Shown here: positions 1-64,000 of the stretch, piece by piece
Position numbering within the stretch: the first letter of the stretch is position 1
How the letters are laid out: each line of letters starts with the position of its first letter
NCBI GenBank assembly: GCA_038874595.1
Contig: JAVZCB010000006.1
Span: 9,599-73,598, forward strand
Length of the DNA stretch: 64,000 nucleotides
Reading direction: 5' to 3'
Source: Candidatus Micrarchaeia archaeon
GTDB lineage: Archaea; Micrarchaeota; Micrarchaeia; CAILAH01
Notes under the pieces: model-generated
Seen by the model: only the letters and a program-made list of their open reading frames with translations
Database searches by the model: none
What the model was told of the DNA's origin: nothing
Translations under genes and position numbers: made by a program

Positions 1-746
1 TCAAACACCCAGTTCTTAACACCGTATGCTTCAAGAAGTGCGAACAGCTCCTTAAGCTCGCTTACAGCTTCCTGGCAGCTGCTTATTTTTTCGTAATATT
101 CTATGTCTTTGGTGAACGCATCAACAATCTCTTTTCCGTTTTTTATCCCGTTCAGCTCAAGCTCTTTGATAACCTCAGCTTTATCCTTCTTATCAAGCTT
201 GTCAATGCATCTTATTGCAGCATCTATTTTGCCAGCTTCAACACCAACGTGCCTCAGCACGTTTTCCATCAGTTTCCGGTTGTTTATGTGCACCTCATAC
301 CCAGTTACTCCGAGCTCATCAAGGACATCACACGCGCATGCAATCAGCTCCGCCTCACACCTGACACTCTTGCTCCCCAATATGTCTGCATCAGCCTGTG
401 TAAACTCCCTATACCTCCCATACTGCGGCTCCTCACGCCTCCACGATTGGCCTATGGTGTATCTCTTGAACGGCATTGGAAGCGATAAGTTCTCAGAATA
501 CATCCGTGCAAGCGATACTGTAAGGTCAAACCTTAACCCTAACTCCTCATCGTTGAACCTGAAAATCTCACTCTTGATGCCTTCCCCGCTCTTTGCCTCC
601 AATACGTCAAGCCTCTCGATTGCGGGATGTGCAACAGGGTCAAACCCATACTCTTGGTATTTTCGCTCAATTACAGAAATAATGTGCTTGCGTGTTATCT
701 CATCCTCAGGCAGTATGTCACGCATACCTCTCGCACGTCGAATCAT
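1..746 (-). CDS. hisS: histidyl-tRNA synthetase, N-terminal ~248 aa (gene runs off the left edge)
   Basis: Absent from the ORF track because no stop lies in the window. My reverse translation from ATG 746 reads MIRRARGMRDILPEDEITRKH...FKRYTIGQSWRREEPQYGRYREFTQADADILG, which are class II HisRS motifs. The + ORFs 103..762 and 249..488 are antisense artefacts. Confidence 0.85.
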   Translation of the reverse strand, partial: MIRRARGMRDILPEDEITRKHIISVIERKYQEYGFDPVAHPAIERLDVLEAKSGEGIKSEIFRFNDEELGLRFDLTVSLARMYSENLSLPMPFKRYTIGQSWRREEPQYGRYREFTQADADILGSKSVRCEAELIACACDVLDELGVTGYEVHINNRKLMENVLRHVGVEAGKIDAAIRCIDKLDKKDKAEVIKELELNGIKNGKEIVDAFTKDIEYYEKISSCQEAVSELKELFALLEAYGVKNWVF

Positions 747-766
747 GCACCTATTACAATAACAAC

Positions 767-776
767 ATATTTAAAT
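767..776. promoter_or_regulatory. TATA-like element ATATTTAAAT between divergent hisS and the T2SSF gene
   Basis: Lies 21-30 nt from hisS ATG (746) and 23-41 nt from GTG 799/ATG 808. The same motif recurs upstream of other genes in the window. Confidence 0.45.
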
Positions 777-798
777 TATTTGCCAGCAAATCCCTATT

Positions 799-1665
799 GT
801 GATATTAATGTCTTCAACGGAAAGCCAGCAGCCATCAATGAAGAAAGAGAGGGTTAACGCATTTGTTGATAAGATTGGCTCATTTTTCCCTGACCTCAGG
901 AAGAAGCTCAGGATTGCAAAGATGAGCAAGGGGCAGGAGGCATATATCCGTGATGCAATTGTCTATACTGCGCTTGTATCTGTTACGCTATTCCTGATTT
1001 ACCTTCTCATATTCATCACTGCATACATTAGCCTTCTCTGGCTGATAATCCTGTTCCCGCTCACTGCACTTGCAGTGTTCCTGTTCTTTATGAAACGCGT
1101 TGATGTAGTGATATCATCGCGCGAGCGCAGCATTGATAAGGACCTGCTGTTCGCCGGCAGGCAGCTGCTCATTGAGGTTCGTGGCGGTATCCCACTGTAC
1201 GATGCGATAACGCATCTCACAAAGGATTACGGCGAGGTCAGCAAGGTGTTCAAGGAGATAATTGATAAGACCAACCTGGGTGTCCCGCTTGATGTTGCAA
1301 TGGAAGATGTTGCTGAGGAGACGCCATCAAAGCCGTTCAAGCGCCTTATCCTGCAGATAGTCAACTCAATCCGCTCCGGTTCCGATATTGCAGTATCGCT
1401 TGAGACGATTTTGGACCAGATGTCGCAGGAGCAGATAATAGAGATTAAGGCGTATGGGCAGAAGCTTAACCCGCTTGGCATGTTTTACTTGCTGTTTGGC
1501 ATTATAGTGCCATCTCTTGGCATAACGCTCGCAGTAACATTGCTCACGTTTACGGGCGTATCTTTTGGAAATGTTATGCTATGGGGTGCGCTTATAGTGA
1601 TAATGCTTATCCAGTACATATTCCTAACAATGATTGAAAGCTCAAGACCGAGGTTTGAAGTATGA
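799..1665 (+). CDS. type II secretion system F-domain membrane protein (TadB/FlaJ-like pilus platform, part 1)
   Basis: Polytopic TM protein with a cytoplasmic helical domain (DLLFAGRQLLIEVRGGIPLYDAITHL...IVNSIRSGSDIAVSLE), typical of T2SSF. Start may be ATG 808. Confidence 0.7.
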   Translation: MILMSSTESQQPSMKKERVNAFVDKIGSFFPDLRKKLRIAKMSKGQEAYIRDAIVYTALVSVTLFLIYLLIFITAYISLLWLIILFPLTALAVFLFFMKRVDVVISSRERSIDKDLLFAGRQLLIEVRGGIPLYDAITHLTKDYGEVSKVFKEIIDKTNLGVPLDVAMEDVAEETPSKPFKRLILQIVNSIRSGSDIAVSLETILDQMSQEQIIEIKAYGQKLNPLGMFYLLFGIIVPSLGITLAVTLLTFTGVSFGNVMLWGALIVIMLIQYIFLTMIESSRPRFEV

Positions 1666-2705
1666 GCAGGTTAACACAAATAGGGCGTTCATTCCCGAGA
1701 AATATTGTACACACCGTTACCAAGTACATTGATATGGCCGGTATCAAGGAAGAGGCCGAATGGGTGCTTGGTGGCGCGGTGGTGTTTGCAGTCGGTTTTG
1801 GCCTTCTGGTATTCATAATTGCGCTGTTCGGCACGAGCTGGATATCTGCATTCTCGGCACCGCTAAGCGGCCTTGGGGATTTCGCATCGCAGTTTATAGG
1901 CGGGCTGCTGATGTTCGTCTCAATCGAGCTCGCATCGGTGGTTGCAGTAGCAATCGTAATTTATGCATACCTGCTCGTGCAGATGGATGCGAGGCGGCGC
2001 GAGATTGAAAGCGTGCTCCCCGATTTCTTACAGTTATCAGCAGCTAACGTGCGTGCCGGTCTGCCGGTCGAGCAGGCGCTATGGCGCGCAGCCACACCAG
2101 AGTTTGGTGTGCTTTCAAAAGAAGTCCAAATTGCAATGAAAAGGACTTTTAGCGGTGAATCGCTCTCAGATTCCTTAACATACCTGGCAAACAGGTTCAA
2201 TTCAAAGTACCTTATGAGGACGGTAAGCGTGCTCAAGTTTGGCATTGCGTCCGGTGGGGAGATTGGCGAGATAATGGAACGCACCGCAGCAGACCTGCGC
2301 AAGATGCAAATTCTCTACAAGGAAGCAAGCTCATCAATGATAATGTATGTCATATTCATATCATTTGCGGCACTTATAGGTGCACCATTCCTGTTTGCAA
2401 TATCATACAAGCTTATTGCAACACTGAGCGCTGTGTGGGCGCACCTGCCCCCAACCCAGGATTACTCATCGTTCGGTCTTGTATCATTCTCACCGCCGCA
2501 GATAACACCCGATGATTTCAAGCTGTTTGCCATACTATCCATTATGGTAACTTCGGTGTTCGCATCGTTTATACTTGCAGTGATACAGAGCGGCTCGCCG
2601 CGTGATGGCCTAAAGCTCCTCCCATTCTTCCTGATTGCAGGTATTGGGCTGCTGCTTATATTCATGGGTGTTATTAACAGCCTGCTTTCCAGCTTATTTA
2701 TTTAA
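1662..2705 (+). CDS. type II secretion system F-domain membrane protein (TadC/FlaJ-like, part 2)
   Basis: ATGA overlap with the previous gene. Carries a T2SSF-like LPDFLQLSAANVRAGLPVEQALWRA...IASGGEIGEIMERTA plus flanking TM helices. Confidence 0.7.
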   Translation: MSRLTQIGRSFPRNIVHTVTKYIDMAGIKEEAEWVLGGAVVFAVGFGLLVFIIALFGTSWISAFSAPLSGLGDFASQFIGGLLMFVSIELASVVAVAIVIYAYLLVQMDARRREIESVLPDFLQLSAANVRAGLPVEQALWRAATPEFGVLSKEVQIAMKRTFSGESLSDSLTYLANRFNSKYLMRTVSVLKFGIASGGEIGEIMERTAADLRKMQILYKEASSSMIMYVIFISFAALIGAPFLFAISYKLIATLSAVWAHLPPTQDYSSFGLVSFSPPQITPDDFKLFAILSIMVTSVFASFILAVIQSGSPRDGLKLLPFFLIAGIGLLLIFMGVINSLLSSLFI

Positions 2706-2742
2706 ATTTTCTTATTCTGAATTCCCCAAAGGCCAGCCGCGT

Positions 2743-2853
2743 GCCTCCGTAGCTCAGTGGTAGAGCGCTCGCCTTGTAAGCGAGAGGTCGTGGGTTCAAA
2801 TGCGCTGCTGAACGTGGTAAAATTCAGCAACGCTGGATTTCCCACCGGGGGCT
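2743..2853 (+). tRNA. tRNA-Thr(UGU) with a ~39-nt intron in the T-loop (about 2802..2840)
   Basis: Hand-folded cloverleaf. Acceptor GCCTCCG/CGGGGGC, D arm GCTC-AGTGGTA-GAGC, anticodon arm CTCGC-CTTGTAA-GCGAG, T stem GTGGG...CCCAC. The T stem halves are separated by TTCAAAT plus a hairpin insert (GCG-C-TGCTGAA/TTCAGCA-A-CGC). Mature length is 72 nt. No CCA is encoded. Confidence 0.85.
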
Positions 2854-2866
2854 CTCTCTTTTCCTT

Positions 2867-3157
2867 TTAATAATACCTTATATCAAAATTCGTGTAGTTT
2901 CCTATCTGTATTGCCCTTTTCTCAACCACACTTATCTCACTTACATAAATGCCATCATCTTCCTTAATGTTGATCGCCTCGCAAAGCTCGCGCAATTCTT
3001 TCTCTGAATTGCATTCACATACAATCTCAACCTTATCCCTCTCAGGAAGGTTTCGTACATATCCGTGCACACCTATCCTTTTTGCAATGTCCCTTACAGC
3101 AGCCCTGTAAAATACGCCCTGTACCCTGCCACGTGCAATGATACGCGCATAAATCAT
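2867..3157 (-). CDS. acyP: acylphosphatase
   Basis: 96 aa. RVQGVFYRAAVRDIAKRIGVHGYVRNLPERDKVEIVCE matches the acylphosphatase signature. Confidence 0.85.
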   Translation of the reverse strand: MIYARIIARGRVQGVFYRAAVRDIAKRIGVHGYVRNLPERDKVEIVCECNSEKELRELCEAINIKEDDGIYVSEISVVEKRAIQIGNYTNFDIRYY

Positions 3158-3172
3158 GCAGACACCTGCCGC

Positions 3173-4306
3173 CTACTCAAAATGTTTCTCCCACATCGCC
3201 GCAGCGAGCTTGCCGGTGCGCATAAATTTCTCAGCATCCACCTTCTCACGGCTTTTCCTGTGTGCATCCAGGAACGTGTTTATCTTATCAATAAGTATCG
3301 CTTTGAGCTCACCGCTGAGCAGCGCACCGCTCTCATAATCCGCCTTTATTTTTGCAAGCTTTGAGTCGTCAGGCTCAAAAAATATGCTGAGCCACTGGTA
3401 GGATACATCAATACTGGTATCGCCGCCAAGCCTGCGGTGCTCCTCAACAGTTTCCCTGCCACCCGAGAATGCATACTTATTGATTTTTCTTTTCACGGTA
3501 TTCTCGTCATCAGTGAGCCACAGAGCACTCTCTGGAATGCTCGAGCTCATCTTCCCTTCCGCCCCTGTAAGCGGGGGCAGGAATTTTGAATGTATCGCAG
3601 CCGTTTTTAGATAACCCAACGATTCGGCAATGTCACGCTGGATGCGCCAGTAGGGGTCCTGGTCAATCGCGTTTGGGATGAGACATCTCTTCTTCTCAAA
3701 GAACGTTGGCACGATCTGGTATGCAGGGTAGAATATTGAGCCGATATTTGTCTCATTTGTAAACCCAAAAACCGCCTTTGCAGTAGAGAATGTTATCCGC
3801 TTTGAAACCTTAAGGATTGCGGGGTATACATTCCTTACGTACTCGCTGTCCTTGAATATGAACGTCCTGTCCGGGTCAAACCCGACCGCTGCAATATCCA
3901 GGATGTTATCATCAGAGTGTTTCTGCACATCTTTCCAGGAGAGGTCGCGCTTGAACACGAACTTCTCATCATCGGTTATCTCAATGTACACGTTTACTTT
4001 GAACCGTTCCTGCAACCATTTCGTAAATATGAGCGGTATCAGGTGACCTATGTGCATCGGCCCGCTTGGCCCGCGCCCAGTATACAGGAAAAATCCCTTT
4101 CCATTTTCGTAATCATCCAAAACAAGATTAAGGTCTCGATGTGAGAAAAAGAATTCCCTTCTTAGCATTACATTGTCATCTTTTGCCAGGCTGTTTAACC
4201 GTGCTTTCAGCTCGCCTGTTATTTTTTGTGTGCCAAACTCTTTCACAATCTTATCGTAATCCAGGTTCCCTACAACTTCCCACGGTGTAACCTTCTGTTC
4301 TGCCAT
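3173..4306 (-). CDS. trpS: tryptophanyl-tRNA synthetase (archaeal/eukaryotic type)
   Basis: FFLYTGRGPSGPMHIGHLIPLIFTKWLQ (HIGH region) and KMSSS loop. Close to the eukaryotic TrpRS pattern. Confidence 0.9.
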   Translation of the reverse strand: MAEQKVTPWEVVGNLDYDKIVKEFGTQKITGELKARLNSLAKDDNVMLRREFFFSHRDLNLVLDDYENGKGFFLYTGRGPSGPMHIGHLIPLIFTKWLQERFKVNVYIEITDDEKFVFKRDLSWKDVQKHSDDNILDIAAVGFDPDRTFIFKDSEYVRNVYPAILKVSKRITFSTAKAVFGFTNETNIGSIFYPAYQIVPTFFEKKRCLIPNAIDQDPYWRIQRDIAESLGYLKTAAIHSKFLPPLTGAEGKMSSSIPESALWLTDDENTVKRKINKYAFSGGRETVEEHRRLGGDTSIDVSYQWLSIFFEPDDSKLAKIKADYESGALLSGELKAILIDKINTFLDAHRKSREKVDAEKFMRTGKLAAAMWEKHFE

Positions 4307-4312
4307 TTGAAA

Positions 4313-5020
4313 TCACTCGCTTATCTCAAGCACCGAGTGCGGGTCAATCTCTATACCCTTTGGCCCGATGTGCATCTGGTGGACGAGTTGTGAATGTGCA
4401 GAGCCGCGCAGCTCGGCAACCTCAATCCCGCGCATCCTCCTCCCGCCTATGAGCTTGTTGTAAAGCCTGACCGATGCATCAGCTATCGCCTCAATACTGC
4501 TCGTGATATCAGTGGTCTGGTCGCGTGTCCCGCTAAGCATTAATGAAGTGCACCCCCATTTCCTGAGCTTATCCGTGAATTTCATAAGCCCGGCCTTGCG
4601 TGACACGTTATCCTCAAAGTGCATTCCCATAATGCCAACCGGGTCGACAACAATCCTGCTCACACCAAACTTATCAATAAGATTGAGGAGCGTATCCTCC
4701 TGCTCAAAGAAGATGCCAACCTCGTGCGGCGGGTATTCAAGGAACACAATCTTCTGCGAATCCTCAAGTGCTTTTATATTCCACCCAAACTTGAGCATAT
4801 TCCTATACATTATCTTCTTCGGCTCCTCAAAACATATGTACATCCCATTCTCATCGTACTCGGATGCGCCGTTGTACAGGAACTGCATCCCAAATATCGT
4901 CTTGCCCGTGCCGATGTCACCACTAACCGACACGATCGTATTGCGGATAATCCCCCCATCTGTAATCTCATCAAATCCGGGTATCCCGGACGCTACCCTA
5001 TCAGCAGTTCTACCTCTCAT
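4313..5020 (-). CDS. KaiC/RecA-superfamily ATPase (single domain)
   Basis: GIPGFDEITDGGIIRNTIVSVSGDIGTGKTIFGMQFLYNG gives a Walker A in a KaiC-like context. Walker B-like RIVVDPV is also present. Confidence 0.75.
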   Translation of the reverse strand: MRGRTADRVASGIPGFDEITDGGIIRNTIVSVSGDIGTGKTIFGMQFLYNGASEYDENGMYICFEEPKKIMYRNMLKFGWNIKALEDSQKIVFLEYPPHEVGIFFEQEDTLLNLIDKFGVSRIVVDPVGIMGMHFEDNVSRKAGLMKFTDKLRKWGCTSLMLSGTRDQTTDITSSIEAIADASVRLYNKLIGGRRMRGIEVAELRGSAHSQLVHQMHIGPKGIEIDPHSVLEISE

Positions 5021-5520
5021 TTGTTAACACCCTTTTTCCTGAGCTCCTTGCCCAGCTGTTCCCTGAGCTTGATATTGTGTAGGAACGCCTGGAGCGCCTC
5101 ACCCTTGAGCGTGTTCCGTATTATGAATTGCGATAATGCATACGATGTCTGCGATGCATCATTCATTATGTCCTGTATCTCTGCAAACGTGATTATCCTT
5201 TTTTCCGGCTCAAGGACTTCACAGTGGACTGGACCGTACGCCATTGCAATCCTGACAGCGTTCCTGGCATCTTTCGTGAGCACTTTGATTGAGCCAGAGG
5301 TTGAGTAAATAACCTTCCCGTCAAACTCTTCCCTGATAGGCGGCTCAATCTCGCCTATGGCGTACACTACTCCATCCTCCTTTGTTATTTTTGCAAACAA
5401 GTCAGTAAGCCTGTTCTTAACACCTTCCTCATCATTTGCGTGTGAGTCAAAGTACATATTAAAAAGCAGGCCACCTTTGTTTATTATTTCTTCAGTAACT
5501 CTCTTGACATCTTTATGCAT
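5017..5520 (-). CDS. hypothetical protein, coupled to the KaiC-like ATPase
   Basis: 167-aa ORF with normal composition and an ATGA stop/start overlap with 4313..5020. I recognise no family. Confidence 0.55.
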   Translation of the reverse strand: MHKDVKRVTEEIINKGGLLFNMYFDSHANDEEGVKNRLTDLFAKITKEDGVVYAIGEIEPPIREEFDGKVIYSTSGSIKVLTKDARNAVRIAMAYGPVHCEVLEPEKRIITFAEIQDIMNDASQTSYALSQFIIRNTLKGEALQAFLHNIKLREQLGKELRKKGVNK

Positions 5521-5924
5521 AACATTCCATTAGTTACTTAATGAATAAAAAGGTATTCTGCACAAGTGCGCATATTTAAATTAAGATGCTATACCCGTAC
5601 ATATCTTTTGTCTTTAGCCCTGTATACTCCTCATATCCCTTGAGCGCTAAGCAAGCAATTTATTACACTATGGAGGTTATTCTTTTGCATCATTTTTTCT
5701 TAGCAGTTCTGCGAGCACAATATTACGTTTATCCAAAGCATACATAAGCACTTTAATCTTTTTCTTCTGATACTTTTAATTTGTTGAGATGTTTGAATTC
5801 ATATTCTCTTTTTTCACATTTTTGCTATTACTATTTTTCTGTCATCTTTGTGAAATGGTTTAAGTGCGAGCAATACGCTTAATGATCCTATGCTAAGAAG
5901 GTTTCCAGAGCTTTTTCAATAGAA

Positions 5925-5935
5925 ATATTTAAATA
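5925..5935 (+). promoter_or_regulatory. TATA-like element ATATTTAAATA
   Basis: 25-35 nt upstream of ATG 5960, which implies a leaderless or very short-leader transcript. Confidence 0.45.
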
Positions 5936-5959
5936 TAATAGTTTCTCCAAGAGCGCTGT

Positions 5960-7642
5960 ATGTCAAAAACCCTAAAAATAATAGGTGCTACTTCATTAGC
6001 GGTTGTAGCATTTGCAACATCCGCGGTTACTTATAATTCTCACTCGCACGTTTCACCTGCGATAGAGCAGCGCGCACCCGCAGCCAAGCTCTCAGATGAA
6101 TTGCAGAAAGCGCGCAAAAAGGTAAGCATACCAGAAGACCAATGCAAATCTATAACGAAAAACGCAGTGGAAAAGTTCAATAACCTTAAAATACCACCAG
6201 ATGTGGTATACAGCAGCAGGGTTTGGTTTTACTCTTATTCGAACGACCAGAGGTGCGGATTTTTCTATCCCAAAGGACAGGGTTATACAGTGGTATCTTC
6301 TCGTGATGGGTGCGAGCGTGAATTGCTTCATGCAGATGCGCACAAGCTTTACAACAGCATATCGCGTTTCATAGAAAATGACCCCATAGCCAGAAAAAAG
6401 TTCTCAGAGATGCTCTTCAATATCATTGGGAAGAACCCTGATGTTGCAGGCAAGATTTATTTTGCCAATTTCAGCTACAACGGTAATGTCCCTTCAATAG
6501 GCCCGGCGTGGGGCGGGTGGCTCACAGGGCGCGCCAGAAAGGCAGAGGAAATTTATAAGGGGCTTGAATACCTTTTTGCCGCAGGTGCAAAAAGCGCCAG
6601 AGCGCCCGCAAGCACTGCCACTGGCGCACCGAATGATGCAGGTGCAGGCAATACCGTGGCAGACCGCGCTTTGTATAATGCGCAGCAATCAATTATCGGG
6701 ACAGGTTTTGTTGGCACTGGCACAGGCACGGACATCTCAGATTTGCAGCGTGATTACTTTGGTAAGTTTTTGAGGGCGCTTGAGGCTTCCGCACAGGCGG
6801 TGAGCGACCAGCGCACCTACAAAGAGCTCATGCGTGAGATTGGCAAACTTAAGGAAATATACGAATGGGCAAAAACAAACTATTCTGTGAAAAAGAATGA
6901 AAAACCCGCCGCTTTGGCTAAGAAGCCGCCTGTGGCCGTTGAAAAACAGTTCAAGGAAATGCGCAATAGTATGCAGAATGCACTGGACCTTCTCCGCAAG
7001 AGCTCCCCGGCAGCGGCAGCCTATCTTGGAGAGTGGCTTGCATCACAGGTAATGCCAGTGCTTATGGAAGAGATGTTTGCACGGCTCAATGAAGACCTGG
7101 CCCTGAAACGTAACAGTGCAATTATGGGTGGCAGTATACGAGGTCAACCTATGAAACGCAAAGATGCAAATGTAGGTGGAAATGCAAAAGGCGATGTTTC
7201 CAAGCGCAAAGATGCAATGGTTAATGAAAAAGCAATAGTGGATAAAGAATCACTTTCCACACTGCTTGAAATTGCCTCAATCATCCTTAATAAAGTTGAA
7301 GCAGGTGAGTACAAGGACAAGGAAGGTGCGCTTAAGGTAGCAACTCATATACGCCGCCTTGTAAATCATTATCTTAATGACAAGGCACAACCAGAAGACA
7401 CAAAACAAGCTGCAGGCATAGGTTGGCAGGATGTATTAAAAGAGCCCAGATGTTTCAAGAACGCTGAGAGTGCAATAATCGCCGCTGAGCTTGATGAGGT
7501 GGAGCGCTTGCACAGGAGGAATATGGACATCCTGGCCCAACTGCCGGAAGAGAGAGTATTTTACCTAAGTTACCTGTTTTCGCTCTTTATGCTTGCCGGT
7601 GCAGGATATCTGGCATATACAGGCACTCGTAAGGAGGATTAG
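5960..7642 (+). CDS. hypothetical protein with N-terminal signal/anchor and C-terminal TM helix
   Basis: 560 aa. N-terminus KIIGATSLAVVAFATSAV, C-terminus VFYLSYLFSLFMLAGAGYLAY. Ala/Lys-rich helical body with no recognised domain. Confidence 0.6.
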   Translation: MSKTLKIIGATSLAVVAFATSAVTYNSHSHVSPAIEQRAPAAKLSDELQKARKKVSIPEDQCKSITKNAVEKFNNLKIPPDVVYSSRVWFYSYSNDQRCGFFYPKGQGYTVVSSRDGCERELLHADAHKLYNSISRFIENDPIARKKFSEMLFNIIGKNPDVAGKIYFANFSYNGNVPSIGPAWGGWLTGRARKAEEIYKGLEYLFAAGAKSARAPASTATGAPNDAGAGNTVADRALYNAQQSIIGTGFVGTGTGTDISDLQRDYFGKFLRALEASAQAVSDQRTYKELMREIGKLKEIYEWAKTNYSVKKNEKPAALAKKPPVAVEKQFKEMRNSMQNALDLLRKSSPAAAAYLGEWLASQVMPVLMEEMFARLNEDLALKRNSAIMGGSIRGQPMKRKDANVGGNAKGDVSKRKDAMVNEKAIVDKESLSTLLEIASIILNKVEAGEYKDKEGALKVATHIRRLVNHYLNDKAQPEDTKQAAGIGWQDVLKEPRCFKNAESAIIAAELDEVERLHRRNMDILAQLPEERVFYLSYLFSLFMLAGAGYLAYTGTRKED

Positions 7643-7671
7643 GATTCTATCTTGCCAGCGGTAGCGTTAAC

Positions 7672-7681
7672 TTTATATATA
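7672..7681 (+). promoter_or_regulatory. strong TATA box TTTATATATA
   Basis: Its centre lies ~26 nt upstream of 7700-7703, exactly where the first long helix of the GC-rich block begins. Confidence 0.5.
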
Positions 7682-7699
7682 GTTTTATGCCTTAAATAA

Positions 7700-7958
7700 G
7701 CTGCTGCGCATGGATGGCCACAGGAGTATCGTAGCGCAATGATATGCCAGCCTGGCTCGCCAGGCGGGTGCGCCTCCCGTGAATGCGGCTGTGCGCATGG
7801 TCGACAGTGCGCAGCATAGCCTTTCTTCAAATACGAAGATGGCCGTATCAGGGCAACGCTTTGTACGGCGGGCTATAGCAGTATCCACTTGCAGGTGCTG
7901 GTGGGGACTGCATTAATGCTACGGAATAGGTGTTAACGGCCTATCATAAGCGGGGGCC
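7700..7958. ncRNA. candidate structured RNA (identity unresolved; free ncRNA or long structured leader of the DUF167-Toprim-DnaG genes)
   Basis: GC-rich island containing only implausible Cys/Arg/His/Ala-rich ORFs. Nested helices read by eye: 7703-7709/7810-7816 (7 bp) extended by 7700-7702/7819-7821; CACAGGAG 7719-7726/CTCCCGTG 7774-7781; GCGCA 7734-7738/TGCGC 7769-7773; CCTGG-CTCG-CCAGG 7751-7764; GCCGTA 7842-7847/TACGGC 7864-7869; GCAGT 7878-7882/ACTGC 7907-7911. Strand is uncertain: the TATA box favours +, and the G-U versus A-C evidence is mixed. Confidence 0.4.
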
Positions 7959-7961
7959 AAA

Positions 7962-8213
7962 ATGAAAGTTGATGTCAAAGTGCATCCGCGCTCAAAAAGC
8001 GTTATGATAAAGGGCGGTGACGTGTGGGATGTTTATCTCACCGAGCCGGCCGAACACAACCGTGCGAACAGGCAGCTCCTGGATGTGCTTAAGCGCGCAT
8101 TCGGCTGCGAAGTATCGCTCGTAAGCGGGCACACGAGCCGAAAAAAGACGGTGCTTCTGGGCCTTGGCGAGGAGGAATATAATGCGCTCAAGGAAAAGTA
8201 CCGGCCTGGATAA
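7962..8213 (+). CDS. DUF167/YggU-family protein
   Basis: 83 aa. VKVHPRSK...NRANRQLLDVLKRAFGCEVSLVSGHTSRKKTVLL matches the YggU pattern. Confidence 0.75.
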   Translation: MKVDVKVHPRSKSVMIKGGDVWDVYLTEPAEHNRANRQLLDVLKRAFGCEVSLVSGHTSRKKTVLLGLGEEEYNALKEKYRPG

Positions 8214-8544
8214 TGCAATATCACGGCTGGTAACTGACCTGAACGACCGTCTGGTCATAGTTGAGGGCAAGCGCGATGTCGCAGCCCTTGGGAAGGTTGG
8301 TGTCCGTGCACACGTGCTAACGCTTGACAAGCTTCAGCATATGGAACGCATCACAGCAGATGAGGCAGTAATCCTGACCGATTTTGACCGTGCAGGTGAG
8401 GCAAAGCTCATGAAAGCTGAGTCGATCCTTATCGGGAAAGGTATCAGGATAGATACAGGCCTTAGGGAGCGTTTCAGGCGGATTTTTGGCATCACCACAA
8501 TAGAGGATTTGCCCCGCGCTTTTGAGAAGCTGGCACACCAGTAA
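8182..8544 (+). CDS. small Toprim-domain protein (primase-like/RNase M5-like)
   Basis: LVIVEGKRDVAAL (Toprim Glu) and AVILTDFDRAGE (DxD). Start is ATG 8182 or 8164; either overlaps the DUF167 gene end. Confidence 0.7.
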   Translation: MRSRKSTGLDNAISRLVTDLNDRLVIVEGKRDVAALGKVGVRAHVLTLDKLQHMERITADEAVILTDFDRAGEAKLMKAESILIGKGIRIDTGLRERFRRIFGITTIEDLPRAFEKLAHQ

Positions 8545-8566
8545 GAAATAGGAAATGGTGATGTAA

Positions 8567-9991
8567 ATGGGAAAGATATACATAGATACTATCAAGTATA
8601 TGGTGTATGCTGACTTTGAGATTAAAGGCCTTGTGGAGAAGCCGGATGTTGTAGGTGCAATTTTTGGCCAGACTGAAGGCCTGCTTGGTGACGAGCTTGA
8701 CCTGCGTGAGATGCAGAAAAGCGGCAGGATAGGCAGGATAGAGGTTGAGCTGACACCACGCGACGGCAAGAGCATCGGTAAGATACTACTTCCGTCAAGC
8801 CTTGACATGGTCGAGACTTCAGTAATTGCAGCCGCAATTGAGAGTGTTGACAGGGTCGGCCCGTGTGAGGCACGGATAACCGTCTCCAAGATTGAGGATA
8901 TGCGCAGTGTGAAGAGGAAACAGCTCGTCTCGCGTGCGAAATCCCTACTCAAGACACTCGTTACCGAGACGTTGCCGGAGAGCAAGGAAATCCTTGATAT
9001 GGTCCGTGATGAGGTTAAGGCTTCCGGTGTGGTTGAATATGGTCCCGAGCGCCTTGTTGCAGGGCCAGATATTGATACATACGATTCTATAATCGTGGTT
9101 GAGGGCCGTGCAGATGTGATAAACCTGCTCAAGAATGACATAAAAAACGTAATTGCGCTCGGTGGCGCATCCGTGCCCAAGACGATTGTTGAGCTCAGCA
9201 AGAAGAAGGAAATAACACTATTTCTTGATGGAGACCGCGGGGGCGACATAATCCTGAAAGAGATGCTGGCAGTTGGTGATATCGATTTCGTTGCAAGGGC
9301 GCCGCCCGGGACAGAGGTTGAAGAGCTTTCGAGAAAAGAGCTGATAAAGGCTCTCAGGAGCAAGGTGCCCGTCGAGCAGGCAGAATCGCAATTCTATGGC
9401 CGCAGCAAGAGACCGCCCTCACGCGATTTCCGTGAAAGGAACAAGCGTCTTGGTGAAGATGAGGAAGTCCAGGCTGAAAAGTCATCATACAAACAACCCT
9501 CATATGAGCAGCAGGAGCAGGTGGGAGCGCGCAGTGAATTGAGAAGGCAATCTTTCGTGCAGGAGCAGGATGAGCGTACAACTGCAGAGAGGCCGGCGGT
9601 ACGCCTTGAAAAGAGGGAGTTTGAGCGGTCGCAGCGTTATGAGCGCGCAGAGCAACAGCAGCCCGAGAAGGCCGCATCGCAGGATGATACCTCACAGGTG
9701 CCGGCTGTGATGCCGCAGGAGTTAAAGTTGCATCTTGATGAGCTGAACGGCACACTGAGGGCGCGGCTGCTTGGCCCTGCAAACGAGCTCATTAAAGAGC
9801 TGCCGGTGCGTGATTTGATAACTGAGCTTAATAGCAGCGAGTCTGCACCAGCATCAGTTGTGCTTGATGGGATAATAACACAGCGCCTGCTTGACCTTGC
9901 TGCAAGCAAGAAAATAAAAAGCATTGCAGGAATTAAGGTAGGCAGCATAACAAAGAGGCCTGCAGGGGTTGCCATATTCACATCACAGTAG
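8567..9991 (+). CDS. dnaG: archaeal DnaG primase / exosome-associated Toprim protein
   Basis: The N-terminus IKYMVYADFEIKGLVEKPDVVGAIFGQTEGLLGDELDLREMQKSGRIGRIEV is diagnostic for archaeal DnaG. Toprim motifs IIVVEGRADV and LFLDGDRGG are present. A long E/Q/R-rich linker spans about 9360-9720. Confidence 0.9.
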   Translation: MGKIYIDTIKYMVYADFEIKGLVEKPDVVGAIFGQTEGLLGDELDLREMQKSGRIGRIEVELTPRDGKSIGKILLPSSLDMVETSVIAAAIESVDRVGPCEARITVSKIEDMRSVKRKQLVSRAKSLLKTLVTETLPESKEILDMVRDEVKASGVVEYGPERLVAGPDIDTYDSIIVVEGRADVINLLKNDIKNVIALGGASVPKTIVELSKKKEITLFLDGDRGGDIILKEMLAVGDIDFVARAPPGTEVEELSRKELIKALRSKVPVEQAESQFYGRSKRPPSRDFRERNKRLGEDEEVQAEKSSYKQPSYEQQEQVGARSELRRQSFVQEQDERTTAERPAVRLEKREFERSQRYERAEQQQPEKAASQDDTSQVPAVMPQELKLHLDELNGTLRARLLGPANELIKELPVRDLITELNSSESAPASVVLDGIITQRLLDLAASKKIKSIAGIKVGSITKRPAGVAIFTSQ

Positions 9992-9997
9992 TAAGGT

Positions 9998-10552
9998 GTG
10001 TTTTTGAGGATTTATTTTATTACCTCAAATGTGCACAAGTTCCGTGAGGTCCGTGACATTGCAGAGCCTTACGGCGCTCATATAATCCAGGTACGAATGG
10101 AATACCCGGAGGTTCGTGCTGATACCTGCAAAGAAGTTGTGGAGAATGCTATTCATAGCCTAAAAAGGATGAAAGGGCTGAAGCGCCCGTTCATCGTTGA
10201 GGATTCAGGCCTGTTTATCGATGCGCTCAACGGTTTTCCAGGCCCATATTCGAAATGGGCCTATAATAAAATCGGCCTTGATGGGGTACTGGCACTCCTG
10301 AAAGGAGCTAAAAAAAGGGATGCGCACTTTATGTGTGCAATCGGATATTATGATGGCAAAGAGCCGCTGGTGTTCACAGGCAGTGTAGATGGCACGATCG
10401 CCACGAGAATAAGGGGTGAAAGCGGGTTTGCGTACGACCCGCTCTTTATTCCAAAGGGTTATAAATTTACCTTTGCTGAAAATATGACGCTCAAATCGAC
10501 GTTGTCCCATAGGGCACGGGCTGTCGAGCTGATGCTAAAATCAATAATATAG
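9998..10552 (+). CDS. non-canonical purine NTP pyrophosphatase (HAM1/RdgB/ITPase)
   Basis: YFITSNVHKFREV, FIVEDSGLFIDALNGFPGPYS, GFAYDPLFIP, LSHRARA. Start is GTG 9998 or TTG 10004, after an AAGGTG Shine-Dalgarno site. Confidence 0.85.
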   Translation: MFLRIYFITSNVHKFREVRDIAEPYGAHIIQVRMEYPEVRADTCKEVVENAIHSLKRMKGLKRPFIVEDSGLFIDALNGFPGPYSKWAYNKIGLDGVLALLKGAKKRDAHFMCAIGYYDGKEPLVFTGSVDGTIATRIRGESGFAYDPLFIPKGYKFTFAENMTLKSTLSHRARAVELMLKSII

Positions 10553-10565
10553 ATGAAGTGATAGG

Positions 10566-11021
10566 ATGGTAAGGTTACATACACGAAAGGCCGGTAAGGC
10601 GAAGCGTTCAAAGAAGCACTACCCGCGTGAAGCACCTTCGTGGTCTGACACCACCAGGGAGCAGATTGCGGATATGGCTGTTAAGCTTGCAAAAGAAGGG
10701 AAAGACCCTGCGCAGATTGGTGTTATACTGCGCGATACGCACGCAGTGCCAGATGTCAAGGCGATGACTGGTAAGAAGCTCACGAAACTGCTTGAAGAGA
10801 AGGGTGTGCGCAAGGAGTACCCGGCAGACCTCCTTGACCTGATTAAGAGGGCTGCAAGGATGAGGAAGCACCTTAGCGAAAATCATGCTGATAAGCACAA
10901 CAGGACACGGCTTCTCAGGGTCGAATCAAAAATCAGGAGGCTCGTTTCATATTACAACAAGACAGGTCGGCTTAACAACTGGAAATATGACCCGGAGCAG
11001 GCGGCATTATTGGTAAGGTGA
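10566..11021 (+). CDS. rps15: 30S ribosomal protein uS15 (S15P/S13e)
   Basis: 151 aa with an S13e-type N-terminal domain and an S15 C-terminal domain (NRTRLLRVESKIRRLVSYY). Confidence 0.9.
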   Translation: MVRLHTRKAGKAKRSKKHYPREAPSWSDTTREQIADMAVKLAKEGKDPAQIGVILRDTHAVPDVKAMTGKKLTKLLEEKGVRKEYPADLLDLIKRAARMRKHLSENHADKHNRTRLLRVESKIRRLVSYYNKTGRLNNWKYDPEQAALLVR

Positions 11022-11026
11022 CGTGA

Positions 11027-11659
11027 ATGGCAAAGTCTGACAAGTTCAAACTTAAATCCTGGTATGGTGTCATTGCACCAAAGATATTTGATGAGAAGAA
11101 GGTCGGCGAAATTGTAGGCCTTGATGATGAGAGCATTCTCGGCAGGGTAATAATTGCAAACCTTGCAGAGCTCACAGGCGAGATGCCACATAGTTATACG
11201 CGCATCAGCCTGAAAGTGCGAGATATAAAGGGAAAAACTGCATATACAAAGCTGATTGGTCACGAGCTGCTTCGCAGTTATCTTAGAACGATTGTGCGCA
11301 GGAGAATGTCTCTTGTTGATGATGTAGTGAAGGTCCGCACAAAAGATGGTATTGATGTTGCTGTTAAGACTGCAATTGTAACAGCAAACAGGGTAAGCCA
11401 GCCAACTCGTGTGACACTCCGCAAGATTGCTGAGGAAATAATACGCGAGAAGGCCTCAAAATTGGATTATGATTCCTTTATGCAGGAAATCCTGTTCAAG
11501 AAACTCGCATCCGCGATTTATAACAAGGCCAAGGTTATCGTACCTATTAAGCGCATTGAGATAATCAAGACCGAGCTTATAGAGCAAAAGAAGAAGGCAC
11601 AGAAGGCAGCGGATGCTGAGAAAACAGAGGCTCCAGATGCGGCGGTTTCTGCTGCATAA
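11027..11659 (+). CDS. rps3ae: 30S ribosomal protein eS1 (S3Ae)
   Basis: KSWYGVIAPKIFDEKKVGEI...TKLIGHELLRSYLRTIVRRR is the S3Ae pattern. Confidence 0.9.
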   Translation: MAKSDKFKLKSWYGVIAPKIFDEKKVGEIVGLDDESILGRVIIANLAELTGEMPHSYTRISLKVRDIKGKTAYTKLIGHELLRSYLRTIVRRRMSLVDDVVKVRTKDGIDVAVKTAIVTANRVSQPTRVTLRKIAEEIIREKASKLDYDSFMQEILFKKLASAIYNKAKVIVPIKRIEIIKTELIEQKKKAQKAADAEKTEAPDAAVSAA

Positions 11660-11671
11660 CTCTTTTTCATT

Positions 11672-12334
11672 TTAAAATAAGCTAAGCCAGTTCACTTTTA
11701 CTTCTGATTTATCCTTACTTATATATGCAAGCTGGATTTCAGCCGCTTCACCTTTCTTTGCAGGCCCGAGCTTGACAATGTTTGTATTCCCAACTTTCAT
11801 ATGCCCCTTATGCTCATGCACATGCCCGCATACCAGGAGGAACGGCTCGCACGCGTGCATAAGCTTCAGGATGCTCCGAGACCCTATATGCACATCCATC
11901 CCAACATCATCAAAATACCCGAACGGTGGCGTGTGCGATAACACAATTGCCGGGGGTGTGAGCTCTACATCCTTAAGTTTGGGCCACAGTTCATCATCAT
12001 AGTACTCATATGGGGTGTAAAAAGGCCCTCTAAGGCCTCCTCCGATACCAAAAATTGAATATTTCATTGTAAATTTTGCAGTTTTTTGTTCTACATATCC
12101 AGGGAAACTGGAGAGTACCCTCCGGACAGCCTCATCATCCATATTACCTGGTATTAAGTATGTTGGAACACTTTCAAGCATCTCAAGCACGCTCAATGCA
12201 TACGTGGCGTCTCCGTTATCTGCAATATCACCAGCTATGAAAACCACATCATACTTTTTTTTGGTTAGAAGGCTCCGGATACCATCCAGGACGCGCTGTT
12301 CGCTGTGCAAATCTGAGAGTGCAAGCGCTTTCAA
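11672..12334 (-). CDS. calcineurin-like metallophosphoesterase
   Basis: ALSDLH, FIAGDIADNG, PGNMD, SHTPP and CGHVHEH motifs. Confidence 0.8.
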   Translation of the reverse strand: MKALALSDLHSEQRVLDGIRSLLTKKKYDVVFIAGDIADNGDATYALSVLEMLESVPTYLIPGNMDDEAVRRVLSSFPGYVEQKTAKFTMKYSIFGIGGGLRGPFYTPYEYYDDELWPKLKDVELTPPAIVLSHTPPFGYFDDVGMDVHIGSRSILKLMHACEPFLLVCGHVHEHKGHMKVGNTNIVKLGPAKKGEAAEIQLAYISKDKSEVKVNWLSLF

Positions 12335-12336
12335 GC

Positions 12337-13368
12337 TCAGAACCTCCCCCTACCACGTTTTGACCTGAACTTACCTCCCCTGCCAAACCCGCGCTCGCCA
12401 CGTGATTCATTGCTGTTTCTCTCGAACCTCTCAACATCCCTGCGCTCACGCTTCTCAAACCTCTCGTGCTCTTTACCAGTAGGCCTGTTGCCTCTCTGGC
12501 CCCTGCCAGCATCGTGCTGTCTGCCGCGCTCAGCAAACCTCTGCCTGAACCTCTCCTCTTTCTCTTTCTGCTCCCTCTCAATGTCCTCCTTTGTGGCCAC
12601 ACCTGATTTCTTTACAATCTCTGCAATCTTCCTGTCAAGGTCCTCCTTGAGCTTAGGCGCAATGAAGTTATGCGTGTATGTATCGGCCTTTGCAGCGATT
12701 GATATCTTTGCAGCAAGGAGCCTTGCCACCTTGCCGCGGTCGGCTTTCTTAATCCCGCGCATTGCAGGGTGTAGGAATATGATACCGTGTTTTGGCGGTT
12801 TTGTATGCTTAATCAGATGCATAAACAGTGCTTTCTCAGCACCCATAACCTGTATGCTGCTTGCTGGGAGGACAGCAAGCCGTTTCAGGCCTTTTGCGCT
12901 GACTATCAGCTTGGTTGCGAGTGTGTTACCTACCAGGTATGACAGGTTTGGTGCAATCTTCTGCACCGTCTTCTCAATGTAATCACTCAGGTAATCGCGC
13001 ACTTCATACATTCCCCTGAGGCTCCTTGCATACTCCTGCAATGCGTGCAGGTCCTCAACAGGTATGCTTGAGCCCATTGACTCACGCTTAGGCAGTAGCC
13101 GTGCGGCTTTCTCACTGAGCAGTTTCTCGGTTTCCGGTTGCTCTTTTATATACTTCTCAACAATCTCAAGGTATACCTTCCTATCCTCAGTATCAGGAAG
13201 CTCTGGCAGGTATATCTGGTACCAGTTTCTCACACTCTCGAACATCTCGTTCAGGACAGCATCTATCGTATCAACTGCGGCTGATGCATGCATCAGAAAA
13301 TCCTCGGTTGAATATGACTTTTTCAAGTCAGACTTGACTTGCCTTAATAAGTCTTCCCTGCTAACCAT
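12337..13368 (-). CDS. nop5: Nop5 (Nop56/58) box C/D sRNP core protein with an Arg/Glu/Gly-rich C-terminal tail
   Basis: Nop domain LAVLPASSIQVMGAEKALFMHLIKHTKPPKHGIIFLHPAMRG. The tail reads ...RGERGFGRGGKFRSKRGRGRF. Confidence 0.88.
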   Translation of the reverse strand: MVSREDLLRQVKSDLKKSYSTEDFLMHASAAVDTIDAVLNEMFESVRNWYQIYLPELPDTEDRKVYLEIVEKYIKEQPETEKLLSEKAARLLPKRESMGSSIPVEDLHALQEYARSLRGMYEVRDYLSDYIEKTVQKIAPNLSYLVGNTLATKLIVSAKGLKRLAVLPASSIQVMGAEKALFMHLIKHTKPPKHGIIFLHPAMRGIKKADRGKVARLLAAKISIAAKADTYTHNFIAPKLKEDLDRKIAEIVKKSGVATKEDIEREQKEKEERFRQRFAERGRQHDAGRGQRGNRPTGKEHERFEKRERRDVERFERNSNESRGERGFGRGGKFRSKRGRGRF

Positions 13369-13447
13369 TACATCACTCTCATTTACCTCGTGTTTTAAAG
13401 GATTATGGGGGACAAATTAATTAACTTTGTGCCGCATAAGTTTTCCC

Positions 13448-14980
13448 ATGCATGAGAAGCTATTCAACATGATGGCGCGCCGCGCCGTTATAATACCCAC
13501 AGCAGAGATTTACAACCCGGTCGCGGGGTTCTACGACTACGGGCCAATAGGGCTGCTCATAAAAAGAAAGATAGTTGATATATGGCGTGAGATATTCATT
13601 AAAGAGTGCGGGTTCCTTGAGATTGACGGCTCAACGCTGCTTCCGGAGATTGCACTGAAAGCGTCCGGTCACGTTGACCATTTCAATGACCCGTTAACGG
13701 AGTGCAAGAAGTGCCACAGGAGATATCGTGCAGACCATCTTCTTGAGGATGCAAAGATTGACGCGTCGCATATGACAAATGAGCAGATGACTGTGGCAAT
13801 TGCAGCTAATAATATAAAATGCAGTGCGTGCGGTGGCGACCTTGATGAGGTTAAGCCGTTCAATTTGATGTTCAAGACATCTGTTGGTGCTGTTGACGGC
13901 AGTTCCGCCACGATATATTTGCGCCCTGAAACTGCCCAGAATATTTTTATGGACTTCAATAAGCTGTTCAACACATATGGTGCAAAGCTGCCTATGGGCA
14001 TAGGCCAGGTTGGGCGGACGTACAGGAATGAGATTGCACCGCGCCAGGGGTTAATTCGTGTAAGGGAATTTGAGCAGATGGAGCTTGAGTATTTCTTTGA
14101 CCCGCAAGATGATGATTCCGCATATCTTGAGCAGGTCAAAGATATAGTAGTGCCGTTGCAAACACGTGAGCAGCAGCGGAAAAAGGAAAACTTTGATTTT
14201 GTATCTCTGGGAGATGCTTATGAAAGCGGTGATATCCCGGTGCGTACTGTCGCATATTTTATGGCCAAGGAGCAGAAGCTCCTGAATGCGCTCGGCATAA
14301 CAAATTTCAGGTTCAGGCATCTTATGGAGGATGAGACGCCGCATTACTCAGGCGGCAATTTTGATGTTGAGATACCAACAAAGGTTGGTTGGATGGAAGT
14401 TATCAGCCTAGCTTACAGGACAAATTATGACCTAGCAAGGCATAAGGAGTTTTCAGGCAAGAACCTTGAGGTCACGTTTAATGATAAGAAGGTGCTCCCC
14501 CACGTTATCGAGCCGTCCATTGGCCTGGGTCGCCTATTCTGGTGTGCCCTTGAGCACGCGTATGTTGAGGATAAGGAGCGCGGCTGGGATTGGCTTAACC
14601 TGCCGCCCAGGATTGCACCGTATGATGCGTACATATTGCCTTTGATGAAAAAGGACGGTATGCCAGAGAAGGCAAAGGAGATTTATGCGCAGCTGCTTAC
14701 GATGTTTGATGTATACTATGATGCAAGCGGCAGTGTAGGTCGCAGGTATGCAAAGGCCGATGAGATAGGTGTACCGTATTGCATCACGGTGGATTACCAG
14801 ACGTTTGAGGACGGGACTGTAACGGTGCGGTTCAGGAACGATGGCAAGCAAGCTCGTATCCCTCTTGATATCCTATCAACCGAGCTTATGCGGTTCAAAT
14901 ATAACGGTGTTGTTGAAGGCGCGAAGAGCGGGCTGCCTCTTATATCAGAACAGCCTAAGGAGCCGGCATCAAAAGAATAA
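13448..14980 (+). CDS. glyS: glycyl-tRNA synthetase (archaeal/eukaryotic alpha2 type)
   Basis: GFYDYGPIGLLIKRKIVDIWREIF, RPETAQNIFMDF, FRNEIAPRQGLIRVREFEQME. ATG 13448 is preferred over the TTG 13427 given in the track. Confidence 0.9.
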   Translation: MHEKLFNMMARRAVIIPTAEIYNPVAGFYDYGPIGLLIKRKIVDIWREIFIKECGFLEIDGSTLLPEIALKASGHVDHFNDPLTECKKCHRRYRADHLLEDAKIDASHMTNEQMTVAIAANNIKCSACGGDLDEVKPFNLMFKTSVGAVDGSSATIYLRPETAQNIFMDFNKLFNTYGAKLPMGIGQVGRTYRNEIAPRQGLIRVREFEQMELEYFFDPQDDDSAYLEQVKDIVVPLQTREQQRKKENFDFVSLGDAYESGDIPVRTVAYFMAKEQKLLNALGITNFRFRHLMEDETPHYSGGNFDVEIPTKVGWMEVISLAYRTNYDLARHKEFSGKNLEVTFNDKKVLPHVIEPSIGLGRLFWCALEHAYVEDKERGWDWLNLPPRIAPYDAYILPLMKKDGMPEKAKEIYAQLLTMFDVYYDASGSVGRRYAKADEIGVPYCITVDYQTFEDGTVTVRFRNDGKQARIPLDILSTELMRFKYNGVVEGAKSGLPLISEQPKEPASKE

Positions 14981-15081
14981 GCAGTGGAACTTATGGTTTT
15001 TAGGGGTTTTGGCCCTGGCAGGATATATAATAGAAATGTTTATCAGTGTTATCCCTTTCCAATAATACGCAAGGTGCTTGT

Positions 15082-15888
15082 ATGGCCAGCAATGGGAAGA
15101 TGCATTATAACGGCACAAAATCAAAAAATGGTAATGACGAGGGGTTTAAGCAGTTAAGCCCGCTCACTGAAAAGGAGAAGGCCTATCTCAGGGATAAGTT
15201 TTGGGTTGGCATCCGCTGTGGCTCAAAACTGTTTGTAGCATCTGCGGTTGAGAATGGTATTAGTGTAAACAGTACTGATGAGCACGGTTCTCCTGCAATA
15301 ATAACAGCGATAATGCACAATCATAATCATATAGTAGATTACCTTATTGACAATAATGCGGATGTTAATTGTGTATATAGAGGCGAAACGCCGCTCATAG
15401 TTGCTGTTAGGGTTATGAATGCTGAAATCATAGATATGCTATTAAAGCGTAATGTGGATGTGAACTTCAGGGATGCGCACGGGTTTATTGCGCTCTCATA
15501 TGCAATCACGTTTGGCAGCGAGAGTATTATCAGGCGCCTTGTTGATAATGGCTCTGACATAAACAGCAGCTCAAATATAGGGATGACACCACTTGCGCTG
15601 GCATTATCGGCACGAAAGGTAAGCATTGCAAAGTATCTCATCAGTAAAGGTGCAGATGTGCTTAAAGCAGATAATCAGGGCATAACACCACTAATGCGCG
15701 CAGCAGTAATTCCTGAGTACCTTGAACCTGCTGAGCTAATAACTGAAATCATATCGCGTGGTGCAGATGTTAATGCAGTGGACAATGCGGGGAGGACAGC
15801 ATACTATTATGCACGGCAGTATGAGTGTTTTTCAAATGCAAAATTGCTCAGGAAACACGGTGCAAAGATAGGATTTCTTTGGTGGTAA
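15082..15888 (+). CDS. ankyrin-repeat protein
   Basis: About six tandem ANK units (e.g. HGSPAIITAIMHNHNHIVDYLIDNNADVN, GMTPLALALSARKVSIAKYLISKGADV). ATG 15082 follows AAGGTG. TATA at 15023-15032. Confidence 0.85.
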   Translation: MASNGKMHYNGTKSKNGNDEGFKQLSPLTEKEKAYLRDKFWVGIRCGSKLFVASAVENGISVNSTDEHGSPAIITAIMHNHNHIVDYLIDNNADVNCVYRGETPLIVAVRVMNAEIIDMLLKRNVDVNFRDAHGFIALSYAITFGSESIIRRLVDNGSDINSSSNIGMTPLALALSARKVSIAKYLISKGADVLKADNQGITPLMRAAVIPEYLEPAELITEIISRGADVNAVDNAGRTAYYYARQYECFSNAKLLRKHGAKIGFLWW

Positions 15889-15903
15889 TAAAGGAATTTA
15901 TTT

Positions 15904-16518
15904 TCAAGAAAGCTTTACAAACTGTACTGGCATCAACCGCATTAATTCAATATTTCCATTCTTTTTTATGCCCTTAAACAGCCACTGGAACATATCACCC
16001 ATAGGCAATATAATTATGCCTCCATCACGAAGCTGCTTTTCCCATGCCGGATAAACTTTATCACACGCAGCACTTACAATTATCCTATCGTAAGGCGCAT
16101 GCTTATCATAGCCGTTCTTCCCATCTGCGTTTATTAATTCAATATTCTTTATGTTAAGCTTATCAAGCAGATCTTTTGCGCAATCAGAAAATTTCTTTAT
16201 TTTATCTATGCTTACAACGCGCCCTTCTTTACCCACCAGCTCGGAAATGAGCGCGGTCTGCCACGCACATCCCGTCCCTATCTCTAATACAGTATGCCCT
16301 TTTTTCAAGCCGAGAAGTGAGAGCATTGTAGCAACCATGCTCGGTGCAGAGCACGTCTGCCCTTCACCGATTGGGACCGGAAGGTCATAGTATGCATTCT
16401 GTATCTCTTCCAGCGGTAAAAACAATTCGCGCGGGTATTTGAGCATTGCAGCCGCAACCTCCGGTGCCGCAATACCCATCTGAAGAAGCTCTTTTACGAG
16501 CTCTTCATTGGTTCGCAT
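15904..16518 (-). CDS. pcm: protein-L-isoaspartate O-methyltransferase
   Basis: PIGEGQTCSAPSMVATMLSLLGLKKGHTVLEIGTGCAWQTALISELVG. Confidence 0.9.
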   Translation of the reverse strand: MRTNEELVKELLQMGIAAPEVAAAMLKYPRELFLPLEEIQNAYYDLPVPIGEGQTCSAPSMVATMLSLLGLKKGHTVLEIGTGCAWQTALISELVGKEGRVVSIDKIKKFSDCAKDLLDKLNIKNIELINADGKNGYDKHAPYDRIIVSAACDKVYPAWEKQLRDGGIIILPMGDMFQWLFKGIKKNGNIELMRLMPVQFVKLS

Positions 16519-16524
16519 ATGATA

Positions 16525-16839
16525 TCAGCCGAAAATGGAGCCGAACCCGCTCTGTGCAGCCTCTTCCTCCTCGTTAACCCTCTTAACTATCTCAGACGTC
16601 TTCTCCTGCGGTAGCACCTCAAGCCCTACTACCTCTTTGAGCTTCAGGTCAGCCTCCTTTTTGAACTCTTCACTAACGTTTCTTATTATCAGCAGTGTTT
16701 TCCCGGGCAGGCCGTAATCTGTCCCGTCCTTCTGCACAAACCCGCGCGTCGCAAATGCGAGCGGACCGAACTTATCCCCTTCAACTATTGACATTGCCTT
16801 TGCCTTTTCAGTGTTTGGGAATGAGTAAACGATATCCAT
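16525..16839 (-). CDS. hypothetical small acidic protein with a ribosomal-stalk-like C-terminal tail
   Basis: 104 aa ending NEEEEAAQSGFGSIFG, which resembles the aP1/L12 tail ...EEE..GLxxLFG. The N-terminal domain does not resemble aP1. Confidence 0.5.
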   Translation of the reverse strand: MDIVYSFPNTEKAKAMSIVEGDKFGPLAFATRGFVQKDGTDYGLPGKTLLIIRNVSEEFKKEADLKLKEVVGLEVLPQEKTSEIVKRVNEEEEAAQSGFGSIFG

Positions 16840-16840
16840 C

Positions 16841-17611
16841 TCATACCACCTTTGCCATAATTCTGCTCAGTTCATTATATAAACTTGGTGAGCATACCAC
16901 AATATTTTCATCTTCAGGCTCTTTGCTGTGCAAACCGCCAGATATACACCCGCTTTCCTGTGCTATGAGCAGGCCAGCTTTGAAATCCCACGGTTTCAGC
17001 CCTATTCCAATGAACGCATCTGCACGACCGGATGCAGTATAGCAAAGCTCAAGCGCTGCACTACCGAGCTTTCGCATATCAAACGCCTCGCGCTTGAACA
17101 CGTCCATAAACTTTAAGAACATCCTGATATCCTCTTCCTTTGGGCTGTGGCACGAAGTAATGAATGCTTTCTTCATATCACTATTTTGTGAAGGAGATAT
17201 CTTGTTTCCATTCAGAAATGCACCCTTTCCTTTTTCTGCGTAGAACATCTCATCAATCACGGGGTTGTATACTGCACCGCATATGATATTGCCTTCCTGC
17301 TCAAGCGCAATTGATACGTTGAAGTACGGAATATGATGGAAAAAATTAGTTGTCCCATCTAACGGGTCAATGTACCACGTAAATTCGCTATTATCGCCAC
17401 CAATCGTACCGCTCTCCTCTGCAACAATCCTGTGCCCTTTGAATGTTTCTGATAAGTATTCTATGATAATCTGCTCTGCACCCTTATCCGCCTGTGTAAC
17501 AATATCCCTCTCACCCTTATACTGTGCACTTACATTACGGGATACAAACATCTCACGCAAAAATTCGCCTGCAATCTTTGCGGTATAAACAGCCTCATTC
17601 AGGTAATTCAT
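16841..17611 (-). CDS. suhB: inositol monophosphatase / FBPase-family phosphatase
   Basis: EESG, WYIDPLDGTTNF, WDFKAGLLIAQESG. Start moved to ATG 17611 so the gene abuts the fni stop rather than overlapping it. Confidence 0.85.
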   Translation of the reverse strand: MNYLNEAVYTAKIAGEFLREMFVSRNVSAQYKGERDIVTQADKGAEQIIIEYLSETFKGHRIVAEESGTIGGDNSEFTWYIDPLDGTTNFFHHIPYFNVSIALEQEGNIICGAVYNPVIDEMFYAEKGKGAFLNGNKISPSQNSDMKKAFITSCHSPKEEDIRMFLKFMDVFKREAFDMRKLGSAALELCYTASGRADAFIGIGLKPWDFKAGLLIAQESGCISGGLHSKEPEDENIVVCSPSLYNELSRIMAKVV

Positions 17612-17612
17612 C

Positions 17613-18668
17613 TTATCTCCTATTTGCATATTCTTGTATGCTGATGCCTTTCGCAAGCATATACTCTGCAGTTTTGCCAGTGATTACGATGCTTGCGCGC
17701 CCCAGCTCTTCAATATTCCGTGAGTTTGTGAGCATCATTGCGCGCTTAAGGTATACCTCCCACTGCTTTAACTCTGCATCAAGCCTCTTTTTGTAGTATG
17801 CGCGAATGAAAGGGCTGGCAGCACCAGCAATATCCGCACCAAGCGCAATCGCCTTTGCAGCGTCTAGGCCGTTCCTGATACCGCCGCTTGCAATTGTGAA
17901 CACTCCTAATTCTGAGACCTCAGCAATACATACTGGTGTGGGGTTACCCCATTCGGCAAACGGCCCGGCATCACCACCGCGCACCTCCTCCACTTTACTC
18001 CACGAAGTACCACCCCTACCCGCAACATCAAACCCCGCAACCTTGCTGAATACGCTGTTGAACACCTCAGCGGTCTCCCAACCTATCCCCGCACCGGTTT
18101 CCTTAAGTATAACAGGGAACTCAATCTCGTGCACGAGCGCATCTATCCTCTCCTTCACGCCAGCAAACTTCCTGTCCCCCTCAGGCTGTACAAGCTCCTG
18201 CAGCGTATTAAGATGCACTGCAAGGTAATCCGCCTCAACGCTCTTGAGCATATCATTGATTTGCGTGCTATTATAATTGAGCAATTGTGCCGCTCCAATG
18301 TTCCCAACTATAGGTATGCTGGGCGCAACGTCCCTTACATAATAAGTCTCTTTAAGGGCCGGGTTCTCAATCATTGCACGCTGTGAGCCTAGGCCGAACG
18401 CGATACCGTGCTCTTCACATGCAGTTGCAAGTGCCCTGTTTATTGCTTTTGCCTCCGGGTACCCGCCTGTCATCCCCGTTATCATAAACGGCAGTTTAAG
18501 CTTGTGCTTGATGAATGAAGCGTGCGTATCCACGTCATCATAATCAAAAGCTGTAAGTGCCTTGTGCACAAATTCTATGTCATCCAGCCAGTTATATGCA
18601 TAGGCAACATCTTTTTTTACGCAGATGCTGACGTGCTCGCCTTTACGCTTTTTTGTTTGCGTATTCAT
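17613..18668 (-). CDS. fni: type 2 isopentenyl-diphosphate delta-isomerase (FMN-dependent)
   Basis: RKGEHVSI, PFMITGMTGG, LKETGAGI, ASGGIRNGLDAAKAIALGA: TIM-barrel IDI-2 pattern. Confidence 0.88.
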   Translation of the reverse strand: MNTQTKKRKGEHVSICVKKDVAYAYNWLDDIEFVHKALTAFDYDDVDTHASFIKHKLKLPFMITGMTGGYPEAKAINRALATACEEHGIAFGLGSQRAMIENPALKETYYVRDVAPSIPIVGNIGAAQLLNYNSTQINDMLKSVEADYLAVHLNTLQELVQPEGDRKFAGVKERIDALVHEIEFPVILKETGAGIGWETAEVFNSVFSKVAGFDVAGRGGTSWSKVEEVRGGDAGPFAEWGNPTPVCIAEVSELGVFTIASGGIRNGLDAAKAIALGADIAGAASPFIRAYYKKRLDAELKQWEVYLKRAMMLTNSRNIEELGRASIVITGKTAEYMLAKGISIQEYANRR

Positions 18669-18716
18669 AAGGCAATTATCGCAGTTTACATTTATAAAAG
18701 AAGCGATTACAGTTTG

Positions 18717-19094
18717 CTGCTTTTAAAATAAATATCTACGCCCGAGACGCAAAAGCAGAAGAAGTTGTTCAAAGGAAGAAAACTGCTTTTAAAATAAATA
18801 TCTACGTCCTAGACAGGATCGAGCAAATGCGTAGAATTTGCGAGAGTTGTGGAGGGCAACGCCCGAGACAGGATCGAGCAAATGCGTAGAATTTGCGAGA
18901 GTTGTGGAGGGCAACGCCCGAGACAGGATCGAGCACTGATGGGGGCTTAGCCCCCCTCGTGTGGTCTACACCCCCCAATTTACGATTTTTCTAAATAACT
19001 GATGGTTTTAAGTAATTAAGAGATAACGTCCTAGACAGGATCGAGCAAATGCGTAGAATTTGCGAGAGTTGTGGAGGGCAACGCCCGAGACAGG
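18717..19094. repeat. nested direct repeats of the tRNA-Asn 3' end plus a 42-nt unit
   Basis: The 13-mer CG(C/T)CC(G/T)AGACAGG occurs at 18805, 18860, 18915, 19027 and 19082 (the last is the real tRNA 3' end), with a 10-nt partial copy at 18739. The 42-mer ATCGAGCAAATGCGTAGAATTTGCGAGAGTTGTGGAGGGCAA follows it at 18818, 18873 and 19040. The 24-mer CTGCTTTTAAAATAAATATCTACG occurs at 18717 and 18783. Confidence 0.9.
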
Positions 19095-19200
19095 ATTTGA
19101 ACCTGTGACCTTCCGATTTCAGCCGTTTCCGGTGCAGTTTTTCGTGTATCCAGATATATTGGCTAACAGTCGGACGCTCCACCAGCTGAGCTACTCGGGC
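19082..19200 (-). tRNA. tRNA-Asn(GUU) with a 46-nt canonical (37/38) intron at 19118..19163
   Basis: Reverse strand: GCCCGAG-TA-GCTC-AGCTGGTG-GAGC-G-TCCGA-CTGTTA[intron]A-TCGGA-AGGTC-ACAGG-TTCAAAT-CCTGT-CTCGGGC-G. Mature length is 73 nt with no CCA. Confidence 0.9.
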
Positions 19201-19329
19201 ATAATGTGTTTTTATTGAAAAAGCTAATTATTTTAAACCTCGCCTCGCACAACGCACAGGCCGAAAGTGCAGTTTAATGTGCAAAAGCCATTTTTAAGCT
19301 TTTATACAGAATAAAATCCAGTGATATAT

Positions 19330-19710
19330 ATGGCAGATGAAAAGAAAAACGTGCAGAAAGATACTGATGACTCGCGGCTATTGGGTGCAATCTCTTATAT
19401 ATTAGGGATTCTTGCACTTCTGTTCTTCCTGATAAAGAAGGAGGACAAATTTGTTAAATTCCACGCTATGCAAGCGGCACTGCTGAATGTTTTGTGGTTC
19501 TTGGTGTTTATAGTGTTGATGGTAATAAGCTTCGCCCTAGCAGTTGTTACAATCCCGCTCGGTGGTGTAGGTGCAATGGCCTGGATATGTATCCTTCCGC
19601 TTGGCCTTGTAATGCTTGTTGCAATACTTTTCGGTGCGTGGAAGGCGTTCCAGGGTGAGATGTACAAGATGCCTCTCATCGGCGACCTCTCTGATAAGTA
19701 TTCAAATTAA
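19330..19710 (+). CDS. DUF4870-like small membrane protein
   Basis: LLGAISYILGILALLFFLIKKEDKFVKFHAMQAALLNVLWF pattern with 3-4 TM helices. Confidence 0.65.
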   Translation: MADEKKNVQKDTDDSRLLGAISYILGILALLFFLIKKEDKFVKFHAMQAALLNVLWFLVFIVLMVISFALAVVTIPLGGVGAMAWICILPLGLVMLVAILFGAWKAFQGEMYKMPLIGDLSDKYSN

Positions 19711-19761
19711 GTTGCCAGTTTCTCATTTTAATCTTTCCTCTTTTTCTACCTGCAAATTAAG

Positions 19762-19771
19762 TATTTAAATA
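19762..19771 (+). promoter_or_regulatory. TATA-like element TATTTAAATA
   Basis: 20-29 nt upstream of ATG 19791, so the pilin-like gene is probably leaderless. Confidence 0.45.
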
Positions 19772-19790
19772 TTCCATCTGATTGTATAGC

Positions 19791-20246
19791 ATGCGAAGAG
19801 GGCAAGGTTCAATTGAGTACCTTCTTATACTAGGCGTAGTTATCGTTCTCGTTCTCATCATAATCGGTGTCATAGTTGGGTTCCAAAGCAGCGTGACATC
19901 AGTTTCAAAACAGCAGAGTGATACATACTGGGCAGGTGCAGATATAGGTATTCTCCCAGACCATCTTGTAAATTCAAGCGCTGCTTATATTACTGTAAAA
20001 AATAACAGGCCTTTCCGCGTCAAGATAATGGAAATAAAGTTCATTGATGATACTGGGAGCAAAGGTAACCTCCCAGCAACGTTTACACTATCACCTGGTG
20101 CATCGGCAAATGTTGAGCTGCAGGGTGTATCCTGTATAGCCGGTACAGATTACTCATATACAGTACAAATAAAATATTCCGAGCCATCCTCTGGCAGGAT
20201 ATTCACATTTACAGGTGAAACCCCACTCATAGGAAAGTGCCAGTAA
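19791..20246 (+). CDS. class III signal peptide (archaeal type IV pilin-like) protein
   Basis: The N-terminus MRRGQG/SIEYLLILGVVIVLVLIIIGVIV is a typical prepilin peptidase substrate. Confidence 0.75.
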   Translation: MRRGQGSIEYLLILGVVIVLVLIIIGVIVGFQSSVTSVSKQQSDTYWAGADIGILPDHLVNSSAAYITVKNNRPFRVKIMEIKFIDDTGSKGNLPATFTLSPGASANVELQGVSCIAGTDYSYTVQIKYSEPSSGRIFTFTGETPLIGKCQ

Positions 20247-20291
20247 CCTAACAGCCAGGGCACAATTTGTTTATTTGATACTTCCTTTTAG

Positions 20292-20966
20292 TCATATCCT
20301 ATACCGTATATTATTTCTCTCTATATAACCCTCGCTTGCTATGTTGCAGTTATTATATATTTTCTGTGAGAATTTGCAATTCCCTCTAATTTCAAGCTCT
20401 CCATTTTCCAGCGTGATGGTGATAAGGTTACCTTCATCATCGGCCAGTTGTATCTGGTTATTTAGCGTTTCATTGATATACCCTTCCTCATCAAGCAGGG
20501 TTACACCGTTTGCATTTTGTATGATAAGCTGCATTTGGATACCGTTTTCAGCCCAGGCCCAATTTTTTGATATTATAACTGCATTTTTCTCTGTCCTGAG
20601 TGACATTTTTGTCTTATGCATTATTTCAGTATTCCACGAGCTGCCATCAAACCCAGAGAACCACATATGAGTATCACCGCACCTAAACCGCGGCGTAAGC
20701 TCAACCTTAACTCCGGCATTCCTAATCGCATTATAATTACTTATAACCCGCTTAAATTCATCAATTCTTATTTGTTTTCCGATTTTACCATTTATAGTAT
20801 TGCCATAAATTTCAATACCATAAAGTGCACGTGCACTTTCCCTAAGTTCCTGTGCTATACGATCCTCAGCAGGTAGAGGTGGTAGAGAATTCTGTACAAA
20901 AATGACATACATAAACGAAGTTGCAATAATGAGCACAATCAAGGTATACAGGAACCCTTTCATCAT
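20292..20966 (-). CDS. pilin-like protein (class III signal peptide)
   Basis: N-terminus MMKG/FLYTLIVLIIATSFMYVIF. Last gene of the minus-strand operon. Confidence 0.55.
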   Translation of the reverse strand: MMKGFLYTLIVLIIATSFMYVIFVQNSLPPLPAEDRIAQELRESARALYGIEIYGNTINGKIGKQIRIDEFKRVISNYNAIRNAGVKVELTPRFRCGDTHMWFSGFDGSSWNTEIMHKTKMSLRTEKNAVIISKNWAWAENGIQMQLIIQNANGVTLLDEEGYINETLNNQIQLADDEGNLITITLENGELEIRGNCKFSQKIYNNCNIASEGYIERNNIRYRI

Positions 20967-20967
20967 A

Positions 20968-21342
20968 TCACCTCATACTCCTGCACACCTTTATCTCTGC
21001 AAGAAACGGCGTGCCATCTTCATCAACATATACATACGTGTATGTGGATTGATTATTGCAAATGCACGTTCTCTCATTGTATATAACATCCATTTTCTCA
21101 TTGTAGAGTATGTACTCACCGCACATCCCTGCCAGGTGTCTTATTAGTTCTGTTGGTTTTGTGTGTGTCTGCTTATGCAGTGCCGCCACACTTGCCTCAG
21201 TTGCAAGCGAGCGGTAATCATCACTCCAGACAGAAACCGGTATTGAGAGTATCAGGAACGCAAATAATAGTGCCATTATTGAATCTATTGTGAATATGAA
21301 CCCTTTCCTGCTTTTTTGTGTGTAGGTGCATTGATTAATCAT
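20968..21342 (-). CDS. pilin-like protein (class III signal peptide)
   Basis: N-terminus ...KSRKG/FIFTIDSIMALLFAFLILSIPV. Confidence 0.6.
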   Translation of the reverse strand: MINQCTYTQKSRKGFIFTIDSIMALLFAFLILSIPVSVWSDDYRSLATEASVAALHKQTHTKPTELIRHLAGMCGEYILYNEKMDVIYNERTCICNNQSTYTYVYVDEDGTPFLAEIKVCRSMR

Positions 21343-21346
21343 ATGT

Positions 21347-21811
21347 TCACCTTATGCCTGCAAACACATCCACACTGCACACTTTACCGCTGATTAACAC
21401 CAATATGCTTTTCTTAAGTACAGTTTCACCCTTTTTCCCTCCGGTTACATGCGTTCCATCCTCACACATCACATCAAGCACAACATCATAGGCTACACTT
21501 TCCCTACTGAGTGCCATCTCCTCCCTAAATCTTTCGTACGAATCCTCATTATTAAGTGATCTAACAAATCCAATAAACCCATAATTTACAACAAACGGTT
21601 TTGCGGTGTTGAATTCGTATTCACCAGCGACAAATAGCTTATCAATCACCCTATCCATCACAGCCTGCATATGTGTTGACCGTACAGCCTTTTCAAACTG
21701 CGCATTATTGAAATTGATGAACGCCATCAATGAGAGAATTGTTATTATGGAGATGGCAAGCGAAACGCTCACATCCTGTATGAAAATCTGCCCCCTCCCC
21801 ATAACCAACAA
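21347..21811 (-). CDS. pilin-like protein (class III signal peptide)
   Basis: N-terminus M(LVM)GRG/QIFIQDVSVSLAISIITILSLMAFI. Confidence 0.6.
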   Translation of the reverse strand: MLVMGRGQIFIQDVSVSLAISIITILSLMAFINFNNAQFEKAVRSTHMQAVMDRVIDKLFVAGEYEFNTAKPFVVNYGFIGFVRSLNNEDSYERFREEMALSRESVAYDVVLDVMCEDGTHVTGGKKGETVLKKSILVLISGKVCSVDVFAGIR

Positions 21812-21859
21812 TTCAGCAGTTATTCTTAAATATTAAATAACAAATGTAACCTAAAAAAA

Positions 21860-22213
21860 TTAGCCGTTCTTGAACACAGTTGCTTCAAGGTACTCCATCT
21901 TCTTTATGCCACCATCGAACACTTTCATGTCTTTTATCTCATTGTTATCAACTGTGAGGTAGTATACCTTTGAATTATCACTCATAAGTACCTTGCCGTA
22001 AAGCTTATTCCCTCTCATCTTCAATTGCGAAGTATCTATCCTAACCTCGCGCGGGAGCTCGGCCATCTTTACATTTGCAAGCGTTGCTTTTATATTATCA
22101 AGCGATGCCTTTGCATCCTTGTATACCTTACTGCTTGGGTCGAGCTGTGGGAGAAGCTCTTCAAGATTGCTTTTTATTTCGCTGAGCCGTTTGAGTATTA
22201 TAAGCCGCATCAT
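21860..22213 (-). CDS. hypothetical protein (helical N-terminus, beta-rich C-terminus)
   Basis: 117-aa ORF with an ATGA overlap with 22210..22470. Lies in the same operon as the pilin-like genes. Confidence 0.5.
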   Translation of the reverse strand: MMRLIILKRLSEIKSNLEELLPQLDPSSKVYKDAKASLDNIKATLANVKMAELPREVRIDTSQLKMRGNKLYGKVLMSDNSKVYYLTVDNNEIKDMKVFDGGIKKMEYLEATVFKNG

Positions 22214-22470
22214 GCCAATCCCCTTTCATTTATTTTTTTAGGCACTTTATCAAGCGTCTTCCCCTCTTCTTTATTATTTGTTGTAATCTTCAGCAAATTA
22301 CAAAGAAGTTTCCCTTGCTCTGTTAAATTTTTTGCCTGGTTTCCTGCAATAGATTCTTGTAATCTGTTCAACGCGTAAGCATTTTCAATCTGTTTATTAA
22401 TCTCTTCTTCCTTTCTTTTAGTTCCGAGCGCACCCACCATTCTCCCACCAAATACTATATTCCCAGCCAC
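22210..22470 (-). CDS. hypothetical small protein
   Basis: 86-aa ORF, first gene of the operon. A TATA-like TATATAAATG lies just upstream. Confidence 0.4.
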   Translation of the reverse strand: MAGNIVFGGRMVGALGTKRKEEEINKQIENAYALNRLQESIAGNQAKNLTEQGKLLCNLLKITTNNKEEGKTLDKVPKKINERGLA

Positions 22471-22527
22471 ATATATAAATGTTGCCTTATAGCAATCCCT
22501 TGCTCGTATAAAAGGCCGCTGTTTAGT

Positions 22528-25392
22528 TTAATCCCTGACAACTTGGATGCCTATCACTACTTTATCACTGTATAGTGTTATCTCCTTGGCCTCGCCCTCA
22601 ACCTCGCCGAATAAAATCTCATCTGCCTGAACAGCCTCCGCGATCTCTTTCATATGCTCTTTAATGCTCCTCACGACCTCCTCGTTTTGTGTCTTAACCG
22701 TTAGTATAATCCTGTCATCTATCGTAAAGTTAAGCTCTTTCCTGAAATTGTTAATCTTTCTGATAGCATCACGTGCAATACCCTCCCTCACAAGCTCGGG
22801 TGTAAGTGTTGTATCAAGCGTTACTGATATCTCCTGCCCTTCAGCAGTCTCAATTTTCTTTGAGTTTACTTCTGCGCGTATTATCTCGAGGAACTCATCA
22901 CCGAGCCTTGGCGATGTGATTTTTATCAAAGGTATAACCTGGCGTATCGGGATTTGTGCCTTCTCACGCATCTCAAGCGCTTTGCTCACTATTTGGCGTG
23001 TCAGCTCCATTTTAGTAAGCAGCTCTTTATCTATCTTATCCTCGGCGAGAACTGGCCACAGCTCAAGATGCACAGATTCCTGCAAAGCATTGTTTGCCTC
23101 CCTTAACGACTGGTGCACATACTCTGTTATGAACGGCGCAACAGGCGCCATGATACGCGATAGGTTATGCAGCACATATGCGAGTGTCCTTATCGCTTCT
23201 GCTGAAACCTTCTCATCCGCGCTCTTGAACCTCTCCCTGCTTCTTCTGACATACCACGTTGACAGGTCTTCTATAAACAATCCCAGCTCTTTTGTATAAG
23301 TTACGGTGTCATACCTATCAAGCGCTTCAGTTGCATTCTTTCCAAGCACATGCAACCGTGCAATTATCCACCTGTCCATAATGTTTTGTGATGATGCATC
23401 ATCCAGCACAGCATTCTTCTTTGAGAACAGGTTATAGAAATTGAGCACATTGGTGAGCAGCAGGACGTTCTTTCTGTACACTTCCGCAAGCGCCTCCTCC
23501 TTGAAGTTAAGGTCCTGTGCCTGCATCGTGACTGAGGACATCAGGTAAAGCCGCAGCGCATCCGCACCGTACTTGTCAAATATTAGGTTCGGGTCAGGGA
23601 AATTCTTCTTTGATTTTGACATTTTGGAGCCGTCCTCTGCAAGTATGTTCCCTGTAACTACGACGTTCTTGAACGGTGGCTTATCCATTAACAGGACACC
23701 TATCACGTGCATGTAATAGAACCACGCACGTACCTGCCCAACATATTCAGAGACAAAATCACACGGGAAATTCTTCTCCATCCAGTCCTTGTTTTCAAAT
23801 GGGTAATGCTTTGCAGCATACGGCATTGCGGCAGACTCAACCCAACAGTCTATAACTTCAGGTATCCTGGACATCCTGTTCCCGCATTTATCACATTTAA
23901 GGTGTATATTATCAACAACGTGCTTGTGCAGGTCAACATCATCTGCCACGTTTTCTATTGCATTCTGCTGCAGCTCTTTTACGCTGCCTATCACCTTTAT
24001 TGAATTACAGGCCTTATTATCGCATTTCCATACAGGTATTGCAGTTGCCCAGAACCTATTCCGTGATATGCTCCAATCCGGTGCAGTCTCAAGTATATTC
24101 CTGAACCGCCCTTCCTTGATATGCTCCGGGTACCAATTAATATCCTTATTCTTCTCTATAAGCCGCGCTTTTATTTTTTGTATATCTATGAACCACGAGT
24201 TGATTGCATCGTAAAACAGCGGCGTTTCGCACCTGTAGCAGAATGGGTACGAGTGGGTATGGTCATGGACACTAAAAAGCAAACCGCGATTATCCAAATC
24301 TTCTATAACCTCATGGTCAAGGTCCTTGAACCATTTACCGAGCCACTGCTCAGGCCCGCTTATTAACTTGCCATCTCTCCCGATATGCTGCACACGCGGC
24401 AGGTCATACTTCTTAATCATCCTATAGTCGAAATCACCGTACAGTGCCATGTGCACGATACCCGTACCTTCAAGTGCCGAGACCTCATCACCACCATCAA
24501 TAACATAAAACGCTTTCTTGCCCTGCTCATCTATCTTGTATAACGGCTCGTACTCTTTTCCAACAAGCTTTTCACCGTCAACTTCCTCAATAACTGTAAC
24601 GTTTCCTTCAATGACCTTCTCAAGAAGTTCTTTTGCGAGTATATAATTCTCCCGCCCGGCGTTTACCTTTACATATTTGAGTTTTGGATTTATTGCAAGC
24701 GCAACGTTGCCGATGAGCGTCCACGGGGTTGTTGTCCATGCAAGTATATACGTGTTCTCCTTACCTTTAAGCCTGAACTTTACAGTGATTGTCCTTTCAG
24801 TTATATCCTTATAGCTGTTATCCATTGCGATTTCTGCATTCGATAATGGGGTTTCACAGCGCGGGCAGTAAAGCAAGATTTTCTTATCCTCATAAATATA
24901 ACCACGCTCATACAGGTACTTGAATATGTACCACACAGTCTCCATATAATCTCGGTCCATTGTCTTGTACGCATTCTCAAACTCAATCCACTTGCCCATT
25001 CTCCTTACAGTCTTGCCCCACTCATTTGCAAAGAAAAGCACTTTCGAGCGGCAGAACTCATTGAACTTGTCTACACCCATTACTTCAATCTCTTTCTTCT
25101 TCTTTATGCCGAGTTCTTTCTCTGCGATGTTCTCTATGGGTAGGCCGTGGCAGTCCCACCCCCACCTGCGCTCGCACCTGTACCCTTTCATTGTCCAGTA
25201 CCTCGGGAATAGGTCTTTGCTTGTCAGCCCGAGGATATGCCCGTAATGCGGCAGCCCGGTTGCAAACGGCGGCCCATCGTAGAATACATACTGCTTATCC
25301 GCAGGCCTCTGTTGCACAGATTTTTCAAATATCTTGTTTTCCTCCCAAAAATCGGCCATCTTCAGCTCTATTTCCTGAGTATCCATCTTCAT
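22528..25392 (-). CDS. ileS: isoleucyl-tRNA synthetase (eukaryote-like type)
   Basis: FYDGPPFATGLPHYGHILGLTSKDLFPRYWTMKGYRCERRWGWDCHGLPIE and KMSKS. CP1 editing domain and Zn-Cys pairs are present. Confidence 0.9.
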   Translation of the reverse strand: MKMDTQEIELKMADFWEENKIFEKSVQQRPADKQYVFYDGPPFATGLPHYGHILGLTSKDLFPRYWTMKGYRCERRWGWDCHGLPIENIAEKELGIKKKKEIEVMGVDKFNEFCRSKVLFFANEWGKTVRRMGKWIEFENAYKTMDRDYMETVWYIFKYLYERGYIYEDKKILLYCPRCETPLSNAEIAMDNSYKDITERTITVKFRLKGKENTYILAWTTTPWTLIGNVALAINPKLKYVKVNAGRENYILAKELLEKVIEGNVTVIEEVDGEKLVGKEYEPLYKIDEQGKKAFYVIDGGDEVSALEGTGIVHMALYGDFDYRMIKKYDLPRVQHIGRDGKLISGPEQWLGKWFKDLDHEVIEDLDNRGLLFSVHDHTHSYPFCYRCETPLFYDAINSWFIDIQKIKARLIEKNKDINWYPEHIKEGRFRNILETAPDWSISRNRFWATAIPVWKCDNKACNSIKVIGSVKELQQNAIENVADDVDLHKHVVDNIHLKCDKCGNRMSRIPEVIDCWVESAAMPYAAKHYPFENKDWMEKNFPCDFVSEYVGQVRAWFYYMHVIGVLLMDKPPFKNVVVTGNILAEDGSKMSKSKKNFPDPNLIFDKYGADALRLYLMSSVTMQAQDLNFKEEALAEVYRKNVLLLTNVLNFYNLFSKKNAVLDDASSQNIMDRWIIARLHVLGKNATEALDRYDTVTYTKELGLFIEDLSTWYVRRSRERFKSADEKVSAEAIRTLAYVLHNLSRIMAPVAPFITEYVHQSLREANNALQESVHLELWPVLAEDKIDKELLTKMELTRQIVSKALEMREKAQIPIRQVIPLIKITSPRLGDEFLEIIRAEVNSKKIETAEGQEISVTLDTTLTPELVREGIARDAIRKINNFRKELNFTIDDRIILTVKTQNEEVVRSIKEHMKEIAEAVQADEILFGEVEGEAKEITLYSDKVVIGIQVVRD

Positions 25393-25415
25393 CCCTTTTT
25401 TTTGTGATTTGAGTG

Positions 25416-25426
25416 CATATTTAAAG
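25416..25426 (-). promoter_or_regulatory. TATA-like element (CTTTAAATATG on the minus strand)
   Basis: 24-34 nt upstream of ileS ATG (25392). Confidence 0.4.
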
Positions 25427-25468
25427 CAAAGAGTGTTTTTATTTCTTTATTAGTTTTGAAAAAAAGGA

Positions 25469-25702
25469 TGCGGCTGCCGGGATTTTCACACAGCTTTCTT
25501 TTGGATATGCCTAAGAAAGCTGGCAAAGAAGACTCAATTGTTTCTTTTTGCCAACTTTAATCATCCAAGGAAATGGCTGTTTTGAACCCGGATCCTAGGC
25601 TTTTTCTGCTGCCAGGTTTTCTTTGGATATTCGCGCTGTGCGCGAAACCGAAAGAAAAACTGTTGGGAAGCCCATGTCCTAACCAGGTTAGACTACAGCC
25701 GC
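25469..25702 (-). tRNA. tRNA-Gly(CCC) with two introns: ~62 nt at 37/38 (25602..25663) and ~98 nt in the T-loop (25483..25580)
   Basis: Reverse strand: GCGGCTG-TA-GTCT-AACCTGGTTA-GGAC-A-TGGGC-TTCCCA[intron1]A-GCCTA-GGAT-CCGGG-TTCAAA[intron2]T-CCCGG-CAGCCGC-A. Mature length is 74 nt with a perfect acceptor stem and no CCA. Confidence 0.85.
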
Positions 25703-25768
25703 ACCTGTGGTTGTTTTTAAGGAAAATAAAATTAAAAACCTGTATGCAACCCGATAAAAAAGAAGGAA

Positions 25769-26074
25769 TTAGACGAGGCTAATTTCAATATGTACGGTAT
25801 CAGGCACGCGTACACGCATTATTTGCTTGAGCACGCGCTCATCGCCCTCAACGAGGAGCATCCTCTTATGGATACGCATCTCCCACTTCTCGTAAGTGTC
25901 TGAGCCGTCACCACAAGGTGTCCTTCTTGTAGGGAGGATAAGCCTCTTGCGTGGCAATGGTATCGGGCCGCGGATAGGGATACCGCCCATCTTTGCGATA
26001 TCCACAATCTGCTTTGCAACACCATCAACTTCCTCGTATGACTTTCCGACGAGTTTTATGCGTGCAGATACCAT
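25769..26074 (-). CDS. rps10: 30S ribosomal protein uS10
   Basis: RIKLVGKSYEEVDGVAKQIVDIAKMGGIPIRGPIPLPRKRL...HKRMLLVEGDERVLKQIMR. Confidence 0.92.
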   Translation of the reverse strand: MVSARIKLVGKSYEEVDGVAKQIVDIAKMGGIPIRGPIPLPRKRLILPTRRTPCGDGSDTYEKWEMRIHKRMLLVEGDERVLKQIMRVRVPDTVHIEISLV

Positions 26075-26086
26075 TCAAACCACTGC

Positions 26087-27358
26087 TTACTGCGTTTTTG
26101 CCTCAGTCACTTCCAGCACGACACCTGCAGCAACCGTTGAGCCCATATCACGGATTGCAAACCTGCCAAGTGCCGGGAAGTCAGAATACTTCTCAATCAC
26201 AACCGGCTTGAGCGGCTTAATCTTAACCACTGCAATATCACCGGTCTTGAGGAAGTCTGGCTTACCAGCTGACTGGCCAGTCTTCGGGTCCTTTTTCTCT
26301 ATGAGCTCTACAAACTGCCCTGCAAACTGTGACGTGTGTATGTGGAACACGGGTGTATACCCAACAGAAATCGCGGTTGGGTGCTGGAGAACGACCACCT
26401 GTGCCTTGAACTCAGCCGCAACCTTAGGTGGCGAGTTCGGGTCACCGATAACGTCACCTCTCTTCATATCCTTCTTTTCAATACCCTTTATGTTAAACCC
26501 GATATTGTCACCCGGGACTGCCTGTGCAATTTCCTGGTGATGCATCTCAATCCTCTTAACCTCACCTTTTGCACCTGATGGCATCACAACCACGGTCTGG
26601 CCAGGCTTAAGTGTACCTGACTCAACACGACCTACCGGCACGGTACCGTGGCCGGTGATTGAGAACACGTCCTGTACGGGAATCCTCAACGGCTTATCCA
26701 TTGGCTTAGGAGGTACCTTGAACGAGTCGAGCGCCTCAACAATCGTTGGGCCAGTGTACCACGGAGTCTCACTACCTTTCTTTACAATGTTGACACCGTT
26801 ATAAGCGGATATCGGGATAAACGGTATTTCCTCTATCTTATAGCCGATACCCTTAAGCATCGCAACTACCTGTGTTTTTACATCTTCGAACTTAACACGG
26901 TCATAGTTTACAGCATCCATCTTGTTCATTGCAACTATGAACTGCTGTATACCAAGCACCTTTGCAAGGAATGCGTGCTCTTTTGTCTGTGGCTGTATAC
27001 CATCTTTAACTGAAACAACTAGCACAGCCGCATCTGCCTGCGACGCACCAGTAATCATGTTCTTAACGAAGTCCCTGTGCCCAGGGGCATCAATAATCGT
27101 GAAGTGGTACTTCTGCGTCTTAAACTCCTTATGGGAGATATCGATGGTAACACCACGCTCACGCTCTTCTTTTTGCTCGTCCATCACGAACGCAAATTCA
27201 AACGTTGGCTTACCAACCCTTTCTGCCTCTTCTCTGAGCTTCTTAAGTTCCTGCTCAGGGATTGCCCCAGTATCGAACAGAAGCCTTCCGACAGTCGTCG
27301 ATTTACCTGCATCGACGTGGCCGATGAAGACTATGTTCATGTGCTCAAGCTTTGCCAT
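26087..27358 (-). CDS. tuf: translation elongation factor aEF-1 alpha
   Basis: [27 protein letters not shown]-motifs. Full-length aEF1A, 423 aa. Confidence 0.95.
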
Positions 27359-27439
27359 TCATTTTCACCTCTAAGCTAAAGTGCTATATTAAAATACGTT
27401 AATTTTAAAATCCTTTTGACTCACACGCATGAGCAAATC

Positions 27440-28021
27440 TCACAGTTCCTTTGCAATATCAACCCAAGGTGCGAGCAGTCTGTTTCTGGTATCCTTTTCG
27501 GTGATTATAACCTCCGCATCCGCAATCGTCTCCTCTATCGGCTTATCGGTAAGTATCTCATATATCTCCGTGCCCTTTTCCTTGTATTTCCTTATCGCAC
27601 GCTCGGTACAGTAATCCAAGAGCTCAGAATAGATATTGGCCTTTACCTTCTCATCCTCATACCCTCTCTCCTTAAGGCGTTTTTCAAGGGATTTTATGGG
27701 TGTCCTTAATATGATAAGCTTGTCAAGCTCCAGGCCGAACTCACATACAAGGTGCCCCTCAACAATGCAATCCTCTGGCAACGCTTCCAGCTCTCGCTTC
27801 AGTGCGGCCATATTAACTATGAGTGCATCGTCGTTTGGGTCTATTTTCGTCCAGAGCTTCTTTTCCTTGACAAGTGCATTAACATCTATAAGAGTGAGCT
27901 TATACTTCTCTGCAAGATGTTTTGCAAGTGTAGTCTTACCTACCCCTGGAACCCCAGTAATCCCAATTCTCATATGGTTAGCATTTGAGAATGAGTTGTT
28001 ATAAACCTTTTTATCTGCCAT
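27440..28021 (-). CDS. AK6/Fap7-type putative adenylate kinase
   Basis: MRIGITGVPGVGKTTLAKHLAEKYKL P-loop. Start is ambiguous (ATG 28045, 28021 or 27973). The TATA-like TATAATTA at ~28047-28056 favours 28021. Confidence 0.75.
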   Translation of the reverse strand: MADKKVYNNSFSNANHMRIGITGVPGVGKTTLAKHLAEKYKLTLIDVNALVKEKKLWTKIDPNDDALIVNMAALKRELEALPEDCIVEGHLVCEFGLELDKLIILRTPIKSLEKRLKERGYEDEKVKANIYSELLDYCTERAIRKYKEKGTEIYEILTDKPIEETIADAEVIITEKDTRNRLLAPWVDIAKEL

Positions 28022-28162
28022 CTGAAAATAGAGCAACAAAACCATTAATTATATCACACGTCCTACAAAAGGAGGTAGATTTACAGCATAGGATAGGTAT
28101 TCTACTCTAGGAGACGGCATCGTGCCCGTCTACATAACCACAGCACATATACATCTTATTAT

Positions 28163-28690
28163 TTATTGCGTAGGATTCCTACCCGCCCTATCTGTGATAT
28201 GCCCAGCTACTCTATACCCCAAATCAAATGCTACTATATACAGAAGATATGACACATCCAGCACAGCAAACGCAAGCGCCGTGATTGGCGTTACGAGCCT
28301 GGCCTGGAGTATGGCCTTTCGGTTCCCAACGGCCTTATTGCTCAAATCGTGCAGCTTCTCATCAGCAAACGCGGCAATCACAAATGCAAACAGGATAGCA
28401 GGATTAACTGTTGCGCCAAGCATACCAGCATACACTGCAAACGCGAGTATTACCATTACGCCGATGTAATGCTCAATTTTATCTATTTTCAGTGCAAGCG
28501 TGTTGCCTAAGACAACACCTCCAATAAGTGGTAGGAGCGTGTTATTCAGAAGACTGCTTATCCCTATCGCACATCCATATATCACACCCAGTGGTGCAGA
28601 TATGAGTATGCTTTTCCTTTTTCTCTCGGAATAGCTGTCAGCAACCTTTGTAAGAAACCCTGCTATGAGCGCAAACACAACATATATCAT
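28163..28690 (-). CDS. hypothetical polytopic membrane protein
   Basis: 175 aa with about 5-6 hydrophobic helices. No family recognised. Confidence 0.5.
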   Translation of the reverse strand: MIYVVFALIAGFLTKVADSYSERKRKSILISAPLGVIYGCAIGISSLLNNTLLPLIGGVVLGNTLALKIDKIEHYIGVMVILAFAVYAGMLGATVNPAILFAFVIAAFADEKLHDLSNKAVGNRKAILQARLVTPITALAFAVLDVSYLLYIVAFDLGYRVAGHITDRAGRNPTQ

Positions 28691-28714
28691 ACAATCACTC
28701 AGCTTTGCCTGCCG

Positions 28715-29557
28715 CTAATACCCTTCAAGGTATATGATTGATTTCATTATGAACTTTGCCACGGTGATATCACAGAAGTGGAACCCATCCTGTGGCCTCA
28801 GCTCAACGAAATCCAAACCTATAACATTCTTTTCCCTGCATACTGCTTCAATAATCCTGGTCGCATCCACCCAGCCAATCCCACCTGGCTCAGGCGTTCC
28901 GGTTGCAGGCATCACCGATGGGTCAAGCACATCAACATCAAATGTTATGTAAACATCATCACCGAGGTCATGAAGTATCGCGTCTATATTCTTATAATTT
29001 GCAAGCACGTTATTGAATTTCCTGGCGTTCTCAAGCTCCTCTTCACACCCGCTCCTTGTACCTACATGCACCACCGAATGCGCCTTGCTTGCCTCATATA
29101 GCGCGCACGCGTGCGAATTCCTGTTCCCCACGTATTCCTCCCTCATATCAAGATGCGCATCCAAATGCAGGATTGAAACATCTTCTGGGAGTGCGGTCAA
29201 TATAGGTATTGAGATGCTATGGTCGCCGCCGATGCATATAGGTATCTTGCCAAGCTGCATTGCCTTTTCGGTTGTGGCGCGTATCCTTTCATACTCAATC
29301 GGCTCGATGGTTGCAAACCGCGCATCAGACACGTTCACACCAGTTTCGAAATCATAGTGCTCAAGCTCCTCAGAAGCCCTAAAAACCGCCTCGGGTGCAC
29401 CCGCAGCACCACGCAGCCAGGAAACGTTTGAATCGTGTGGTACGGGCACAATGACATAATCTGCGGATTCGTATGATGCCGAATCTGTACCCATAAATTT
29501 CCTAAACACCATATATTTGTTTGCATCCCATTGTTTTATATGGGTTATGACATCCAA
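28715..29557 (-). CDS. speB: agmatinase (arginase/ureohydrolase family)
   Basis: CIGGDHSISIPI, HLDAHLDM, ITFDVDVLDPSVMPATGTPEPGG Mn-binding motifs. The real start may be ATG 29512 or 29494. Confidence 0.88.
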   Translation of the reverse strand: MDVITHIKQWDANKYMVFRKFMGTDSASYESADYVIVPVPHDSNVSWLRGAAGAPEAVFRASEELEHYDFETGVNVSDARFATIEPIEYERIRATTEKAMQLGKIPICIGGDHSISIPILTALPEDVSILHLDAHLDMREEYVGNRNSHACALYEASKAHSVVHVGTRSGCEEELENARKFNNVLANYKNIDAILHDLGDDVYITFDVDVLDPSVMPATGTPEPGGIGWVDATRIIEAVCREKNVIGLDFVELRPQDGFHFCDITVAKFIMKSIIYLEGY

Positions 29558-30163
29558 TCACTCCGCGCCATACAGCAACGCCTTGCTGGCAGTGTTATTC
29601 TTGAAGACAGGTTCGGAGAAATACGGCTGATTGGTGGCATAGACATTGCATATAAAGGAGATAACGCAGCCTGTGCAATCGTTCTGTTTGACTATGAAGA
29701 TATGAAGATGGCTGATTCAGCATATGTATGTGGTAAAGTGAAGTTCCCGTATATCCCAGGGCTGCTAAGTTTTCGTGAAGGGCCCATAATGAAAAAAGCA
29801 TACGCACATCTTAACAAAAAGCCGGACCTGCTTCTAGTGAACGGCAATGGTATCCTGCACCCGCGTTTTATTGGGATAGCATCACACCTCGGTGTTGAGC
29901 TTGGCGCACCGACGATAGGTGTTACACAGCACCTGTTATGTGGGCAGGTCGGGGAGGACGGGAAGATATACATAGATGGCAGGCACGTGGGATACTCTTA
30001 CACAAGTAAGAAAGGTTGTGCACCTATCTACATTTCTCCGGGGCACATGGTTTCTTTACAGGCCTCACTTGAAATCGTAAAGAGATGCATTCTGGGGCAT
30101 AAGCTCCCCGAGCCATTACATCTTGCTGATAAATTATCAAAAAAATACGCTAAATTGTGTTGA
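29540..30163 (+). CDS. nfi: endonuclease V
   Basis: IGGIDIAY, KFPYIPGLLSFREGP, LLVNGNGILHPRFIGIASHLG. Confidence 0.88.
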   Translation: MGYDIQSLRAIQQRLAGSVILEDRFGEIRLIGGIDIAYKGDNAACAIVLFDYEDMKMADSAYVCGKVKFPYIPGLLSFREGPIMKKAYAHLNKKPDLLLVNGNGILHPRFIGIASHLGVELGAPTIGVTQHLLCGQVGEDGKIYIDGRHVGYSYTSKKGCAPIYISPGHMVSLQASLEIVKRCILGHKLPEPLHLADKLSKKYAKLC

Positions 30164-30207
30164 CCAGTTTACTAACTGTGTGTGCTTTTAAGAGCATTTT
30201 TATGCAA

Positions 30208-30858
30208 TCACTTTATGTTATAATTCTGGAGCATTGCAAGTGACACAATGGCACATATGAATAACACTATCCCTGCAATACACCCCTTTTCAGCACCGCT
30301 TTTGGATATATCGTCAACAGATTCATTTTTTGGTAAGCTTGAATTTCCGTGGCTAATCGTGTTATCAGATATGGCTTTCTCATCACCAGCTTTATTTTGC
30401 TCTTGTGTGAGGTATGCATAGACCTTTACGCTCACTGTAAGATTCCCTATGTTATCCACATAATTTGTGTAAGTGGAGCCTTTCGGCTCATAAATCCCAA
30501 GCGCCAGCCTGCCCCTATTTGTTGCATATCCTTCCCAGTGGCTGCCGATTGGAAACACATCACCATCACCAAACTTGCCTTGCAGCATCCCAGGCTTGAA
30601 CGTCGTGAACACGTTTGAAAGCCCGTCCGGCCCGGTCTCGAACTGCGGCCGCGGGTCATACCTCCATTTTCCGGAGGCATCCACTACTACATACTGCCCG
30701 GGCTCAACATATACAGTTTCTGAGAATTGCACATTTGCAGGTATCTGGAACGTCCCGCTTTTCACAAGTGTCAAGTTGGCCGGTGGCGCGGCAAGCACCA
30801 GCGATGATATGAGAACTAATACGAATAGTGCTTTTGTATAAGTGCTATGTGATCCCAT
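30208..30858 (-). CDS. exported protein with a possible PA-IL/LecA-like beta-sandwich and a Cys-Gly C-terminal anchor
   Basis: Signal peptide ALFVLVLISSLVLAAPP. The core EPGQYVVVDASGKWRYDP...GMLQGKFGDGDVFPIG...GRLALGIYEPKGSTYTNYVDNIGNLTVSV loosely follows the LecA pattern. C-terminus EKGCIAGIVLFICAIVSLAML..K. Confidence 0.45.
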   Translation of the reverse strand: MGSHSTYTKALFVLVLISSLVLAAPPANLTLVKSGTFQIPANVQFSETVYVEPGQYVVVDASGKWRYDPRPQFETGPDGLSNVFTTFKPGMLQGKFGDGDVFPIGSHWEGYATNRGRLALGIYEPKGSTYTNYVDNIGNLTVSVKVYAYLTQEQNKAGDEKAISDNTISHGNSSLPKNESVDDISKSGAEKGCIAGIVLFICAIVSLAMLQNYNIK

Positions 30859-30916
30859 GGTAAATAATTACCGAAAGTGTATTTAAGCTTAACAGCTATA
30901 ATCACTCGGTGATTTT

Positions 30917-31504
30917 ATGCCGGAATTAAAGACGATAGATAACCTTGCAAAGGCGTTTATTGGGGAAAGCATGGCCCGGAACAGGTATACGATGTATGCG
31001 AGCATTGCGCGAAAGGAGGGATACCTTCAGATAGCTGATATATTCTTGCTTACTGCTGAGAATGAGAAAGAGCACGCTGAATGGAACATGCATATGCTTA
31101 ATGATTTGGTTGCAAAGACGGGTGTACATAAGGAAATCAACGTTGATAGTGAAGTCCCACGCACCGCGATGACCACGTTGGAAAACCTGAAGGCTGCAAT
31201 CGCAGGTGAAAATTACGAATTCACAAAGATGTACCCTGAGTTTGCAGATGTTGCTGAGAAGGAAGGGTTCCCTGAGATTGCAAGCAGGCTGCGTGCCATT
31301 GCAAAGGCTGAGAGCCATCACGAGGAGCGGTACAGGAAGCTCCTTGAGGTTGTTGAGAAGGGTGAGGTGTTCAAGAAGGGCACAAAAGTCCAGTGGGTGT
31401 GCTCAAAATGCGGCTATGTGCACGAGGGCAACACGCCGCCTGCACGGTGCCCATCCTGCGACCACGAGATGAACTACTTTACAGTGAAATGCGAGACGTA
31501 TTAA
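30917..31504 (+). CDS. rbr: rubrerythrin
   Basis: Diiron ferritin-like domain ([17 protein letters not shown]) plus a C-terminal rubredoxin CSKCGY...CPSCDH. Confidence 0.9.
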
Positions 31505-32220
31505 CGAAGTGTAAAATAAATCCTCTTATTTTCTTTTCCCTTGTTTTCGAGTTTTAGCACTATTAGCTCCCCAATCTCTTGTGTGTTTTTTACGTGTGTC
31601 CCGCCATCCGCTTGTATGTCAACATCAGGGATTTCAACAATACGCAGGACGGCGAGCGATGGCGGCAACGCATTGGCAAGCTTGACAATTCCCTCAATCT
31701 TAAGTGCATCATCGCGTGGGAGCGAATACACTTTAACCTCAATGCTCTTTTTGAATATCTCATTTGCTTTCCTTACGTATTCCTCCATTTTTTCCCTGTC
31801 AAACCCATCCATTGAGAAATCAAACCTGCTCTTGTCAACATCCAGCTGGTTACCGGTAATCTGCGCACCGCCTTCCTTGTAGAATATGCTTGCTAGTATA
31901 TGCGCAGCAGTGTGCATTCTCATAAGCGCGTACCTTCTCTGCCAGTCTAACACACACCTTACCAAATCACCAGGTAAAAAGCCAGGGGCATTAACTTCGT
32001 GCACAGCTTCCCCGTTCTCTTTTTTCACGGATACAACAACAAACTCCCTACCATCCTTTAACCGTATGATTTTTCCCTTATCGCTCGGCTGGCCGCCACC
32101 GCTCGGGTAGAATATAGTCTTATCAAGCACAATATGCCTGCCGTCACCAACTGATATTACAGAACTTTCGCACTCTTTCAGATAAGAATCATCCAGGTAG
32201 AGGAATTTCTGCCCGCCCAT
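31501..32220 (-). CDS. alaX: alanyl-tRNA editing protein AlaX
   Basis: MHTAAHIL and DGGTHV Zn motifs of the Thr/Ala-RS editing domain. Start trimmed to ATG 32220 ([11 protein letters not shown]) to avoid overlapping the upstream gene. Confidence 0.82.
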
Positions 32221-32236
32221 ATCACCACAAGAAACT

Positions 32237-33514
32237 TTAGTTAATTTTAAGTGTTTTAATCCCAAACCACCAGGCGTGCGGGTCCATCTTGGCAAGCGCA
32301 CGTGCCCATTTCTGTGCAGTAGCAGTTTTCAGCTTTGTCTGTATGCGCTTGACCCATTCGCGTGCGTGCACGTATCCCTTGAACTCATACTCGCGTGCAG
32401 TCACAAGGTTTTCCAAAAGGTCTGCGTCCATACATATATCAGCAATCTCCTTCTTGCCGAAGCAATCAAGCGCTTCAAGAACTTTCTTTTTCTTCTTTTC
32501 ATCTAAGCGCTCGGCCATATCATTGGCAGCCACTCTCTCAGAATCCTTCTTGTTCTCCCAGTACTTTGATGTGATTTTATTTATGTCACCTATCCTACAC
32601 TCGCCAAGCTCGTGCATCACAACTGCACTTGTGCATTTGTGAGGGTCTTTCCCCTCTTCAATAGCTAGCAGGTATGCAATCACTGATGCCCTAAACACGT
32701 GCTCTGCAACAGTCTCCGGAGAATCAACTTGGATGTGCGCCCACCCGGAACGCTGCGTATATTTCAGAACCCCGGTTTCATAAATGAATTTCATTTGCTC
32801 AAACGGGCTCTTCTTCTCGCTGGTTTCTACTTTATCGATAACCTCAAGCAAATTATTACCATCAGCTATCCATAAGTCATTTTCTTTGGCATACCTTGCA
32901 AGATCTGGTTTTGGATTTAGCGCGATTGGGTATGCAACACTTTCAAGCAGAGGTATATCGTGGATTGTATCGCCAAGTGCAAATGATTTTGAAGTGTCAA
33001 TCCCATTCTTTGTTATGATATCCGCTACGGCGCCAGCCTTGCCACTTTCAGGCTCGTGCAGTGCAGTGAGTATTTTTCCAGTGTATACTTCATTTATCAC
33101 TTCCAGCTCGGTTGCAATAAAATCGTAAATCCCGATGTGCTCAAGCACAAGTTTTGATGGTATAGCAGGTGATACAGTGATTGCAAATATCCTATACCCC
33201 TTATCCCTGAAATGCTTTACGAGCTGGAACGAGTATTCAGGAATGGTTTTTGAGAACGCAGAAAAAAACCTCCTTGCATACCTTATAAGCTCGCTTTCAT
33301 TCTTCCCTCTGATGGCCGCACCATACACAGCAACCCATTCGTGTGCAAAGTTTGGGTGGTCTATCAACCCGCTTTCGTATGCCTCAACTAGGTTTTCATG
33401 CTGGTTAAAAATTGATTCATCAATAATCTGGTTTGCGCCAAGGTATCTCATCCACGCAATACCTATCGAATCGCATAAAGTCCCGTCAACATCAGTTATT
33501 AGAGCCTTGCACAT
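32237..33514 (-). CDS. HAD-family phosphatase fused to an HD-domain (YfbR-like 5'-nucleotidase) module
   Basis: N-terminus ITDVDGTLCD ... ALGDTIHDIPLL (HAD motifs I/IV). C-terminus QRSGWAHIQVDSPETVAEHVFRASVIAYLL ... MHELGECRIGDI (HD). Confidence 0.75.
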   Translation of the reverse strand: MCKALITDVDGTLCDSIGIAWMRYLGANQIIDESIFNQHENLVEAYESGLIDHPNFAHEWVAVYGAAIRGKNESELIRYARRFFSAFSKTIPEYSFQLVKHFRDKGYRIFAITVSPAIPSKLVLEHIGIYDFIATELEVINEVYTGKILTALHEPESGKAGAVADIITKNGIDTSKSFALGDTIHDIPLLESVAYPIALNPKPDLARYAKENDLWIADGNNLLEVIDKVETSEKKSPFEQMKFIYETGVLKYTQRSGWAHIQVDSPETVAEHVFRASVIAYLLAIEEGKDPHKCTSAVVMHELGECRIGDINKITSKYWENKKDSERVAANDMAERLDEKKKKKVLEALDCFGKKEIADICMDADLLENLVTAREYEFKGYVHAREWVKRIQTKLKTATAQKWARALAKMDPHAWWFGIKTLKIN

Positions 33515-33557
33515 ATAACCACTAAAAAGAAAATTAGGTGTAAACTTTTAAAACTAG

Positions 33558-34070
33558 TCACTGCTTCCTGGCAATCTTACCAAATTTTGCATATGGCTTT
33601 TCAGTTGGGGACTCTAGCCGTTCAAAGTATACTTGAGATACCCGCTCACCCGCATACAGCTTAAGTGTGAATGGTGACAGGTTGGCAATCTCAAGTATCT
33701 GGTGGTTGTTTGAGCCCGGCTGTATAACTGCACTTGTCACGTGCACGGTCATTCCGAGCCGTGCAAACCTGCTCCTGCCCCCCAGTATCCCAATTATTGA
33801 GTTTGAAACACGTATCCTCTCCGCAGTTCTTGCAAGGCAGAACTCCTGTGGCCTGAGCACAACGGATTTTGCAATTACCTTTTTCATTAGTTTGTGCGGC
33901 TCCACCTTCTCAACAACATCAACTTCGCCGCGCACTTTCCGCGGGATATAAAACTCGTTTGAGAGCGCCAGGTCATATGACGCCTGGCTGATATATCTCT
34001 CATCAAAAGGGGATATCTCAATATTCCCTTTTGCAATCTCCTTTAGTATATCATTACCTGACAAGTACAT
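33558..34070 (-). CDS. dcd: dCTP deaminase / dUTPase-fold protein
   Basis: MYLSGNDILKEIAKGNIEISPFDERYISQASYDLAL ... GRSRFARLGM. Confidence 0.85.
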   Translation of the reverse strand: MYLSGNDILKEIAKGNIEISPFDERYISQASYDLALSNEFYIPRKVRGEVDVVEKVEPHKLMKKVIAKSVVLRPQEFCLARTAERIRVSNSIIGILGGRSRFARLGMTVHVTSAVIQPGSNNHQILEIANLSPFTLKLYAGERVSQVYFERLESPTEKPYAKFGKIARKQ

Positions 34071-34090
34071 GGTTGCACCCGCAGATATGC

Positions 34091-34378
34091 TTATGCTTTC
34101 TCAATCTTCCCGCTCTTGCCTGCTGATAATTGTTTTGTCCCTTTAAACTCTGAAACCCAGCCATTCGTAAATACTACCTTATCCCCTACCTTAAACTTGC
34201 CGGCATCGTCGTTCCAGAGCGATATCTTGATTTCACCGCTGTCATCCTTGATAGTTCCTGATGCAACCTTCATCTTTACGCCATACTTGTTCATTACCTC
34301 GCGCGGGCTCTCAAGGTCGATAATCTCACCCCTAATCTCACCCGTAACCGCTCCAACCTTTAATTCTGATATTTTCAT
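34091..34378 (-). CDS. single OB-fold nucleic-acid-binding protein (SSB/RPA-like)
   Basis: 95 aa. ...SGTIKDDSGEIKISLWNDDAGKFKVGDKVVFTNGWVSEFKGTKQLSAGKSGKIEK is the typical pattern. Confidence 0.7.
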   Translation of the reverse strand: MKISELKVGAVTGEIRGEIIDLESPREVMNKYGVKMKVASGTIKDDSGEIKISLWNDDAGKFKVGDKVVFTNGWVSEFKGTKQLSAGKSGKIEKA

Positions 34379-34484
34379 TTACACACCTTTGGCCTTTTGT
34401 GGCTGGTGTGCAATTAGCAGGCAAAGATTAAAAACAATTTGATGGTTTGTTTCCAAAAAAATGGAAAAATAAGTGTATCTTGCG

Positions 34485-35003
34485 TTACTGTACCTGGCTC
34501 ACCTTAGCGGTGTAAGACCCTTTAACGTACTTGTCTGCACCGTCATTATACTTGAGCATCACTTCACCGCTTGATACTTCGCCAATCTGTTTTGTGCTGC
34601 TGAACAGCTTGTTGTTACCGCCGGGGCAAGTGAACTCCTTAGATTCGCCAGGTGCGAGTGTTTGTGCACTCGAGAAAGGCGCATTCGTATCTATCCCACT
34701 ACCTTCCTTGCACGCAATCGCCAAGCTTGAGAGGGATATCGCCTGCTGGTTTGTTATCTTGAGTTTCAGGACACCATCCTGTGTAAGCCCTGCAACCTCA
34801 CACTTAAATCCTATCGGGAGGTTGCACGTATCCTGCAGCCTGCTTTGTGGGTTGAGCACGTTCAGGTATATCAGCGCACCGAGCACAAGCACAATCACAA
34901 GCAGTGCCCAGCCGTATGTCATTAAGTATTCCATTGCCGCCTGCCCGCGTAGGCCACGTGCCTGAATAGAGCTTCTTTCATTCTTAATCATGTAATACAC
35001 CAC
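34485..35003 (-). CDS. class III signal peptide (type IV pilin-like) protein
   Basis: ...ARGLRGQA/AMEYLMTYGWALLVIVLVLGALIYL. Confidence 0.75.
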   Translation of the reverse strand: MVYYMIKNERSSIQARGLRGQAAMEYLMTYGWALLVIVLVLGALIYLNVLNPQSRLQDTCNLPIGFKCEVAGLTQDGVLKLKITNQQAISLSSLAIACKEGSGIDTNAPFSSAQTLAPGESKEFTCPGGNNKLFSSTKQIGEVSSGEVMLKYNDGADKYVKGSYTAKVSQVQ

Positions 35004-35052
35004 TATTGAATGGGTAAAAAACCTTAAAAAGGTTGAACGGGCCTAAGCATTT

Positions 35053-35724
35053 ATGGGATTACTAAAAAGCAAAACCACTTATGATGCTCAAGATGCACAG
35101 GTATCAAGACACCGCAGATTTATTGGTGTTGCCGTTGCTATTGGCATAACCGCCGGTTCATTTTTATCACAGGGCGTGCTTGCAGAGAATGCGTACACGT
35201 GCAAGCATAACCCTGCTAAGGATGAGATAGTATATACATACAATGGCAAGTCACGGGCCGCTGGCATCTCGCATTTCTCTGGCCAGTTTGGCAAGCTGGT
35301 TTCATATTACTGCTCTGAGGATAGCACGTTCCTGCTGTTTGAGAAAGGGCTGGTGCGTGCCGGTGGCGGTGCACGGGTTATTAAAACAGGTGAGCTTTCA
35401 ATGCCATTCCCAGGTGACCCGACAAAAGTTATTGAAGGAAGCGTGCTTGACATCTTTGAAGGCACCGCTGTGAAAGGCAGGATAGAATGGGGCACGGTAG
35501 CAGTGGTCATTCTTGATTCAAAATCCATACTCGTGATAAAAAGAATAAATGAGCGGAAAGCCTCACAGCTGCAGACCCCCGTATTTCCTGATATTGACCT
35601 TAAAAGCTGTGAAATCTCCGTGACTGGTGATCTCCAATCAACTAAGGTAGGTATAACTTCAAAAGGGTTTAGCAAGACACTCATCATTGAAGGCACAACT
35701 TCAGAAAATATGGTATGGAAATAA
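35053..35724 (+). CDS. hypothetical exported protein
   Basis: 223 aa with an N-terminal anchor/signal FIGVAVAIGITAGSFLSQGVLA. No family recognised. Confidence 0.5.
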   Translation: MGLLKSKTTYDAQDAQVSRHRRFIGVAVAIGITAGSFLSQGVLAENAYTCKHNPAKDEIVYTYNGKSRAAGISHFSGQFGKLVSYYCSEDSTFLLFEKGLVRAGGGARVIKTGELSMPFPGDPTKVIEGSVLDIFEGTAVKGRIEWGTVAVVILDSKSILVIKRINERKASQLQTPVFPDIDLKSCEISVTGDLQSTKVGITSKGFSKTLIIEGTTSENMVWK

Positions 35725-35750
35725 AAAACAAGGAATAAAATAAAGCAAAA

Positions 35751-36716
35751 CTATGCGCGCAAGCGCGCAAGCGCCAGGCCTCCAATCACAGCAATCAGGA
35801 GTGCACCAACAGGGCACGTGTTCCCGGCAGGTTTTGGTATATTCTCAACACCAGGCACTATACCTGTATTCTTACCATCATAGCCGCCTGCTGGACCAGT
35901 TGCCCCAGTGTCGTGGTTCTCCTGCTCTACATTCTCTTCTCTATTATTTTCTGTTTCTGCCTGTGTTTCCTGTGCCTGCTGTGGCTCACACTTAATTGCA
36001 CCCATTTGTGCAACTGCATTGTCAGCCATATTCTTCACATCAATGAACTGGTTTTCTATATTCTGGAAGCTGCACTGCGCGACACGCAGCTTCAATGAGT
36101 TAAGCAGCCTTTCACACTCCATTACAGTTGCGGTGTATCCCTTGTCAGCACAGCACGGGCACGCCGCAAGTGCCGCTTTTGCATTACTCACGCTTTTCTC
36201 TGCATCGTACACCTTAGGCATCAGCTTCTTCTCAAACTGTGTCTCAGTGTGTATAATCTTTAGTGGCATATTGTAAACCAGCTGTTCCTGTGATTTCCTG
36301 CACACTGCCCTGAACACCGCCCACTTATCGAGCTCTTCAGTGCCGCTGCCTTTCCCACCGAACAAGATATTGAACGTTAGCTTGCAATCATCATTGCCAC
36401 TGATGGAGCACGCGAACTTTTCATCAGTGTATGTCCCCGTTGAGAAGTCGTAGTAGGAATAATACACATCCATCTGGCCAGTGCACGTGCTTGGATAATT
36501 CATTCTCATAGTTATAGGTGTCACTTGAATTTCAAGCGGCATATCGCAGTTTCCTATATCGAGAACCGTGTTATCACTTATCATCCTACCCCTTGCACCA
36601 TCAATCCCCTTGATTGATACGGTGAACGTGGTCCCAGCTGCACCAAGCGTTATTAGGAGCAGCAGCATTGCACACACATATGTATCCATAACACCTTGTT
36701 TAATATCCAATTTCAA
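35751..36716 (-). CDS. hypothetical exported Cys-containing protein with a Cys-Gly C-terminal anchor
   Basis: Signal MDTYVCAMLLLLITLGAAG, an acidic Q/E/N-rich stalk, and C-terminus GNTCPVGALLIAVIGGLALARLRA. Confidence 0.55.
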   Translation of the reverse strand: MKLDIKQGVMDTYVCAMLLLLITLGAAGTTFTVSIKGIDGARGRMISDNTVLDIGNCDMPLEIQVTPITMRMNYPSTCTGQMDVYYSYYDFSTGTYTDEKFACSISGNDDCKLTFNILFGGKGSGTEELDKWAVFRAVCRKSQEQLVYNMPLKIIHTETQFEKKLMPKVYDAEKSVSNAKAALAACPCCADKGYTATVMECERLLNSLKLRVAQCSFQNIENQFIDVKNMADNAVAQMGAIKCEPQQAQETQAETENNREENVEQENHDTGATGPAGGYDGKNTGIVPGVENIPKPAGNTCPVGALLIAVIGGLALARLRA

Positions 36717-36733
36717 GTCTCGACCTTAACCTT

Positions 36734-37972
36734 TTACTCTGGCAGGCCGTAAACTGCCTTATTGCCAAGCAGGTGCTCAATCTCAAGCAGCCTGTTATAT
36801 TTGGCTAGCCGTTCACCTCTGCACGGTGCACCTGCCTTTATCATACCACAATCAAGCGCAACCGCCAGGTCTGCAATGAACGGGTCGCAGGTCTCACCAG
36901 ACCTGTGGCTTACAACAACACCGCACTTGTTATTTTTACAGAGTGTTGCAGCATCAATTGCCTCTGTAAGTGTCCCTACCTGGTTAACCTTGAGCAGCAG
37001 TGTATCTATTGCACCCTTGTTAATGGCAGTTTCTATACGGCTTACATTTGTAACCGTAAGGTCATCACCTATTACCCTGCATTTGCATTCCTTTTTGAGT
37101 GCCGCGAACGATTCAAAATCCTCCTCATCAAACGGGTCCTCAATGCTAAATATAGGATACTCACTGAGCAATGAGAGGTAATACTCAAGCAGCTTTGGTT
37201 TTGTTAATGATTTTCCATCAATCTTATACTTGCCCTTTGCAAAAAATGACGATGCTGCACAGTCAAGAGATACCTTGACCTCACGTGCATACCCGCTTTT
37301 TTCAATCGCTTTCACTATTAGGTCCAGTGCCTCGCGTGTTTTCCTGATACGCGGTGCAAACCCTCCTTCATCACCTACAGAAGTTGCAGGTTTTCCATAT
37401 TTGGCTTCAATGATTTCTTTGAGTGTATGGTATATCTCAGTGCCCATTCGCATAGCCTCAGAGAAGCTTTTTGCACCCACAGGCACGACCATGAATTCCT
37501 GGATTGCAAGCCCGCTACCGGCATGCTTGCCCCCGTTAATGATATTCATCATAGGGATTGGTAGCCTTGATGCTCCCGGGCATATGCTATCAAACAGCTC
37601 TTTCCCTGTGCATACCGCAGCAGCTCTCGCAACTGCAAGTGATACTGCAGTTGTGGTGTTTGCACCCAGTTTTGACTTGTTTGGTGTCCCATCAAGAGCA
37701 ATAAGTGTTTGGTCGATTTTCTTCTGGTCAGTGCATTCAATCCCACGGATGGCATCACTCACCGCTCGCACATTCTCGATCGCCTTGCTCACACCTTTCC
37801 CGTGGTATGCTGTACCGCCATCGCGCAGCTCGATTGCCTCGTGCTTGCCGGTTGATGCACCGCTTGGCGCATCGGCCCACCCGCTTCCTTCTGGTGTGAG
37901 CACTGTGACGCGCAGTGTAGGGTTACCTCTTGAATCAAAAATCATTCTTGCAGATGCCTCTTTTATTTGCAC
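36734..37972 (-). CDS. eno: enolase
   Basis: IFDSRGNPTLRV, SGASTGKHEA, SHRSGET. Full length, 412 aa. Confidence 0.95.
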   Translation of the reverse strand: MQIKEASARMIFDSRGNPTLRVTVLTPEGSGWADAPSGASTGKHEAIELRDGGTAYHGKGVSKAIENVRAVSDAIRGIECTDQKKIDQTLIALDGTPNKSKLGANTTTAVSLAVARAAAVCTGKELFDSICPGASRLPIPMMNIINGGKHAGSGLAIQEFMVVPVGAKSFSEAMRMGTEIYHTLKEIIEAKYGKPATSVGDEGGFAPRIRKTREALDLIVKAIEKSGYAREVKVSLDCAASSFFAKGKYKIDGKSLTKPKLLEYYLSLLSEYPIFSIEDPFDEEDFESFAALKKECKCRVIGDDLTVTNVSRIETAINKGAIDTLLLKVNQVGTLTEAIDAATLCKNNKCGVVVSHRSGETCDPFIADLAVALDCGMIKAGAPCRGERLAKYNRLLEIEHLLGNKAVYGLPE

Positions 37973-38033
37973 ATCAACACCGGTTAAAATAGCCTCACAA
38001 TTCTTTTAATGCTTAGCATCCCTATTAAGCGGG

Positions 38034-38228
38034 ATGAAGGTTATAATTGATGGGAAGCCGTTCAGGAAAAGCGTGCGCTCCGTTAAGACGGTTGCAGAGC
38101 TGCTTGAGGAAGTGGGAGTTTCACGTGAGAATGCGGTTATCATAATAGATGGTAAGATTGTTACTGAATTTGATTCGGTCGGCCAGGCATCTCGCGTCGA
38201 GATAATAAGGGTATCATCAGGTGGGTAA
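38034..38228 (+). CDS. ThiS/MoaD-family ubiquitin-like sulfur carrier (TtuB/SAMP-like)
   Basis: 64 aa with a beta-grasp pattern, ending in the diagnostic ...IRVSSGG Gly-Gly. Confidence 0.75.
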   Translation: MKVIIDGKPFRKSVRSVKTVAELLEEVGVSRENAVIIIDGKIVTEFDSVGQASRVEIIRVSSGG

Positions 38229-38229
38229 T

Positions 38230-39150
38230 ATGGCAAAATGTTCGTTTTGTGATCAGGATGCAATCATCTACCAGCCATACTCCTGCAAGCTGTTCTGCGG
38301 CAAGCACCTCTCAGACCTCACAGAGAAGAGGGTCGGCAGCAATATGCGCAAGTATGGGATGGTGCGCAACCGCTCGCGTATAGGTGTGGCGGTTTCAGGT
38401 GGGAAGGATAGCCTTACAATGCTTTACATAATGCACAGGCTACTCAGGAAGGACAGGTCACGCAGGTTAATTGCAATAACTGTTGATGAGGGGATACGCC
38501 AGTATAGGGAGAAGGGTATTGAATGTACACGTGAGCTGTGCGATAAGCTCGGTGTGGAACATCACGTATACTCTTTCTCGGATTTTGCAGTCGAAATGGA
38601 TATACTGATGCGCGAGCCCCGGGCAGACCCTTGTAGTTACTGTGGCGTTTTCAGGAGATGGGTGCTTAATCATGTGGCAAAAGAGCATAGGCTTGATGCA
38701 ATCGCAATCGGGCACAACCTTGATGATGTGGTGCAAACTTTTCAGATGAATATAATGCGCAATGAGCCAGTCAGGATTGCAAGGTATAAGCCCAACGGCG
38801 GTCTTGTGTCATGTGATGAGTTCGTGCCGCGTATCCGCCCATTATTTAGTATACCAGAACGCGAGATTATCACGTATGCCCTCCATAATAAAATAAAATT
38901 CCATCGGGATAGGTGCCCGTATGCAGGGTTTGCGCTGCGCAACCCCGTACGGGAATTCATAAATATGATGGAGGAGAAATATCCAGGCACCAAGTTTAGG
39001 ATGCTCAACACCTATCTTTCCCTAATAGACAAATTGCCGGTAGAGGAATATAAGGCACTGGTTAAATGCAATAAGTGTGGGGAACCGTCATCAACAAAAA
39101 CGTGCAAGAGGTGCACGTTGTTATCTTCTATTTCTAAGAAAAACATGTAA
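38230..39150 (+). CDS. PP-loop tRNA 2-thiolation protein (TtuA/NcsA family)
   Basis: N-terminal CSFC...CGKH zinc finger, PP-loop IGVAVSGGKDS, C-terminal CNKCGEP...CKRC zinc finger. Confidence 0.82.
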   Translation: MAKCSFCDQDAIIYQPYSCKLFCGKHLSDLTEKRVGSNMRKYGMVRNRSRIGVAVSGGKDSLTMLYIMHRLLRKDRSRRLIAITVDEGIRQYREKGIECTRELCDKLGVEHHVYSFSDFAVEMDILMREPRADPCSYCGVFRRWVLNHVAKEHRLDAIAIGHNLDDVVQTFQMNIMRNEPVRIARYKPNGGLVSCDEFVPRIRPLFSIPEREIITYALHNKIKFHRDRCPYAGFALRNPVREFINMMEEKYPGTKFRMLNTYLSLIDKLPVEEYKALVKCNKCGEPSSTKTCKRCTLLSSISKKNM

Positions 39151-39344
39151 TGAAAACATATAGGAAAACACATAAATGAAAACATTTAAAGAGAGTACAT
39201 TATTATCTTCTACTTGTACTAAGTAAAGTGTAGAATGGATGCAGGCTAATACACATAGCCGCAAAAGGATTGTTCGCAGCCTATCACGTTTTTATATGTT
39301 TTGCATTTTAATAGTGCATTGGTATTCTATTATATAGGTGATAT

Positions 39345-40079
39345 ATGATGTATCCGGTTTCTCCGCAGGCATATGACCGCGCCATTACGGTGTTCAGCCC
39401 AGACGGCCGCCTGTTCCAGGTGGAGTATGCAAAAGAGGCAGTGAAAAGGGGCAGCACTGCAGTTGGCCTGGTTTGCAAGGATGGTGTGGCACTTGTTGCA
39501 AACAGGTTTGTGCAGAACGACCTGCTTGTTCTTGATTCAGTGAGGAAGATACACGTGATTGATGATAATATTATTGCAACCTCCTCAGGCCTTGCTGCTG
39601 ATGCTAGGAGGCTTATTGATATGGCACGTGTGGAAGCGCAGAAGCACCGCATTACGTATTCAGAGCCGATAAGCGTGCTTGACCTGAGCAGGAGGATTGC
39701 AGATACAATACAAATTTACACACAGTATGGTGGGATTAGGCCATTTGGAGTTTCAATGCTGTTCACCGGCGTAAATGATAATGCAGCCACACTTTACGAG
39801 GTAGAGCCGAGCGGTGCATACACAGGTTACTATGCTGCAGGTGTAGGCTCAAACAAAGAGGGTGTTGAGAAGTTCTTTGCTGAGAACTATAACCAAAACA
39901 TATCCGTGGATGAAGGTATTGTATTGGCACTTAAGGCATTATTGCAAAACACGAGCGGTGACGAGTCAAAGCATTTCAACGAGAATTCGCTTGATGTTGC
40001 AGTAGTTTATAAGAAAGAAAAGAAAGCGCGCTACCTTGCACCCGGTGACTTGAAAAAGTACTTGGCCAAGGTGAAGTAA
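39345..40079 (+). CDS. psmA: proteasome subunit alpha
   Basis: [32 protein letters not shown]. Confidence 0.95.
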
Positions 40080-40083
40080 AAGT

Positions 40084-40782
40084 ATGGTTTCATTGGATAA
40101 TGCCGTGATATTACGGCTTGAGAAAAACGGCGAGCGGTTTGAGATTTTCGCAGACCCGGTTAAGGTGGTTGAGTACCGTAAGGGTGCTCAGATACCGCTT
40201 AACGAAGTGCTTGCAGCGTTTGAAGTGTTTAAGGATGGAAGGAAGGGAGATACGCAGTCTGATGAGGTGCTGAAACGCAATTTTGGTACCACCGCGTTTG
40301 AGGCGATTGCAAAAGAGATACTGCTCAAGGGCGAGCTGCATTTAACAACCGAGCAGAAACGAAAACAGCTTGAGGAGAAGCGTGCCAAGGTTATACAGTA
40401 TATTGCACAGAATTATATTGACCCGCGCACGAACGCACCTCACCCTGTTAAAAGGATTGAGCTTGCAATGGAAGAGGCAAAGGTTCACATAGATGCGGGC
40501 AAGAGTGCAGAGGCGCAGATTGAGGATGTGCTCAAGAAGCTGCGTCCAATCCTCCCGTTAAAGTTTGAGGTTGTACGCATCGCTGTCAAGGTGCCACCCG
40601 CACATGCGCACCACGCGTATGGTGTAATAAAGGAGTTCAGCCCAAAGAAAGAAGAATGGCTTAATGACGGCTCGCTCATTGCGCTTATTGAAATCCCACC
40701 TGGAATGCAGAGTGTCTTGTTTGATAAGCTGAATAAGATTACGCACGGTGATGTCCAGACAAAAATCCTGGATAAGCAATGA
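40084..40782 (+). CDS. sdo1: SBDS-family ribosome maturation protein
   Basis: [28 protein letters not shown]... Conserved position after psmA. Confidence 0.88.
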
Positions 40783-40798
40783 TTATGAAGGTGAATTT

Positions 40799-41410
40799 AT
40801 GAGGAAATTGGTTTTCCCGGGCGATTTGCTCTTTGATGGGCAGCTGCGCACACGGGGTGTATATGTTGAGAATGGAAAAAGCTACGCATCCCTCATAGGG
40901 CTATATGATGACAGCACGAAAGCGTTTATACCTCTTGAGGGTGCTTATGAGCCGCAAGAGGGCGACCTTTTGATAGGTGTTGTCAGCGATGTAAGGCCAA
41001 ATGGCTATTATATTGATGCAGGGATGCCAAACGAATCTTTTCTATCAAGTAAGGATTACAAAGAGCCTCTTGAGGTTGGTGATATAATAATTGCGAAGGT
41101 ACGCGGTGTTGATGAGGTGAGGAGTGTTACCATTTCAGACCCCGCAGTGTTGCGTGGCGGTAATATAATCCACGTCTCACCTGTTAAGATACCCAGGATA
41201 ATTGGGAAGAAAGGGTCAATGCTGATGCAGATTAAAGAAGCAACAAAATCCAAGATTGTGGTTGGCAAGAATGGCTGGATATGGATAAGTGGCGGTGACA
41301 CGTATCTTGCAACCAAGGCAATACTTAAGATAGAGTCTGAGGCGCATACGAGCGGGCTCACTGAGAAGATTGCTGAGTTTTTGAAAAAAGGTGGTAAGAA
41401 TGTCGAGTGA
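40799..41410 (+). CDS. rrp4: exosome RNA-binding subunit Rrp4 (S1 + KH)
   Basis: LVFPGDLL...GDLLIGVVSDVRPNGYYIDAG (S1) and IGKKGSMLMQIKEATKSKIVVGKNGWIWI (KH). ATG 40799 follows AAGGTGA. Confidence 0.88.
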   Translation: MRKLVFPGDLLFDGQLRTRGVYVENGKSYASLIGLYDDSTKAFIPLEGAYEPQEGDLLIGVVSDVRPNGYYIDAGMPNESFLSSKDYKEPLEVGDIIIAKVRGVDEVRSVTISDPAVLRGGNIIHVSPVKIPRIIGKKGSMLMQIKEATKSKIVVGKNGWIWISGGDTYLATKAILKIESEAHTSGLTEKIAEFLKKGGKNVE

Positions 41411-42176
41411 TGAGAATATTGAGGCAAAAGAGGTAGGTTCACACGCAGAGATTAAGCTGCTTGTTGACGGGCGCAGGGTTGATGGCAGGGCGTTGGATGA
41501 GATGCGGCCGCTAAAGATACAGGCAGGGTTGTTGCACAAGGCAGACGGTTCTGCGCTTGTTGAGTGGGGCGGCAATAAGGTGCTTGCAGCAGTATACGGG
41601 CCGCGTGTATGCCTGCCGAAACGTGAGAGCAGCCCGTACCGTGCAAAACTATCCTGCAGGTATCTCATGTCACCGTTTGCATCTAAAGATGAGCACGGCA
41701 AGGCGGGACCAAACAGGAGGTCAATCGAGCTATCCATGGTGCTAAGGCAGGCGCTTGAAAATGTTGTTATGCTTGAGATGTACCCACAATCGATGATTGA
41801 TGTGTTTATAGAGGTGTTGCAGGCATCTGGTGGTACGCGGTGCGCATCACTTGTTGCAGCTTCAGTTGCACTTGCAAATGCAGGCATTCCAATGAAGGAC
41901 ATGCCGGTTGCGGTTGCTGCTGGCAAGATTGAAAATGAGATATGCCTGGATGTAGGCAAGGAGGAGGATAACTATGGGCAGGCAGATGTGCCGATAGGCT
42001 TATGCCCACGCAATAAGGATATAATTCTCCTGCAAATGGATGGCCGGCTGACAAAGGACGAAGTAATGAAAGCTCTGGATTATGCAGAGCGTGCAGCACC
42101 TATTATTCATGCTGCACAGGTGAAGGCGCTTGAGGAGGCGTACAGCCAGAGCGGCAGTGAAGAGGAGGAAGGGTGA
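41400..42176 (+). CDS. rrp41: exosome RNase PH subunit Rrp41
   Basis: DGRRVDGRALDEMRPLKIQAGLLHKADGSALVEWGGNKVLAAVYGPR. Confidence 0.92.
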   Translation: MSSDENIEAKEVGSHAEIKLLVDGRRVDGRALDEMRPLKIQAGLLHKADGSALVEWGGNKVLAAVYGPRVCLPKRESSPYRAKLSCRYLMSPFASKDEHGKAGPNRRSIELSMVLRQALENVVMLEMYPQSMIDVFIEVLQASGGTRCASLVAASVALANAGIPMKDMPVAVAAGKIENEICLDVGKEEDNYGQADVPIGLCPRNKDIILLQMDGRLTKDEVMKALDYAERAAPIIHAAQVKALEEAYSQSGSEEEEG

Positions 42177-42181
42177 TATTA

Positions 42182-42952
42182 ATGGAAGCAATAGATGAAA
42201 TGACAAAATCTTATGTTGAGGTCCTTCTGAGTAAAGGTGAGCGTGCTGACAGGCGCGGTGCGTTTGAGATACGCCCGATAGAAGTGAAGAAAGGCATAAT
42301 TGAGAGCTCAGATGGGTCTGCGTGGGTCAAATGGGGTGAGACGCAGGTGCTTGCATCCGTTAAGTTTGATATCGCAACACCTTTCCCTGACAGGCCGACT
42401 GAAGGTGTCTTATCAACAACTGCTGAGTTGCTGCCCATGGCAAACCCGCGGTTTGAGCCTGGGCCTCCCGATGAGCGTGCTATTGAGCTTGCGCGTGTTG
42501 TTGACCGTGCAATACGTAGTGCAGAGATAATCGATTTGAAGTCAATGTTTATTGAGGAAGGCAGAGTGTATGCAGTTTACATAGACATATACGTGCTCGA
42601 TTATGACGGCAATTACATAGATGCGGCATCTCTTGCTGCAATGGCAGCGCTCAGGGATGCGCGCGTGCCGCCTGTAAAAGATGGCAAGCTTAACCGTGAA
42701 GAGAAAGGAGTTCCGTTAAAGCTCTCTGGCAACGCGTTGGAGTTTACATTTGTGAAGGTAGGGAACCATCTCATTCTCGACCCGTCTCTTGATGAGGAGC
42801 GCGCGCTTGATACCCGTATAACTATAGGTGTGTGCGGTGATTTGGTGTGCTCAATACAAAAAACCGGGAGAGGCGCAATTACACGAGCGGAACTTGATAA
42901 GATGATAGATGTCTCTTTTGGAAAGTTTAAGGAGCTTGAGAAATATCTTTGA
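42182..42952 (+). CDS. rrp42: exosome RNase PH-like subunit Rrp42
   Basis: GERADRRGAFEIRPIEVKKGIIESSDGSAWVKWGETQVLASVK. ATG follows GGAGGAAGGGTGA. Confidence 0.9.
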   Translation: MEAIDEMTKSYVEVLLSKGERADRRGAFEIRPIEVKKGIIESSDGSAWVKWGETQVLASVKFDIATPFPDRPTEGVLSTTAELLPMANPRFEPGPPDERAIELARVVDRAIRSAEIIDLKSMFIEEGRVYAVYIDIYVLDYDGNYIDAASLAAMAALRDARVPPVKDGKLNREEKGVPLKLSGNALEFTFVKVGNHLILDPSLDEERALDTRITIGVCGDLVCSIQKTGRGAITRAELDKMIDVSFGKFKELEKYL

Positions 42953-42976
42953 ACAACCTTTTTCCACTCTAATAAA

Positions 42977-43963
42977 TTACTTTTTTGTCAGTTTCTCTTT
43001 AAGGAGCTTTATCTCATCATCATTCATATGCGCCCCGTGCTCCTTAAGCAGGCTTGCAATCTCCTTGTTTCTCTTTACAATCCGTGCAAAAAACAGCGGG
43101 CTCATACAGCTTGCGGTGGATAGGTTTACGTTTGCACCTTTGTTTATGAGCAGTTTTATTACATCGTAAAGCTCGTAGTTTATTGCTACAAATAATGCAG
43201 TTGTGCCATCAGCCGCCTGATAGTTTACATTTGCATTCTTCTCTAGTAATAATTTCGTAATATGTATATTTCGTGTTGCAATCGCGTACATCAATGCAGT
43301 TCTACCTTCAACGGTGTGTGCGTCCAGCTCGCACCCAAGATGGATAAGCTGTTCCGCAAATGTATCATACCCTTTCTCAATCGCAAATATAAGCGGGGTT
43401 ATGTTTTGGCTCATGCGTGCATTGATATTTGCGCCGCTTTTTACCAGCTCATCAAAAACATCGCTGTGCTCATACTCAATAGAAATAAAGATTGGTGTCT
43501 TTCCGTCAGGTAGTCTTGGTTCAAGGTAACACCCGCTATCAATAAGTTTTCTTACAATGTTCTTATCCCCCTTTTTCGTAGCAATTGCAAGTGCAGTCCA
43601 CCCGTCATCCCGCGCAATCGATGTGCTAGCACCGTTCTTAAGCAAAATTTCCATAACATCTAAACTTCTTCTCTCAATTGCAGTTATAAGTGCAGTGTTA
43701 CCTTCAAATCCTTTTGAGTTTATGTCTGCACCACTAGCTAACGCTCTCCGCAGCATCTTGACATTGTTTGTTTCAGCTGCTCTATGAAGCAACTCATTTG
43801 CAACCTTCCACCTCTCCATAGCGTTGCTTTCATTATTATCGTGATGTGGCAATATCTTGCGAAAAGCATCACCTATAAATTTTACAGCTTGCTTAGGAAA
43901 TGATGCTTTTTCATCTGAGTTTGTCTTCTCATGATCATCTTTAAAATTATTTTTTGCGGCCAT
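42977..43963 (-). CDS. ankyrin-repeat protein
   Basis: About 7-8 ANK units (GNTALITAIERRSLDVMEILLKNGAS, GRTALMYAIATRNIHITKLLLEKNANVN ...). Confidence 0.88.
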   Translation of the reverse strand: MAAKNNFKDDHEKTNSDEKASFPKQAVKFIGDAFRKILPHHDNNESNAMERWKVANELLHRAAETNNVKMLRRALASGADINSKGFEGNTALITAIERRSLDVMEILLKNGASTSIARDDGWTALAIATKKGDKNIVRKLIDSGCYLEPRLPDGKTPIFISIEYEHSDVFDELVKSGANINARMSQNITPLIFAIEKGYDTFAEQLIHLGCELDAHTVEGRTALMYAIATRNIHITKLLLEKNANVNYQAADGTTALFVAINYELYDVIKLLINKGANVNLSTASCMSPLFFARIVKRNKEIASLLKEHGAHMNDDEIKLLKEKLTKK

Positions 43964-44317
43964 ATCTTTTTTTCATGATTTTGTTTTAATAAATGTTATG
44001 TTTTAGCGTTTCTTGGATAATTTGCATGTGCATCGCCAGCGTAACAAATGCAAAATTGTTATTCACAAACATTGTTTCATCAATTTACGTGCGCCCTCAA
44101 CCACAAAGCCTCAATGCTTGTTTTTGTTTGAAATCACCACGTCGACAGGCCAATTTGATTTCCTTGCAATTTTAGGCTTCCATTTTATGAGATCAGCATA
44201 GTCACACCGTCTCTTATTGCATAAACGCACTAAGCTTTTGGCACGCTGCTTGCCACGGCTTCACAATAACTTTTCGTGCATTTGTATGCTTATAAGTGTT
44301 TTTACATAACTAAAGTT

Positions 44318-45118
44318 ATGAAACCCATCAAGCAGGTATTGTTTTTTTTGTTGATTTATACCACGGTTGCTTTTTCGTACATTAATGAGGCATACCAGTG
44401 CCCAGGGTTACCTGAGGGCAGTCACGAGCGTGAGTATGATTGCATAATGGTTGGTGGAATGCCTTGCATGGCAACAACCATCCCTGGTGTATGCGAAGGC
44501 GAGCCGGACCCTAACCATCCTGAATGGGGGCCGGTTGCGTGGTGGAGTGTTTCTGATGGCACTGAGAAATGCAACTGCCCATATACGCTTGCAAACAAGT
44601 GCTACGGCAAGTATGATGATCCTAATTTTTGCCCAAGAACAGTTTGCATTGGCACGACAATAAAGAAAAACGGTAGATGCGACCCTAAAACTGGGGGCTG
44701 CGCTTATGATGAAGGGTACTGTGAATTTGGGTGCAATGCGGAAGGGACAGATTGTGCATTGGAAAAGCCAGCTAAACCATCTGAAGCTTACCAGAAAGGT
44801 GATGGCATATGCTCAATCACCTTGGGTGAAAGGTGTGATAATAGCCCGCAGGATTGTATTTGTATAGGTGGCAAGTCGTGCAAGCCGAACGCCCAGGATG
44901 CGGATGATGCTGGGTGCGCACGTGATATAAATAGCGAATGTGGTGACGAGTACCATTACTGCGATACAGCTGCTGGTGAGAATTGTGCAACGTGCAGTTC
45001 TGACTGCAAATGTGATGCCGGCTATGTGTGCAACCCAACCTCTGCGGATGCAAATTATATGGGCTGTGCAAGGATAGAAGCGAAAACGGAGGAGGGGGGA
45101 GATCGTATGTGGCAGTGA
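44318..45118 (+). CDS. Cys-rich exported protein, probable N-terminal part of a frameshifted gene
   Basis: Signal MKPIKQVLFFLLIYTTVAFS. Repeated GE(R/N)C..(P/S)(Q/S)DC.C..G..C.P......(A/M)GCAR modules. Stops 19 nt after a G6 run while the next frame stays open. Confidence 0.6.
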   Translation: MKPIKQVLFFLLIYTTVAFSYINEAYQCPGLPEGSHEREYDCIMVGGMPCMATTIPGVCEGEPDPNHPEWGPVAWWSVSDGTEKCNCPYTLANKCYGKYDDPNFCPRTVCIGTTIKKNGRCDPKTGGCAYDEGYCEFGCNAEGTDCALEKPAKPSEAYQKGDGICSITLGERCDNSPQDCICIGGKSCKPNAQDADDAGCARDINSECGDEYHYCDTAAGENCATCSSDCKCDAGYVCNPTSADANYMGCARIEAKTEEGGDRMWQ

Positions 45119-45173
45119 AGTATGCAAAAGGTTCTGCCTTAAGGATTACAGGTATGACATAAAAAGCGGCCAG

Positions 45174-46082
45174 TTGGTTCCTGCGGATTATTCAATGGTC
45201 CCTGTTAGATGCACTGAAGGAGTACGGTGTACTTATGCGCCGGCAATGTACTGCAAGACGGGTTGCAATAGCAATACAGGCAAGTGCCTGCCAGAAACTG
45301 CAAGTGCAGATGGGTGCATTGAGGACGGTGAATATGTAATCCAGTCAAGTTCTGGTAAATTGCCGGTAAAGCGTGTAATCAACAGGGATGGTGCATCTGA
45401 AATAACAACATTACAGCTGCTAAACCACGCCAAGCACTGCGTTGGAGATTACATATCAACTGATGCGGATACGAAAGTTTGGATAAGGCACAAGAATGGC
45501 ATGATTTCTTACATAGGGCCGGGCTCGCAGTATATTGACGGTGCGCGCGGCAAGAATGTTATAGAGGCAAAAGGCAAGGTGCAAGTAAAAAACCCAGGCG
45601 CACCAACCGAGGAGGAAAAAGGTATTGTTACGCTAGTTCCTCTGCAAATTGCCGCTGAGATACAACAAGGAACTGATTATGGTACTGTTTCCCATATTCA
45701 TCCTGACTTGAGAGATTTCTACATAAAGAATACATTAAAGGGAGGTCCTATTGACATATGGATATATAACCAGCACTCTAACGTTATATACGAGATATAT
45801 GATGACTACGAAACTGTAACTGTGCTTGAAGGAGAAGTTGTTGCAATAGACCTGAAAACAAAGAAACAGTTTTCAATTACAGCCGGAAAACAGCTAACAC
45901 ACAAGCTCGGGCAAGAGGTTGGGCCAAACGTCGAGGAAAACATTAAAGATGTAGATTTAAATAAGATTGAAGATAACTCAACACCTCCAGAGCAAGGAGT
46001 AAGCACGAGCGGTGGTATATGTACAATTGGGTTGAGTATGGTCTTGATTTTGGGAGGTCTCTATATAATAAAAAAGGATTGA
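45174..46082 (+). CDS. Cys-rich / FecR-like beta-sandwich protein with a C-terminal anchor, probable C-terminal part of the same gene
   Basis: Its frame is open from 45078 and encodes more Cys-rich sequence (EIVCGSEVCKRFCLKDY...) before the listed TTG. It has no signal peptide of its own. FecR-like VGDYISTDADTKVWIRHKNGMISYIGPGSQY. C-terminus GGICTIGLSMVLILGGLYIIKKD. Confidence 0.6.
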   Translation: MVPADYSMVPVRCTEGVRCTYAPAMYCKTGCNSNTGKCLPETASADGCIEDGEYVIQSSSGKLPVKRVINRDGASEITTLQLLNHAKHCVGDYISTDADTKVWIRHKNGMISYIGPGSQYIDGARGKNVIEAKGKVQVKNPGAPTEEEKGIVTLVPLQIAAEIQQGTDYGTVSHIHPDLRDFYIKNTLKGGPIDIWIYNQHSNVIYEIYDDYETVTVLEGEVVAIDLKTKKQFSITAGKQLTHKLGQEVGPNVEENIKDVDLNKIEDNSTPPEQGVSTSGGICTIGLSMVLILGGLYIIKKD

Positions 46083-46100
46083 TTAAACAAAAACTTAATT

Positions 46101-46388
46101 TCACTTTTTTATTAAAATGAGCAATAGCAAGGTCCCTAGTATAAACGCACCTATTTTACATTCAATTGGATTTTTGATATCGCTCTTATCGATATGCCCT
46201 GAGTATTTATTAATGGTTTCAGCCGTGCAGTTTGAAACACATTCATTATAGCCTGGCTGTGGTTTCCAGCACCTGTCCCATTCCTTATCCCATTTTCCCT
46301 TGTAATCTTTGCAGCATTGCACCTCGCAATTTGTGCCTGCAAAAAGAAGGCCTGCAAGCAATACAAGTATCAGTATTGTTTTAAGCAT
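46101..46388 (-). CDS. small Cys-rich exported protein with a Cys-Gly C-terminal anchor
   Basis: Start set to ATG 46388 (MLKTILILVLLAGLLFAGTNC), with a TATA-like TTTTAAAATT 24-36 nt upstream. C-terminus PIECKIGAFILGTLLLLILIKK. Confidence 0.6.
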   Translation of the reverse strand: MLKTILILVLLAGLLFAGTNCEVQCCKDYKGKWDKEWDRCWKPQPGYNECVSNCTAETINKYSGHIDKSDIKNPIECKIGAFILGTLLLLILIKK

Positions 46389-46446
46389 ATTATCCCCCAT
46401 AATAATATCTCTATTAATTTTAAAACAGGAAGCACGCATATTTAAT

Positions 46447-49140
46447 TTATAATCCAAACAGCTGCTTGGCCAGGTCAAACAAGTAATTGAAGATTCCTTT
46501 AAAGAAATCTAGCACCTGCTCGATAAATCCGGTTTTTTGGCCGCTTCCACCAGTTATGGTTGACGATTGTGATTCAACAATTGTTGAGAGTGTATACACG
46601 TCTAGCTTCCCTTTTTTATACTCACCATAGTACATTCCGGTTTCAGTGGCTTCCATACCCAACGGCATAACCTGCGAAAAACTACTCGCCTCAACAAGTG
46701 GATAACTTCTATCATAAATCTTTATTCCCATAGGCTCGTGCAACTCCATTACGTATCTCCCGCCAGGGGAAACAGATACATAGGTTAAATCCTTATTTGC
46801 ATAATGGCGCATCTTCCAATTCTCATAATACGTTATGGTATTGTATTTCCATGCAACAAAATCATCAGAATCAACGTAATCTCCCAGGACAATTTCATCA
46901 TTATATAGAATGCCTTCATTATCTTTATGGCCCATATGCTGCAAGAGATGATATGTTGGTGAATTAAGCGTGTAAACACAGAACAAATTATTGCATTCGC
47001 CAGCAACACGATTTCTGGAAACACCCAACTTTCTTATAGTAGTATTATGTGTTCCCCCTTTACAGTCATCATATGCCGAAAGCATACACCCATCAATGTA
47101 CCCATACCCAGGTGCGTAAAACCTGCCTGAGGAGGCTATAACATCAAGCAGCTCGGTCGCTGAAGAGTCAGTTAAACTTTCAGCATACTCCGGCCATTCC
47201 CACATCTCAATTACGTTTCCGTTTTGGTCAAAGAGGTATCCCTTAGGTGTTGTATCCCCTCTTTTTGCACTCTTTCTTGCTGCAATGCCCGCATACAACT
47301 TCGAGCCATCATATGCAGGTATAAGAGTTGATGCTTGCTTTCCTAAGCATATGCTATTTGTTCGGTATGAATATATCTCATTGCCGTTTGAAAGGTCATA
47401 TGCATAAATCTTGCAGAACAAGTCTGTTTTATCTACTGTTAAAACGTATGCATATTTGCCATTCTTGCTGAATTTGATTATGTGCGGTACTTCATTCTGG
47501 TAAGTTTTCGACCATAAAAGATTGGATTTGTTAAGCAGTACATAATCATCTATGGTGTCTGGTCTTAGGCATTTTATTTCCTGTGGAGGTAACCTGATAT
47601 CAAATGCGCTCTCGCTTGTTGTAAAATTCCTTATGAGTGCAGTACAATTTTGGGAGGTTATCACAATCGTGCCGCGCGTGCCTTTTATAGGCGCACTTAT
47701 TATCCCTTTTGCACTTTCTTCATTTGTCCCATTAATATTACCATACACCCCCCTATACTGCCCTTTATCGGTTAGGATATTGTACCATCCTTTTGATGGA
47801 TAGCCAACATATATATCTTTGGGCTTTTCAACAAGTACAAAATCAACATACTTATAGATATAATGAGCGTGCGTTATATCGCTTCTATTATAATTGAACT
47901 GTATTGCTGTTGAGCTATCTAAGTAGCCTGTTTTGTGTGCTGTTAATGTATATTTACCCTCCATTGTAAATGGCCGCAGGTGCCTAAATGTATATGACCC
48001 ATCTGCACGTGTTGTTACAGGTGTTTTGCCATTATCTATGTAAACGCTTGCGTTTGGGATTGGGTTCCCAAGCTCATCAGTAACCTTTCCTTCAACGATC
48101 AGAAATTGCGGATTTAGGTAAACTGTTTTGTAGTCTATCAAATTATTATCTGCATCTGTTATTTCAATCCTAACATAGTCCGGGTATGCGTCCAGGCAGA
48201 GCACTTCCGTGCTGAAAGGTATAGTTTCATTGGCGCTTATTGTGAAATCATTAAATGAATACCTCATATCCCCAAGGTAGTAGCTTATGTAATAATTGCC
48301 AGGTAGTTCACCGCGGTTTGTTACATTGACCTTAATTTCAAACTTATTTGTATACGGCTCAATACGACGATATATGATTGGGCCATCAAAAAATGCATCT
48401 GGTGGAAGTGGCAGGTCATCAACTATTAGCTTATAACTATTGTATGAAGAATGCTCATCACCGGCTTCAACAATGTTTGAGTCTGAAGGCTCAACAACAA
48501 CTTTTACAACATTGAACATATCCTTCTGGTGCTCCCAGGGTATGCTGAAGCTCTTTTCGTACCAGCAATTAGGATATGGAACATATGCTGGGTTGTAAGG
48601 AGTTATGCATGTTAGTTTTTCTGTGTGTATTAGCCTCATAGGAGGGTCAAGATTAACTTTGTCATCATAACCAGCATAGATGTAAACGTCTGCACTGTCT
48701 ATATAAGCAAAACCAGCATTGATTACACGGACATATAACCTCTTATCTTTCTCTATATATTTCACGGTGTCACTTGCAACAACCAAATCTGGTGCAAATG
48801 ATTTATCATCCAGTGCACATTCTTCTTCACATCTTTTTATGATAGGCACAATATATGCATTAATATCATGAGCGCATTGCAGCGATTTCATAACAGTCAT
48901 AAAATCAGGCCCGCGAGTAACATAACTTGCCCATGCATTAACAATATCCAAAAACATATCCTTTGTACCGTATGAGCACCATTTAGTTATAAATACGTAA
49001 GCAGGGTTTTGCCTCCACGCCAACGTATATGCGGCACATTGTGAAACGCAAATATCGTATTGGCTCGCAGTAGCCGCAGCATAGTATGAGCTTAACAAAA
49101 CGCAAAGTACAACTAGGATTTTGAAGTATCTCGCGGTCAT
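46447..49140 (-). CDS. large exported protein (897 aa) with a carboxypeptidase-regulatory-like Ig-fold segment
   Basis: Signal FKILVVLCVLLSSYYAAATA. EGKVTDELGNPIPNASVYIDNGKTPVTTRADGSYTF is a CarboxypepD_reg-like motif. The rest is unrecognised. Confidence 0.6.
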   Translation of the reverse strand: MTARYFKILVVLCVLLSSYYAAATASQYDICVSQCAAYTLAWRQNPAYVFITKWCSYGTKDMFLDIVNAWASYVTRGPDFMTVMKSLQCAHDINAYIVPIIKRCEEECALDDKSFAPDLVVASDTVKYIEKDKRLYVRVINAGFAYIDSADVYIYAGYDDKVNLDPPMRLIHTEKLTCITPYNPAYVPYPNCWYEKSFSIPWEHQKDMFNVVKVVVEPSDSNIVEAGDEHSSYNSYKLIVDDLPLPPDAFFDGPIIYRRIEPYTNKFEIKVNVTNRGELPGNYYISYYLGDMRYSFNDFTISANETIPFSTEVLCLDAYPDYVRIEITDADNNLIDYKTVYLNPQFLIVEGKVTDELGNPIPNASVYIDNGKTPVTTRADGSYTFRHLRPFTMEGKYTLTAHKTGYLDSSTAIQFNYNRSDITHAHYIYKYVDFVLVEKPKDIYVGYPSKGWYNILTDKGQYRGVYGNINGTNEESAKGIISAPIKGTRGTIVITSQNCTALIRNFTTSESAFDIRLPPQEIKCLRPDTIDDYVLLNKSNLLWSKTYQNEVPHIIKFSKNGKYAYVLTVDKTDLFCKIYAYDLSNGNEIYSYRTNSICLGKQASTLIPAYDGSKLYAGIAARKSAKRGDTTPKGYLFDQNGNVIEMWEWPEYAESLTDSSATELLDVIASSGRFYAPGYGYIDGCMLSAYDDCKGGTHNTTIRKLGVSRNRVAGECNNLFCVYTLNSPTYHLLQHMGHKDNEGILYNDEIVLGDYVDSDDFVAWKYNTITYYENWKMRHYANKDLTYVSVSPGGRYVMELHEPMGIKIYDRSYPLVEASSFSQVMPLGMEATETGMYYGEYKKGKLDVYTLSTIVESQSSTITGGSGQKTGFIEQVLDFFKGIFNYLFDLAKQLFGL

Positions 49141-49187
49141 GCTTTAGCATCTCCAAAAAAATTTAAGAATTTAAAATAAAGCAAAAG

Positions 49188-50153
49188 CTACATTACAATC
49201 GCCCTGTTCATTGGGAATGTTGTTCCGTGCTTTATGTCCGTTGACCCTACTACATATTGAATTACTCTGCTTAGCCCTATCCCGCAACCCGCATGCGGTA
49301 CGTTCCCGTATACTTTAAGATGTTCTAAATACCAATCAAATGCCTTTATGCTACCGCCCTTGCTTTCAAGCCTCTTTAACATGGGCGATTCTCTTAATCT
49401 TCTGTATACGTTTTCATATGTGTACTCTCTTTCAGCAGCACCTACGCATTCACCACCAAGAGGTACTATTAAATCTGCACTGTTCACCAACTCTGGCCGG
49501 GCAGCATTCTCACGCATATTGAAGAATTTTATTGCTTTTGGGAAATGTGTTATGAAAGTTGGCAAATTATCGTATTGCTTAACAATGTATTGCTCATGCG
49601 CTGATTTTAAATCATCTCCCCATTTTAATCCAAATGGTTTTTCTAGCATGGTAATTGCATCGTCATAAGATATTCTCTGAAAATTGTCTATCGCCCTCTC
49701 TAATTCGTTTGGATTGCCCCCAACCTTGATTATACTCTCTCTTGCACTATATAATACATTACTAAACATACTGCTAACGGTTGCTTCAATCTCCCTTAAT
49801 AGCCCTTCAAAATCCGTCTCAAGCTCAATCTCAACAAGTGTAAATTCGGTCAGGTGCCTTTCATCAACCTCCGGTTCTGCCCTGAAACTTGGGCCTATTG
49901 TATATGTCTTTTTTAATTGAGGAATAAGCGATTCAAGATACAGCTGCCCTGTCTGGCTGAGGTATGTTTTCTCTCCAAAGTAATCAACTTCAAAAAGGGT
50001 ATCTATGTTCTCACATGCCCCTGTTGCTCTAGTTATGTGAGGCACACTTACCTCATGATATCCTTTACGTGCGAAATACTGCCTCGCCCCATGCAGCATT
50101 GCAGACTCAATTCTTGCAATGTGTTCCGTTTTCCCATTCATTTTCCAGGACAT
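49188..50153 (-). CDS. stand-alone class II aaRS catalytic core of Asp/Asn type (archaeal asparagine synthetase A-like)
   Basis: FARKGYHEVSVPHI (motif 1), IGPSFRAEPEVDERHLTEFTLVEIE (motif 2), GCGIGLSRVIQ (motif 3). At 321 aa it has no N-terminal OB anticodon-binding domain. Confidence 0.7.
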   Translation of the reverse strand: MSWKMNGKTEHIARIESAMLHGARQYFARKGYHEVSVPHITRATGACENIDTLFEVDYFGEKTYLSQTGQLYLESLIPQLKKTYTIGPSFRAEPEVDERHLTEFTLVEIELETDFEGLLREIEATVSSMFSNVLYSARESIIKVGGNPNELERAIDNFQRISYDDAITMLEKPFGLKWGDDLKSAHEQYIVKQYDNLPTFITHFPKAIKFFNMRENAARPELVNSADLIVPLGGECVGAAEREYTYENVYRRLRESPMLKRLESKGGSIKAFDWYLEHLKVYGNVPHAGCGIGLSRVIQYVVGSTDIKHGTTFPMNRAIVM

Positions 50154-50274
50154 TATACCACCTGTTGGGATATTCCTGGAATTGTTGATACCTTTTTATG
50201 GAAAAATTCCTTACTTAAATGAAGTTTTATACATATGAGTAAACTTTTAAATTGGATTAATTAGAATATCTTCC

Positions 50275-51540
50275 ATGACAGTGGTGCAAATTCAATCCAC
50301 ATCGAGTTGTGATTTGCAGGTTAAAGCGCTTTTATCATCCCTAAGGAAGAAAAATATAACTAGTGAGCAGGAAAAAGTTGTTCACGAAATAGCTCAATCA
50401 TTAACTAGAAGCATAACGGATAAAGATATGCTGAAAGATGCCCTATCAACATTAGAAGAAATAGCCTTGAGTTCCAAGTTCAAATTTGAACAACTAGGTT
50501 TGTTGAAGTTCATTGTTGATAAAACATCTAACTATTCATGGAGTGCCCTTTATGCCCTTAGCTTCATAATTGAAAGCCCGCATTTTAATGAGAAGGAGTG
50601 GAATGTTTTGGAGCAGCTACTTAAAAAAGCACCAGGAAATGTAGAGGCAGTTTTATGGGAGATTGAGTCTTCGGTTCGTTCCCCTGCGGGAAGGTCCTGG
50701 AAACTTATCACATTTGTTCTTGAGAAATCACAGAAAGAGAATAATCCTTTAAAACTCTTAAAATCTCTGAACGCCATTGCTGAGAATAAGGATTTTAACA
50801 TAAAAAGCGTACTTGAGATGTATAGTACTGGGGAGAAACTTGCAAGAGAGTTAGGAGCGTCATTTAACGATCCTTTGGTTTGTGTTAGTTTTGCTTATTC
50901 AATATCTGTGATAGGCGAGAAGAAGACACGCGAGTTGTACTCAAAAACAGGTATCGAATACTTTGCCAGATACTCAAAGGATATGCTGAAGGAGGTATAT
51001 TCAAATTTAAGTAAGGAAACAAAAGCACCCGTCCTTGTTGTTGCATTTAACAAGTATGATATTAATGGCGTATTCTATAAAGAAGGCAGGAGGCTGGACA
51101 GTTTTCTCAAAAGTAATTATAAGATTTTGATTTTTGAGTGCGCTTCTGAGAATGAGTTTTATAATAAAGTAGAGAGTTTTGCAAAAAATGGCAAAATACA
51201 TACATTAATAATAGGAGGGCACGGGGAGCCACATAAGATTATGCTTGGTGGTAACACGGACAGTGCCAGGTTGGACCTGGGCGATGAGAAGGAATTGATT
51301 AAGATAAAAAAACATTTTATCAAAAATCCAAAAATAATCTTAGTGGCATGTTCTACAGGCAAGGATAATAATTCTATGGGCGCAGTTATATCCCGTGTTA
51401 TGGATGCAACAGTGTTTGCACCCCCAAAGCCAGATCATACTACCGAATATGTTATAGGCAAGGATGGCTTAATAAAAAACGTTAAATATACGGGGCCAAC
51501 AAAGAAATTCCTAGGAAATATACCTAGAAAGAACGAATAA
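50275..51540 (+). CDS. hypothetical protein: helical-repeat N-terminal region plus a C-terminal domain with a clan-CD-like His-Gly / Ala-Cys dyad
   Basis: IHTLIIGGHGEPHKIMLGG ... PKIILVACSTGKD are hydrophobic strands ending in HG and AC, as in caspase/C80/CHAT-type peptidases. Confidence 0.4.
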   Translation: MTVVQIQSTSSCDLQVKALLSSLRKKNITSEQEKVVHEIAQSLTRSITDKDMLKDALSTLEEIALSSKFKFEQLGLLKFIVDKTSNYSWSALYALSFIIESPHFNEKEWNVLEQLLKKAPGNVEAVLWEIESSVRSPAGRSWKLITFVLEKSQKENNPLKLLKSLNAIAENKDFNIKSVLEMYSTGEKLARELGASFNDPLVCVSFAYSISVIGEKKTRELYSKTGIEYFARYSKDMLKEVYSNLSKETKAPVLVVAFNKYDINGVFYKEGRRLDSFLKSNYKILIFECASENEFYNKVESFAKNGKIHTLIIGGHGEPHKIMLGGNTDSARLDLGDEKELIKIKKHFIKNPKIILVACSTGKDNNSMGAVISRVMDATVFAPPKPDHTTEYVIGKDGLIKNVKYTGPTKKFLGNIPRKNE

Positions 51541-51600
51541 TAAAATTAATTTCATGGAAATAACACAACATAAACAGTAGTACGTATTATTAATGGCTAT

Positions 51601-53367
51601 CTACATGATAGCAGTATCGGTTCTAATGTTCATAGTATCATAAAGTTCCTGCAACAATTGAAGCTCCTTTTTCATATTATGATTTTTTGGGTTGTGCTTA
51701 ATGAACAGGCCCCCAAACTCTTCGATTATGCCGTCCTCATCTTTACGGTCTCCTATCATTATTACCTCGTTTAACTTTGCATATTTAGATAACTTCATGA
51801 AAGGCAGTTTGGTCTTCTTATCACCACCAACACTTTCGCTATCAATAATCTCAAAAATCATATCTTTGAAAGGGGACTTTGCCAGCTCTGCACGTAGTTT
51901 CTCCGTATTTGCATTGCTCACAACGATGTTTTTCATGCCAAGTGATTGCGAGAACCTGAATAAATCAAGGGCATCCTTATACTCAAGGTAATCAATTGAA
52001 ATGCTATGCATCTCTTTTGCAGTTGAAACTATCTCTTTATTATCAACATTTATACTCATCAGGTTAAGCAATTCCTTCTCAAATTCGCCCCACCTATGCC
52101 TTCTTATATCCCCATTGTAGCTACCTCTCATTTCTTTAACACGCCTATATAGCTCAAGATACTGCTGTGCGGTAATATTTGTATTAAATTTCTTGTTAAG
52201 ATATTCCGCAAGCACGGTGGCACATTTGTTATAGCTTTTCTCAAAATCAACAAGCGTATTGCCCCAATCAATGCAAAGGGCAGTATATGGCCAATTATCC
52301 TTTTTAAATTTAAGATGTGTGGTTTTTTCTGAGATTTCTTTTATCCTATCAAGTAATGTGTAATCTGGCCCAAACGCATCGTTCCCAACTATGTTTAGTT
52401 TAGGATTGAAATCCTTATCCAGCAGCATAAGGTTTGCAAATGCACCCTCCTCTATGCGGGCATCCTCAAATACCCCGTATCCGCTTGTAATGCAAGCTTC
52501 TACTTCTTCTAAGATAATGCCCTTTGCTTTACATAATATGCCCAGCTGCTTGTACTGCGAAAACGTTCTTCCTGTGGCCAAGCCATCAGTCGAGATGTTT
52601 ACCCTTATCTTATTTTCCAGGAGTTCTTCAATAGGCGGCAGCCTATTTTTCAACCATAAGCTTGATACAGGGGATATGGCGACAATAGCATTTGCCTTTT
52701 TAATGAGCATAATCTCCTTATCTGTAAGATAATTGCAGTTTGCTAAAATTGTTTTTTCGGTTAAGAGGCCCGCCTCATACAATCTTTCAATAGGTGTTAT
52801 CCCATAACGTTTGTAAGAGCTCTCAATTTCAGGTATTGTCTCGTTTATGTGTATAGTTAAGATTTTACCTTTAAGTGAACTGAGCTGTGTAATAGTATCC
52901 TCATCAATCCTATCAAGTGAATGTACCCAAACGGCCTGGTAAGATTTTGACCTTTCTATGAAATTATTGAGATAACCTGACAATTTAGGTGAGTTCATAA
53001 GAGGGTATCCGCTTATCAGTGATAGCCTATTATTAGTAGAATAATAGATGCTGCGGCCAACCAACGCTGCGCGGATACCAAACCCTTCAGCCAGCTTCCC
53101 CGTCAGTATCTCGGTTTCCTTTCGGTATAAATCTGCATTTTTTAGGAAGTATTCATCACCATATTTTAGATATTCCGAAAGAGAGAGTGATGGCAAGTTT
53201 AGAAAAATAGACTCGCCAAGGTGCATATGCAGGTTTACCGTTCTTGGTTTTATGATTAAGTCTTTATTGTGGTTGAAAGGGGTAATCCTGGCAATAACAC
53301 CATTTTCATCTATAGATATTTTCACTTTTTCCTCTTCAAGTATCCCCTCAATATCCAAGCTATTCAC
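51601..53367 (-). CDS. amidohydrolase-superfamily domain fused to a HAD-type phosphatase
   Basis: N-terminus RTVNLHMHLGES (HxH), LTIHINET, NISTDG. C-terminus ALCIDWGNTLVDF ... VVSNAN ... IMIGDRKDED (HAD motifs). GTG start in a GTGA overlap with the rSAM stop. Confidence 0.7.
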   Translation of the reverse strand: MNSLDIEGILEEEKVKISIDENGVIARITPFNHNKDLIIKPRTVNLHMHLGESIFLNLPSLSLSEYLKYGDEYFLKNADLYRKETEILTGKLAEGFGIRAALVGRSIYYSTNNRLSLISGYPLMNSPKLSGYLNNFIERSKSYQAVWVHSLDRIDEDTITQLSSLKGKILTIHINETIPEIESSYKRYGITPIERLYEAGLLTEKTILANCNYLTDKEIMLIKKANAIVAISPVSSLWLKNRLPPIEELLENKIRVNISTDGLATGRTFSQYKQLGILCKAKGIILEEVEACITSGYGVFEDARIEEGAFANLMLLDKDFNPKLNIVGNDAFGPDYTLLDRIKEISEKTTHLKFKKDNWPYTALCIDWGNTLVDFEKSYNKCATVLAEYLNKKFNTNITAQQYLELYRRVKEMRGSYNGDIRRHRWGEFEKELLNLMSINVDNKEIVSTAKEMHSISIDYLEYKDALDLFRFSQSLGMKNIVVSNANTEKLRAELAKSPFKDMIFEIIDSESVGGDKKTKLPFMKLSKYAKLNEVIMIGDRKDEDGIIEEFGGLFIKHNPKNHNMKKELQLLQELYDTMNIRTDTAIM

Positions 53368-54437
53368 CTTGGTTTCAGGATGATTGTTGGTAAGTAATCT
53401 TCGTGAACAAAGGTATTATTTTTGCTAACATCATATACAATGTTTATATCATCAAAATAATTCAAGGCAATATTATTTAAGCTAGGACAGTAAGGGTCCC
53501 GTTCCAGCAGTGTCCTTCCCCATAATATGCGCCTGTCTATGGTACCCCCCATGCATTGGCTGGCCAAAGAGCATTTTGTACAGCGAACGGGTACTGGATT
53601 TTTCTCTAGTATTTCAAACTTGAACGCCCGCAGTGATATGTTATCAGTAAATATATTGCTTGTCCTCCATGTGGCATCGATAAGATATGTTGAGGGGGTT
53701 ATCTCACCATTTTCAAGAATGCGCATTGAAGATTTGCCCACAAAATCCCCTTTATACTTGTTTTCTCTTAATATTGATGAAAATAGCACATCTGATATTG
53801 ATACAACATAAGTATTCTGTAATAACCATTTCATAACTTTGTAAAATTGCAACGGCTCCACAACGTATTTTTTAAGCCCGGGGTAGGTTGGCCTTAGGAT
53901 ATTTATACGTATATTAGAGTTGTATTCACTGGCAAGCTTTAATATCAGTTCCATGTTATTTTCGTTAAAATTGATATTCATAGCAACCGTAACAATTGTT
54001 CTGCTTATGTTGTTGGAGTTGCATAAGTCAAGCGTGTCAACAGCGAGCTTCCACGCACCTTTAAATCCCCTGAAGTTATCATGGAGTTTGCTCTCACCAA
54101 AATCAATGCTAACATCTACATCGTTTAGCTTTTTTATTAGCTCAACGTGCTGCACAAATTTAGCTAAACTTCCATTTGTTGTTAACCCTTGCAAAATGCC
54201 AGTTTCAGTGGCACAGAACTCAAAAAGCTTCCACCAGGTTTTATCCAGGACATTCTCACCAGTACCATAATTTATAGACTCAATGTATTGCTTGTTGCTC
54301 CTTATGAACATCTTGGCAAATTTAAGCTTGTTATCTTTTTGAATGGAAGTTTCACATCTAACCTTCTTGCTGTAACAATGGCCACAGTGCATATTGCAAC
54401 TGGAAGTATACCCCCATCCCAGTTTCCATTTTCTCAA
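53364..54437 (-). CDS. radical SAM enzyme with a SPASM/twitch-like Cys-rich C-terminus
   Basis: GYTSSCNMHCGHCYS is CX3CX2C. C-terminus VRCTKCSLASQCMGG...RDPYCP. TTG start in a TTGA overlap with the upstream stop. Confidence 0.8.
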   Translation of the reverse strand: MRKWKLGWGYTSSCNMHCGHCYSKKVRCETSIQKDNKLKFAKMFIRSNKQYIESINYGTGENVLDKTWWKLFEFCATETGILQGLTTNGSLAKFVQHVELIKKLNDVDVSIDFGESKLHDNFRGFKGAWKLAVDTLDLCNSNNISRTIVTVAMNINFNENNMELILKLASEYNSNIRINILRPTYPGLKKYVVEPLQFYKVMKWLLQNTYVVSISDVLFSSILRENKYKGDFVGKSSMRILENGEITPSTYLIDATWRTSNIFTDNISLRAFKFEILEKNPVPVRCTKCSLASQCMGGTIDRRILWGRTLLERDPYCPSLNNIALNYFDDINIVYDVSKNNTFVHEDYLPTIILKPR

Positions 54438-55990
54438 GAGTATTCACCCATTTTAAGAACTTCTTTTTCGGAAAGGCCTGCTATAAACTTGCCACGATTT
54501 TTCAGCAATTCCTCATTCTCAAGCGGTGGCAATATTTCATTGTTGATCGTAAAATTTCCTCTCAGTAGTGAGAACAGGTATGTTATTTCAAAGTACGTAT
54601 CTGGTAATTCTACCTTATACTCCAACCCGCCTGGCGCCCTGAAAAGCTTAACGAACCTTTTGTAATCCTGATTAACATACCTGAGCTGCGACTTGCCAAA
54701 TGATAGTATCTCCTGATTTGAATAAGTTGATATAAATGGCCATTGGTTAATCATCTTGTCCCTAAATACTCCAATTAATATTCGTCCATCACTTGAAAAT
54801 ACAAGTGGGGAGTATCCAGGCCTGTCAAGAAAACTTGGGTATCTTAAATCAATGATATCATTATTCTTGATATCTAAAAATGCGTTGCTTAGGTAAAACC
54901 CATTCCTTTCAAGCTCAAAAACGGCCTCAAGCGGGTTGCGTATGCCCTTGCCTAGGAGCGATTTTGTTAACACGAAAATCCCATCATCATTGAACTTGTG
55001 CTCTGAAGATGTAAGTACCCCATCGGTCTTTCTTTGTGAAATTTTTTCTGCAATACCTATTGGATTACCAAACCCCACATAAAACTTGACGCCCTCCAAG
55101 CCCGCAAGAAGGTCTGCGTGCCATTTTATAATAGAGTAGTCTGTTATTGTGGGCGGCATAGGCTCTTTTAACGTTACAAAGTATCTACCATCCCCCCTGT
55201 AATATTGTGATATAAAGTATAGCAGTCTATTCTGGCCATCACTTTTTGGAAGCTCATATAATTTACTTGTGCCAGGATAACAAAACGTAAAAAGTACATA
55301 TTTCAGTTTTGAGCTTGCATCATTCAATTCAAGGTTAAGTGTCTGCAGGTCCGATGGGCTTACCTCATATTTCAATATCTTCCTGTCGATTCGCTTTTTC
55401 TTTTTTATTCTTTTCTCAAATGTACGCAGCTTGCTTATATCCAAGACATCTGGGTACATCTTGCTAAGTTGTTTAAGTAATTCCAGGGTGATAGGCCTTA
55501 GATCTATATCGGTTGTGCCTCCAAGAACTTTACCGTTTTTTAGGTCTAGAATTGTCCTATCATTTGAGATAATGCTTGAAGAAGTCAGCAGTGAAATTAA
55601 AAACATCAGGGATGATTTGCCACTCCCCGCATCCCCCACAATAAGGCCGCATTCTTTTGAGTTTCCAACACACGCTGAATGTATAAGGGCGTTTCCAGAT
55701 AGCCCGTGCAACGCCGCAAGGTCCATAATCAGCTTATAAACAACATCCGGATAGTAAAGGTCTTCTGATATGCCGTAAATCCTGCTTTTTCCCACAATTT
55801 CTGATTTCTTACTGTTGGAACGGATCGACTGCGCGGGAGGATTATATTCGCATAAAACCTTGCAGCTGTATGAAGGAATGCTCTCGCGCGGAAAGAAGTC
55901 CTTTTCAAGATATTTAACCAATCCGGCGTTTTGTGTTTTGAAGCAGACCGTTTTGTTTTTTGAGCTGGCACGTATGTAATATTCACCCAT
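54434..55990 (-). CDS. HPr-kinase-C-like P-loop protein with an uncharacterised ~200-aa C-terminal domain
   Basis: NALIHSACVGNSKECGLIVGDAGSGKSSLMFLI parallels the HprK C-domain (H..av......gvLi.G.SG.GKS). I recognise no family for the remainder. Confidence 0.6.
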   Translation of the reverse strand: MGEYYIRASSKNKTVCFKTQNAGLVKYLEKDFFPRESIPSYSCKVLCEYNPPAQSIRSNSKKSEIVGKSRIYGISEDLYYPDVVYKLIMDLAALHGLSGNALIHSACVGNSKECGLIVGDAGSGKSSLMFLISLLTSSSIISNDRTILDLKNGKVLGGTTDIDLRPITLELLKQLSKMYPDVLDISKLRTFEKRIKKKKRIDRKILKYEVSPSDLQTLNLELNDASSKLKYVLFTFCYPGTSKLYELPKSDGQNRLLYFISQYYRGDGRYFVTLKEPMPPTITDYSIIKWHADLLAGLEGVKFYVGFGNPIGIAEKISQRKTDGVLTSSEHKFNDDGIFVLTKSLLGKGIRNPLEAVFELERNGFYLSNAFLDIKNNDIIDLRYPSFLDRPGYSPLVFSSDGRILIGVFRDKMINQWPFISTYSNQEILSFGKSQLRYVNQDYKRFVKLFRAPGGLEYKVELPDTYFEITYLFSLLRGNFTINNEILPPLENEELLKNRGKFIAGLSEKEVLKMGEYS

Positions 55991-56014
55991 ATGCTAAAAA
56001 CACGATGAACTAAC

Positions 56015-56025
56015 CCTTAAAAACT
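56015..56025. promoter_or_regulatory. central TATA-like CCTTAAAAACT in the 57-bp divergent spacer
   Basis: 25-35 nt from ATG 55990 (minus strand) and 23-33 nt from ATG 56048 (plus strand). Confidence 0.4.
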
Positions 56026-56047
56026 TTGTGATTGACTCTATTCTGAT

Positions 56048-56638
56048 ATGGATACCACAATCAGTGCCTACCTGAAAAACCACGCGGAATATGCAAAGCG
56101 CCATCTGCATGATTATCAGTTAAGGCCTTTAAGGATATTTACACGTATGCTTAAGGATAAGGGGAGGATACTTGACGCGGGCTGCGGCCCCGGTAGGGAC
56201 TTGAAGTATTTCATCTCAAAAGGGTACAACGCAATAGGTATTGATTTGTGTGACCATTTTATTGAGCATGCAAGGCGCAGCGGCCTCCATGTTTTGAAGA
56301 TGGATATGCGCTCGCTGGAATTTTCTGATGGCTATTTTGATGGCGTATGGTGCTGTGCCTCATTCTATCATATCCCATCCAAGGACGCTCTCGGTACTCT
56401 TATCGGATTTAACAGGGTCTTAAAGGATAGGGGGGCACTTTTTATTTCTGTAAAGGAGGGAAAAGGCGAGCGGCTTCTTGAAGACCGATTGGATAACCGC
56501 TCTAAAAAATTCTACAGGTTTTACTTAATTGGAGAGCTTTTCCACCTTGCCGATGATGCAGGTTTTGATGTTTTGCTTAGCAAAAGAGAAATGGGTGAAT
56601 ACTCAGTATGGCTTCAGTTCCTGATGAGAAAAAGGTGA
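56048..56638 (+). CDS. class I SAM-dependent methyltransferase (paralog 1)
   Basis: RILDAGCGPGRDLKYF (motif I), FDGVWCCASFYHI, LKDRGALFISV. Confidence 0.85.
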   Translation: MDTTISAYLKNHAEYAKRHLHDYQLRPLRIFTRMLKDKGRILDAGCGPGRDLKYFISKGYNAIGIDLCDHFIEHARRSGLHVLKMDMRSLEFSDGYFDGVWCCASFYHIPSKDALGTLIGFNRVLKDRGALFISVKEGKGERLLEDRLDNRSKKFYRFYLIGELFHLADDAGFDVLLSKREMGEYSVWLQFLMRKR

Positions 56639-57228
56639 AGGAGACAATCAAAGCATACGATGGGTATGCAGACTACTACATATCAAGGCACGCGAAGTGG
56701 GATGAGGTTGAGAAGTATAAGCGTTATTTTATTTCCAGATTGCCCGCAGGGGGCAGTATATTGGATGCGGGCTGCGGCCCCGGCAGGGACTTGAATTATT
56801 TCATCTCAAAAGGGTACAATGCAATAGGTATTGATTTATGCAGCAGTTTTATTAAGTATGTAAAGCGCAACAGGCTGCCAGCCGTCAGGATGGATATGCG
56901 CACCTTAAAATTTCCGGATAACTATTTTGATGGCATATGGTGCTGTGCCTCATTCTTTCATATCCCTTCTGAAGATGCTGACATGGCATTGCAGGAATTC
57001 AACAGGGTACTGAAACCAAAAGGGGTTATTTTCATATCTGTAAAACAAGGCAGGGGGGAAAGGTTTATCCAGAAAGATGTGTACAAAAAAGGCACACATA
57101 TGTTTTACAGGTTTTATACGAGGAAAAGCATTACGGAATTGCTTGACAAGAATGGCTTTGAACCTATTAATGTCTGGACTGAGACAACAAGAAGCAAGTG
57201 GGTCTCGGTAATTGCAGTAAAGAAGTAA
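56608..57228 (+). CDS. class I SAM-dependent methyltransferase (paralog 2)
   Basis: SILDAGCGPGRDLNYF, FDGIWCCASFFHI, LKPKGVIFISV. Overlaps paralog 1 by 31 nt. Confidence 0.85.
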   Translation: MASVPDEKKVKETIKAYDGYADYYISRHAKWDEVEKYKRYFISRLPAGGSILDAGCGPGRDLNYFISKGYNAIGIDLCSSFIKYVKRNRLPAVRMDMRTLKFPDNYFDGIWCCASFFHIPSEDADMALQEFNRVLKPKGVIFISVKQGRGERFIQKDVYKKGTHMFYRFYTRKSITELLDKNGFEPINVWTETTRSKWVSVIAVKK

Positions 57229-58089
57229 TTAATTGGTTACATATTTATACGCTGCAAACGTTAGAACGCTTATTAGAAATATTAAACCACCTGCACACGC
57301 ACCACTTTTTTCTGTTTCATCATCGATTTTTTGTATGCCGCCTATACCTTTGCTGTCACTCGAAATAACCATCTGATTGTTTGTAAGCACTATTGATTTT
57401 CCATATTTGTCAGTAACCGTTACTTCCCCCTCAACAACTTTTACAGTGGTTTCCCCCTTAGCATTATCGTATGCTACATGGAATTTTGTACCTTTCACAC
57501 CTGTTGAAGTTGCACCCGATTTAACCCTAAATATAGTATCCCCTCTCTTTGTTACATCCGAAAAGATTGCTCCCTTAGCAAGCTCAATTATCACATCAAA
57601 CGTTGTAAGGTTTTTCCTCTTTAATTCCTTCATCTCAAGCTCGGTGTTCTCATCCATATACACCTTTGAGCCATCAGCAATATTCATTGTTATCTTACCA
57701 TCGCTTCCTGTTTTTACTGCCGATTTCTCATTTATAGGTATCTCAGTTACAATGCGTGCCCACTCACCGTTTGGCATCCGCAGGTATACATTCCCGGAAA
57801 AGCTAGCAAGCTTGGCAAATGCATTTTCAGTACCCCCTTTACCAACACCTACAACCGGCCCCTGTCCTTCCGCAGGGCAATAGCATATGCATGGCTCACC
57901 CTGTGGGCATTCGCAGGATACATATGCATGTGCTTTTTCGCTCCAGCTGCCTGTACAGCTTGAAATACACGGTATCCCATTCACACCGCCGCATAAGAAG
58001 CAGTCTTTTGAGCCTGCCGGGCAGCTCCCAGCATATGCAAAAGAGACGAATATGGAAATGATTATTAACCAAACTACAGCTGGTCTCAT
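57229..58089 (-). CDS. exported Cys-rich + FecR-like protein with a Cys-Gly C-terminal anchor
   Basis: Signal VVWLIIISIFVSFAYAGSC. Cys-rich head, then FecR-like GNVYLRMPNGEWARI...VKTGSDGKITMNIADGSKVYMDENTELE. C-terminus SGACAGGLIFLISVLTFAAYKYVTN. Confidence 0.6.
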   Translation of the reverse strand: MRPAVVWLIIISIFVSFAYAGSCPAGSKDCFLCGGVNGIPCISSCTGSWSEKAHAYVSCECPQGEPCICYCPAEGQGPVVGVGKGGTENAFAKLASFSGNVYLRMPNGEWARIVTEIPINEKSAVKTGSDGKITMNIADGSKVYMDENTELEMKELKRKNLTTFDVIIELAKGAIFSDVTKRGDTIFRVKSGATSTGVKGTKFHVAYDNAKGETTVKVVEGEVTVTDKYGKSIVLTNNQMVISSDSKGIGGIQKIDDETEKSGACAGGLIFLISVLTFAAYKYVTN

Positions 58090-58176
58090 GACTAGATATA
58101 CACACTTTGTTTTTAAAATTTTATATTGATTTTAACAGGCGCATCAGCTTATAAAATTACAAAGTATTTATTGCAT

Positions 58177-59331
58177 ATGCGTGAAGCTGAGCGCATAGTT
58201 TTATTCATAGTTACAACCATTATAATCATACTCATCGCATTTGTTCTGGCTAGCCAACCTGTTATTTTAGAATCACAAAAAGCAAAAGAGATGCGTGCGC
58301 TCGTAGAGAGCTCGTCCCCGCTGGATACATCTCTCGCCAGAAAGGAAGTACTGCTGAAAGTTGATGAGTTTGCAATATCTACATTCCCATTTAGCAGTAT
58401 CCTAAGAAGTGTTTATTCATCTGAGTTTATGCAATTCTTCCATTCCAGGATAACAAAAGCCATCTCTGAAATCAGAGCTGCAAAAGTGCCAGCCGGTAAA
58501 GTACGCGTTTGGTACCTGTATAATATGGGGGTGGTTGCCAAGTCCGCGAATATCACGATAGGGTTTGATATTGGAGGCACATGGCTTGACCCGTCAATTG
58601 GAGAGCTTTCAAAAGATCTAGATGTATTGGTGATTACACATAACCACGCGGACCATTTCGACCCGGCAGTTGTCAAGGGTGTGCTCCAAAAAGGCGGCAT
58701 AGTAATTTTCCCCGGTGAGAAAGTATCTATAAGGGAGATTACATCAAGCGATGGCCTGCGGAAGACATACCTGATTGATAGGGATGAAAACGGTATCGAG
58801 CCGGCCGAGGCACTTGAAAAGATTTACGGAATCAGCCCGAAAAACGTAGTATTTCTGAAATCCGGCGAGACAGTTGATATCAGGGGCGTGCGTATAACTT
58901 CATATGCCGCAAAGCATTATGTTGATTGGGAACTGGATACAAAATGGGAGATTCTCCGCAATACTTCTGTCTCTTGGTTTTATGTGAACATTTCAAACAG
59001 GACTATTTTACATACGGGTGATGGGTATCTATTATATCGCGAAAAGGATTACGAGAGACTTGGAAATATGCCGATTGACATTATGATAATACATTATCCT
59101 GATGATCGTGCACTTGAGAAGTACTCTAGCTCACTTCATAAAGTGAAGCGAATAGTACCACTGCACCTTTACGAGTTTGGTCATGGATTGGAAGAGGTGT
59201 CCCTGAATATGCGATACAAACAAGCTCTTGAAAATTATGATAATGGGAAGCTCAGGTTTGCAGTTAGAAATATCGCCACTAACATCTCATACACTCCAAT
59301 GATTTGGGGTGAACATATAGATATTGGGTAG
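58177..59331 (+). CDS. membrane-anchored MBL-fold metallo-hydrolase
   Basis: N-terminal TM IVLFIVTTIIIILIAFVLA. LVITHNHADHFD is HxHxDH. TATA-like CTTATAAAAT lies 20-28 nt upstream of ATG 58177. Confidence 0.7.
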   Translation: MREAERIVLFIVTTIIIILIAFVLASQPVILESQKAKEMRALVESSSPLDTSLARKEVLLKVDEFAISTFPFSSILRSVYSSEFMQFFHSRITKAISEIRAAKVPAGKVRVWYLYNMGVVAKSANITIGFDIGGTWLDPSIGELSKDLDVLVITHNHADHFDPAVVKGVLQKGGIVIFPGEKVSIREITSSDGLRKTYLIDRDENGIEPAEALEKIYGISPKNVVFLKSGETVDIRGVRITSYAAKHYVDWELDTKWEILRNTSVSWFYVNISNRTILHTGDGYLLYREKDYERLGNMPIDIMIIHYPDDRALEKYSSSLHKVKRIVPLHLYEFGHGLEEVSLNMRYKQALENYDNGKLRFAVRNIATNISYTPMIWGEHIDIG

Positions 59332-59351
59332 TCCAATTTTTTGTTAATGGT

Positions 59352-59798
59352 TTACTCATTCTCAATAAATTCCCTTATGTATTTTTCAGATAAGCCGACA
59401 TCCCTTGCACCCTCGAGAACAACATTTTTATAGTTCTCGCTTGGTTTTCCTATTTTTAATGGTGCTCTCAAATATGCAAAAGCATGATAAATATTCCCAT
59501 CATCACCAATACACTCGATATTCTTTTTCTGATAAGCTGTAGGAAACCCTTCATACCAATCTAACGCTTTTTCACATTTATCATCTATCTCAAAGATCGC
59601 ACCCTCTACAATATCACCAGTAGATTCAACTATATTAGCAACAGCCCCTCTTGATGTTATAGAATTCCCATCATAAACAAACTTGTATCCAAACAATTTT
59701 GCCTTTGTTATGAACGTGGCACCCGGGCATCTTTTGCGCATTTGCCCCAAATTCATATTAGAACCGTATGCAAAGTAAAATTTACTCATTATAATCAC
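59352..59798 (-). CDS. gamma-glutamylcyclotransferase (AIG2/GGCT-like)
   Basis: FYFAYGSNMNLGQMRKRCP ... GAIFEID ... LDWYEG. Confidence 0.8.
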   Translation of the reverse strand: MIIMSKFYFAYGSNMNLGQMRKRCPGATFITKAKLFGYKFVYDGNSITSRGAVANIVESTGDIVEGAIFEIDDKCEKALDWYEGFPTAYQKKNIECIGDDGNIYHAFAYLRAPLKIGKPSENYKNVVLEGARDVGLSEKYIREFIENE

Positions 59799-59838
59799 CC
59801 AATCGTTTACGAATGATCTTCATATGCGTTAATTTATT

Positions 59839-60291
59839 CTATTTATTTACCGCATAAAGACCATAGAACCCTAAAACAAACAGGATCAAATATGCAGGGC
59901 CGGGGCATTGCCTTTCTACTTCGCCGCAATCAAATGCAGCCCATCTCATACACTCATCTGCAGAACTATAGCAAGCCATCATTTCATTCTGTTGGCAATC
60001 AAACTTATCATTGCCAGAAGATACCTCAGATATGCATTTTGATAATTTTGCCACGCATTCTTGTGGAGCATTGCATTCCCCTGCATAGTATTTTGCACTC
60101 ATGATTGGGTATTGTGCGCTTAGGCATGATAACCCGCTTGTTTTATACATATCCGAACATGTTTTATCCATTTTTCCTTTCTCATCAAATTTGCAGTTTG
60201 CGCATGCATTTTTGTATGCATCAAGAGAACAACCTGCCGTGACAACATTAAGCAGGAATATAACACCTAGAATAATCACGATATATTTCAT
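59839..60291 (-). CDS. Cys-rich exported protein with a Cys-Pro-Gly C-terminal anchor
   Basis: Signal MKYIVIILGVIFLLNVVTAGCS, about 14 Cys, C-terminus ERQCPGPAYLILFVLGFYGLYAVNK. Confidence 0.55.
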   Translation of the reverse strand: MKYIVIILGVIFLLNVVTAGCSLDAYKNACANCKFDEKGKMDKTCSDMYKTSGLSCLSAQYPIMSAKYYAGECNAPQECVAKLSKCISEVSSGNDKFDCQQNEMMACYSSADECMRWAAFDCGEVERQCPGPAYLILFVLGFYGLYAVNK

Positions 60292-60317
60292 ACCAAAGAG
60301 TATAAACAAAAAATATT

Positions 60318-61154
60318 TTAATTCCTCGCAGCCCATTTTTCCATATCATAGAGGACCAACATTTCACAATCTGAATTGCCTTTGCACTCCTTGAGCAGGA
60401 ACACGCCGTCAGATTCCATTGCCTTGTTCCATCTGGCCCAGCCGATACACCTATACTTCCAATCTATACTGCTTATGCTATCACAATAACTCTCATCACC
60501 AGTTACCATCGCCAGGCACGTGGCTTTTGAATCTGCTTCACCGCCACCGGAAGCAGGCTTAAACTGGTCGCATGCCCTTTTATCCCGTTTTATTTTAGCA
60601 TAATCCATCAAACACGTATACCCGTCTTTACACTGCTCTAGAGTTATTTGTCCTTTCTCCATTTTGATGTCAGCTTCACAGTTAGCTGGGCTCTTTGATT
60701 TTTCGCAATATTTTGAGTCAAGTGTTGCAACAGCATAATGCTTGTAACAATCAGTCGATATCGTCAGGTTTACTACTTTTCCATCCTTAACGCCAGTAAC
60801 GTAAGGATTAACAGAATCGCATAACGACGGTTGTTTCTTAACCGCAGCTATCATCGATTCACAAACCTCCTTCTCACCGTGCTGCCTCTGCAACTCGCAC
60901 TTCTTCATATCCATCCCGAAAACCGCTTCACACATCTGTCTCCACCGTGTTGTCTTTATGTTTGGGCAGAGTGAGAGCATATACTGTGGTGCATTAACAA
61001 GTGAGCCGGTTAAGCTTGATTTATCATCAACAGAACCAGAATCCTGTTTTACGGACATACCATCAGATTGCTTCTCATCAGTGCCCGGTTGTGTTATAGG
61101 GCAGCTGAATAAAATAACCAGGAGAATACCGCAACAAACAAGCTTATCGATCAT
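60318..61154 (-). CDS. Cys-rich exported (possibly lipid-anchored) protein
   Basis: N-terminus LVCCGILLVILFSCPI is lipobox-like. More than 20 Cys are spread through repeated ...C..(K/S)....C... modules. No C-terminal TM. Confidence 0.55.
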   Translation of the reverse strand: MIDKLVCCGILLVILFSCPITQPGTDEKQSDGMSVKQDSGSVDDKSSLTGSLVNAPQYMLSLCPNIKTTRWRQMCEAVFGMDMKKCELQRQHGEKEVCESMIAAVKKQPSLCDSVNPYVTGVKDGKVVNLTISTDCYKHYAVATLDSKYCEKSKSPANCEADIKMEKGQITLEQCKDGYTCLMDYAKIKRDKRACDQFKPASGGGEADSKATCLAMVTGDESYCDSISSIDWKYRCIGWARWNKAMESDGVFLLKECKGNSDCEMLVLYDMEKWAARN

Positions 61155-61226
61155 TTAATCACTGATATAGAAAATGCGATGTTATCTATAAAAGTGTATC
61201 TTTGATAGGTTTGATGTTAGTATTGC

Positions 61227-63143
61227 TCATAGAAGCGTATCTGCACTTACGAAATCCAGGTCATACTGGTTTTTACTTTGCTTTTTTGTGTAAGATTGTG
61301 TATAGAGAGTATCAGGCAGCTCAGTAATAAACTGTGAAACCTGCATATCCTCATCACCACGTAGCGATTTATCACTTAAAGGCACACACAGCTCCAGTGT
61401 TTTACGCGCGCGGCTGCACCCCACATAAAACAATCTCCTCTCCTCTTCCAGTGCAGAGGTGTTATTAAGTGCGTGCTTGCTAGGGAACCTACCCTGTACC
61501 AGCCCGATTATGAACACGTGGTCCCATTCAAGGCCTTTGGCCTGGTGCACAGTTGATATAACTACACACTGGCCCAGCTCTTCCTTGGTTGCAAGGTTAG
61601 CATCCAGTAACGAATCCTCAAGAAACGCATCTGTAGAGTGGTATGATGAGAGTATATGCAGCAGCTGTTCAAGGTCCTGCCTCCTATCATCAAAATCATC
61701 CTGGTAATTCCGTTTAAGGTAACTAATATAAAACATATCCAAGAACTTCTGTGCAGCCGCCACAGGCGATTCGTTAACACCGGTAAGTATAGATTTGATT
61801 AAGTCAAGTTTAGGGTTATTAATTGCAAGTATCACGTTTAACGGGTCTGTTGACATTCTAATTTGTTCGAATACTTTCTTTACAGTCTTCTCACCTATCC
61901 CGTCAAATAGTTTAAGGAACCGTGACCATGCCAACTCATCAGTCATATTGCTTGATATCTTCAGGTATGCTATAACATCTTTTATGTGCGCCTGCTCAAA
62001 AAACTTCAGCCCGCCTAGTTTAACATATTTTATGCCAAGCTTGGATAGCTGAACCTCCAGGTGTGCAGATTGGTAGTTTGAGCGGTAGAGCACGGCAATC
62101 TCTGAAGGTGGCACACCTGCACCTAGCAATGCGGATATTTTTTTAGAGATGTATTCTGCCTCAGACCGACCATTATCAAAGAAGTGTACTGCCGGCGTAT
62201 CATTTGTATCACTGCCAAGCACCGGCTCGAGCCGCTTATCAAATTTGATTTTATTGCGTTTTATTATCTCATTGATAAGAGTAACGATGCGTGGGCAGCT
62301 CCTGTAATTCTCTGTCAGATAGAAAACGCTAACGTTAGGGAATACGTCTCCAAATTTGAGCATATTTCGTATCTCCGCAGCCCTGAAAGAGTATATGCTC
62401 TGGCAATCATCACCCACAACGAACAGGAAGTTATCTTCGGAGTGCATTTTTCTTATGATCTCAAACTGGATACGGTTCGTATCCTGGAACTCATCAACAA
62501 ATATATGCGTAAACCTGTTGTGAAATTCATTCCTGAACACATCATCATCTAGCAGCTCATTAAAATAAGTTAATAGGTCATCAAAATCCATAACATTGGA
62601 TTGCTTTTTCCGTGTAGCATACTCTTCCCAAACCTGCTGGATTAGTTTGGTGTTTTCCTTGTATCCTTTATAGTATGCTTCAAGATAAGAAGAGAGTGAG
62701 CTGCCAGAGTTCCTGCAGTATGATATGATTTTTTGTAGTGTTTCAGCTTTAGGTAGCTTATGCACATACCCACCGAAACTCTCACGCAATATACTCTTAA
62801 TCAGCGTTATTGAATCATCCTCATCTATAATAGAATAGTTTGGCCTGTACCCAAACCTATATGCATGCTTGCGCAGGAACCTGTTAGCAACGTGATGGAA
62901 CGTCCCACCCAGGATGCTTGTTTTCTTATTGAGCATCTTATCTATCCTGTCAACCATGTTTTGTGCGGCCTTATTCGTGAACGTTAGAAGAAGTATTGAA
63001 TCTTCAGGAACACCATCTTTGAGCGCTTTTAACACCTTATGCACGAGCACGCGTGTCTTGCCTGAGCCCGGCCCTGCAATTACAAGCATAACCTTATCAT
63101 CACGCTCAACTATCTCCTTCTGCATAGTGCTTAAGCCGTGCAT
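61227..63143 (-). CDS. UvrD/Rep/PcrA-family superfamily 1 DNA helicase
   Basis: VIAGPGSGKTRVLVHKV (motif I), IFVDEFQDTN (II), YRS, VISTVHQAKGLEWDHVFI, LFYVGCSRAR (VI). Confidence 0.88.
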   Translation of the reverse strand: MHGLSTMQKEIVERDDKVMLVIAGPGSGKTRVLVHKVLKALKDGVPEDSILLLTFTNKAAQNMVDRIDKMLNKKTSILGGTFHHVANRFLRKHAYRFGYRPNYSIIDEDDSITLIKSILRESFGGYVHKLPKAETLQKIISYCRNSGSSLSSYLEAYYKGYKENTKLIQQVWEEYATRKKQSNVMDFDDLLTYFNELLDDDVFRNEFHNRFTHIFVDEFQDTNRIQFEIIRKMHSEDNFLFVVGDDCQSIYSFRAAEIRNMLKFGDVFPNVSVFYLTENYRSCPRIVTLINEIIKRNKIKFDKRLEPVLGSDTNDTPAVHFFDNGRSEAEYISKKISALLGAGVPPSEIAVLYRSNYQSAHLEVQLSKLGIKYVKLGGLKFFEQAHIKDVIAYLKISSNMTDELAWSRFLKLFDGIGEKTVKKVFEQIRMSTDPLNVILAINNPKLDLIKSILTGVNESPVAAAQKFLDMFYISYLKRNYQDDFDDRRQDLEQLLHILSSYHSTDAFLEDSLLDANLATKEELGQCVVISTVHQAKGLEWDHVFIIGLVQGRFPSKHALNNTSALEEERRLFYVGCSRARKTLELCVPLSDKSLRGDEDMQVSQFITELPDTLYTQSYTKKQSKNQYDLDFVSADTLL

Positions 63144-63243
63144 GAATAGATTGGTACTTATAATCCTTATTTAATTTATTTGTGGTTGGTTTCCTGGCAG
63201 TAACAATTTAAATTATGGGTGAGATTCTGGTGGTATAGGGTTC

Positions 63244-63732
63244 TTGAAAGGTAATTTAATGCCTGCACCATTGGAAGTACACTCGCTATGCTTGCTGGGG
63301 ATTATGCTGGCAGTTTATGTTTCATTTAAACTGAAGTACCGCTTACTGGCAGAGCACCTCCCATACCTGCTTTTATTTGGCATCTCAGGGATACCGGATA
63401 TGCTTGCAACAGTTGAGTTTGCATACCTGCGGCCAGAGCTTGAGGCCAACATTCTTGCCAGGATGTTTTTAGGGATACCTTATTTAATGCCAATAGGTGT
63501 TTTTCTGTGGGTTTTAGTGTGGCTGTCAATCGCAGAATTTCTCGGCAGGAAAAGTAGCATACTACCAAAAATCGTACTGGGCGGGCTTTTCATAGGGCAC
63601 TTGCTCGGAGTTAGCACTTGGATTAAGTATATGGATTTAAGCATGTTATTATTGATGTTTGCAGTAAGTGCATTTGTATTGGGTATTATGCTTGTTATGG
63701 TGAATGCGTATGGGAAGGTTAAGCAACAGTGA
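63244..63732 (+). CDS. hypothetical polytopic membrane protein
   Basis: 162 aa with about 4-5 TM helices. TTG 63244 or ATG 63259. TATA-like CAATTTAAATTAT at 63204-63216. Confidence 0.45.
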   Translation: MKGNLMPAPLEVHSLCLLGIMLAVYVSFKLKYRLLAEHLPYLLLFGISGIPDMLATVEFAYLRPELEANILARMFLGIPYLMPIGVFLWVLVWLSIAEFLGRKSSILPKIVLGGLFIGHLLGVSTWIKYMDLSMLLLMFAVSAFVLGIMLVMVNAYGKVKQQ

Positions 63733-64000
63733 GATAAAAGACCTTATTAAAGCAGGTCTAGACATATCAAAAAACGATATCGTAGATGTTGTGGAATTTG
63801 AAGGTGTCAGGGTAATGCGCGTTAACGGCAAGTATGCATTTTTCAGTTATAATGATAAATGGATACCAACACTGAGAAGGGTTTATGAGAAAGGGCTTAC
63901 GCTGAAATCTGTTTATGTTGATGTTGGCGCAATTAAATTTGTAGCTAACGGTGCAGATGTGATGCGGCCCGGGATAGTAAAAGTTGATGACGGGATACTT
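63704..64000 (+). CDS. PUA-domain RNA-binding protein, N-terminal 99 aa (runs off the right edge)
   Basis: Absent from the track because no stop lies in the window. My translation reads MRMGRLSNSEIKDLIKAGLDISKNDIVDVVEFEGVRVMRVNGKYAFF...VYVDVGAIKFVANGADVMRPGIVKVDDGIL, a pre-PUA/PUA pattern. Confidence 0.6.
   Translation, partial: MRMGRLSNSEIKDLIKAGLDISKNDIVDVVEFEGVRVMRVNGKYAFFSYNDKWIPTLRRVYEKGLTLKSVYVDVGAIKFVANGADVMRPGIVKVDDGIL

Follow-up and report, generated by a model that had tools for sequence, protein, structure and literature searches.

How are the surface proteins of Micrarchaeota held on the cell, and can the anchored ones be recognized from their sequences? In DPANN archaea, which live as attached partners of other archaea, the surface proteins are the interface of the symbiosis, and we know of no account of how these proteins are retained on the cell. 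No anchoring signal could be identified in a study of the S-layer of Ca. Micrarchaeum harzensis. Here, we examine a stretch of 64,000 nucleotides from a Candidatus Micrarchaeia archaeon (the window), in which an initial annotation had seen six exported proteins with the same C-terminal architecture, and had likened it to exosortase- and archaeosortase-type sorting signals.

Six tails on unrelated proteins

Translation reproduced all six tails where they had been placed. In each ORF the C-terminus consists of a Cys, two residues, a small residue, about 13 hydrophobic residues, Lys/Arg and the stop. The proteins and their tails are as follows:

30208..30858, minus strand: protein 1, 216 aa; signal peptide, then a beta-sandwich (possibly LecA/PA-IL-like), a variable linker and the tail at Cys193
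30208-30282, minus strand: protein 1 tail, Cys to stop, C-IAG-IVLFICAIVSLAML-QNYNIK
35751..36716, minus strand: protein 2, 321 aa as longest ORF; Cys-rich exported protein
35751-35816, minus strand: protein 2 tail, C-PVG-ALLIAVIGGLALA-RLRA
44276..45118, plus strand: Cys-rich ORF (29 Cys) that opens with a signal peptide; probably the N-terminal part of protein 3, split off by a frameshift
45174..46082, plus strand: protein 3, 302 aa as listed; own signal peptide absent
46020-46082, plus strand: protein 3 tail, C-TIG-LSMVLILGGLYII-KKD
46101..46478, minus strand: protein 4, 125-aa ORF; small Cys-rich exported protein
46101-46160, minus strand: protein 4 tail, C-KIG-AFILGTLLLLILI-KK
57229..58089, minus strand: protein 5, 286 aa; signal peptide, Cys-rich module, FecR domain (PF04773; Pfam E = 3.9e-17)
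57229-57297, minus strand: protein 5 tail, C-AGG-LIFLISVLTFAAY-KYVTN
59839..60336, minus strand: protein 6, 165 aa; Cys-rich exported protein
59839-59907, minus strand: protein 6 tail, C-PGP-AYLILFVLGFYGLYAV-NK

Two of these ORFs likely start at an internal methionine, Met10 in protein 2 and one giving approximately 95 aa in protein 4. An N-terminal signal peptide, claimed for all six, is clear in five; protein 3 has one only if a frameshift is bridged. Its frame is open from 45078, and ORF 44276-45118 stops just past a run of G (GGAGGGGGGAG, approximately 45090-45105), from which the removal of a single G fuses the two ORFs. Judging from the reading frames, ORF 45174-46082 most likely continues the signal-peptide-bearing ORF across a G-run frameshift. 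The upstream ORF also shares a Cys-rich module with an 831-aa L012 protein that itself ends in a Cys tail.

The tail begins with a flexible Gly/Ser/Asn/acidic linker and then the Cys, placed directly at the membrane segment; the hydrophobic run follows the Cys without a spacer in all tails examined, and residues -3 to -1 are polar or Gly. Its middle is a small residue at +3 and a short helix of near-fixed length, reaching some 16 residues past the Cys and often with a mid-helix Gly at +11/+12. It ends with one to three Lys/Arg near +17/+18 and the stop, the helix closing 2-6 residues before the protein end in all six window tails. Aligned on the Cys, the tails start C-IAG, C-PVG, C-TIG, C-KIG, C-AGG and C-PGP, so Gly stands at +3 in five of six, and the first charged or amide residue falls at +17 in four. 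The Cys is as invariant as had been proposed; the Gly is less so, being Gly, Ala or Ser in relatives, and protein 6 is the only window tail protein with none of these at +3. The short basic end reads RLRA, KKD, KK, K.., NK and ..K in the window and RR in most relatives, which is weaker than the classical Arg cluster; some members have little of it, and in L016 the orthologue of family 1 ends ...NSLE, without a basic tail.

The six proteins are not paralogues: pairwise BLASTP E-values are all at least 0.06, and similarity is absent outside the tail. In three families, the tail Cys persists among orthologues despite a diverging linker (6/6 sequences in family 1, the sole orthologue in family 2 and 18/19 in the FecR family). 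In protein 1, Cys193 is the sole Cys conserved with five homologues (54-68% identity), the linker carrying indels. Its AF2 model has a helix at 4-22, strands at 29-149, a disordered stretch at 152-192 and a helix at 187-214; the best Foldseek matches of this low-confidence model are PllA/EclA/PA-IL lectins (E = 8e-4), and a LecA/PA-IL-like beta-sandwich may therefore be considered. An orthologue of protein 2, 50% identical and encoded on the syntenic metagenome contig L016, has the C-terminus ...GSPCPAGAIILFVLGGLALAKSVYL. Protein 5 has 19 homologues, those with source names being Micrarchaeota or Iainarchaeum MAGs; 18 of the 19 end G-G-C-(C/G)-x-[AG]-TM-R/K, with C265 kept in at least 90%.

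Boundary cysteines across related DNA

Cys-rich ectodomains might put a Cys near any C-terminal helix, and the tails could then be an effect of chance or composition. Four of the six window proteins are indeed Cys-rich (4-9% Cys), and the pattern was defined post hoc, from sequences already seen. The initial annotation had named a comparison of C-terminal with other membrane helices as one that could refute the proposal, and we ran it on approximately 1 Mb of Micrarchaeota-type DNA (1108 ORFs). In this sample, several loci of which had been retrieved through a bait that bears the tail, a Cys lies at the outer, N-side boundary of 18/26 C-terminal anchors by automatic call and 20/26 (77%) by inspection, versus 37/707 (5%) of all other membrane helices (27/547 polytopic, 10/160 N-terminal; Fisher p = 3e-19). 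The excess holds once the FecR baits are left out (p = 3e-13), and also when the window, which had been picked for the motif, is excluded along with them (7/11, p = 6e-7); this unbiased sample is a small one, of 7 versus 4. In the window alone, seven exported proteins have a C-terminal helix, and six of them bear the Cys (5% background; binomial p = 2e-7).

Position and spacing are also constrained. A strict regular expression places the motif at the extreme C-terminus in 17 of the 28 matching proteins versus approximately 11% expected, and reversed sequences give 4 C-terminal matches versus 21 in real ones. Counted from the Cys, the first charged or amide residue lies 16 residues away in 9/14 tails (mean 16.1, sd 1.3), and +3 is Gly/Ala in 23/26. 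The boundary-Cys contrast, the single conserved Cys of family 1 at the exact tail position, the fixed spacing and the reversed-sequence control effectively refute a chance or compositional origin, which we consider highly improbable. The element is borne by some ten unrelated protein families in the fetched loci, to which this breadth applies, since profile searches of big protein libraries returned only FecR-family members or nothing.

What stands of the sorting-signal proposal is a conserved, position-specific tripartite Cys element at the extreme C-terminus of unrelated exported proteins. At about even confidence, we read the tails as a real sorting/anchoring signal of Micrarchaeota surface proteins, in which the Cys would be lipidated and the helix cleaved, as in Cys-type CTERM signals. 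Against this reading count the weak basic ends, the failure of known CTERM HMMs to match and the lack of a processing enzyme among the polytopic ORFs of the window and sampled loci.

Cys tails and Cys-less anchors

The exported proteins at 5960, 35053, 46447 and 60318 lack the tail, as had been reported. One of them has a C-terminal anchor of another kind:

5960..7642, plus strand: exported 560-aa protein with a Cys-less C-terminal anchor, a 24-residue hydrophobic span followed by RKED

Such Cys-less anchors, also found in L002, L004, L013 and L064, form a second, longer class (18-24 residues, mean 21; Mann-Whitney p = 0.0015 versus the Cys-tail spacing). The Cys tails are distinct from these ordinary TM anchors of the same genomes.

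This distinction bears on the possibility, which we regard as real but rather doubtful, that the tails are permanent, uncleaved type-I anchors. The juxtamembrane Cys would then form an intermolecular disulfide or bind a partner or metal, and the small-xxx-small pattern with the mid-helix Gly would serve dimer packing. The small +3 residue and the Gly at +11/+12 fit such a role, as does a Cys on the oxidizing side of the membrane in carriers that mostly have Cys-rich, disulfide-type ectodomains. The weak basic ends point the same way, as does the failure to find a processing enzyme in the window or sampled loci; moreover, DPANN genomes are reduced and may do without extra machinery. Against permanent anchors, the Cys-tail helix is short and fixed (~16) where the genuine Cys-less anchors span 18-24, the same element sits on some ten unrelated families, one of them without any other Cys, and the design matches signals known or predicted to be cleaved.

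Described signals, candidate enzymes and a proposed route

Cys-containing C-terminal signals have been linked to CPBP/Rce1-type "myxosortases" (Haft 2023, bioRxiv 10.1101/2023.06.07.544157; Guo et al. 2025, PMC11980579). Four are described (MYXO-, Synerg-, JDVT- and CGP-CTERM), all paired with CPBP proteases; for MYXO-CTERM, experiments have demonstrated Cys-dependent cleavage by a CPBP protease as well as surface anchoring through MrtX (PMC11980579). Haft considers a missing spacer between motif and helix to be a hallmark of signals cut by membrane-embedded enzymes. Because the precedent for a Cys signal is this class and not the archaeosortases, the exosortase/archaeosortase comparison should be redirected to it.

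One close relative in design is CGP-CTERM (TIGR04288; archaeomyxosortase MrtA, NF040590; Thermococcales). It is archaeal, of approximately 20 aa, with an invariant Cys abutting the helix and a basic end; in each genome it is carried by many unrelated secreted proteins, whose linker in front of it is of low complexity and prone to glycosylation. C-G-P occurs exactly but sporadically in our tails (e.g., P0002 and L009), and protein 6 reads C-P-G-P. However, Cys-Gly-Pro is invariant there, whereas the Micrarchaeota tails read C-x-x-[G/A/S] and give no HMM match; CGP-CTERM is described as exclusive to Thermococcales, and these tails come from a DPANN/Micrarchaeota MAG; and it has an Arg cluster and MrtA, where we see Lys or weak basic ends and found no MrtA/CPBP.

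Synerg-CTERM (TIGR04564; MrtS) resembles the FecR-family tails (S-G-G-C-...) in its Gly/Ser cluster, single invariant Cys and immediate TM helix, but it belongs to bacteria (Synergistota), the Cys is often doubled (CC) in our tails, and neither an HMM match nor the cognate protease was found here. MYXO-CTERM (TIGR03901; myxosortase MrtX/MrtC/MrtP) is likewise tripartite with an invariant Cys, often two; it is longer, comes from diderm bacteria, requires a T2SS for passage to the outer membrane, and gives no HMM match here. PGF-CTERM, the signal of archaeosortase A (ArtA), is also archaeal, C-terminal and tripartite, and on surface glycoproteins it is cut off and a prenyl-type lipid anchor takes its place, but its Pro-Gly-Phe lacks Cys and its enzyme is an exosortase-family Cys protease; the PGF motif, HMM match and archaeosortase are all absent here. 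N-terminal lipobox lipoproteins (Lgt/Lsp in bacteria; AliA/AliB in archaea, with a thioether archaeol on the Cys) likewise have a Cys, flanked by small residues, where a cleavable hydrophobic helix ends on the outer side, but at the opposite protein end and with opposite chain polarity. The tails would be cut after the Cys, the lipobox before. We ruled out a lipobox ([LVI][ASTVI][GAS]C, N-terminal): the Cys opens a C-terminal helix, and -3 to -1 are polar or Gly, with no [LVI] at -3.

In the comparison with CTERM models proposed in the initial annotation, none of the models recognized the tails. NCBIfam CTERM HMMs gave no match to whole proteins, isolated tails or 20 FecR homologues, although short-model matches below approximately 18 bits may escape HMMER filters; this includes TIGR03901, TIGR04564 and NF033191 (MYXO-, Synerg- and JDVT-CTERM). 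The PGF-, PEF-, VPXXXP- and PIP-CTERM models (NCBIfam, Pfam) and the Pfam sorting-signal models did not match the tails either. The window also holds no recognizable sortase-like enzyme, as noted initially: no PF02517 (CPBP), exosortase/archaeosortase (PF09721) or rhomboid was found among its polytopic ORFs or among 74 such ORFs sampled from ~1 Mb of related DNA, less than a whole genome. No MrtA-like protein was seen in either.

By analogy with these systems we infer Cys lipidation, tail cleavage and the type of enzyme. The N-terminal signal peptide would drive Sec export until the C-terminal helix stops transfer, leaving the basic residues inside and the Cys at the outer membrane face. The Cys thiol would be lipid-modified, for which thioether-linked archaeol is the archaeal precedent and which fits the report of the lipidation machinery AliA in DPANN, and an intramembrane endopeptidase would cut the small-residue stretch just after it, so that the mature protein would be held on the cell surface via a C-terminal lipid. 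MYXO-, Synerg-, JDVT- and CGP-CTERM are proposed to follow the same scheme, with CPBP/Rce1-type "myxosortases" as their enzymes.

A processed signal with an enzyme outside CPBP is an unlikely variant, and could involve a divergent archaeosortase-like transpeptidase, a site-2 (M50) protease or AliA-type lipoprotein machinery acting on the C-terminal Cys. The sampled loci do encode M50 proteases, and one of these adjoins a FecR-tail gene (L010), but this adjacency was seen once only. AliA, the archaeal Cys lipidation machinery, has been reported in DPANN (PMC12462473), and an outer-boundary Cys in 19% of N-terminal signal segments of the sampled loci indicates that Cys lipidation is probably in use; against such machinery, the lipobox-like hydrophobic -3 is missing and the chain direction is reversed. 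The lack of CPBP in the sampled loci also favors this variant, whereas the uniform CPBP pairing of the described Cys-type signals speaks against it.

If the tails are indeed a lipid-anchoring signal, the anchored surface proteins of Micrarchaeota could be predicted from sequence by their C-terminal tag, which could also serve in phylogenetic profiling to track down the enzyme. Such a signal would also extend the recently established Cys-type sorting class (four families, one archaeal, in Thermococcales only) to a second archaeal lineage, with the fixed 16-residue spacing and small +3 residue as testable specificity determinants.

More speculatively, Micrarchaeota, and perhaps neighboring DPANN phyla (Iainarchaeota), may have their own undescribed "G-C-x-x-[GA]" system that lipid-anchors a varied set of lectin-like, FecR-domain and Cys-rich surface proteins, many in low-GC variable islands; these would be the ones in contact with the host cell, and the enzyme would be neither a recognizable CPBP nor an archaeosortase, possibly archaeal lipoprotein machinery acting on the C-terminal Cys. 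The window contains one such island:

43000..64000, no strand: low-GC variable island (38-42% GC) with tails 3-6 and other Cys-rich secreted proteins

Synteny with the 85%-identical relative L016 ends after 42952.

Cys-headed tails on unrelated exported proteins

The initial annotation described six proteins of the window as sharing a C-terminal Cys, a membrane helix and a Lys/Arg end (the tail), and translation of the six ORFs (longest-ORF calls) reproduces its tails exactly. In each, a hydrophobic run directly follows the Cys and leads into a short basic or polar end.

Tails of the six proteins (coordinates, strand, C-terminal sequence from the Cys)
Protein 1, 30208-30858 (-): C-IAG-IVLFICAIVSLAML-QNYNIK
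Protein 2, 35751-36716 (-): C-PVG-ALLIAVIGGLALA-RLRA
Protein 3, 45174-46082 (+): C-TIG-LSMVLILGGLYII-KKD
Protein 4, 46101-46478 (-): C-KIG-AFILGTLLLLILI-KK
Protein 5, 57229-58089 (-): C-AGG-LIFLISVLTFAAY-KYVTN
Protein 6, 59839-60336 (-): C-PGP-AYLILFVLGFYGLYAV-NK

Outside the tails, similarity among the six is undetectable, and paralogy can be ruled out, as every pairwise E-value is at least 0.06. The exported protein encoded at 5960-7642 does indeed lack the tail, its C-terminal helix being present without a Cys. The N-terminal signal peptides ascribed to all six carriers are obvious in five and missing from ORF 45174-46082. Its reading frame stays open from 45078 onward. Upstream of it, ORF 44276-45118, which is Cys-rich and possesses a signal peptide, ends just past a G-run, GGAGGGGGGAG (approximately 45090-45105). 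Deleting one G from this run fuses the two ORFs in one frame; protein 3 is therefore most likely a single gene of ~600 aa that a frameshift or misassembly has interrupted. The run, at the ORF junction (45078-45174), may represent a misassembly, a pseudogene or a switch prone to slippage, and the fused product of ~600 aa is exported and Cys-rich.

In the AF2 model of protein 1 (pLDDT 59, that is, low confidence), a signal helix is followed, as expected, by a beta-sandwich, a 40-residue disordered linker and the terminal helix. The sandwich has its best PDB matches in galactose-binding lectins, namely PllA, EclA-N and LecA (PA-IL) (E = 8e-4, 18-23% identity), and the modeled ectodomain weakly resembles LecA/PllA-type lectins, with a putative lectin fold.

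In the protein 1 family (216 aa), six sequences at 54-68% identity were compared; the stretch linking ectodomain and tail carries indels and shows little identity, and Cys193 is invariant, the sole conserved Cys, together with several helix residues. The orthologue of protein 2 in L016, the locus of a syntenic relative, keeps C-P-x-G at 50% identity, and 18 of 19 homologues of protein 5, a member of the FecR family, end in G-G-C-(C/G)-x-[A/G]-helix-R/K; the single exception is most likely cut off at the end of its 1.4-kb contig. Further unrelated carriers are found in neighboring genes of other MAGs (L002 16514, L013 7639, L013 11770, L012 2277, and L098 9255), bringing the unrelated families with the tail to about ten. 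When a profile was made from 17 tails and run against 1.84 billion representatives, five matches were listed (E <= 1e-3), four of them FecR-family members and one a junk repeat translation, and a tail alignment searched against a 5.8-billion word-indexed library gave 8000 candidates and none at E <= 10; neither search is informative on the breadth of the tail, because a 30-residue profile is too short for significance in databases of this size.

The FecR family (57229-58089 and homologues) also possesses an invariant N-terminal module, FAG-x-C-P-x-G straight after the signal peptide and then CFLCGGxxGIPC...C.C.Q...C.C.CP, which places a Cys two residues past the likely cleavage site, besides that of the C-terminal helix.

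Boundary Cys and two classes of helix

The comparison proposed in the initial annotation, of Cys at C-terminal versus other TM helices, was made on ~1 Mb of sequence (1108 ORFs), comprising 13 loci from species-representative genomes (FecR-family bait) and 80 metagenome loci (proteasome alpha subunit bait). Helix boundaries came from a simple hydropathy window with Cys neutralized in the scale, and a boundary Cys is one within -6..+3 of the N-side boundary. Such a Cys is found in 27 of 547 polytopic or internal helices (5%) and 10 of 160 N-terminal helices (6%), versus 18 of 26 C-terminal anchors by automatic call, or 20 of 26 on inspection, since the automatic call missed two tails of the window. 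By Fisher's test of C-terminal anchors against other helices, the excess has p = 3e-19 in the whole sample, part of which was obtained with a tail-bearing bait and of which the window itself was chosen for the motif; p = 3e-13 without the FecR baits; and p = 6e-7 without baits and window, where 7 of 11 anchors have the Cys. The claim thus holds on its own test. Written strictly, as the regular expression C-x-x-[GAS]-Phi(12-15)-[KRQNH], the motif falls in the last 8 residues of 17 of the 28 matching proteins, the last 30 residues holding 11% of all residues, and reversed sequences give 4 C-terminal matches versus 21. Chance or Cys-richness as the source of the tails can be rejected on the boundary-Cys excess and this control.

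Eleven of the strict matches are not C-terminal, and all 6 N-terminal ones belong to small (~190 aa) paralogous proteins with a C-[IV]-[GAI]-[GA]-helix element (L036 8414-8980, L057 3871-4458, L076 4187-4774, L078 8459-9037, L080 2351-2938, and L011 1569-2150).

When the tails are aligned on the Cys, Gly/Ser predominates at positions -3 to -1, +1 is Pro/Gly/Ser, Gly is common at +11/+12, and the first Arg/Lys stands at +17/+18. The Gly reported after the Cys stands as a small residue at +3 and not as strictly Gly (Gly/Ala in 23 of 26 tails). In 9 of 14 representative tails, the first charged or amide residue lies at a distance of 16 from the Cys (over the 14 tails, mean 16.1, sd 1.3). In those C-terminal anchors of these genomes that lack the Cys, the hydrophobic part spans 18-24 residues (mean 21; p = 0.0015), and the ends are stronger, of the RKKK type. 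The C-terminal helices therefore fall into two classes: long anchors of the ordinary kind, and an element that is short, ruler-like and headed by a Cys. The main rival reading is an uncleaved anchor, with the Cys and small-residue pattern serving disulfide-linked helix packing; it is the less likely reading, disfavored by the short, fixed length of the helix and by the spread of the tail over unrelated families.

Comparison with known sorting signals and the search for an enzyme

The best-supported reading is that the tails are an undescribed sorting or lipid-anchoring signal, for which we infer cleavage, lipidation and an enzyme. The initial annotation's sorting-signal reading is kept in this form; its grouping with archaeosortase signals is replaced by the Cys-type (myxosortase-class) group. 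Haft defined four tripartite C-terminal signals that contain a Cys, MYXO-, JDVT-, Synerg-, and CGP-CTERM, each paired to a CPBP/Rce1-type intramembrane protease, and the proposed sequence of events is Cys lipidation followed by cleavage distal to the Cys (bioRxiv 10.1101/2023.06.07.544157). For MYXO-CTERM, cleavage has been demonstrated experimentally and depends on MrtX and the Cys (PMC11980579). CGP-CTERM, the sole archaeal Cys-type signal, is described as exclusive to Thermococcales. The Micrarchaeota tails share with these signals the absence of a spacer between motif and helix, and they recall Synerg-CTERM in the G/S cluster ending in Cys, CGP-CTERM in overall length (~20 aa), and MYXO-CTERM in the doubled Cys of some tails.

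Likeness to known CTERM (named C-terminal sorting-signal) models, a check proposed in the initial annotation, yielded no match in NCBIfam release 20 for the six proteins, the isolated tails or 20 FecR homologues, nor in Pfam for the tails, on which membership of any family cataloged there is rejected. Literature searches turned up no account of a signal of this kind for Micrarchaeota or DPANN, and the Ca. Micrarchaeum harzensis S-layer paper explicitly reports failing to find an anchoring motif. Through the tail, the surface proteins that host-dependent DPANN archaea anchor would become accessible from sequence.

The polytopic ORFs of the window are two T2SS-F-like proteins, one DUF4870 protein and two orphans (28163-28690 and 63244-63732) without relatives in Pfam or PDB sequence searches; as annotated initially, no sortase-like enzyme was recognized among them with Pfam. 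Across all loci, Pfam and a regular expression for CPBP (PF02517) motifs found no CPBP, exosortase or rhomboid among 74 polytopic ORFs, the peptidases present being M48, A24, M50, and M56, and clustering revealed no recurrent orphan membrane family beside tail genes. Genes for housekeeping-type sorting enzymes usually lie away from those of their substrates, and loci rather than complete genomes were scanned; this absence therefore argues neither for nor against processing. In one Micrarchaeota MAG, a single case, a FecR-family gene with the Cys tail has a site-2 (M50) intramembrane protease gene (L010 5185-6540) immediately downstream.

In archaea, DPANN included, AliA is reported to lipidate Cys with thioether-linked archaeol (PMC12462473). 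Across all loci, a Cys at the outer (C-side) boundary is found in 31 of 160 N-terminal signal/anchor helices (19%) versus 5% of other helices, a pattern that fits an abundance of lipobox-type lipoproteins in these DPANN genomes. These archaea therefore plausibly have Cys lipidation at the outer leaflet at their disposal.

Genomic setting

The window possesses intron-bearing tRNAs, signal peptides of the archaeal pilin type and an exosome/proteasome gene cluster, and the protein 5 homologues with source names come from Candidatus Micrarchaeota/Micrarchaeia MAGs and, in one case, from a 'Candidatus (I)ainarchaeum' MAG. By exact protein match, the window is assigned to contig JAWAEQ010000004.1 (81,882 bp) in assembly GCA_038891275.1. 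Synteny with the close relative L016 (proteasome subunit identity 85%) runs from 28715 to 42952 and is then lost; beyond this point, in what we regard as a variable island, GC is 38-42% versus 45-47%, and tails 3-6 lie inside. No further tails or candidate enzymes were found in the left flank (L102) or the right Logan contig (L101); the contig of the window extends only ~280 bp beyond the window end.

This low-GC island (43000-64000), missing in L016, encodes a number of secreted, Cys-rich proteins, along with a cluster comprising a radical SAM protein (53364-54437), an amidohydrolase (51601-53367), a P-loop-like orphan of 518 aa (54434-55990) and two methyltransferases (56048-57228). Archaeal type IV pilus-like parts (799-2705, 19782-20246, 34485-35003, and 20292-21811) include two T2SS-F/PilC-like membrane proteins, a row of small proteins that each have an N-terminal helix, and two pilin-like proteins whose signal peptides are of class III, ..GQGSIEYLL.. 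and ..GQAAMEYLMTYGWALL...

ARAGORN called no tRNAs in the window, missing both 2743-2853 and 19082-19200. The tRNA at 2743-2853 (+), probably Thr-UGU (anticodon loop CUUGUAA), has an Rfam match of just 54 nt that lacks the T-arm. An insert of ~39 nt (~2802-2840), resembling a non-canonical intron within or beside the T-loop, separates the T-stem/loop GTGGG-TTCAAAT from its partner CCCAC and the acceptor 3' strand CGGGGGC. The tRNA at 19082-19200 (-), of 119 nt (Rfam 59.8 bits), is presumably intron-bearing.

Follow-up and report, generated by a model that had tools for sequence, protein, structure and literature searches.

What could be made by an HPrK-like P-loop protein, a radical SAM (rSAM) enzyme and an amidohydrolase-HAD fusion whose genes are chained by 4-nt overlaps on one strand of an archaeal contig, and would such a set act on a peptide or on a nucleotide? 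The window analysed here is a stretch of 64,000 nt from Candidatus Micrarchaeia archaeon (GCA_038874595.1, contig JAVZCB010000006.1, positions 9,599-73,598 of the forward strand). The five open reading frames, both overlaps (TTGA at 54434-54437 and GTGA at 53364-53367, taken straight from the letters), the motifs and the 57-bp spacer all lie where an earlier note on this DNA had placed them (Table 1).

Table 1. Features of the cassette and of the adjoining divergent genes (positions in the window).
Feature	Position	Strand	Remarks
518-aa P-loop protein	54434-55990	-	ATG start
HPrK-like domain, aa 1 to ~320	55031-55990	-	His104, Walker A G119-S126, SNDRT aa 142-146
Walker A GDAGSGKS, aa 119-126	55613-55636	-	read from the translation
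C-terminal region, ~197 aa	54437-55027	-	orphan; P0002 is the sole detectable relative
rSAM enzyme, 357 aa	53364-54437	-	TTG start
rSAM cluster motif CX3CX2C (CNMHCGHC)	54375-54398	-	C14, C18, C21; invariant in alignment A2
Four-Cys auxiliary motif C286-x2-C289-x5-C295...C317 (CTKCSLASQC...DPYC)	53487-53582	-	invariant in A2
Amidohydrolase-HAD fusion, 588 aa	51601-53367	-	GTG start
Amidohydrolase domain	52333-53367	-	PF01979; COG0402, adenosine-analogue deaminase type
Asn210	52738-52740	-	in place of the conserved beta-6 His; alignment A8
HAD-fold domain, aa ~360-588	51604-52290	-	PF00702
HAD motif I DWGNT (D367-T371)	52255-52269	-	Asp+2 is Gly; not DxDxT
Divergent intergenic spacer, 57 bp	55991-56047		TTAAAAA at 56017-56023
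Methyltransferase 1, 196 aa	56048-56638	+	class I, SAM-dependent; Methyltransf_25/11
Methyltransferase 2, 206 aa	56608-57228	+	Methyltransf_11/25; overlaps methyltransferase 1 by 31 nt

The P-loop protein has a single full-length homologue among about 15 billion proteins (P0002, 34% identity) and reaches the cutoff of no Pfam or NCBIfam family. Its HPrK-like nature, first proposed from the P-loop, could be shown transitively. In hhalign, the N-terminal domain aligns with a family of about 300 aa (A3) at a probability of 100 and an E-value of 5.5e-39, over template columns 1-310 of 317; members of this family match HprK_rel_A/B, ScmC and hpr-ser, and one of them, P0144, scores 42.5 bits with Pfam Hpr_kinase_C (cutoff 33.3). 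G124 and K125 of the Walker A motif are invariant throughout the family, and a PDB profile search returned the HPrK/P entries 1jb1 and 1ko7 (E 3e-5 to 8e-5). As for the orphan C-terminal region, no match in the homologue search runs past profile position 337 into it, PDB and HMM searches with it came back empty, and AF2 structure predictions gave pLDDT values of 31 and 35. Its likeness to the C-terminal part of the HPrK-like family is confined to a weak motif resemblance (15% probability in hhalign) that was not significant in a second comparison.

The rSAM enzyme matches Radical_SAM (PF04055) with 42.7 bits (cutoff 29.5) and has over 150 family members, which share about 40% identity. Its TTG start agrees with the family, whose members begin with MKWKIGWG, matching M-RKWKLGWG; a downstream ATG would remove the first Cys of CX3CX2C. 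It had been described as SPASM/twitch-like. This holds in the sense of a reduced, SPASM-derived C-terminal domain, the family profile having anSME as its best PDB match over the full length; Pfam SPASM (PF13186) does not match it, however, and its C-terminal cysteines number only four. These residues, C286, C289, C295 and C317, align with the Aux II ligands of anSMEcpe, C317, C320, C326 and C348 (PMC5715301). The positions of the Aux I ligands are missing, T299 standing where anSMEcpe has C330.

In the fusion protein, the amidohydrolase domain scores 43 bits with Amidohydro_1 (cutoff 25). In the PDB, the MTA/SAH deaminase 4f0r and TM0936 match it best, aminofutalosine deaminase also being among the nearest solved relatives, and it shares with the DadD/MtaD/TM0936 subgroup of COG0402 the HxH (H47, H49), the HxxE (H173-x-x-E176) and the beta-8 Asp (D261). 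Structures and motifs thus agree with the MtaD/DadD type suggested before. Against the DadD/MtaD equivalog cutoff of 522, however, the window copy reaches 40.7 bits and that of the bacterial locus L011 141.8 bits; the window copy is also shorter, fused to a HAD domain, and reads ANC at the beta-6 site where five cassette homologues read VHC. The HAD domain barely passes PF00702 (26.5 bits, cutoff 26.4). The fold assigned to it stands, but the label of phosphatase does not follow so easily: all copies have Gly at the site of the Asp+2 general acid, the motif D-x-G-x-T-L being invariant in 6/6 cassette HADs of alignment A9 (DWGDT in L031). Given these substitutions, the activity of the window deaminase or HAD may be altered or weak.

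Do these genes form a functional unit? P0002 is encoded on a second archaeal contig (L001), where the P-loop gene again stands beside rSAM, amidohydrolase and HAD genes (28%, 29% and 39% identity to their window counterparts), in a different order and with deaminase and HAD unfused. Further loci were fetched with the ~300-aa HPrK-like family alone, the family of the N-terminal 320 aa. They repeatedly carry an rSAM, a deaminase and a phosphohydrolase, and their hosts include gut Clostridia, Christensenellaceae and a MAG labelled Nomurabacteria. Of the independent lineages, about half (L011-L018, L019, L020, L025, L028, L031) have rSAM and amidohydrolase genes adjoining the HPrK-like gene, a co-location far beyond chance. 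Four domains, namely an rSAM, a DadD/MtaD-type deaminase, an HPrK-superfamily P-loop protein and a D-x-G-x-T HAD hydrolase, travel together in archaea and bacteria, being neighbours in the second archaeal genome as in many bacterial loci. The earlier note's view of a single unit is borne out, and it withstood the refutation tests which it had set for itself, including that of co-location in related genomes. It also knew of no described system of this composition, and our literature search found no published description of the cassette.

The members of the set vary. The rSAMs are not one clade: besides the four-Cys form of the window type there are a SPASM form with seven Cys and, in L021, one without SPASM. 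The cassette amidohydrolases have motifs in common that are particular to them, GYPxMNS among them. L021/L022 carry, in place of the COG0402 enzyme, an adenosine deaminase of PF00962 that is fused to an rSAM. The place of the HAD is taken, or shared, by NUDIX (L021), by Ham1/ITPase (L028, 81.9 bits), by a PPase-like protein and a PHP protein similar to 3',5'-bisphosphate nucleotidase (L011, L019), or by an HD protein and a B12-dependent rSAM (L020). In further variants, the HPrK-like gene adjoins Prs, a uridine-kinase-like gene, Tmk, CTP synthase or a PF01887 SAM hydroxide adenosyltransferase.

The earlier note leaned to RiPP-type maturation, in which the HPrK-like kinase would phosphorylate a precursor peptide and the rSAM/SPASM enzyme would crosslink or modify it; roles of this kind have been proposed for GeoRSP and SynChlorMet cassettes and lasso-peptide kinases. 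The closest relatives with names do belong to peptide systems: GeoRSP_rSAM and MftC, the best NCBIfam matches of the rSAM, which align over its full length although below threshold, and anSME on one side, HprK-related A/B, ScmC and the lasso-peptide kinases on the other. This counts against a nucleoside reading. The GeoRSP/SynChlorMet systems (NCBIfam TIGR04303, TIGR04352/TIGR04355, TIGR04249-04251) likewise set an rSAM/SPASM enzyme beside a P-loop protein related to HPrK. No other named families score higher with the two window proteins or with members of their families, at values 5-6 times under the cutoffs (84 bits against 400; 36-67 bits against 200). We take those cassettes to be peptide systems that include a PqqD-family protein; no paper on them was found in a literature search. 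The window lacks PqqD and has a deaminase and a HAD instead. HPr-kinase homologues of the same superfamily have been taken into lasso-peptide clusters (PMC8498205), but the kinship is at superfamily level only, lasso cyclase, protease and precursor being absent here. The RiPP-recognition domain PqqD was found in none of the loci examined, no small or precursor ORF is conserved between any of them, and the cassette operons contain neither protease nor transporter. Since neither precursor nor PqqD was found, a purine-type deaminase and nucleotide hydrolases make up the conserved partners, and the accessory genes are all hydrolases of nucleotides or polyphosphate, peptide maturation appears very improbable, and the nucleoside or small-molecule tailoring that had been offered as its alternative is favoured.

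The cassette is an archaeal version of an enzyme set, present also in gut Clostridia, that most likely acts on an adenine nucleoside or nucleotide and not on a peptide. More specifically, we tentatively consider, with somewhat less than even confidence, that the three window genes represent in Micrarchaeia a set, conserved and patchy in its distribution, which would couple rSAM chemistry to adenine nucleoside/nucleotide processing. The partner swaps and variant neighbours listed above point to purine nucleotides, and the nearest solved relatives of the amidohydrolase argue for an adenine nucleoside. The rSAM, with one predicted auxiliary [4Fe-4S] site, would transform an adenosine-type substrate or at least release 5'-deoxyadenosine (5'-dA); the deaminase would convert the adenine ring to hypoxanthine; the HPrK-like enzyme could transfer phosphate from ATP or pyrophosphate to a nucleoside or sugar, and the HAD domain would strip the phosphate and release the product, a step presumably taken over in other lineages by NUDIX, Ham1/ITPase, PPase-like, PHP or HD enzymes. 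In the window, deaminase and HAD appear as one fused protein and the kinase with an additional orphan domain of about 200 aa, and the two divergently transcribed methyltransferases would probably methylate the product. As a working guess, the latter would be a modified inosine- or adenosine-like nucleoside. Against this reading stand the Asn at the beta-6 site of the window deaminase and the HAD without its Asp+2 general acid.

The variety of the rSAMs fits a role defined by SAM cleavage as well as one specific nucleoside reaction, and this leads to the main rival. The deaminase would clear 5'-dA from the rSAM and S-adenosylhomocysteine (SAH) from the methyltransferases, by-products that inhibit their own producers; kinase and HAD would then act on the 5'-deoxyinosine or 5-deoxyribose so formed, or else belong to a main reaction of the rSAM that has nothing to do with clearance. 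The amidohydrolase is indeed closest to MTA/SAH/5'-dA deaminases and stays while the rSAM type varies; the L021 adenosine deaminase is physically fused to the rSAM, and in one locus the HPrK-like gene is accompanied by another kind of SAM-cleaving enzyme, PF01887. The hosts are, we assume, mostly small-genome anaerobes, which may lack MTAN. DadD/MtaD enzymes have been linked to rSAM and methyltransferase by-products, that of M. jannaschii deaminating both 5'-dA and SAH (PMC10978960), and known 5'-dA/5-deoxyribose salvage routes (the DHAP shunt and the 7-deoxysedoheptulose route) employ a kinase or a HAD-like phosphatase (PMC6079011, PMC8102628). Yet these routes need a nucleosidase or phosphorylase with isomerase and aldolase, or a transketolase, to free and use 5-deoxyribose, and the conserved core has none. 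Moreover, a 5'-deoxy nucleoside cannot bear the 5'-(poly)phosphate on which the Ham1/ITPase, NUDIX and PPase-like partners act, and a deaminase is missing from every other locus that was inspected for the rSAM family of the window. We consider clearance unlikely as the principal role.

Some HPrK-like loci (L023, L024, L029, L032, L033) lie among glycosyltransferase/polysaccharide-deacetylase genes or lack rSAM and deaminase, which also counts against nucleoside processing. They raise the idea of a sugar or sugar-nucleotide precursor route for a cell-envelope glycan, with the rSAM modifying the sugar and kinase and HAD phosphatase acting as in heptose biosynthesis, where a kinase is followed by GmhB and the pair is not a futile cycle. 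GT4, GT28, GT2 and polysaccharide deacetylases adjoin HPrK-like/HAD pairs in L020, L029, L031, L032 and L033, and an rSAM-methyltransferase fusion from the window's rSAM family adjoins an RmlD-like epimerase. However, the purine-type deaminase, its adenosine deaminase replacement and the Ham1/ITPase are left unexplained, and the window and L011-type operons contain no glycosyltransferase, so that this route looks quite improbable.

Adenine nucleoside/nucleotide processing has parallels. In oxetanocin-A biosynthesis, the rSAM and phosphohydrolase OxsB and OxsA act on adenine (deoxy)nucleotides to give a nucleoside analogue (PMC7074753). The L020 cassette resembles this pair by its HD protein and B12-dependent rSAM; the window has neither HD protein nor B12 domain, whereas Oxs has neither deaminase nor HPrK-like kinase, and the likeness is one of logic only. 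Viperin and prokaryotic viperins also combine a kinase neighbour with an rSAM, which acts on an NTP. The window rSAM core matches pVip models weakly (47 bits in PADLOC, 41.6 bits in NCBIfam, cutoff 180), and the match ends at residue ~171, leaving out the SPASM-type C-terminal domain; PADLOC gave no defence-specific match for any cassette protein.

The two methyltransferases are paralogues (50% identity). Their proposed tie to the cassette holds for three lineages only, the window, L028 and L031, where comparable genes adjoin it, and they are missing elsewhere; they are an accessory and not a core component. The Cys-rich exported proteins nearby, once suggested as substrates, showed no link to the cassette and are missing from every related locus. 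Similarly, the AT-richness noted for the cassette is real but not specific to it: the whole 46-64 kb region has 37-43% GC, against 40-52% in 1-46 kb. In the spacer between the divergent genes, TTAAAAA is 26 nt and 24 nt away from the two start codons and is plausible as a putative TATA box shared by both directions of a bidirectional promoter. The motif is not enriched in the window (16 copies, 22.6 expected); elsewhere it also precedes the starts at 35053(+) and 58089(-), by 21-29 nt.

The cassette is real: it is a conserved enzyme set that is uncharacterised, and its function can be inferred only to the level of a substrate class. The open reading frames described in the earlier note are all present, 518, 357 and 588 aa on the minus strand and methyltransferases of 196 and 206 aa on the plus strand, and the TTGA and GTGA overlaps between the cassette genes are seen directly in the sequence. 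The TTG start of the radical SAM (rSAM) gene is backed by its family, members of which start with MKWKIGWG. The expected Radical_SAM, Amidohydro_1, HAD and Methyltransf_11/25 domains were all found by Pfam, the HAD only just (PF00702, 26.5 bits for a cutoff of 26.4).

The only full-length homologue of the P-loop protein, P0002, lies on a second contig (L001), judged archaeal from its Alba gene. The gene order there is rSAM, amidohydrolase, HAD and P-loop protein; amidohydrolase and HAD are encoded separately, and each of the four parts has its homologue in the window. A transposase-like ORF on one side of this second cassette and an rve-integrase ORF on the other suggest mobility. Loci L011-L022, L025, L028 and L031 were fetched with the HPrK-like family alone, that is the proteins of ~300 aa matching the N-terminal part of the P-loop protein, and their gene sets are listed in the table. 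In some loci the HPrK-like gene comes without an rSAM, its neighbours being Tmk, a uridine-kinase-like gene, CTP synthase, SAM hydroxide adenosyltransferase, or HAD plus glycosyltransferases. A scan of genome contigs with the P-loop protein profile was empty, as were metagenome, viral-contig and plasmid searches, and no published description of the gene set was found in a literature search. In one uncultured Clostridia MAG (L020), the rSAM/SPASM gene is separated from the amidohydrolase gene by an HD-domain protein and a B12-binding rSAM, a pair of enzymes that also occurs as OxsA/OxsB in the biosynthesis of oxetanocin (PMC7074753).

Features of the window and of the homologous loci, with gene content where no single feature is located
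Sequence	Source	Coordinates (strand)	Feature or gene content
Window		35024-35030	TTAAAAA
Window		46000-64000	low-GC region
Window		49188-50153 (-)	321-aa AsnRS-like protein
Window		50275-51540 (+)	421-aa orphan, convergent with the cassette
Window		51601-53367 (-)	588-aa amidohydrolase-HAD fusion
Window		53364-54437 (-)	357-aa rSAM
Window		54434-55990 (-)	518-aa P-loop protein
Window		56017-56023	TTAAAAA (divergent spacer)
Window		56048-57228 (+)	two methyltransferases
Window		56608-56638	overlap of the methyltransferase genes
Window		57229-58089	Cys-rich secreted protein with FecR domain
Window		58110-58116	TTAAAAA
Window		58126-59331 (+)	Lactamase_B_3 (PF13483) protein
Window		59839-60336	Cys-rich secreted protein
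L001	archaeal contig	40-702; 5739-6776	transposase-like ORF; rve-integrase ORF
L005	Mahella australiensis CP002360.1	13363-16389	window-family rSAM, two more rSAMs, PRPP-synthetase-like gene, 355-aa HPrK-like ORF
L009		3665-5416	rSAM-methyltransferase fusion (P0027, P0064)
L011-L018	gut Clostridia		PHP, unknown, rSAM/SPASM, amidohydrolase, HPrK-like, PPase-like, HAD
L019	Christensenellaceae		parts as L011-L018, rSAM from the window's own family
L020	uncultured Clostridia MAG	7273-13204	extra HD protein and B12-dependent rSAM
L021; L022	uncultured gut Clostridia MAGs	4779-7229; 4794-7226 (fusion)	rSAM-adenosine deaminase (PF00962) fusion of 810-816 aa, then NUDIX, HPrK-like
L025	MAG labelled Nomurabacteria		parts as L011-L018, window-family rSAM; no HAD up to contig end
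L028	closest short relative		rSAM/SPASM, amidohydrolase, HPrK-like, methyltransferase, Ham1/ITPase
L028		29-514	Lactamase_B_3 ORF
L029		2696-3598; 7001-7903	paired HPrK-like paralogues
L031			HAD, HPrK-like, methyltransferase, amidohydrolase, second HPrK-like, rSAM
L031		9971-10999	HPrK-like paralogue, one of two

The P-loop protein is placed in no family by Pfam or NCBIfam. In a database of 5.8 billion clusters, P0002 (34% identity, 547 aa) is its single homologue. When 1.84 billion representatives were searched exhaustively with its profile, 178 proteins were obtained at E<=1e-3, nearly all of ~300 aa and aligned to profile positions 1-337 only. In profile-profile comparison, residues 1 to ~320 match the HPrK-like family over the full family length (probability 100, E 5.5e-39). 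The link to PF07475, the HPr kinase/phosphorylase C-terminal domain, is transitive, with no direct match for the window protein: its profile reaches the family member P0144 (E 2e-9), which scores 42.5 bits with PF07475 for a cutoff of 33.3. Members of the family also show weak matches to HprK-related kinase A/B, ScmC and HPr kinase; for HprK-related kinase A/B (TIGR04352/TIGR04355) they score 20-67 bits against a cutoff of 200, and the window protein is unmatched. A PDB profile search reaches the HPrK/P entries 1jb1 and 1ko7, with an alignment of ~53 residues against 30 for P-loop-only matches. H104, the Walker A G119-DAGSGKS-126 and S142-NDRT are kept across the family, which corresponds to the conserved His, the Walker A GxSGxGKS and the acidic (A/S)(D/N)D motif of HPrK, in this order. 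The profile-profile match, the hits of family members, P0144, the PDB entries and the conserved motifs together show that the earlier HPrK-like call is right at the superfamily level. No HPr gene is present within the window.

The C-terminal ~200 aa of this protein are an orphan. In the PDB, a profile search had no match below E 0.8, and nothing significant came from an HMM search over all ORFs of the loci fetched by then or from comparison with the second HPrK-like paralogue of L031. When homologues were sought a third time, now with a profile built from 27 sequences, only the same two proteins came back among up to 8000 candidates, a number filled by P-loop words. AF2 models (pLDDT 31.3 for the 518 aa, 34.7 for the C-terminal 198 aa) were discarded as meaningless; the alignment consisted of two sequences. 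With hhalign, the C-terminal region matches the HPrK-like family at 15% probability through a single motif, and its origin by partial duplication is only hinted at. In some cassettes (L029, L031) the HPrK-like gene is present twice, and one of the paralogues has a degenerate P-loop, GDVGDGKK. These pairs recall the A/B pairs of GeoRSP, and the extra C-terminal region of the window protein may have arisen from such a pair.

The window rSAM (PF04055, 42.7 bits for a cutoff of 29.5) belongs to an uncharacterised family of >150 proteins with ~40% identity in bacteria and archaea, in which C14, C18 and C21 of CX3CX2C are invariant. It stays below the models of the GeoRSP rSAM (TIGR04303, 84 bits vs 400), MftC (TIGR03962, 74.8 bits vs 265) and viperin (NF038283, 41.6 bits vs 180), the last matching the rSAM core alone. 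It has no match to SPASM PF13186 and does not carry the seven SPASM Cys, which bind two auxiliary [4Fe-4S] clusters. The family has exactly four C-terminal Cys, which align in the comparison of the family profile with the PDB to C317, C320, C326 and C348 of anSMEcpe, the ligands of Aux II (PMC5715301), whereas the Aux I ligand positions are absent from the window enzyme. As judged from these alignments, the window rSAM is SPASM-derived, with a reduced C-terminal domain and one predicted auxiliary cluster. All seven Cys are kept in the rSAMs of L001, L011 and L028. Cassettes of other lineages employ SPASM enzymes with seven Cys, except that the rSAM of L021 is unrelated and its domain has no PDB relative. 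Loci of five other members of the window rSAM family were looked up: their contexts varied and none had a deaminase. The Mahella australiensis locus, with a window-family rSAM and a HPrK-like ORF, is broken by IS elements and has no deaminase. Two proteins, P0027 and P0064, are 583-aa fusions of a window-family rSAM with a C-terminal class I methyltransferase, adjoining an RmlD-like epimerase. On reading, their methyltransferase domains did not resemble the methyltransferases of the window, and they give generic rSAM-methyltransferase support only.

Among solved structures, the amidohydrolase comes nearest to MTA/SAH deaminases, TM0936 and aminofutalosine deaminase. H47 and H49 (HxH, beta-1), H173 and E176 (HxxE, beta-5) and D261 (beta-8), as expected of COG0402 deaminases of the MtaD/DadD/TM0936 group, are invariant among the cassette amidohydrolases; the beta-6 His, present in five other cassette copies, is Asn210 in the window copy alone. 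With the 5'-deoxyadenosine deaminase equivalog NF005557 (cutoff 522), the window copy scores 40.7 bits and the L011 copy 141.8 bits. As for the HAD, motif I D-x-G-x-T-L is common to all cassette copies (DWGNT in the window, DWGYT, DWGDT, DLGGT and DLGDT); the nucleophile Asp is kept and the Asp+2 general acid of DxDx(T/V) is absent. The Pfam score agrees with the HAD fold, as do the S/T-N, K166 and E193-D194 columns (motifs II, III and IV) conserved in the six cassette HADs. The Asp+2 general acid is also absent from a few HAD phosphatases, e.g. E. coli YihX, and phosphatase activity is thus possible.

RiPP maturation, one of the readings in the earlier note, fails on the features that define it: no locus has a precursor, and Pfam scans gave no PqqD domain in any of them. 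No small ORF is conserved between loci, the similarities being all antisense shadows of large genes or of the PPase-like gene. The conserved partners are a purine-type deaminase, exchangeable for adenosine deaminase, and varying nucleotide or polyphosphate hydrolases including Ham1/ITPase, the known substrates of which are deaminated purine NTPs. The deaminase swap together with these hydrolases speaks for a working substrate that is an adenine nucleoside or nucleotide. Beyond this, we put forward with more doubt than confidence that the cassette could be an undescribed pathway in which SAM or an adenine nucleotide is converted to a modified nucleoside of hypoxanthine or adenine type, serving as antimetabolite, immune molecule or signal. 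The HPrK-superfamily enzyme would then be a small-molecule phosphotransferase and not a protein kinase, and the pathway would have spread horizontally between DPANN archaea, human-gut Clostridia and the MAG with a candidate-phylum (CPR) label. Against an adenine nucleoside or nucleotide as working substrate stands chiefly the alternative that the cassette clears 5'-deoxyadenosine and SAH (PMC10978960, PMC6079011, PMC8102628). This would account for the varying rSAM type and for the deaminase fused to rSAM, but leaves unexplained the hydrolases directed to 5'-phosphates and the missing step of glycosidic-bond cleavage. A defence system is unsupported, PADLOC matching only the generic rSAM core and methyltransferase.

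If the cassette does make a modified nucleoside, a nucleos(t)ide would be a new kind of rSAM substrate, and a branch of the HPr-kinase superfamily would for the first time have a role on small molecules. The product would be a metabolite of common human-gut Clostridia and of DPANN archaea, groups understood to depend on other organisms and to have a chemistry of which almost nothing is known. A testable and concrete substrate class is offered by the pattern of swaps (COG0402 deaminase with adenosine deaminase; HAD with NUDIX, Ham1, PHP or HD). If clearance holds, the cassette would be a dedicated 5'-deoxyadenosine/SAH detoxification unit in organisms that may lack MTAN, and would still inform how minimal genomes keep radical-SAM chemistry going.

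The two window methyltransferases are class I SAM-dependent enzymes (Methyltransf_11/25, 62-74 bits for cutoffs of 21-27) sharing 50% identity. Methyltransferases are lineage-specific additions, found in the window, L028 and L031. The putative ATG start of the second gene gives a 31-nt overlap with the end of the first, in another frame. The divergent spacer is indeed 57 bp long with TTAAAAA near its centre. This motif is not enriched within the window; the spacer copy and those before two other starts lie 21-29 nt upstream of start codons. Such spacing is as expected of an archaeal TATA box, which suggests that TTAAAAA may play this role in this Micrarchaeia genome and that transcripts would be leaderless or short-leadered. 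The AT-richness remarked for the cassette is real, though not confined to it: GC is 37-43% over the whole last 18 kb (46-64 kb), against 40-52% in the first 46 kb. This region may be a horizontally acquired island, holding the cassette and several Cys-rich secreted proteins, two of which are listed in the table.

Other neighbours deserve mention. The 321-aa AsnRS-like protein is paralogous to the catalytic core of asparaginyl-tRNA synthetase and lacks the anticodon-binding domain (asnS, 241.6 bits vs a cutoff of 414; AsnA models lower). A class II aaRS gene is also found directly upstream of the L025 cassette, and this recurrence is probably a coincidence. The 421-aa orphan has a weak Peptidase_C80 match (E 0.008), and its His...Cys pair (GGHGEPH ... 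ACSTGKD) suggests a cysteine protease fold. Both genes were rejected as cassette members, being missing from L001 and the bacterial loci. The Lactamase_B_3 protein lies two genes from the methyltransferases, and in L028 a Lactamase_B_3 ORF is immediately upstream of the rSAM; pairwise similarity between the two is not significant. Finally, an Rfam tRNA match in the window spans 119 nt, leaving room for an intron, which fits an archaeon.
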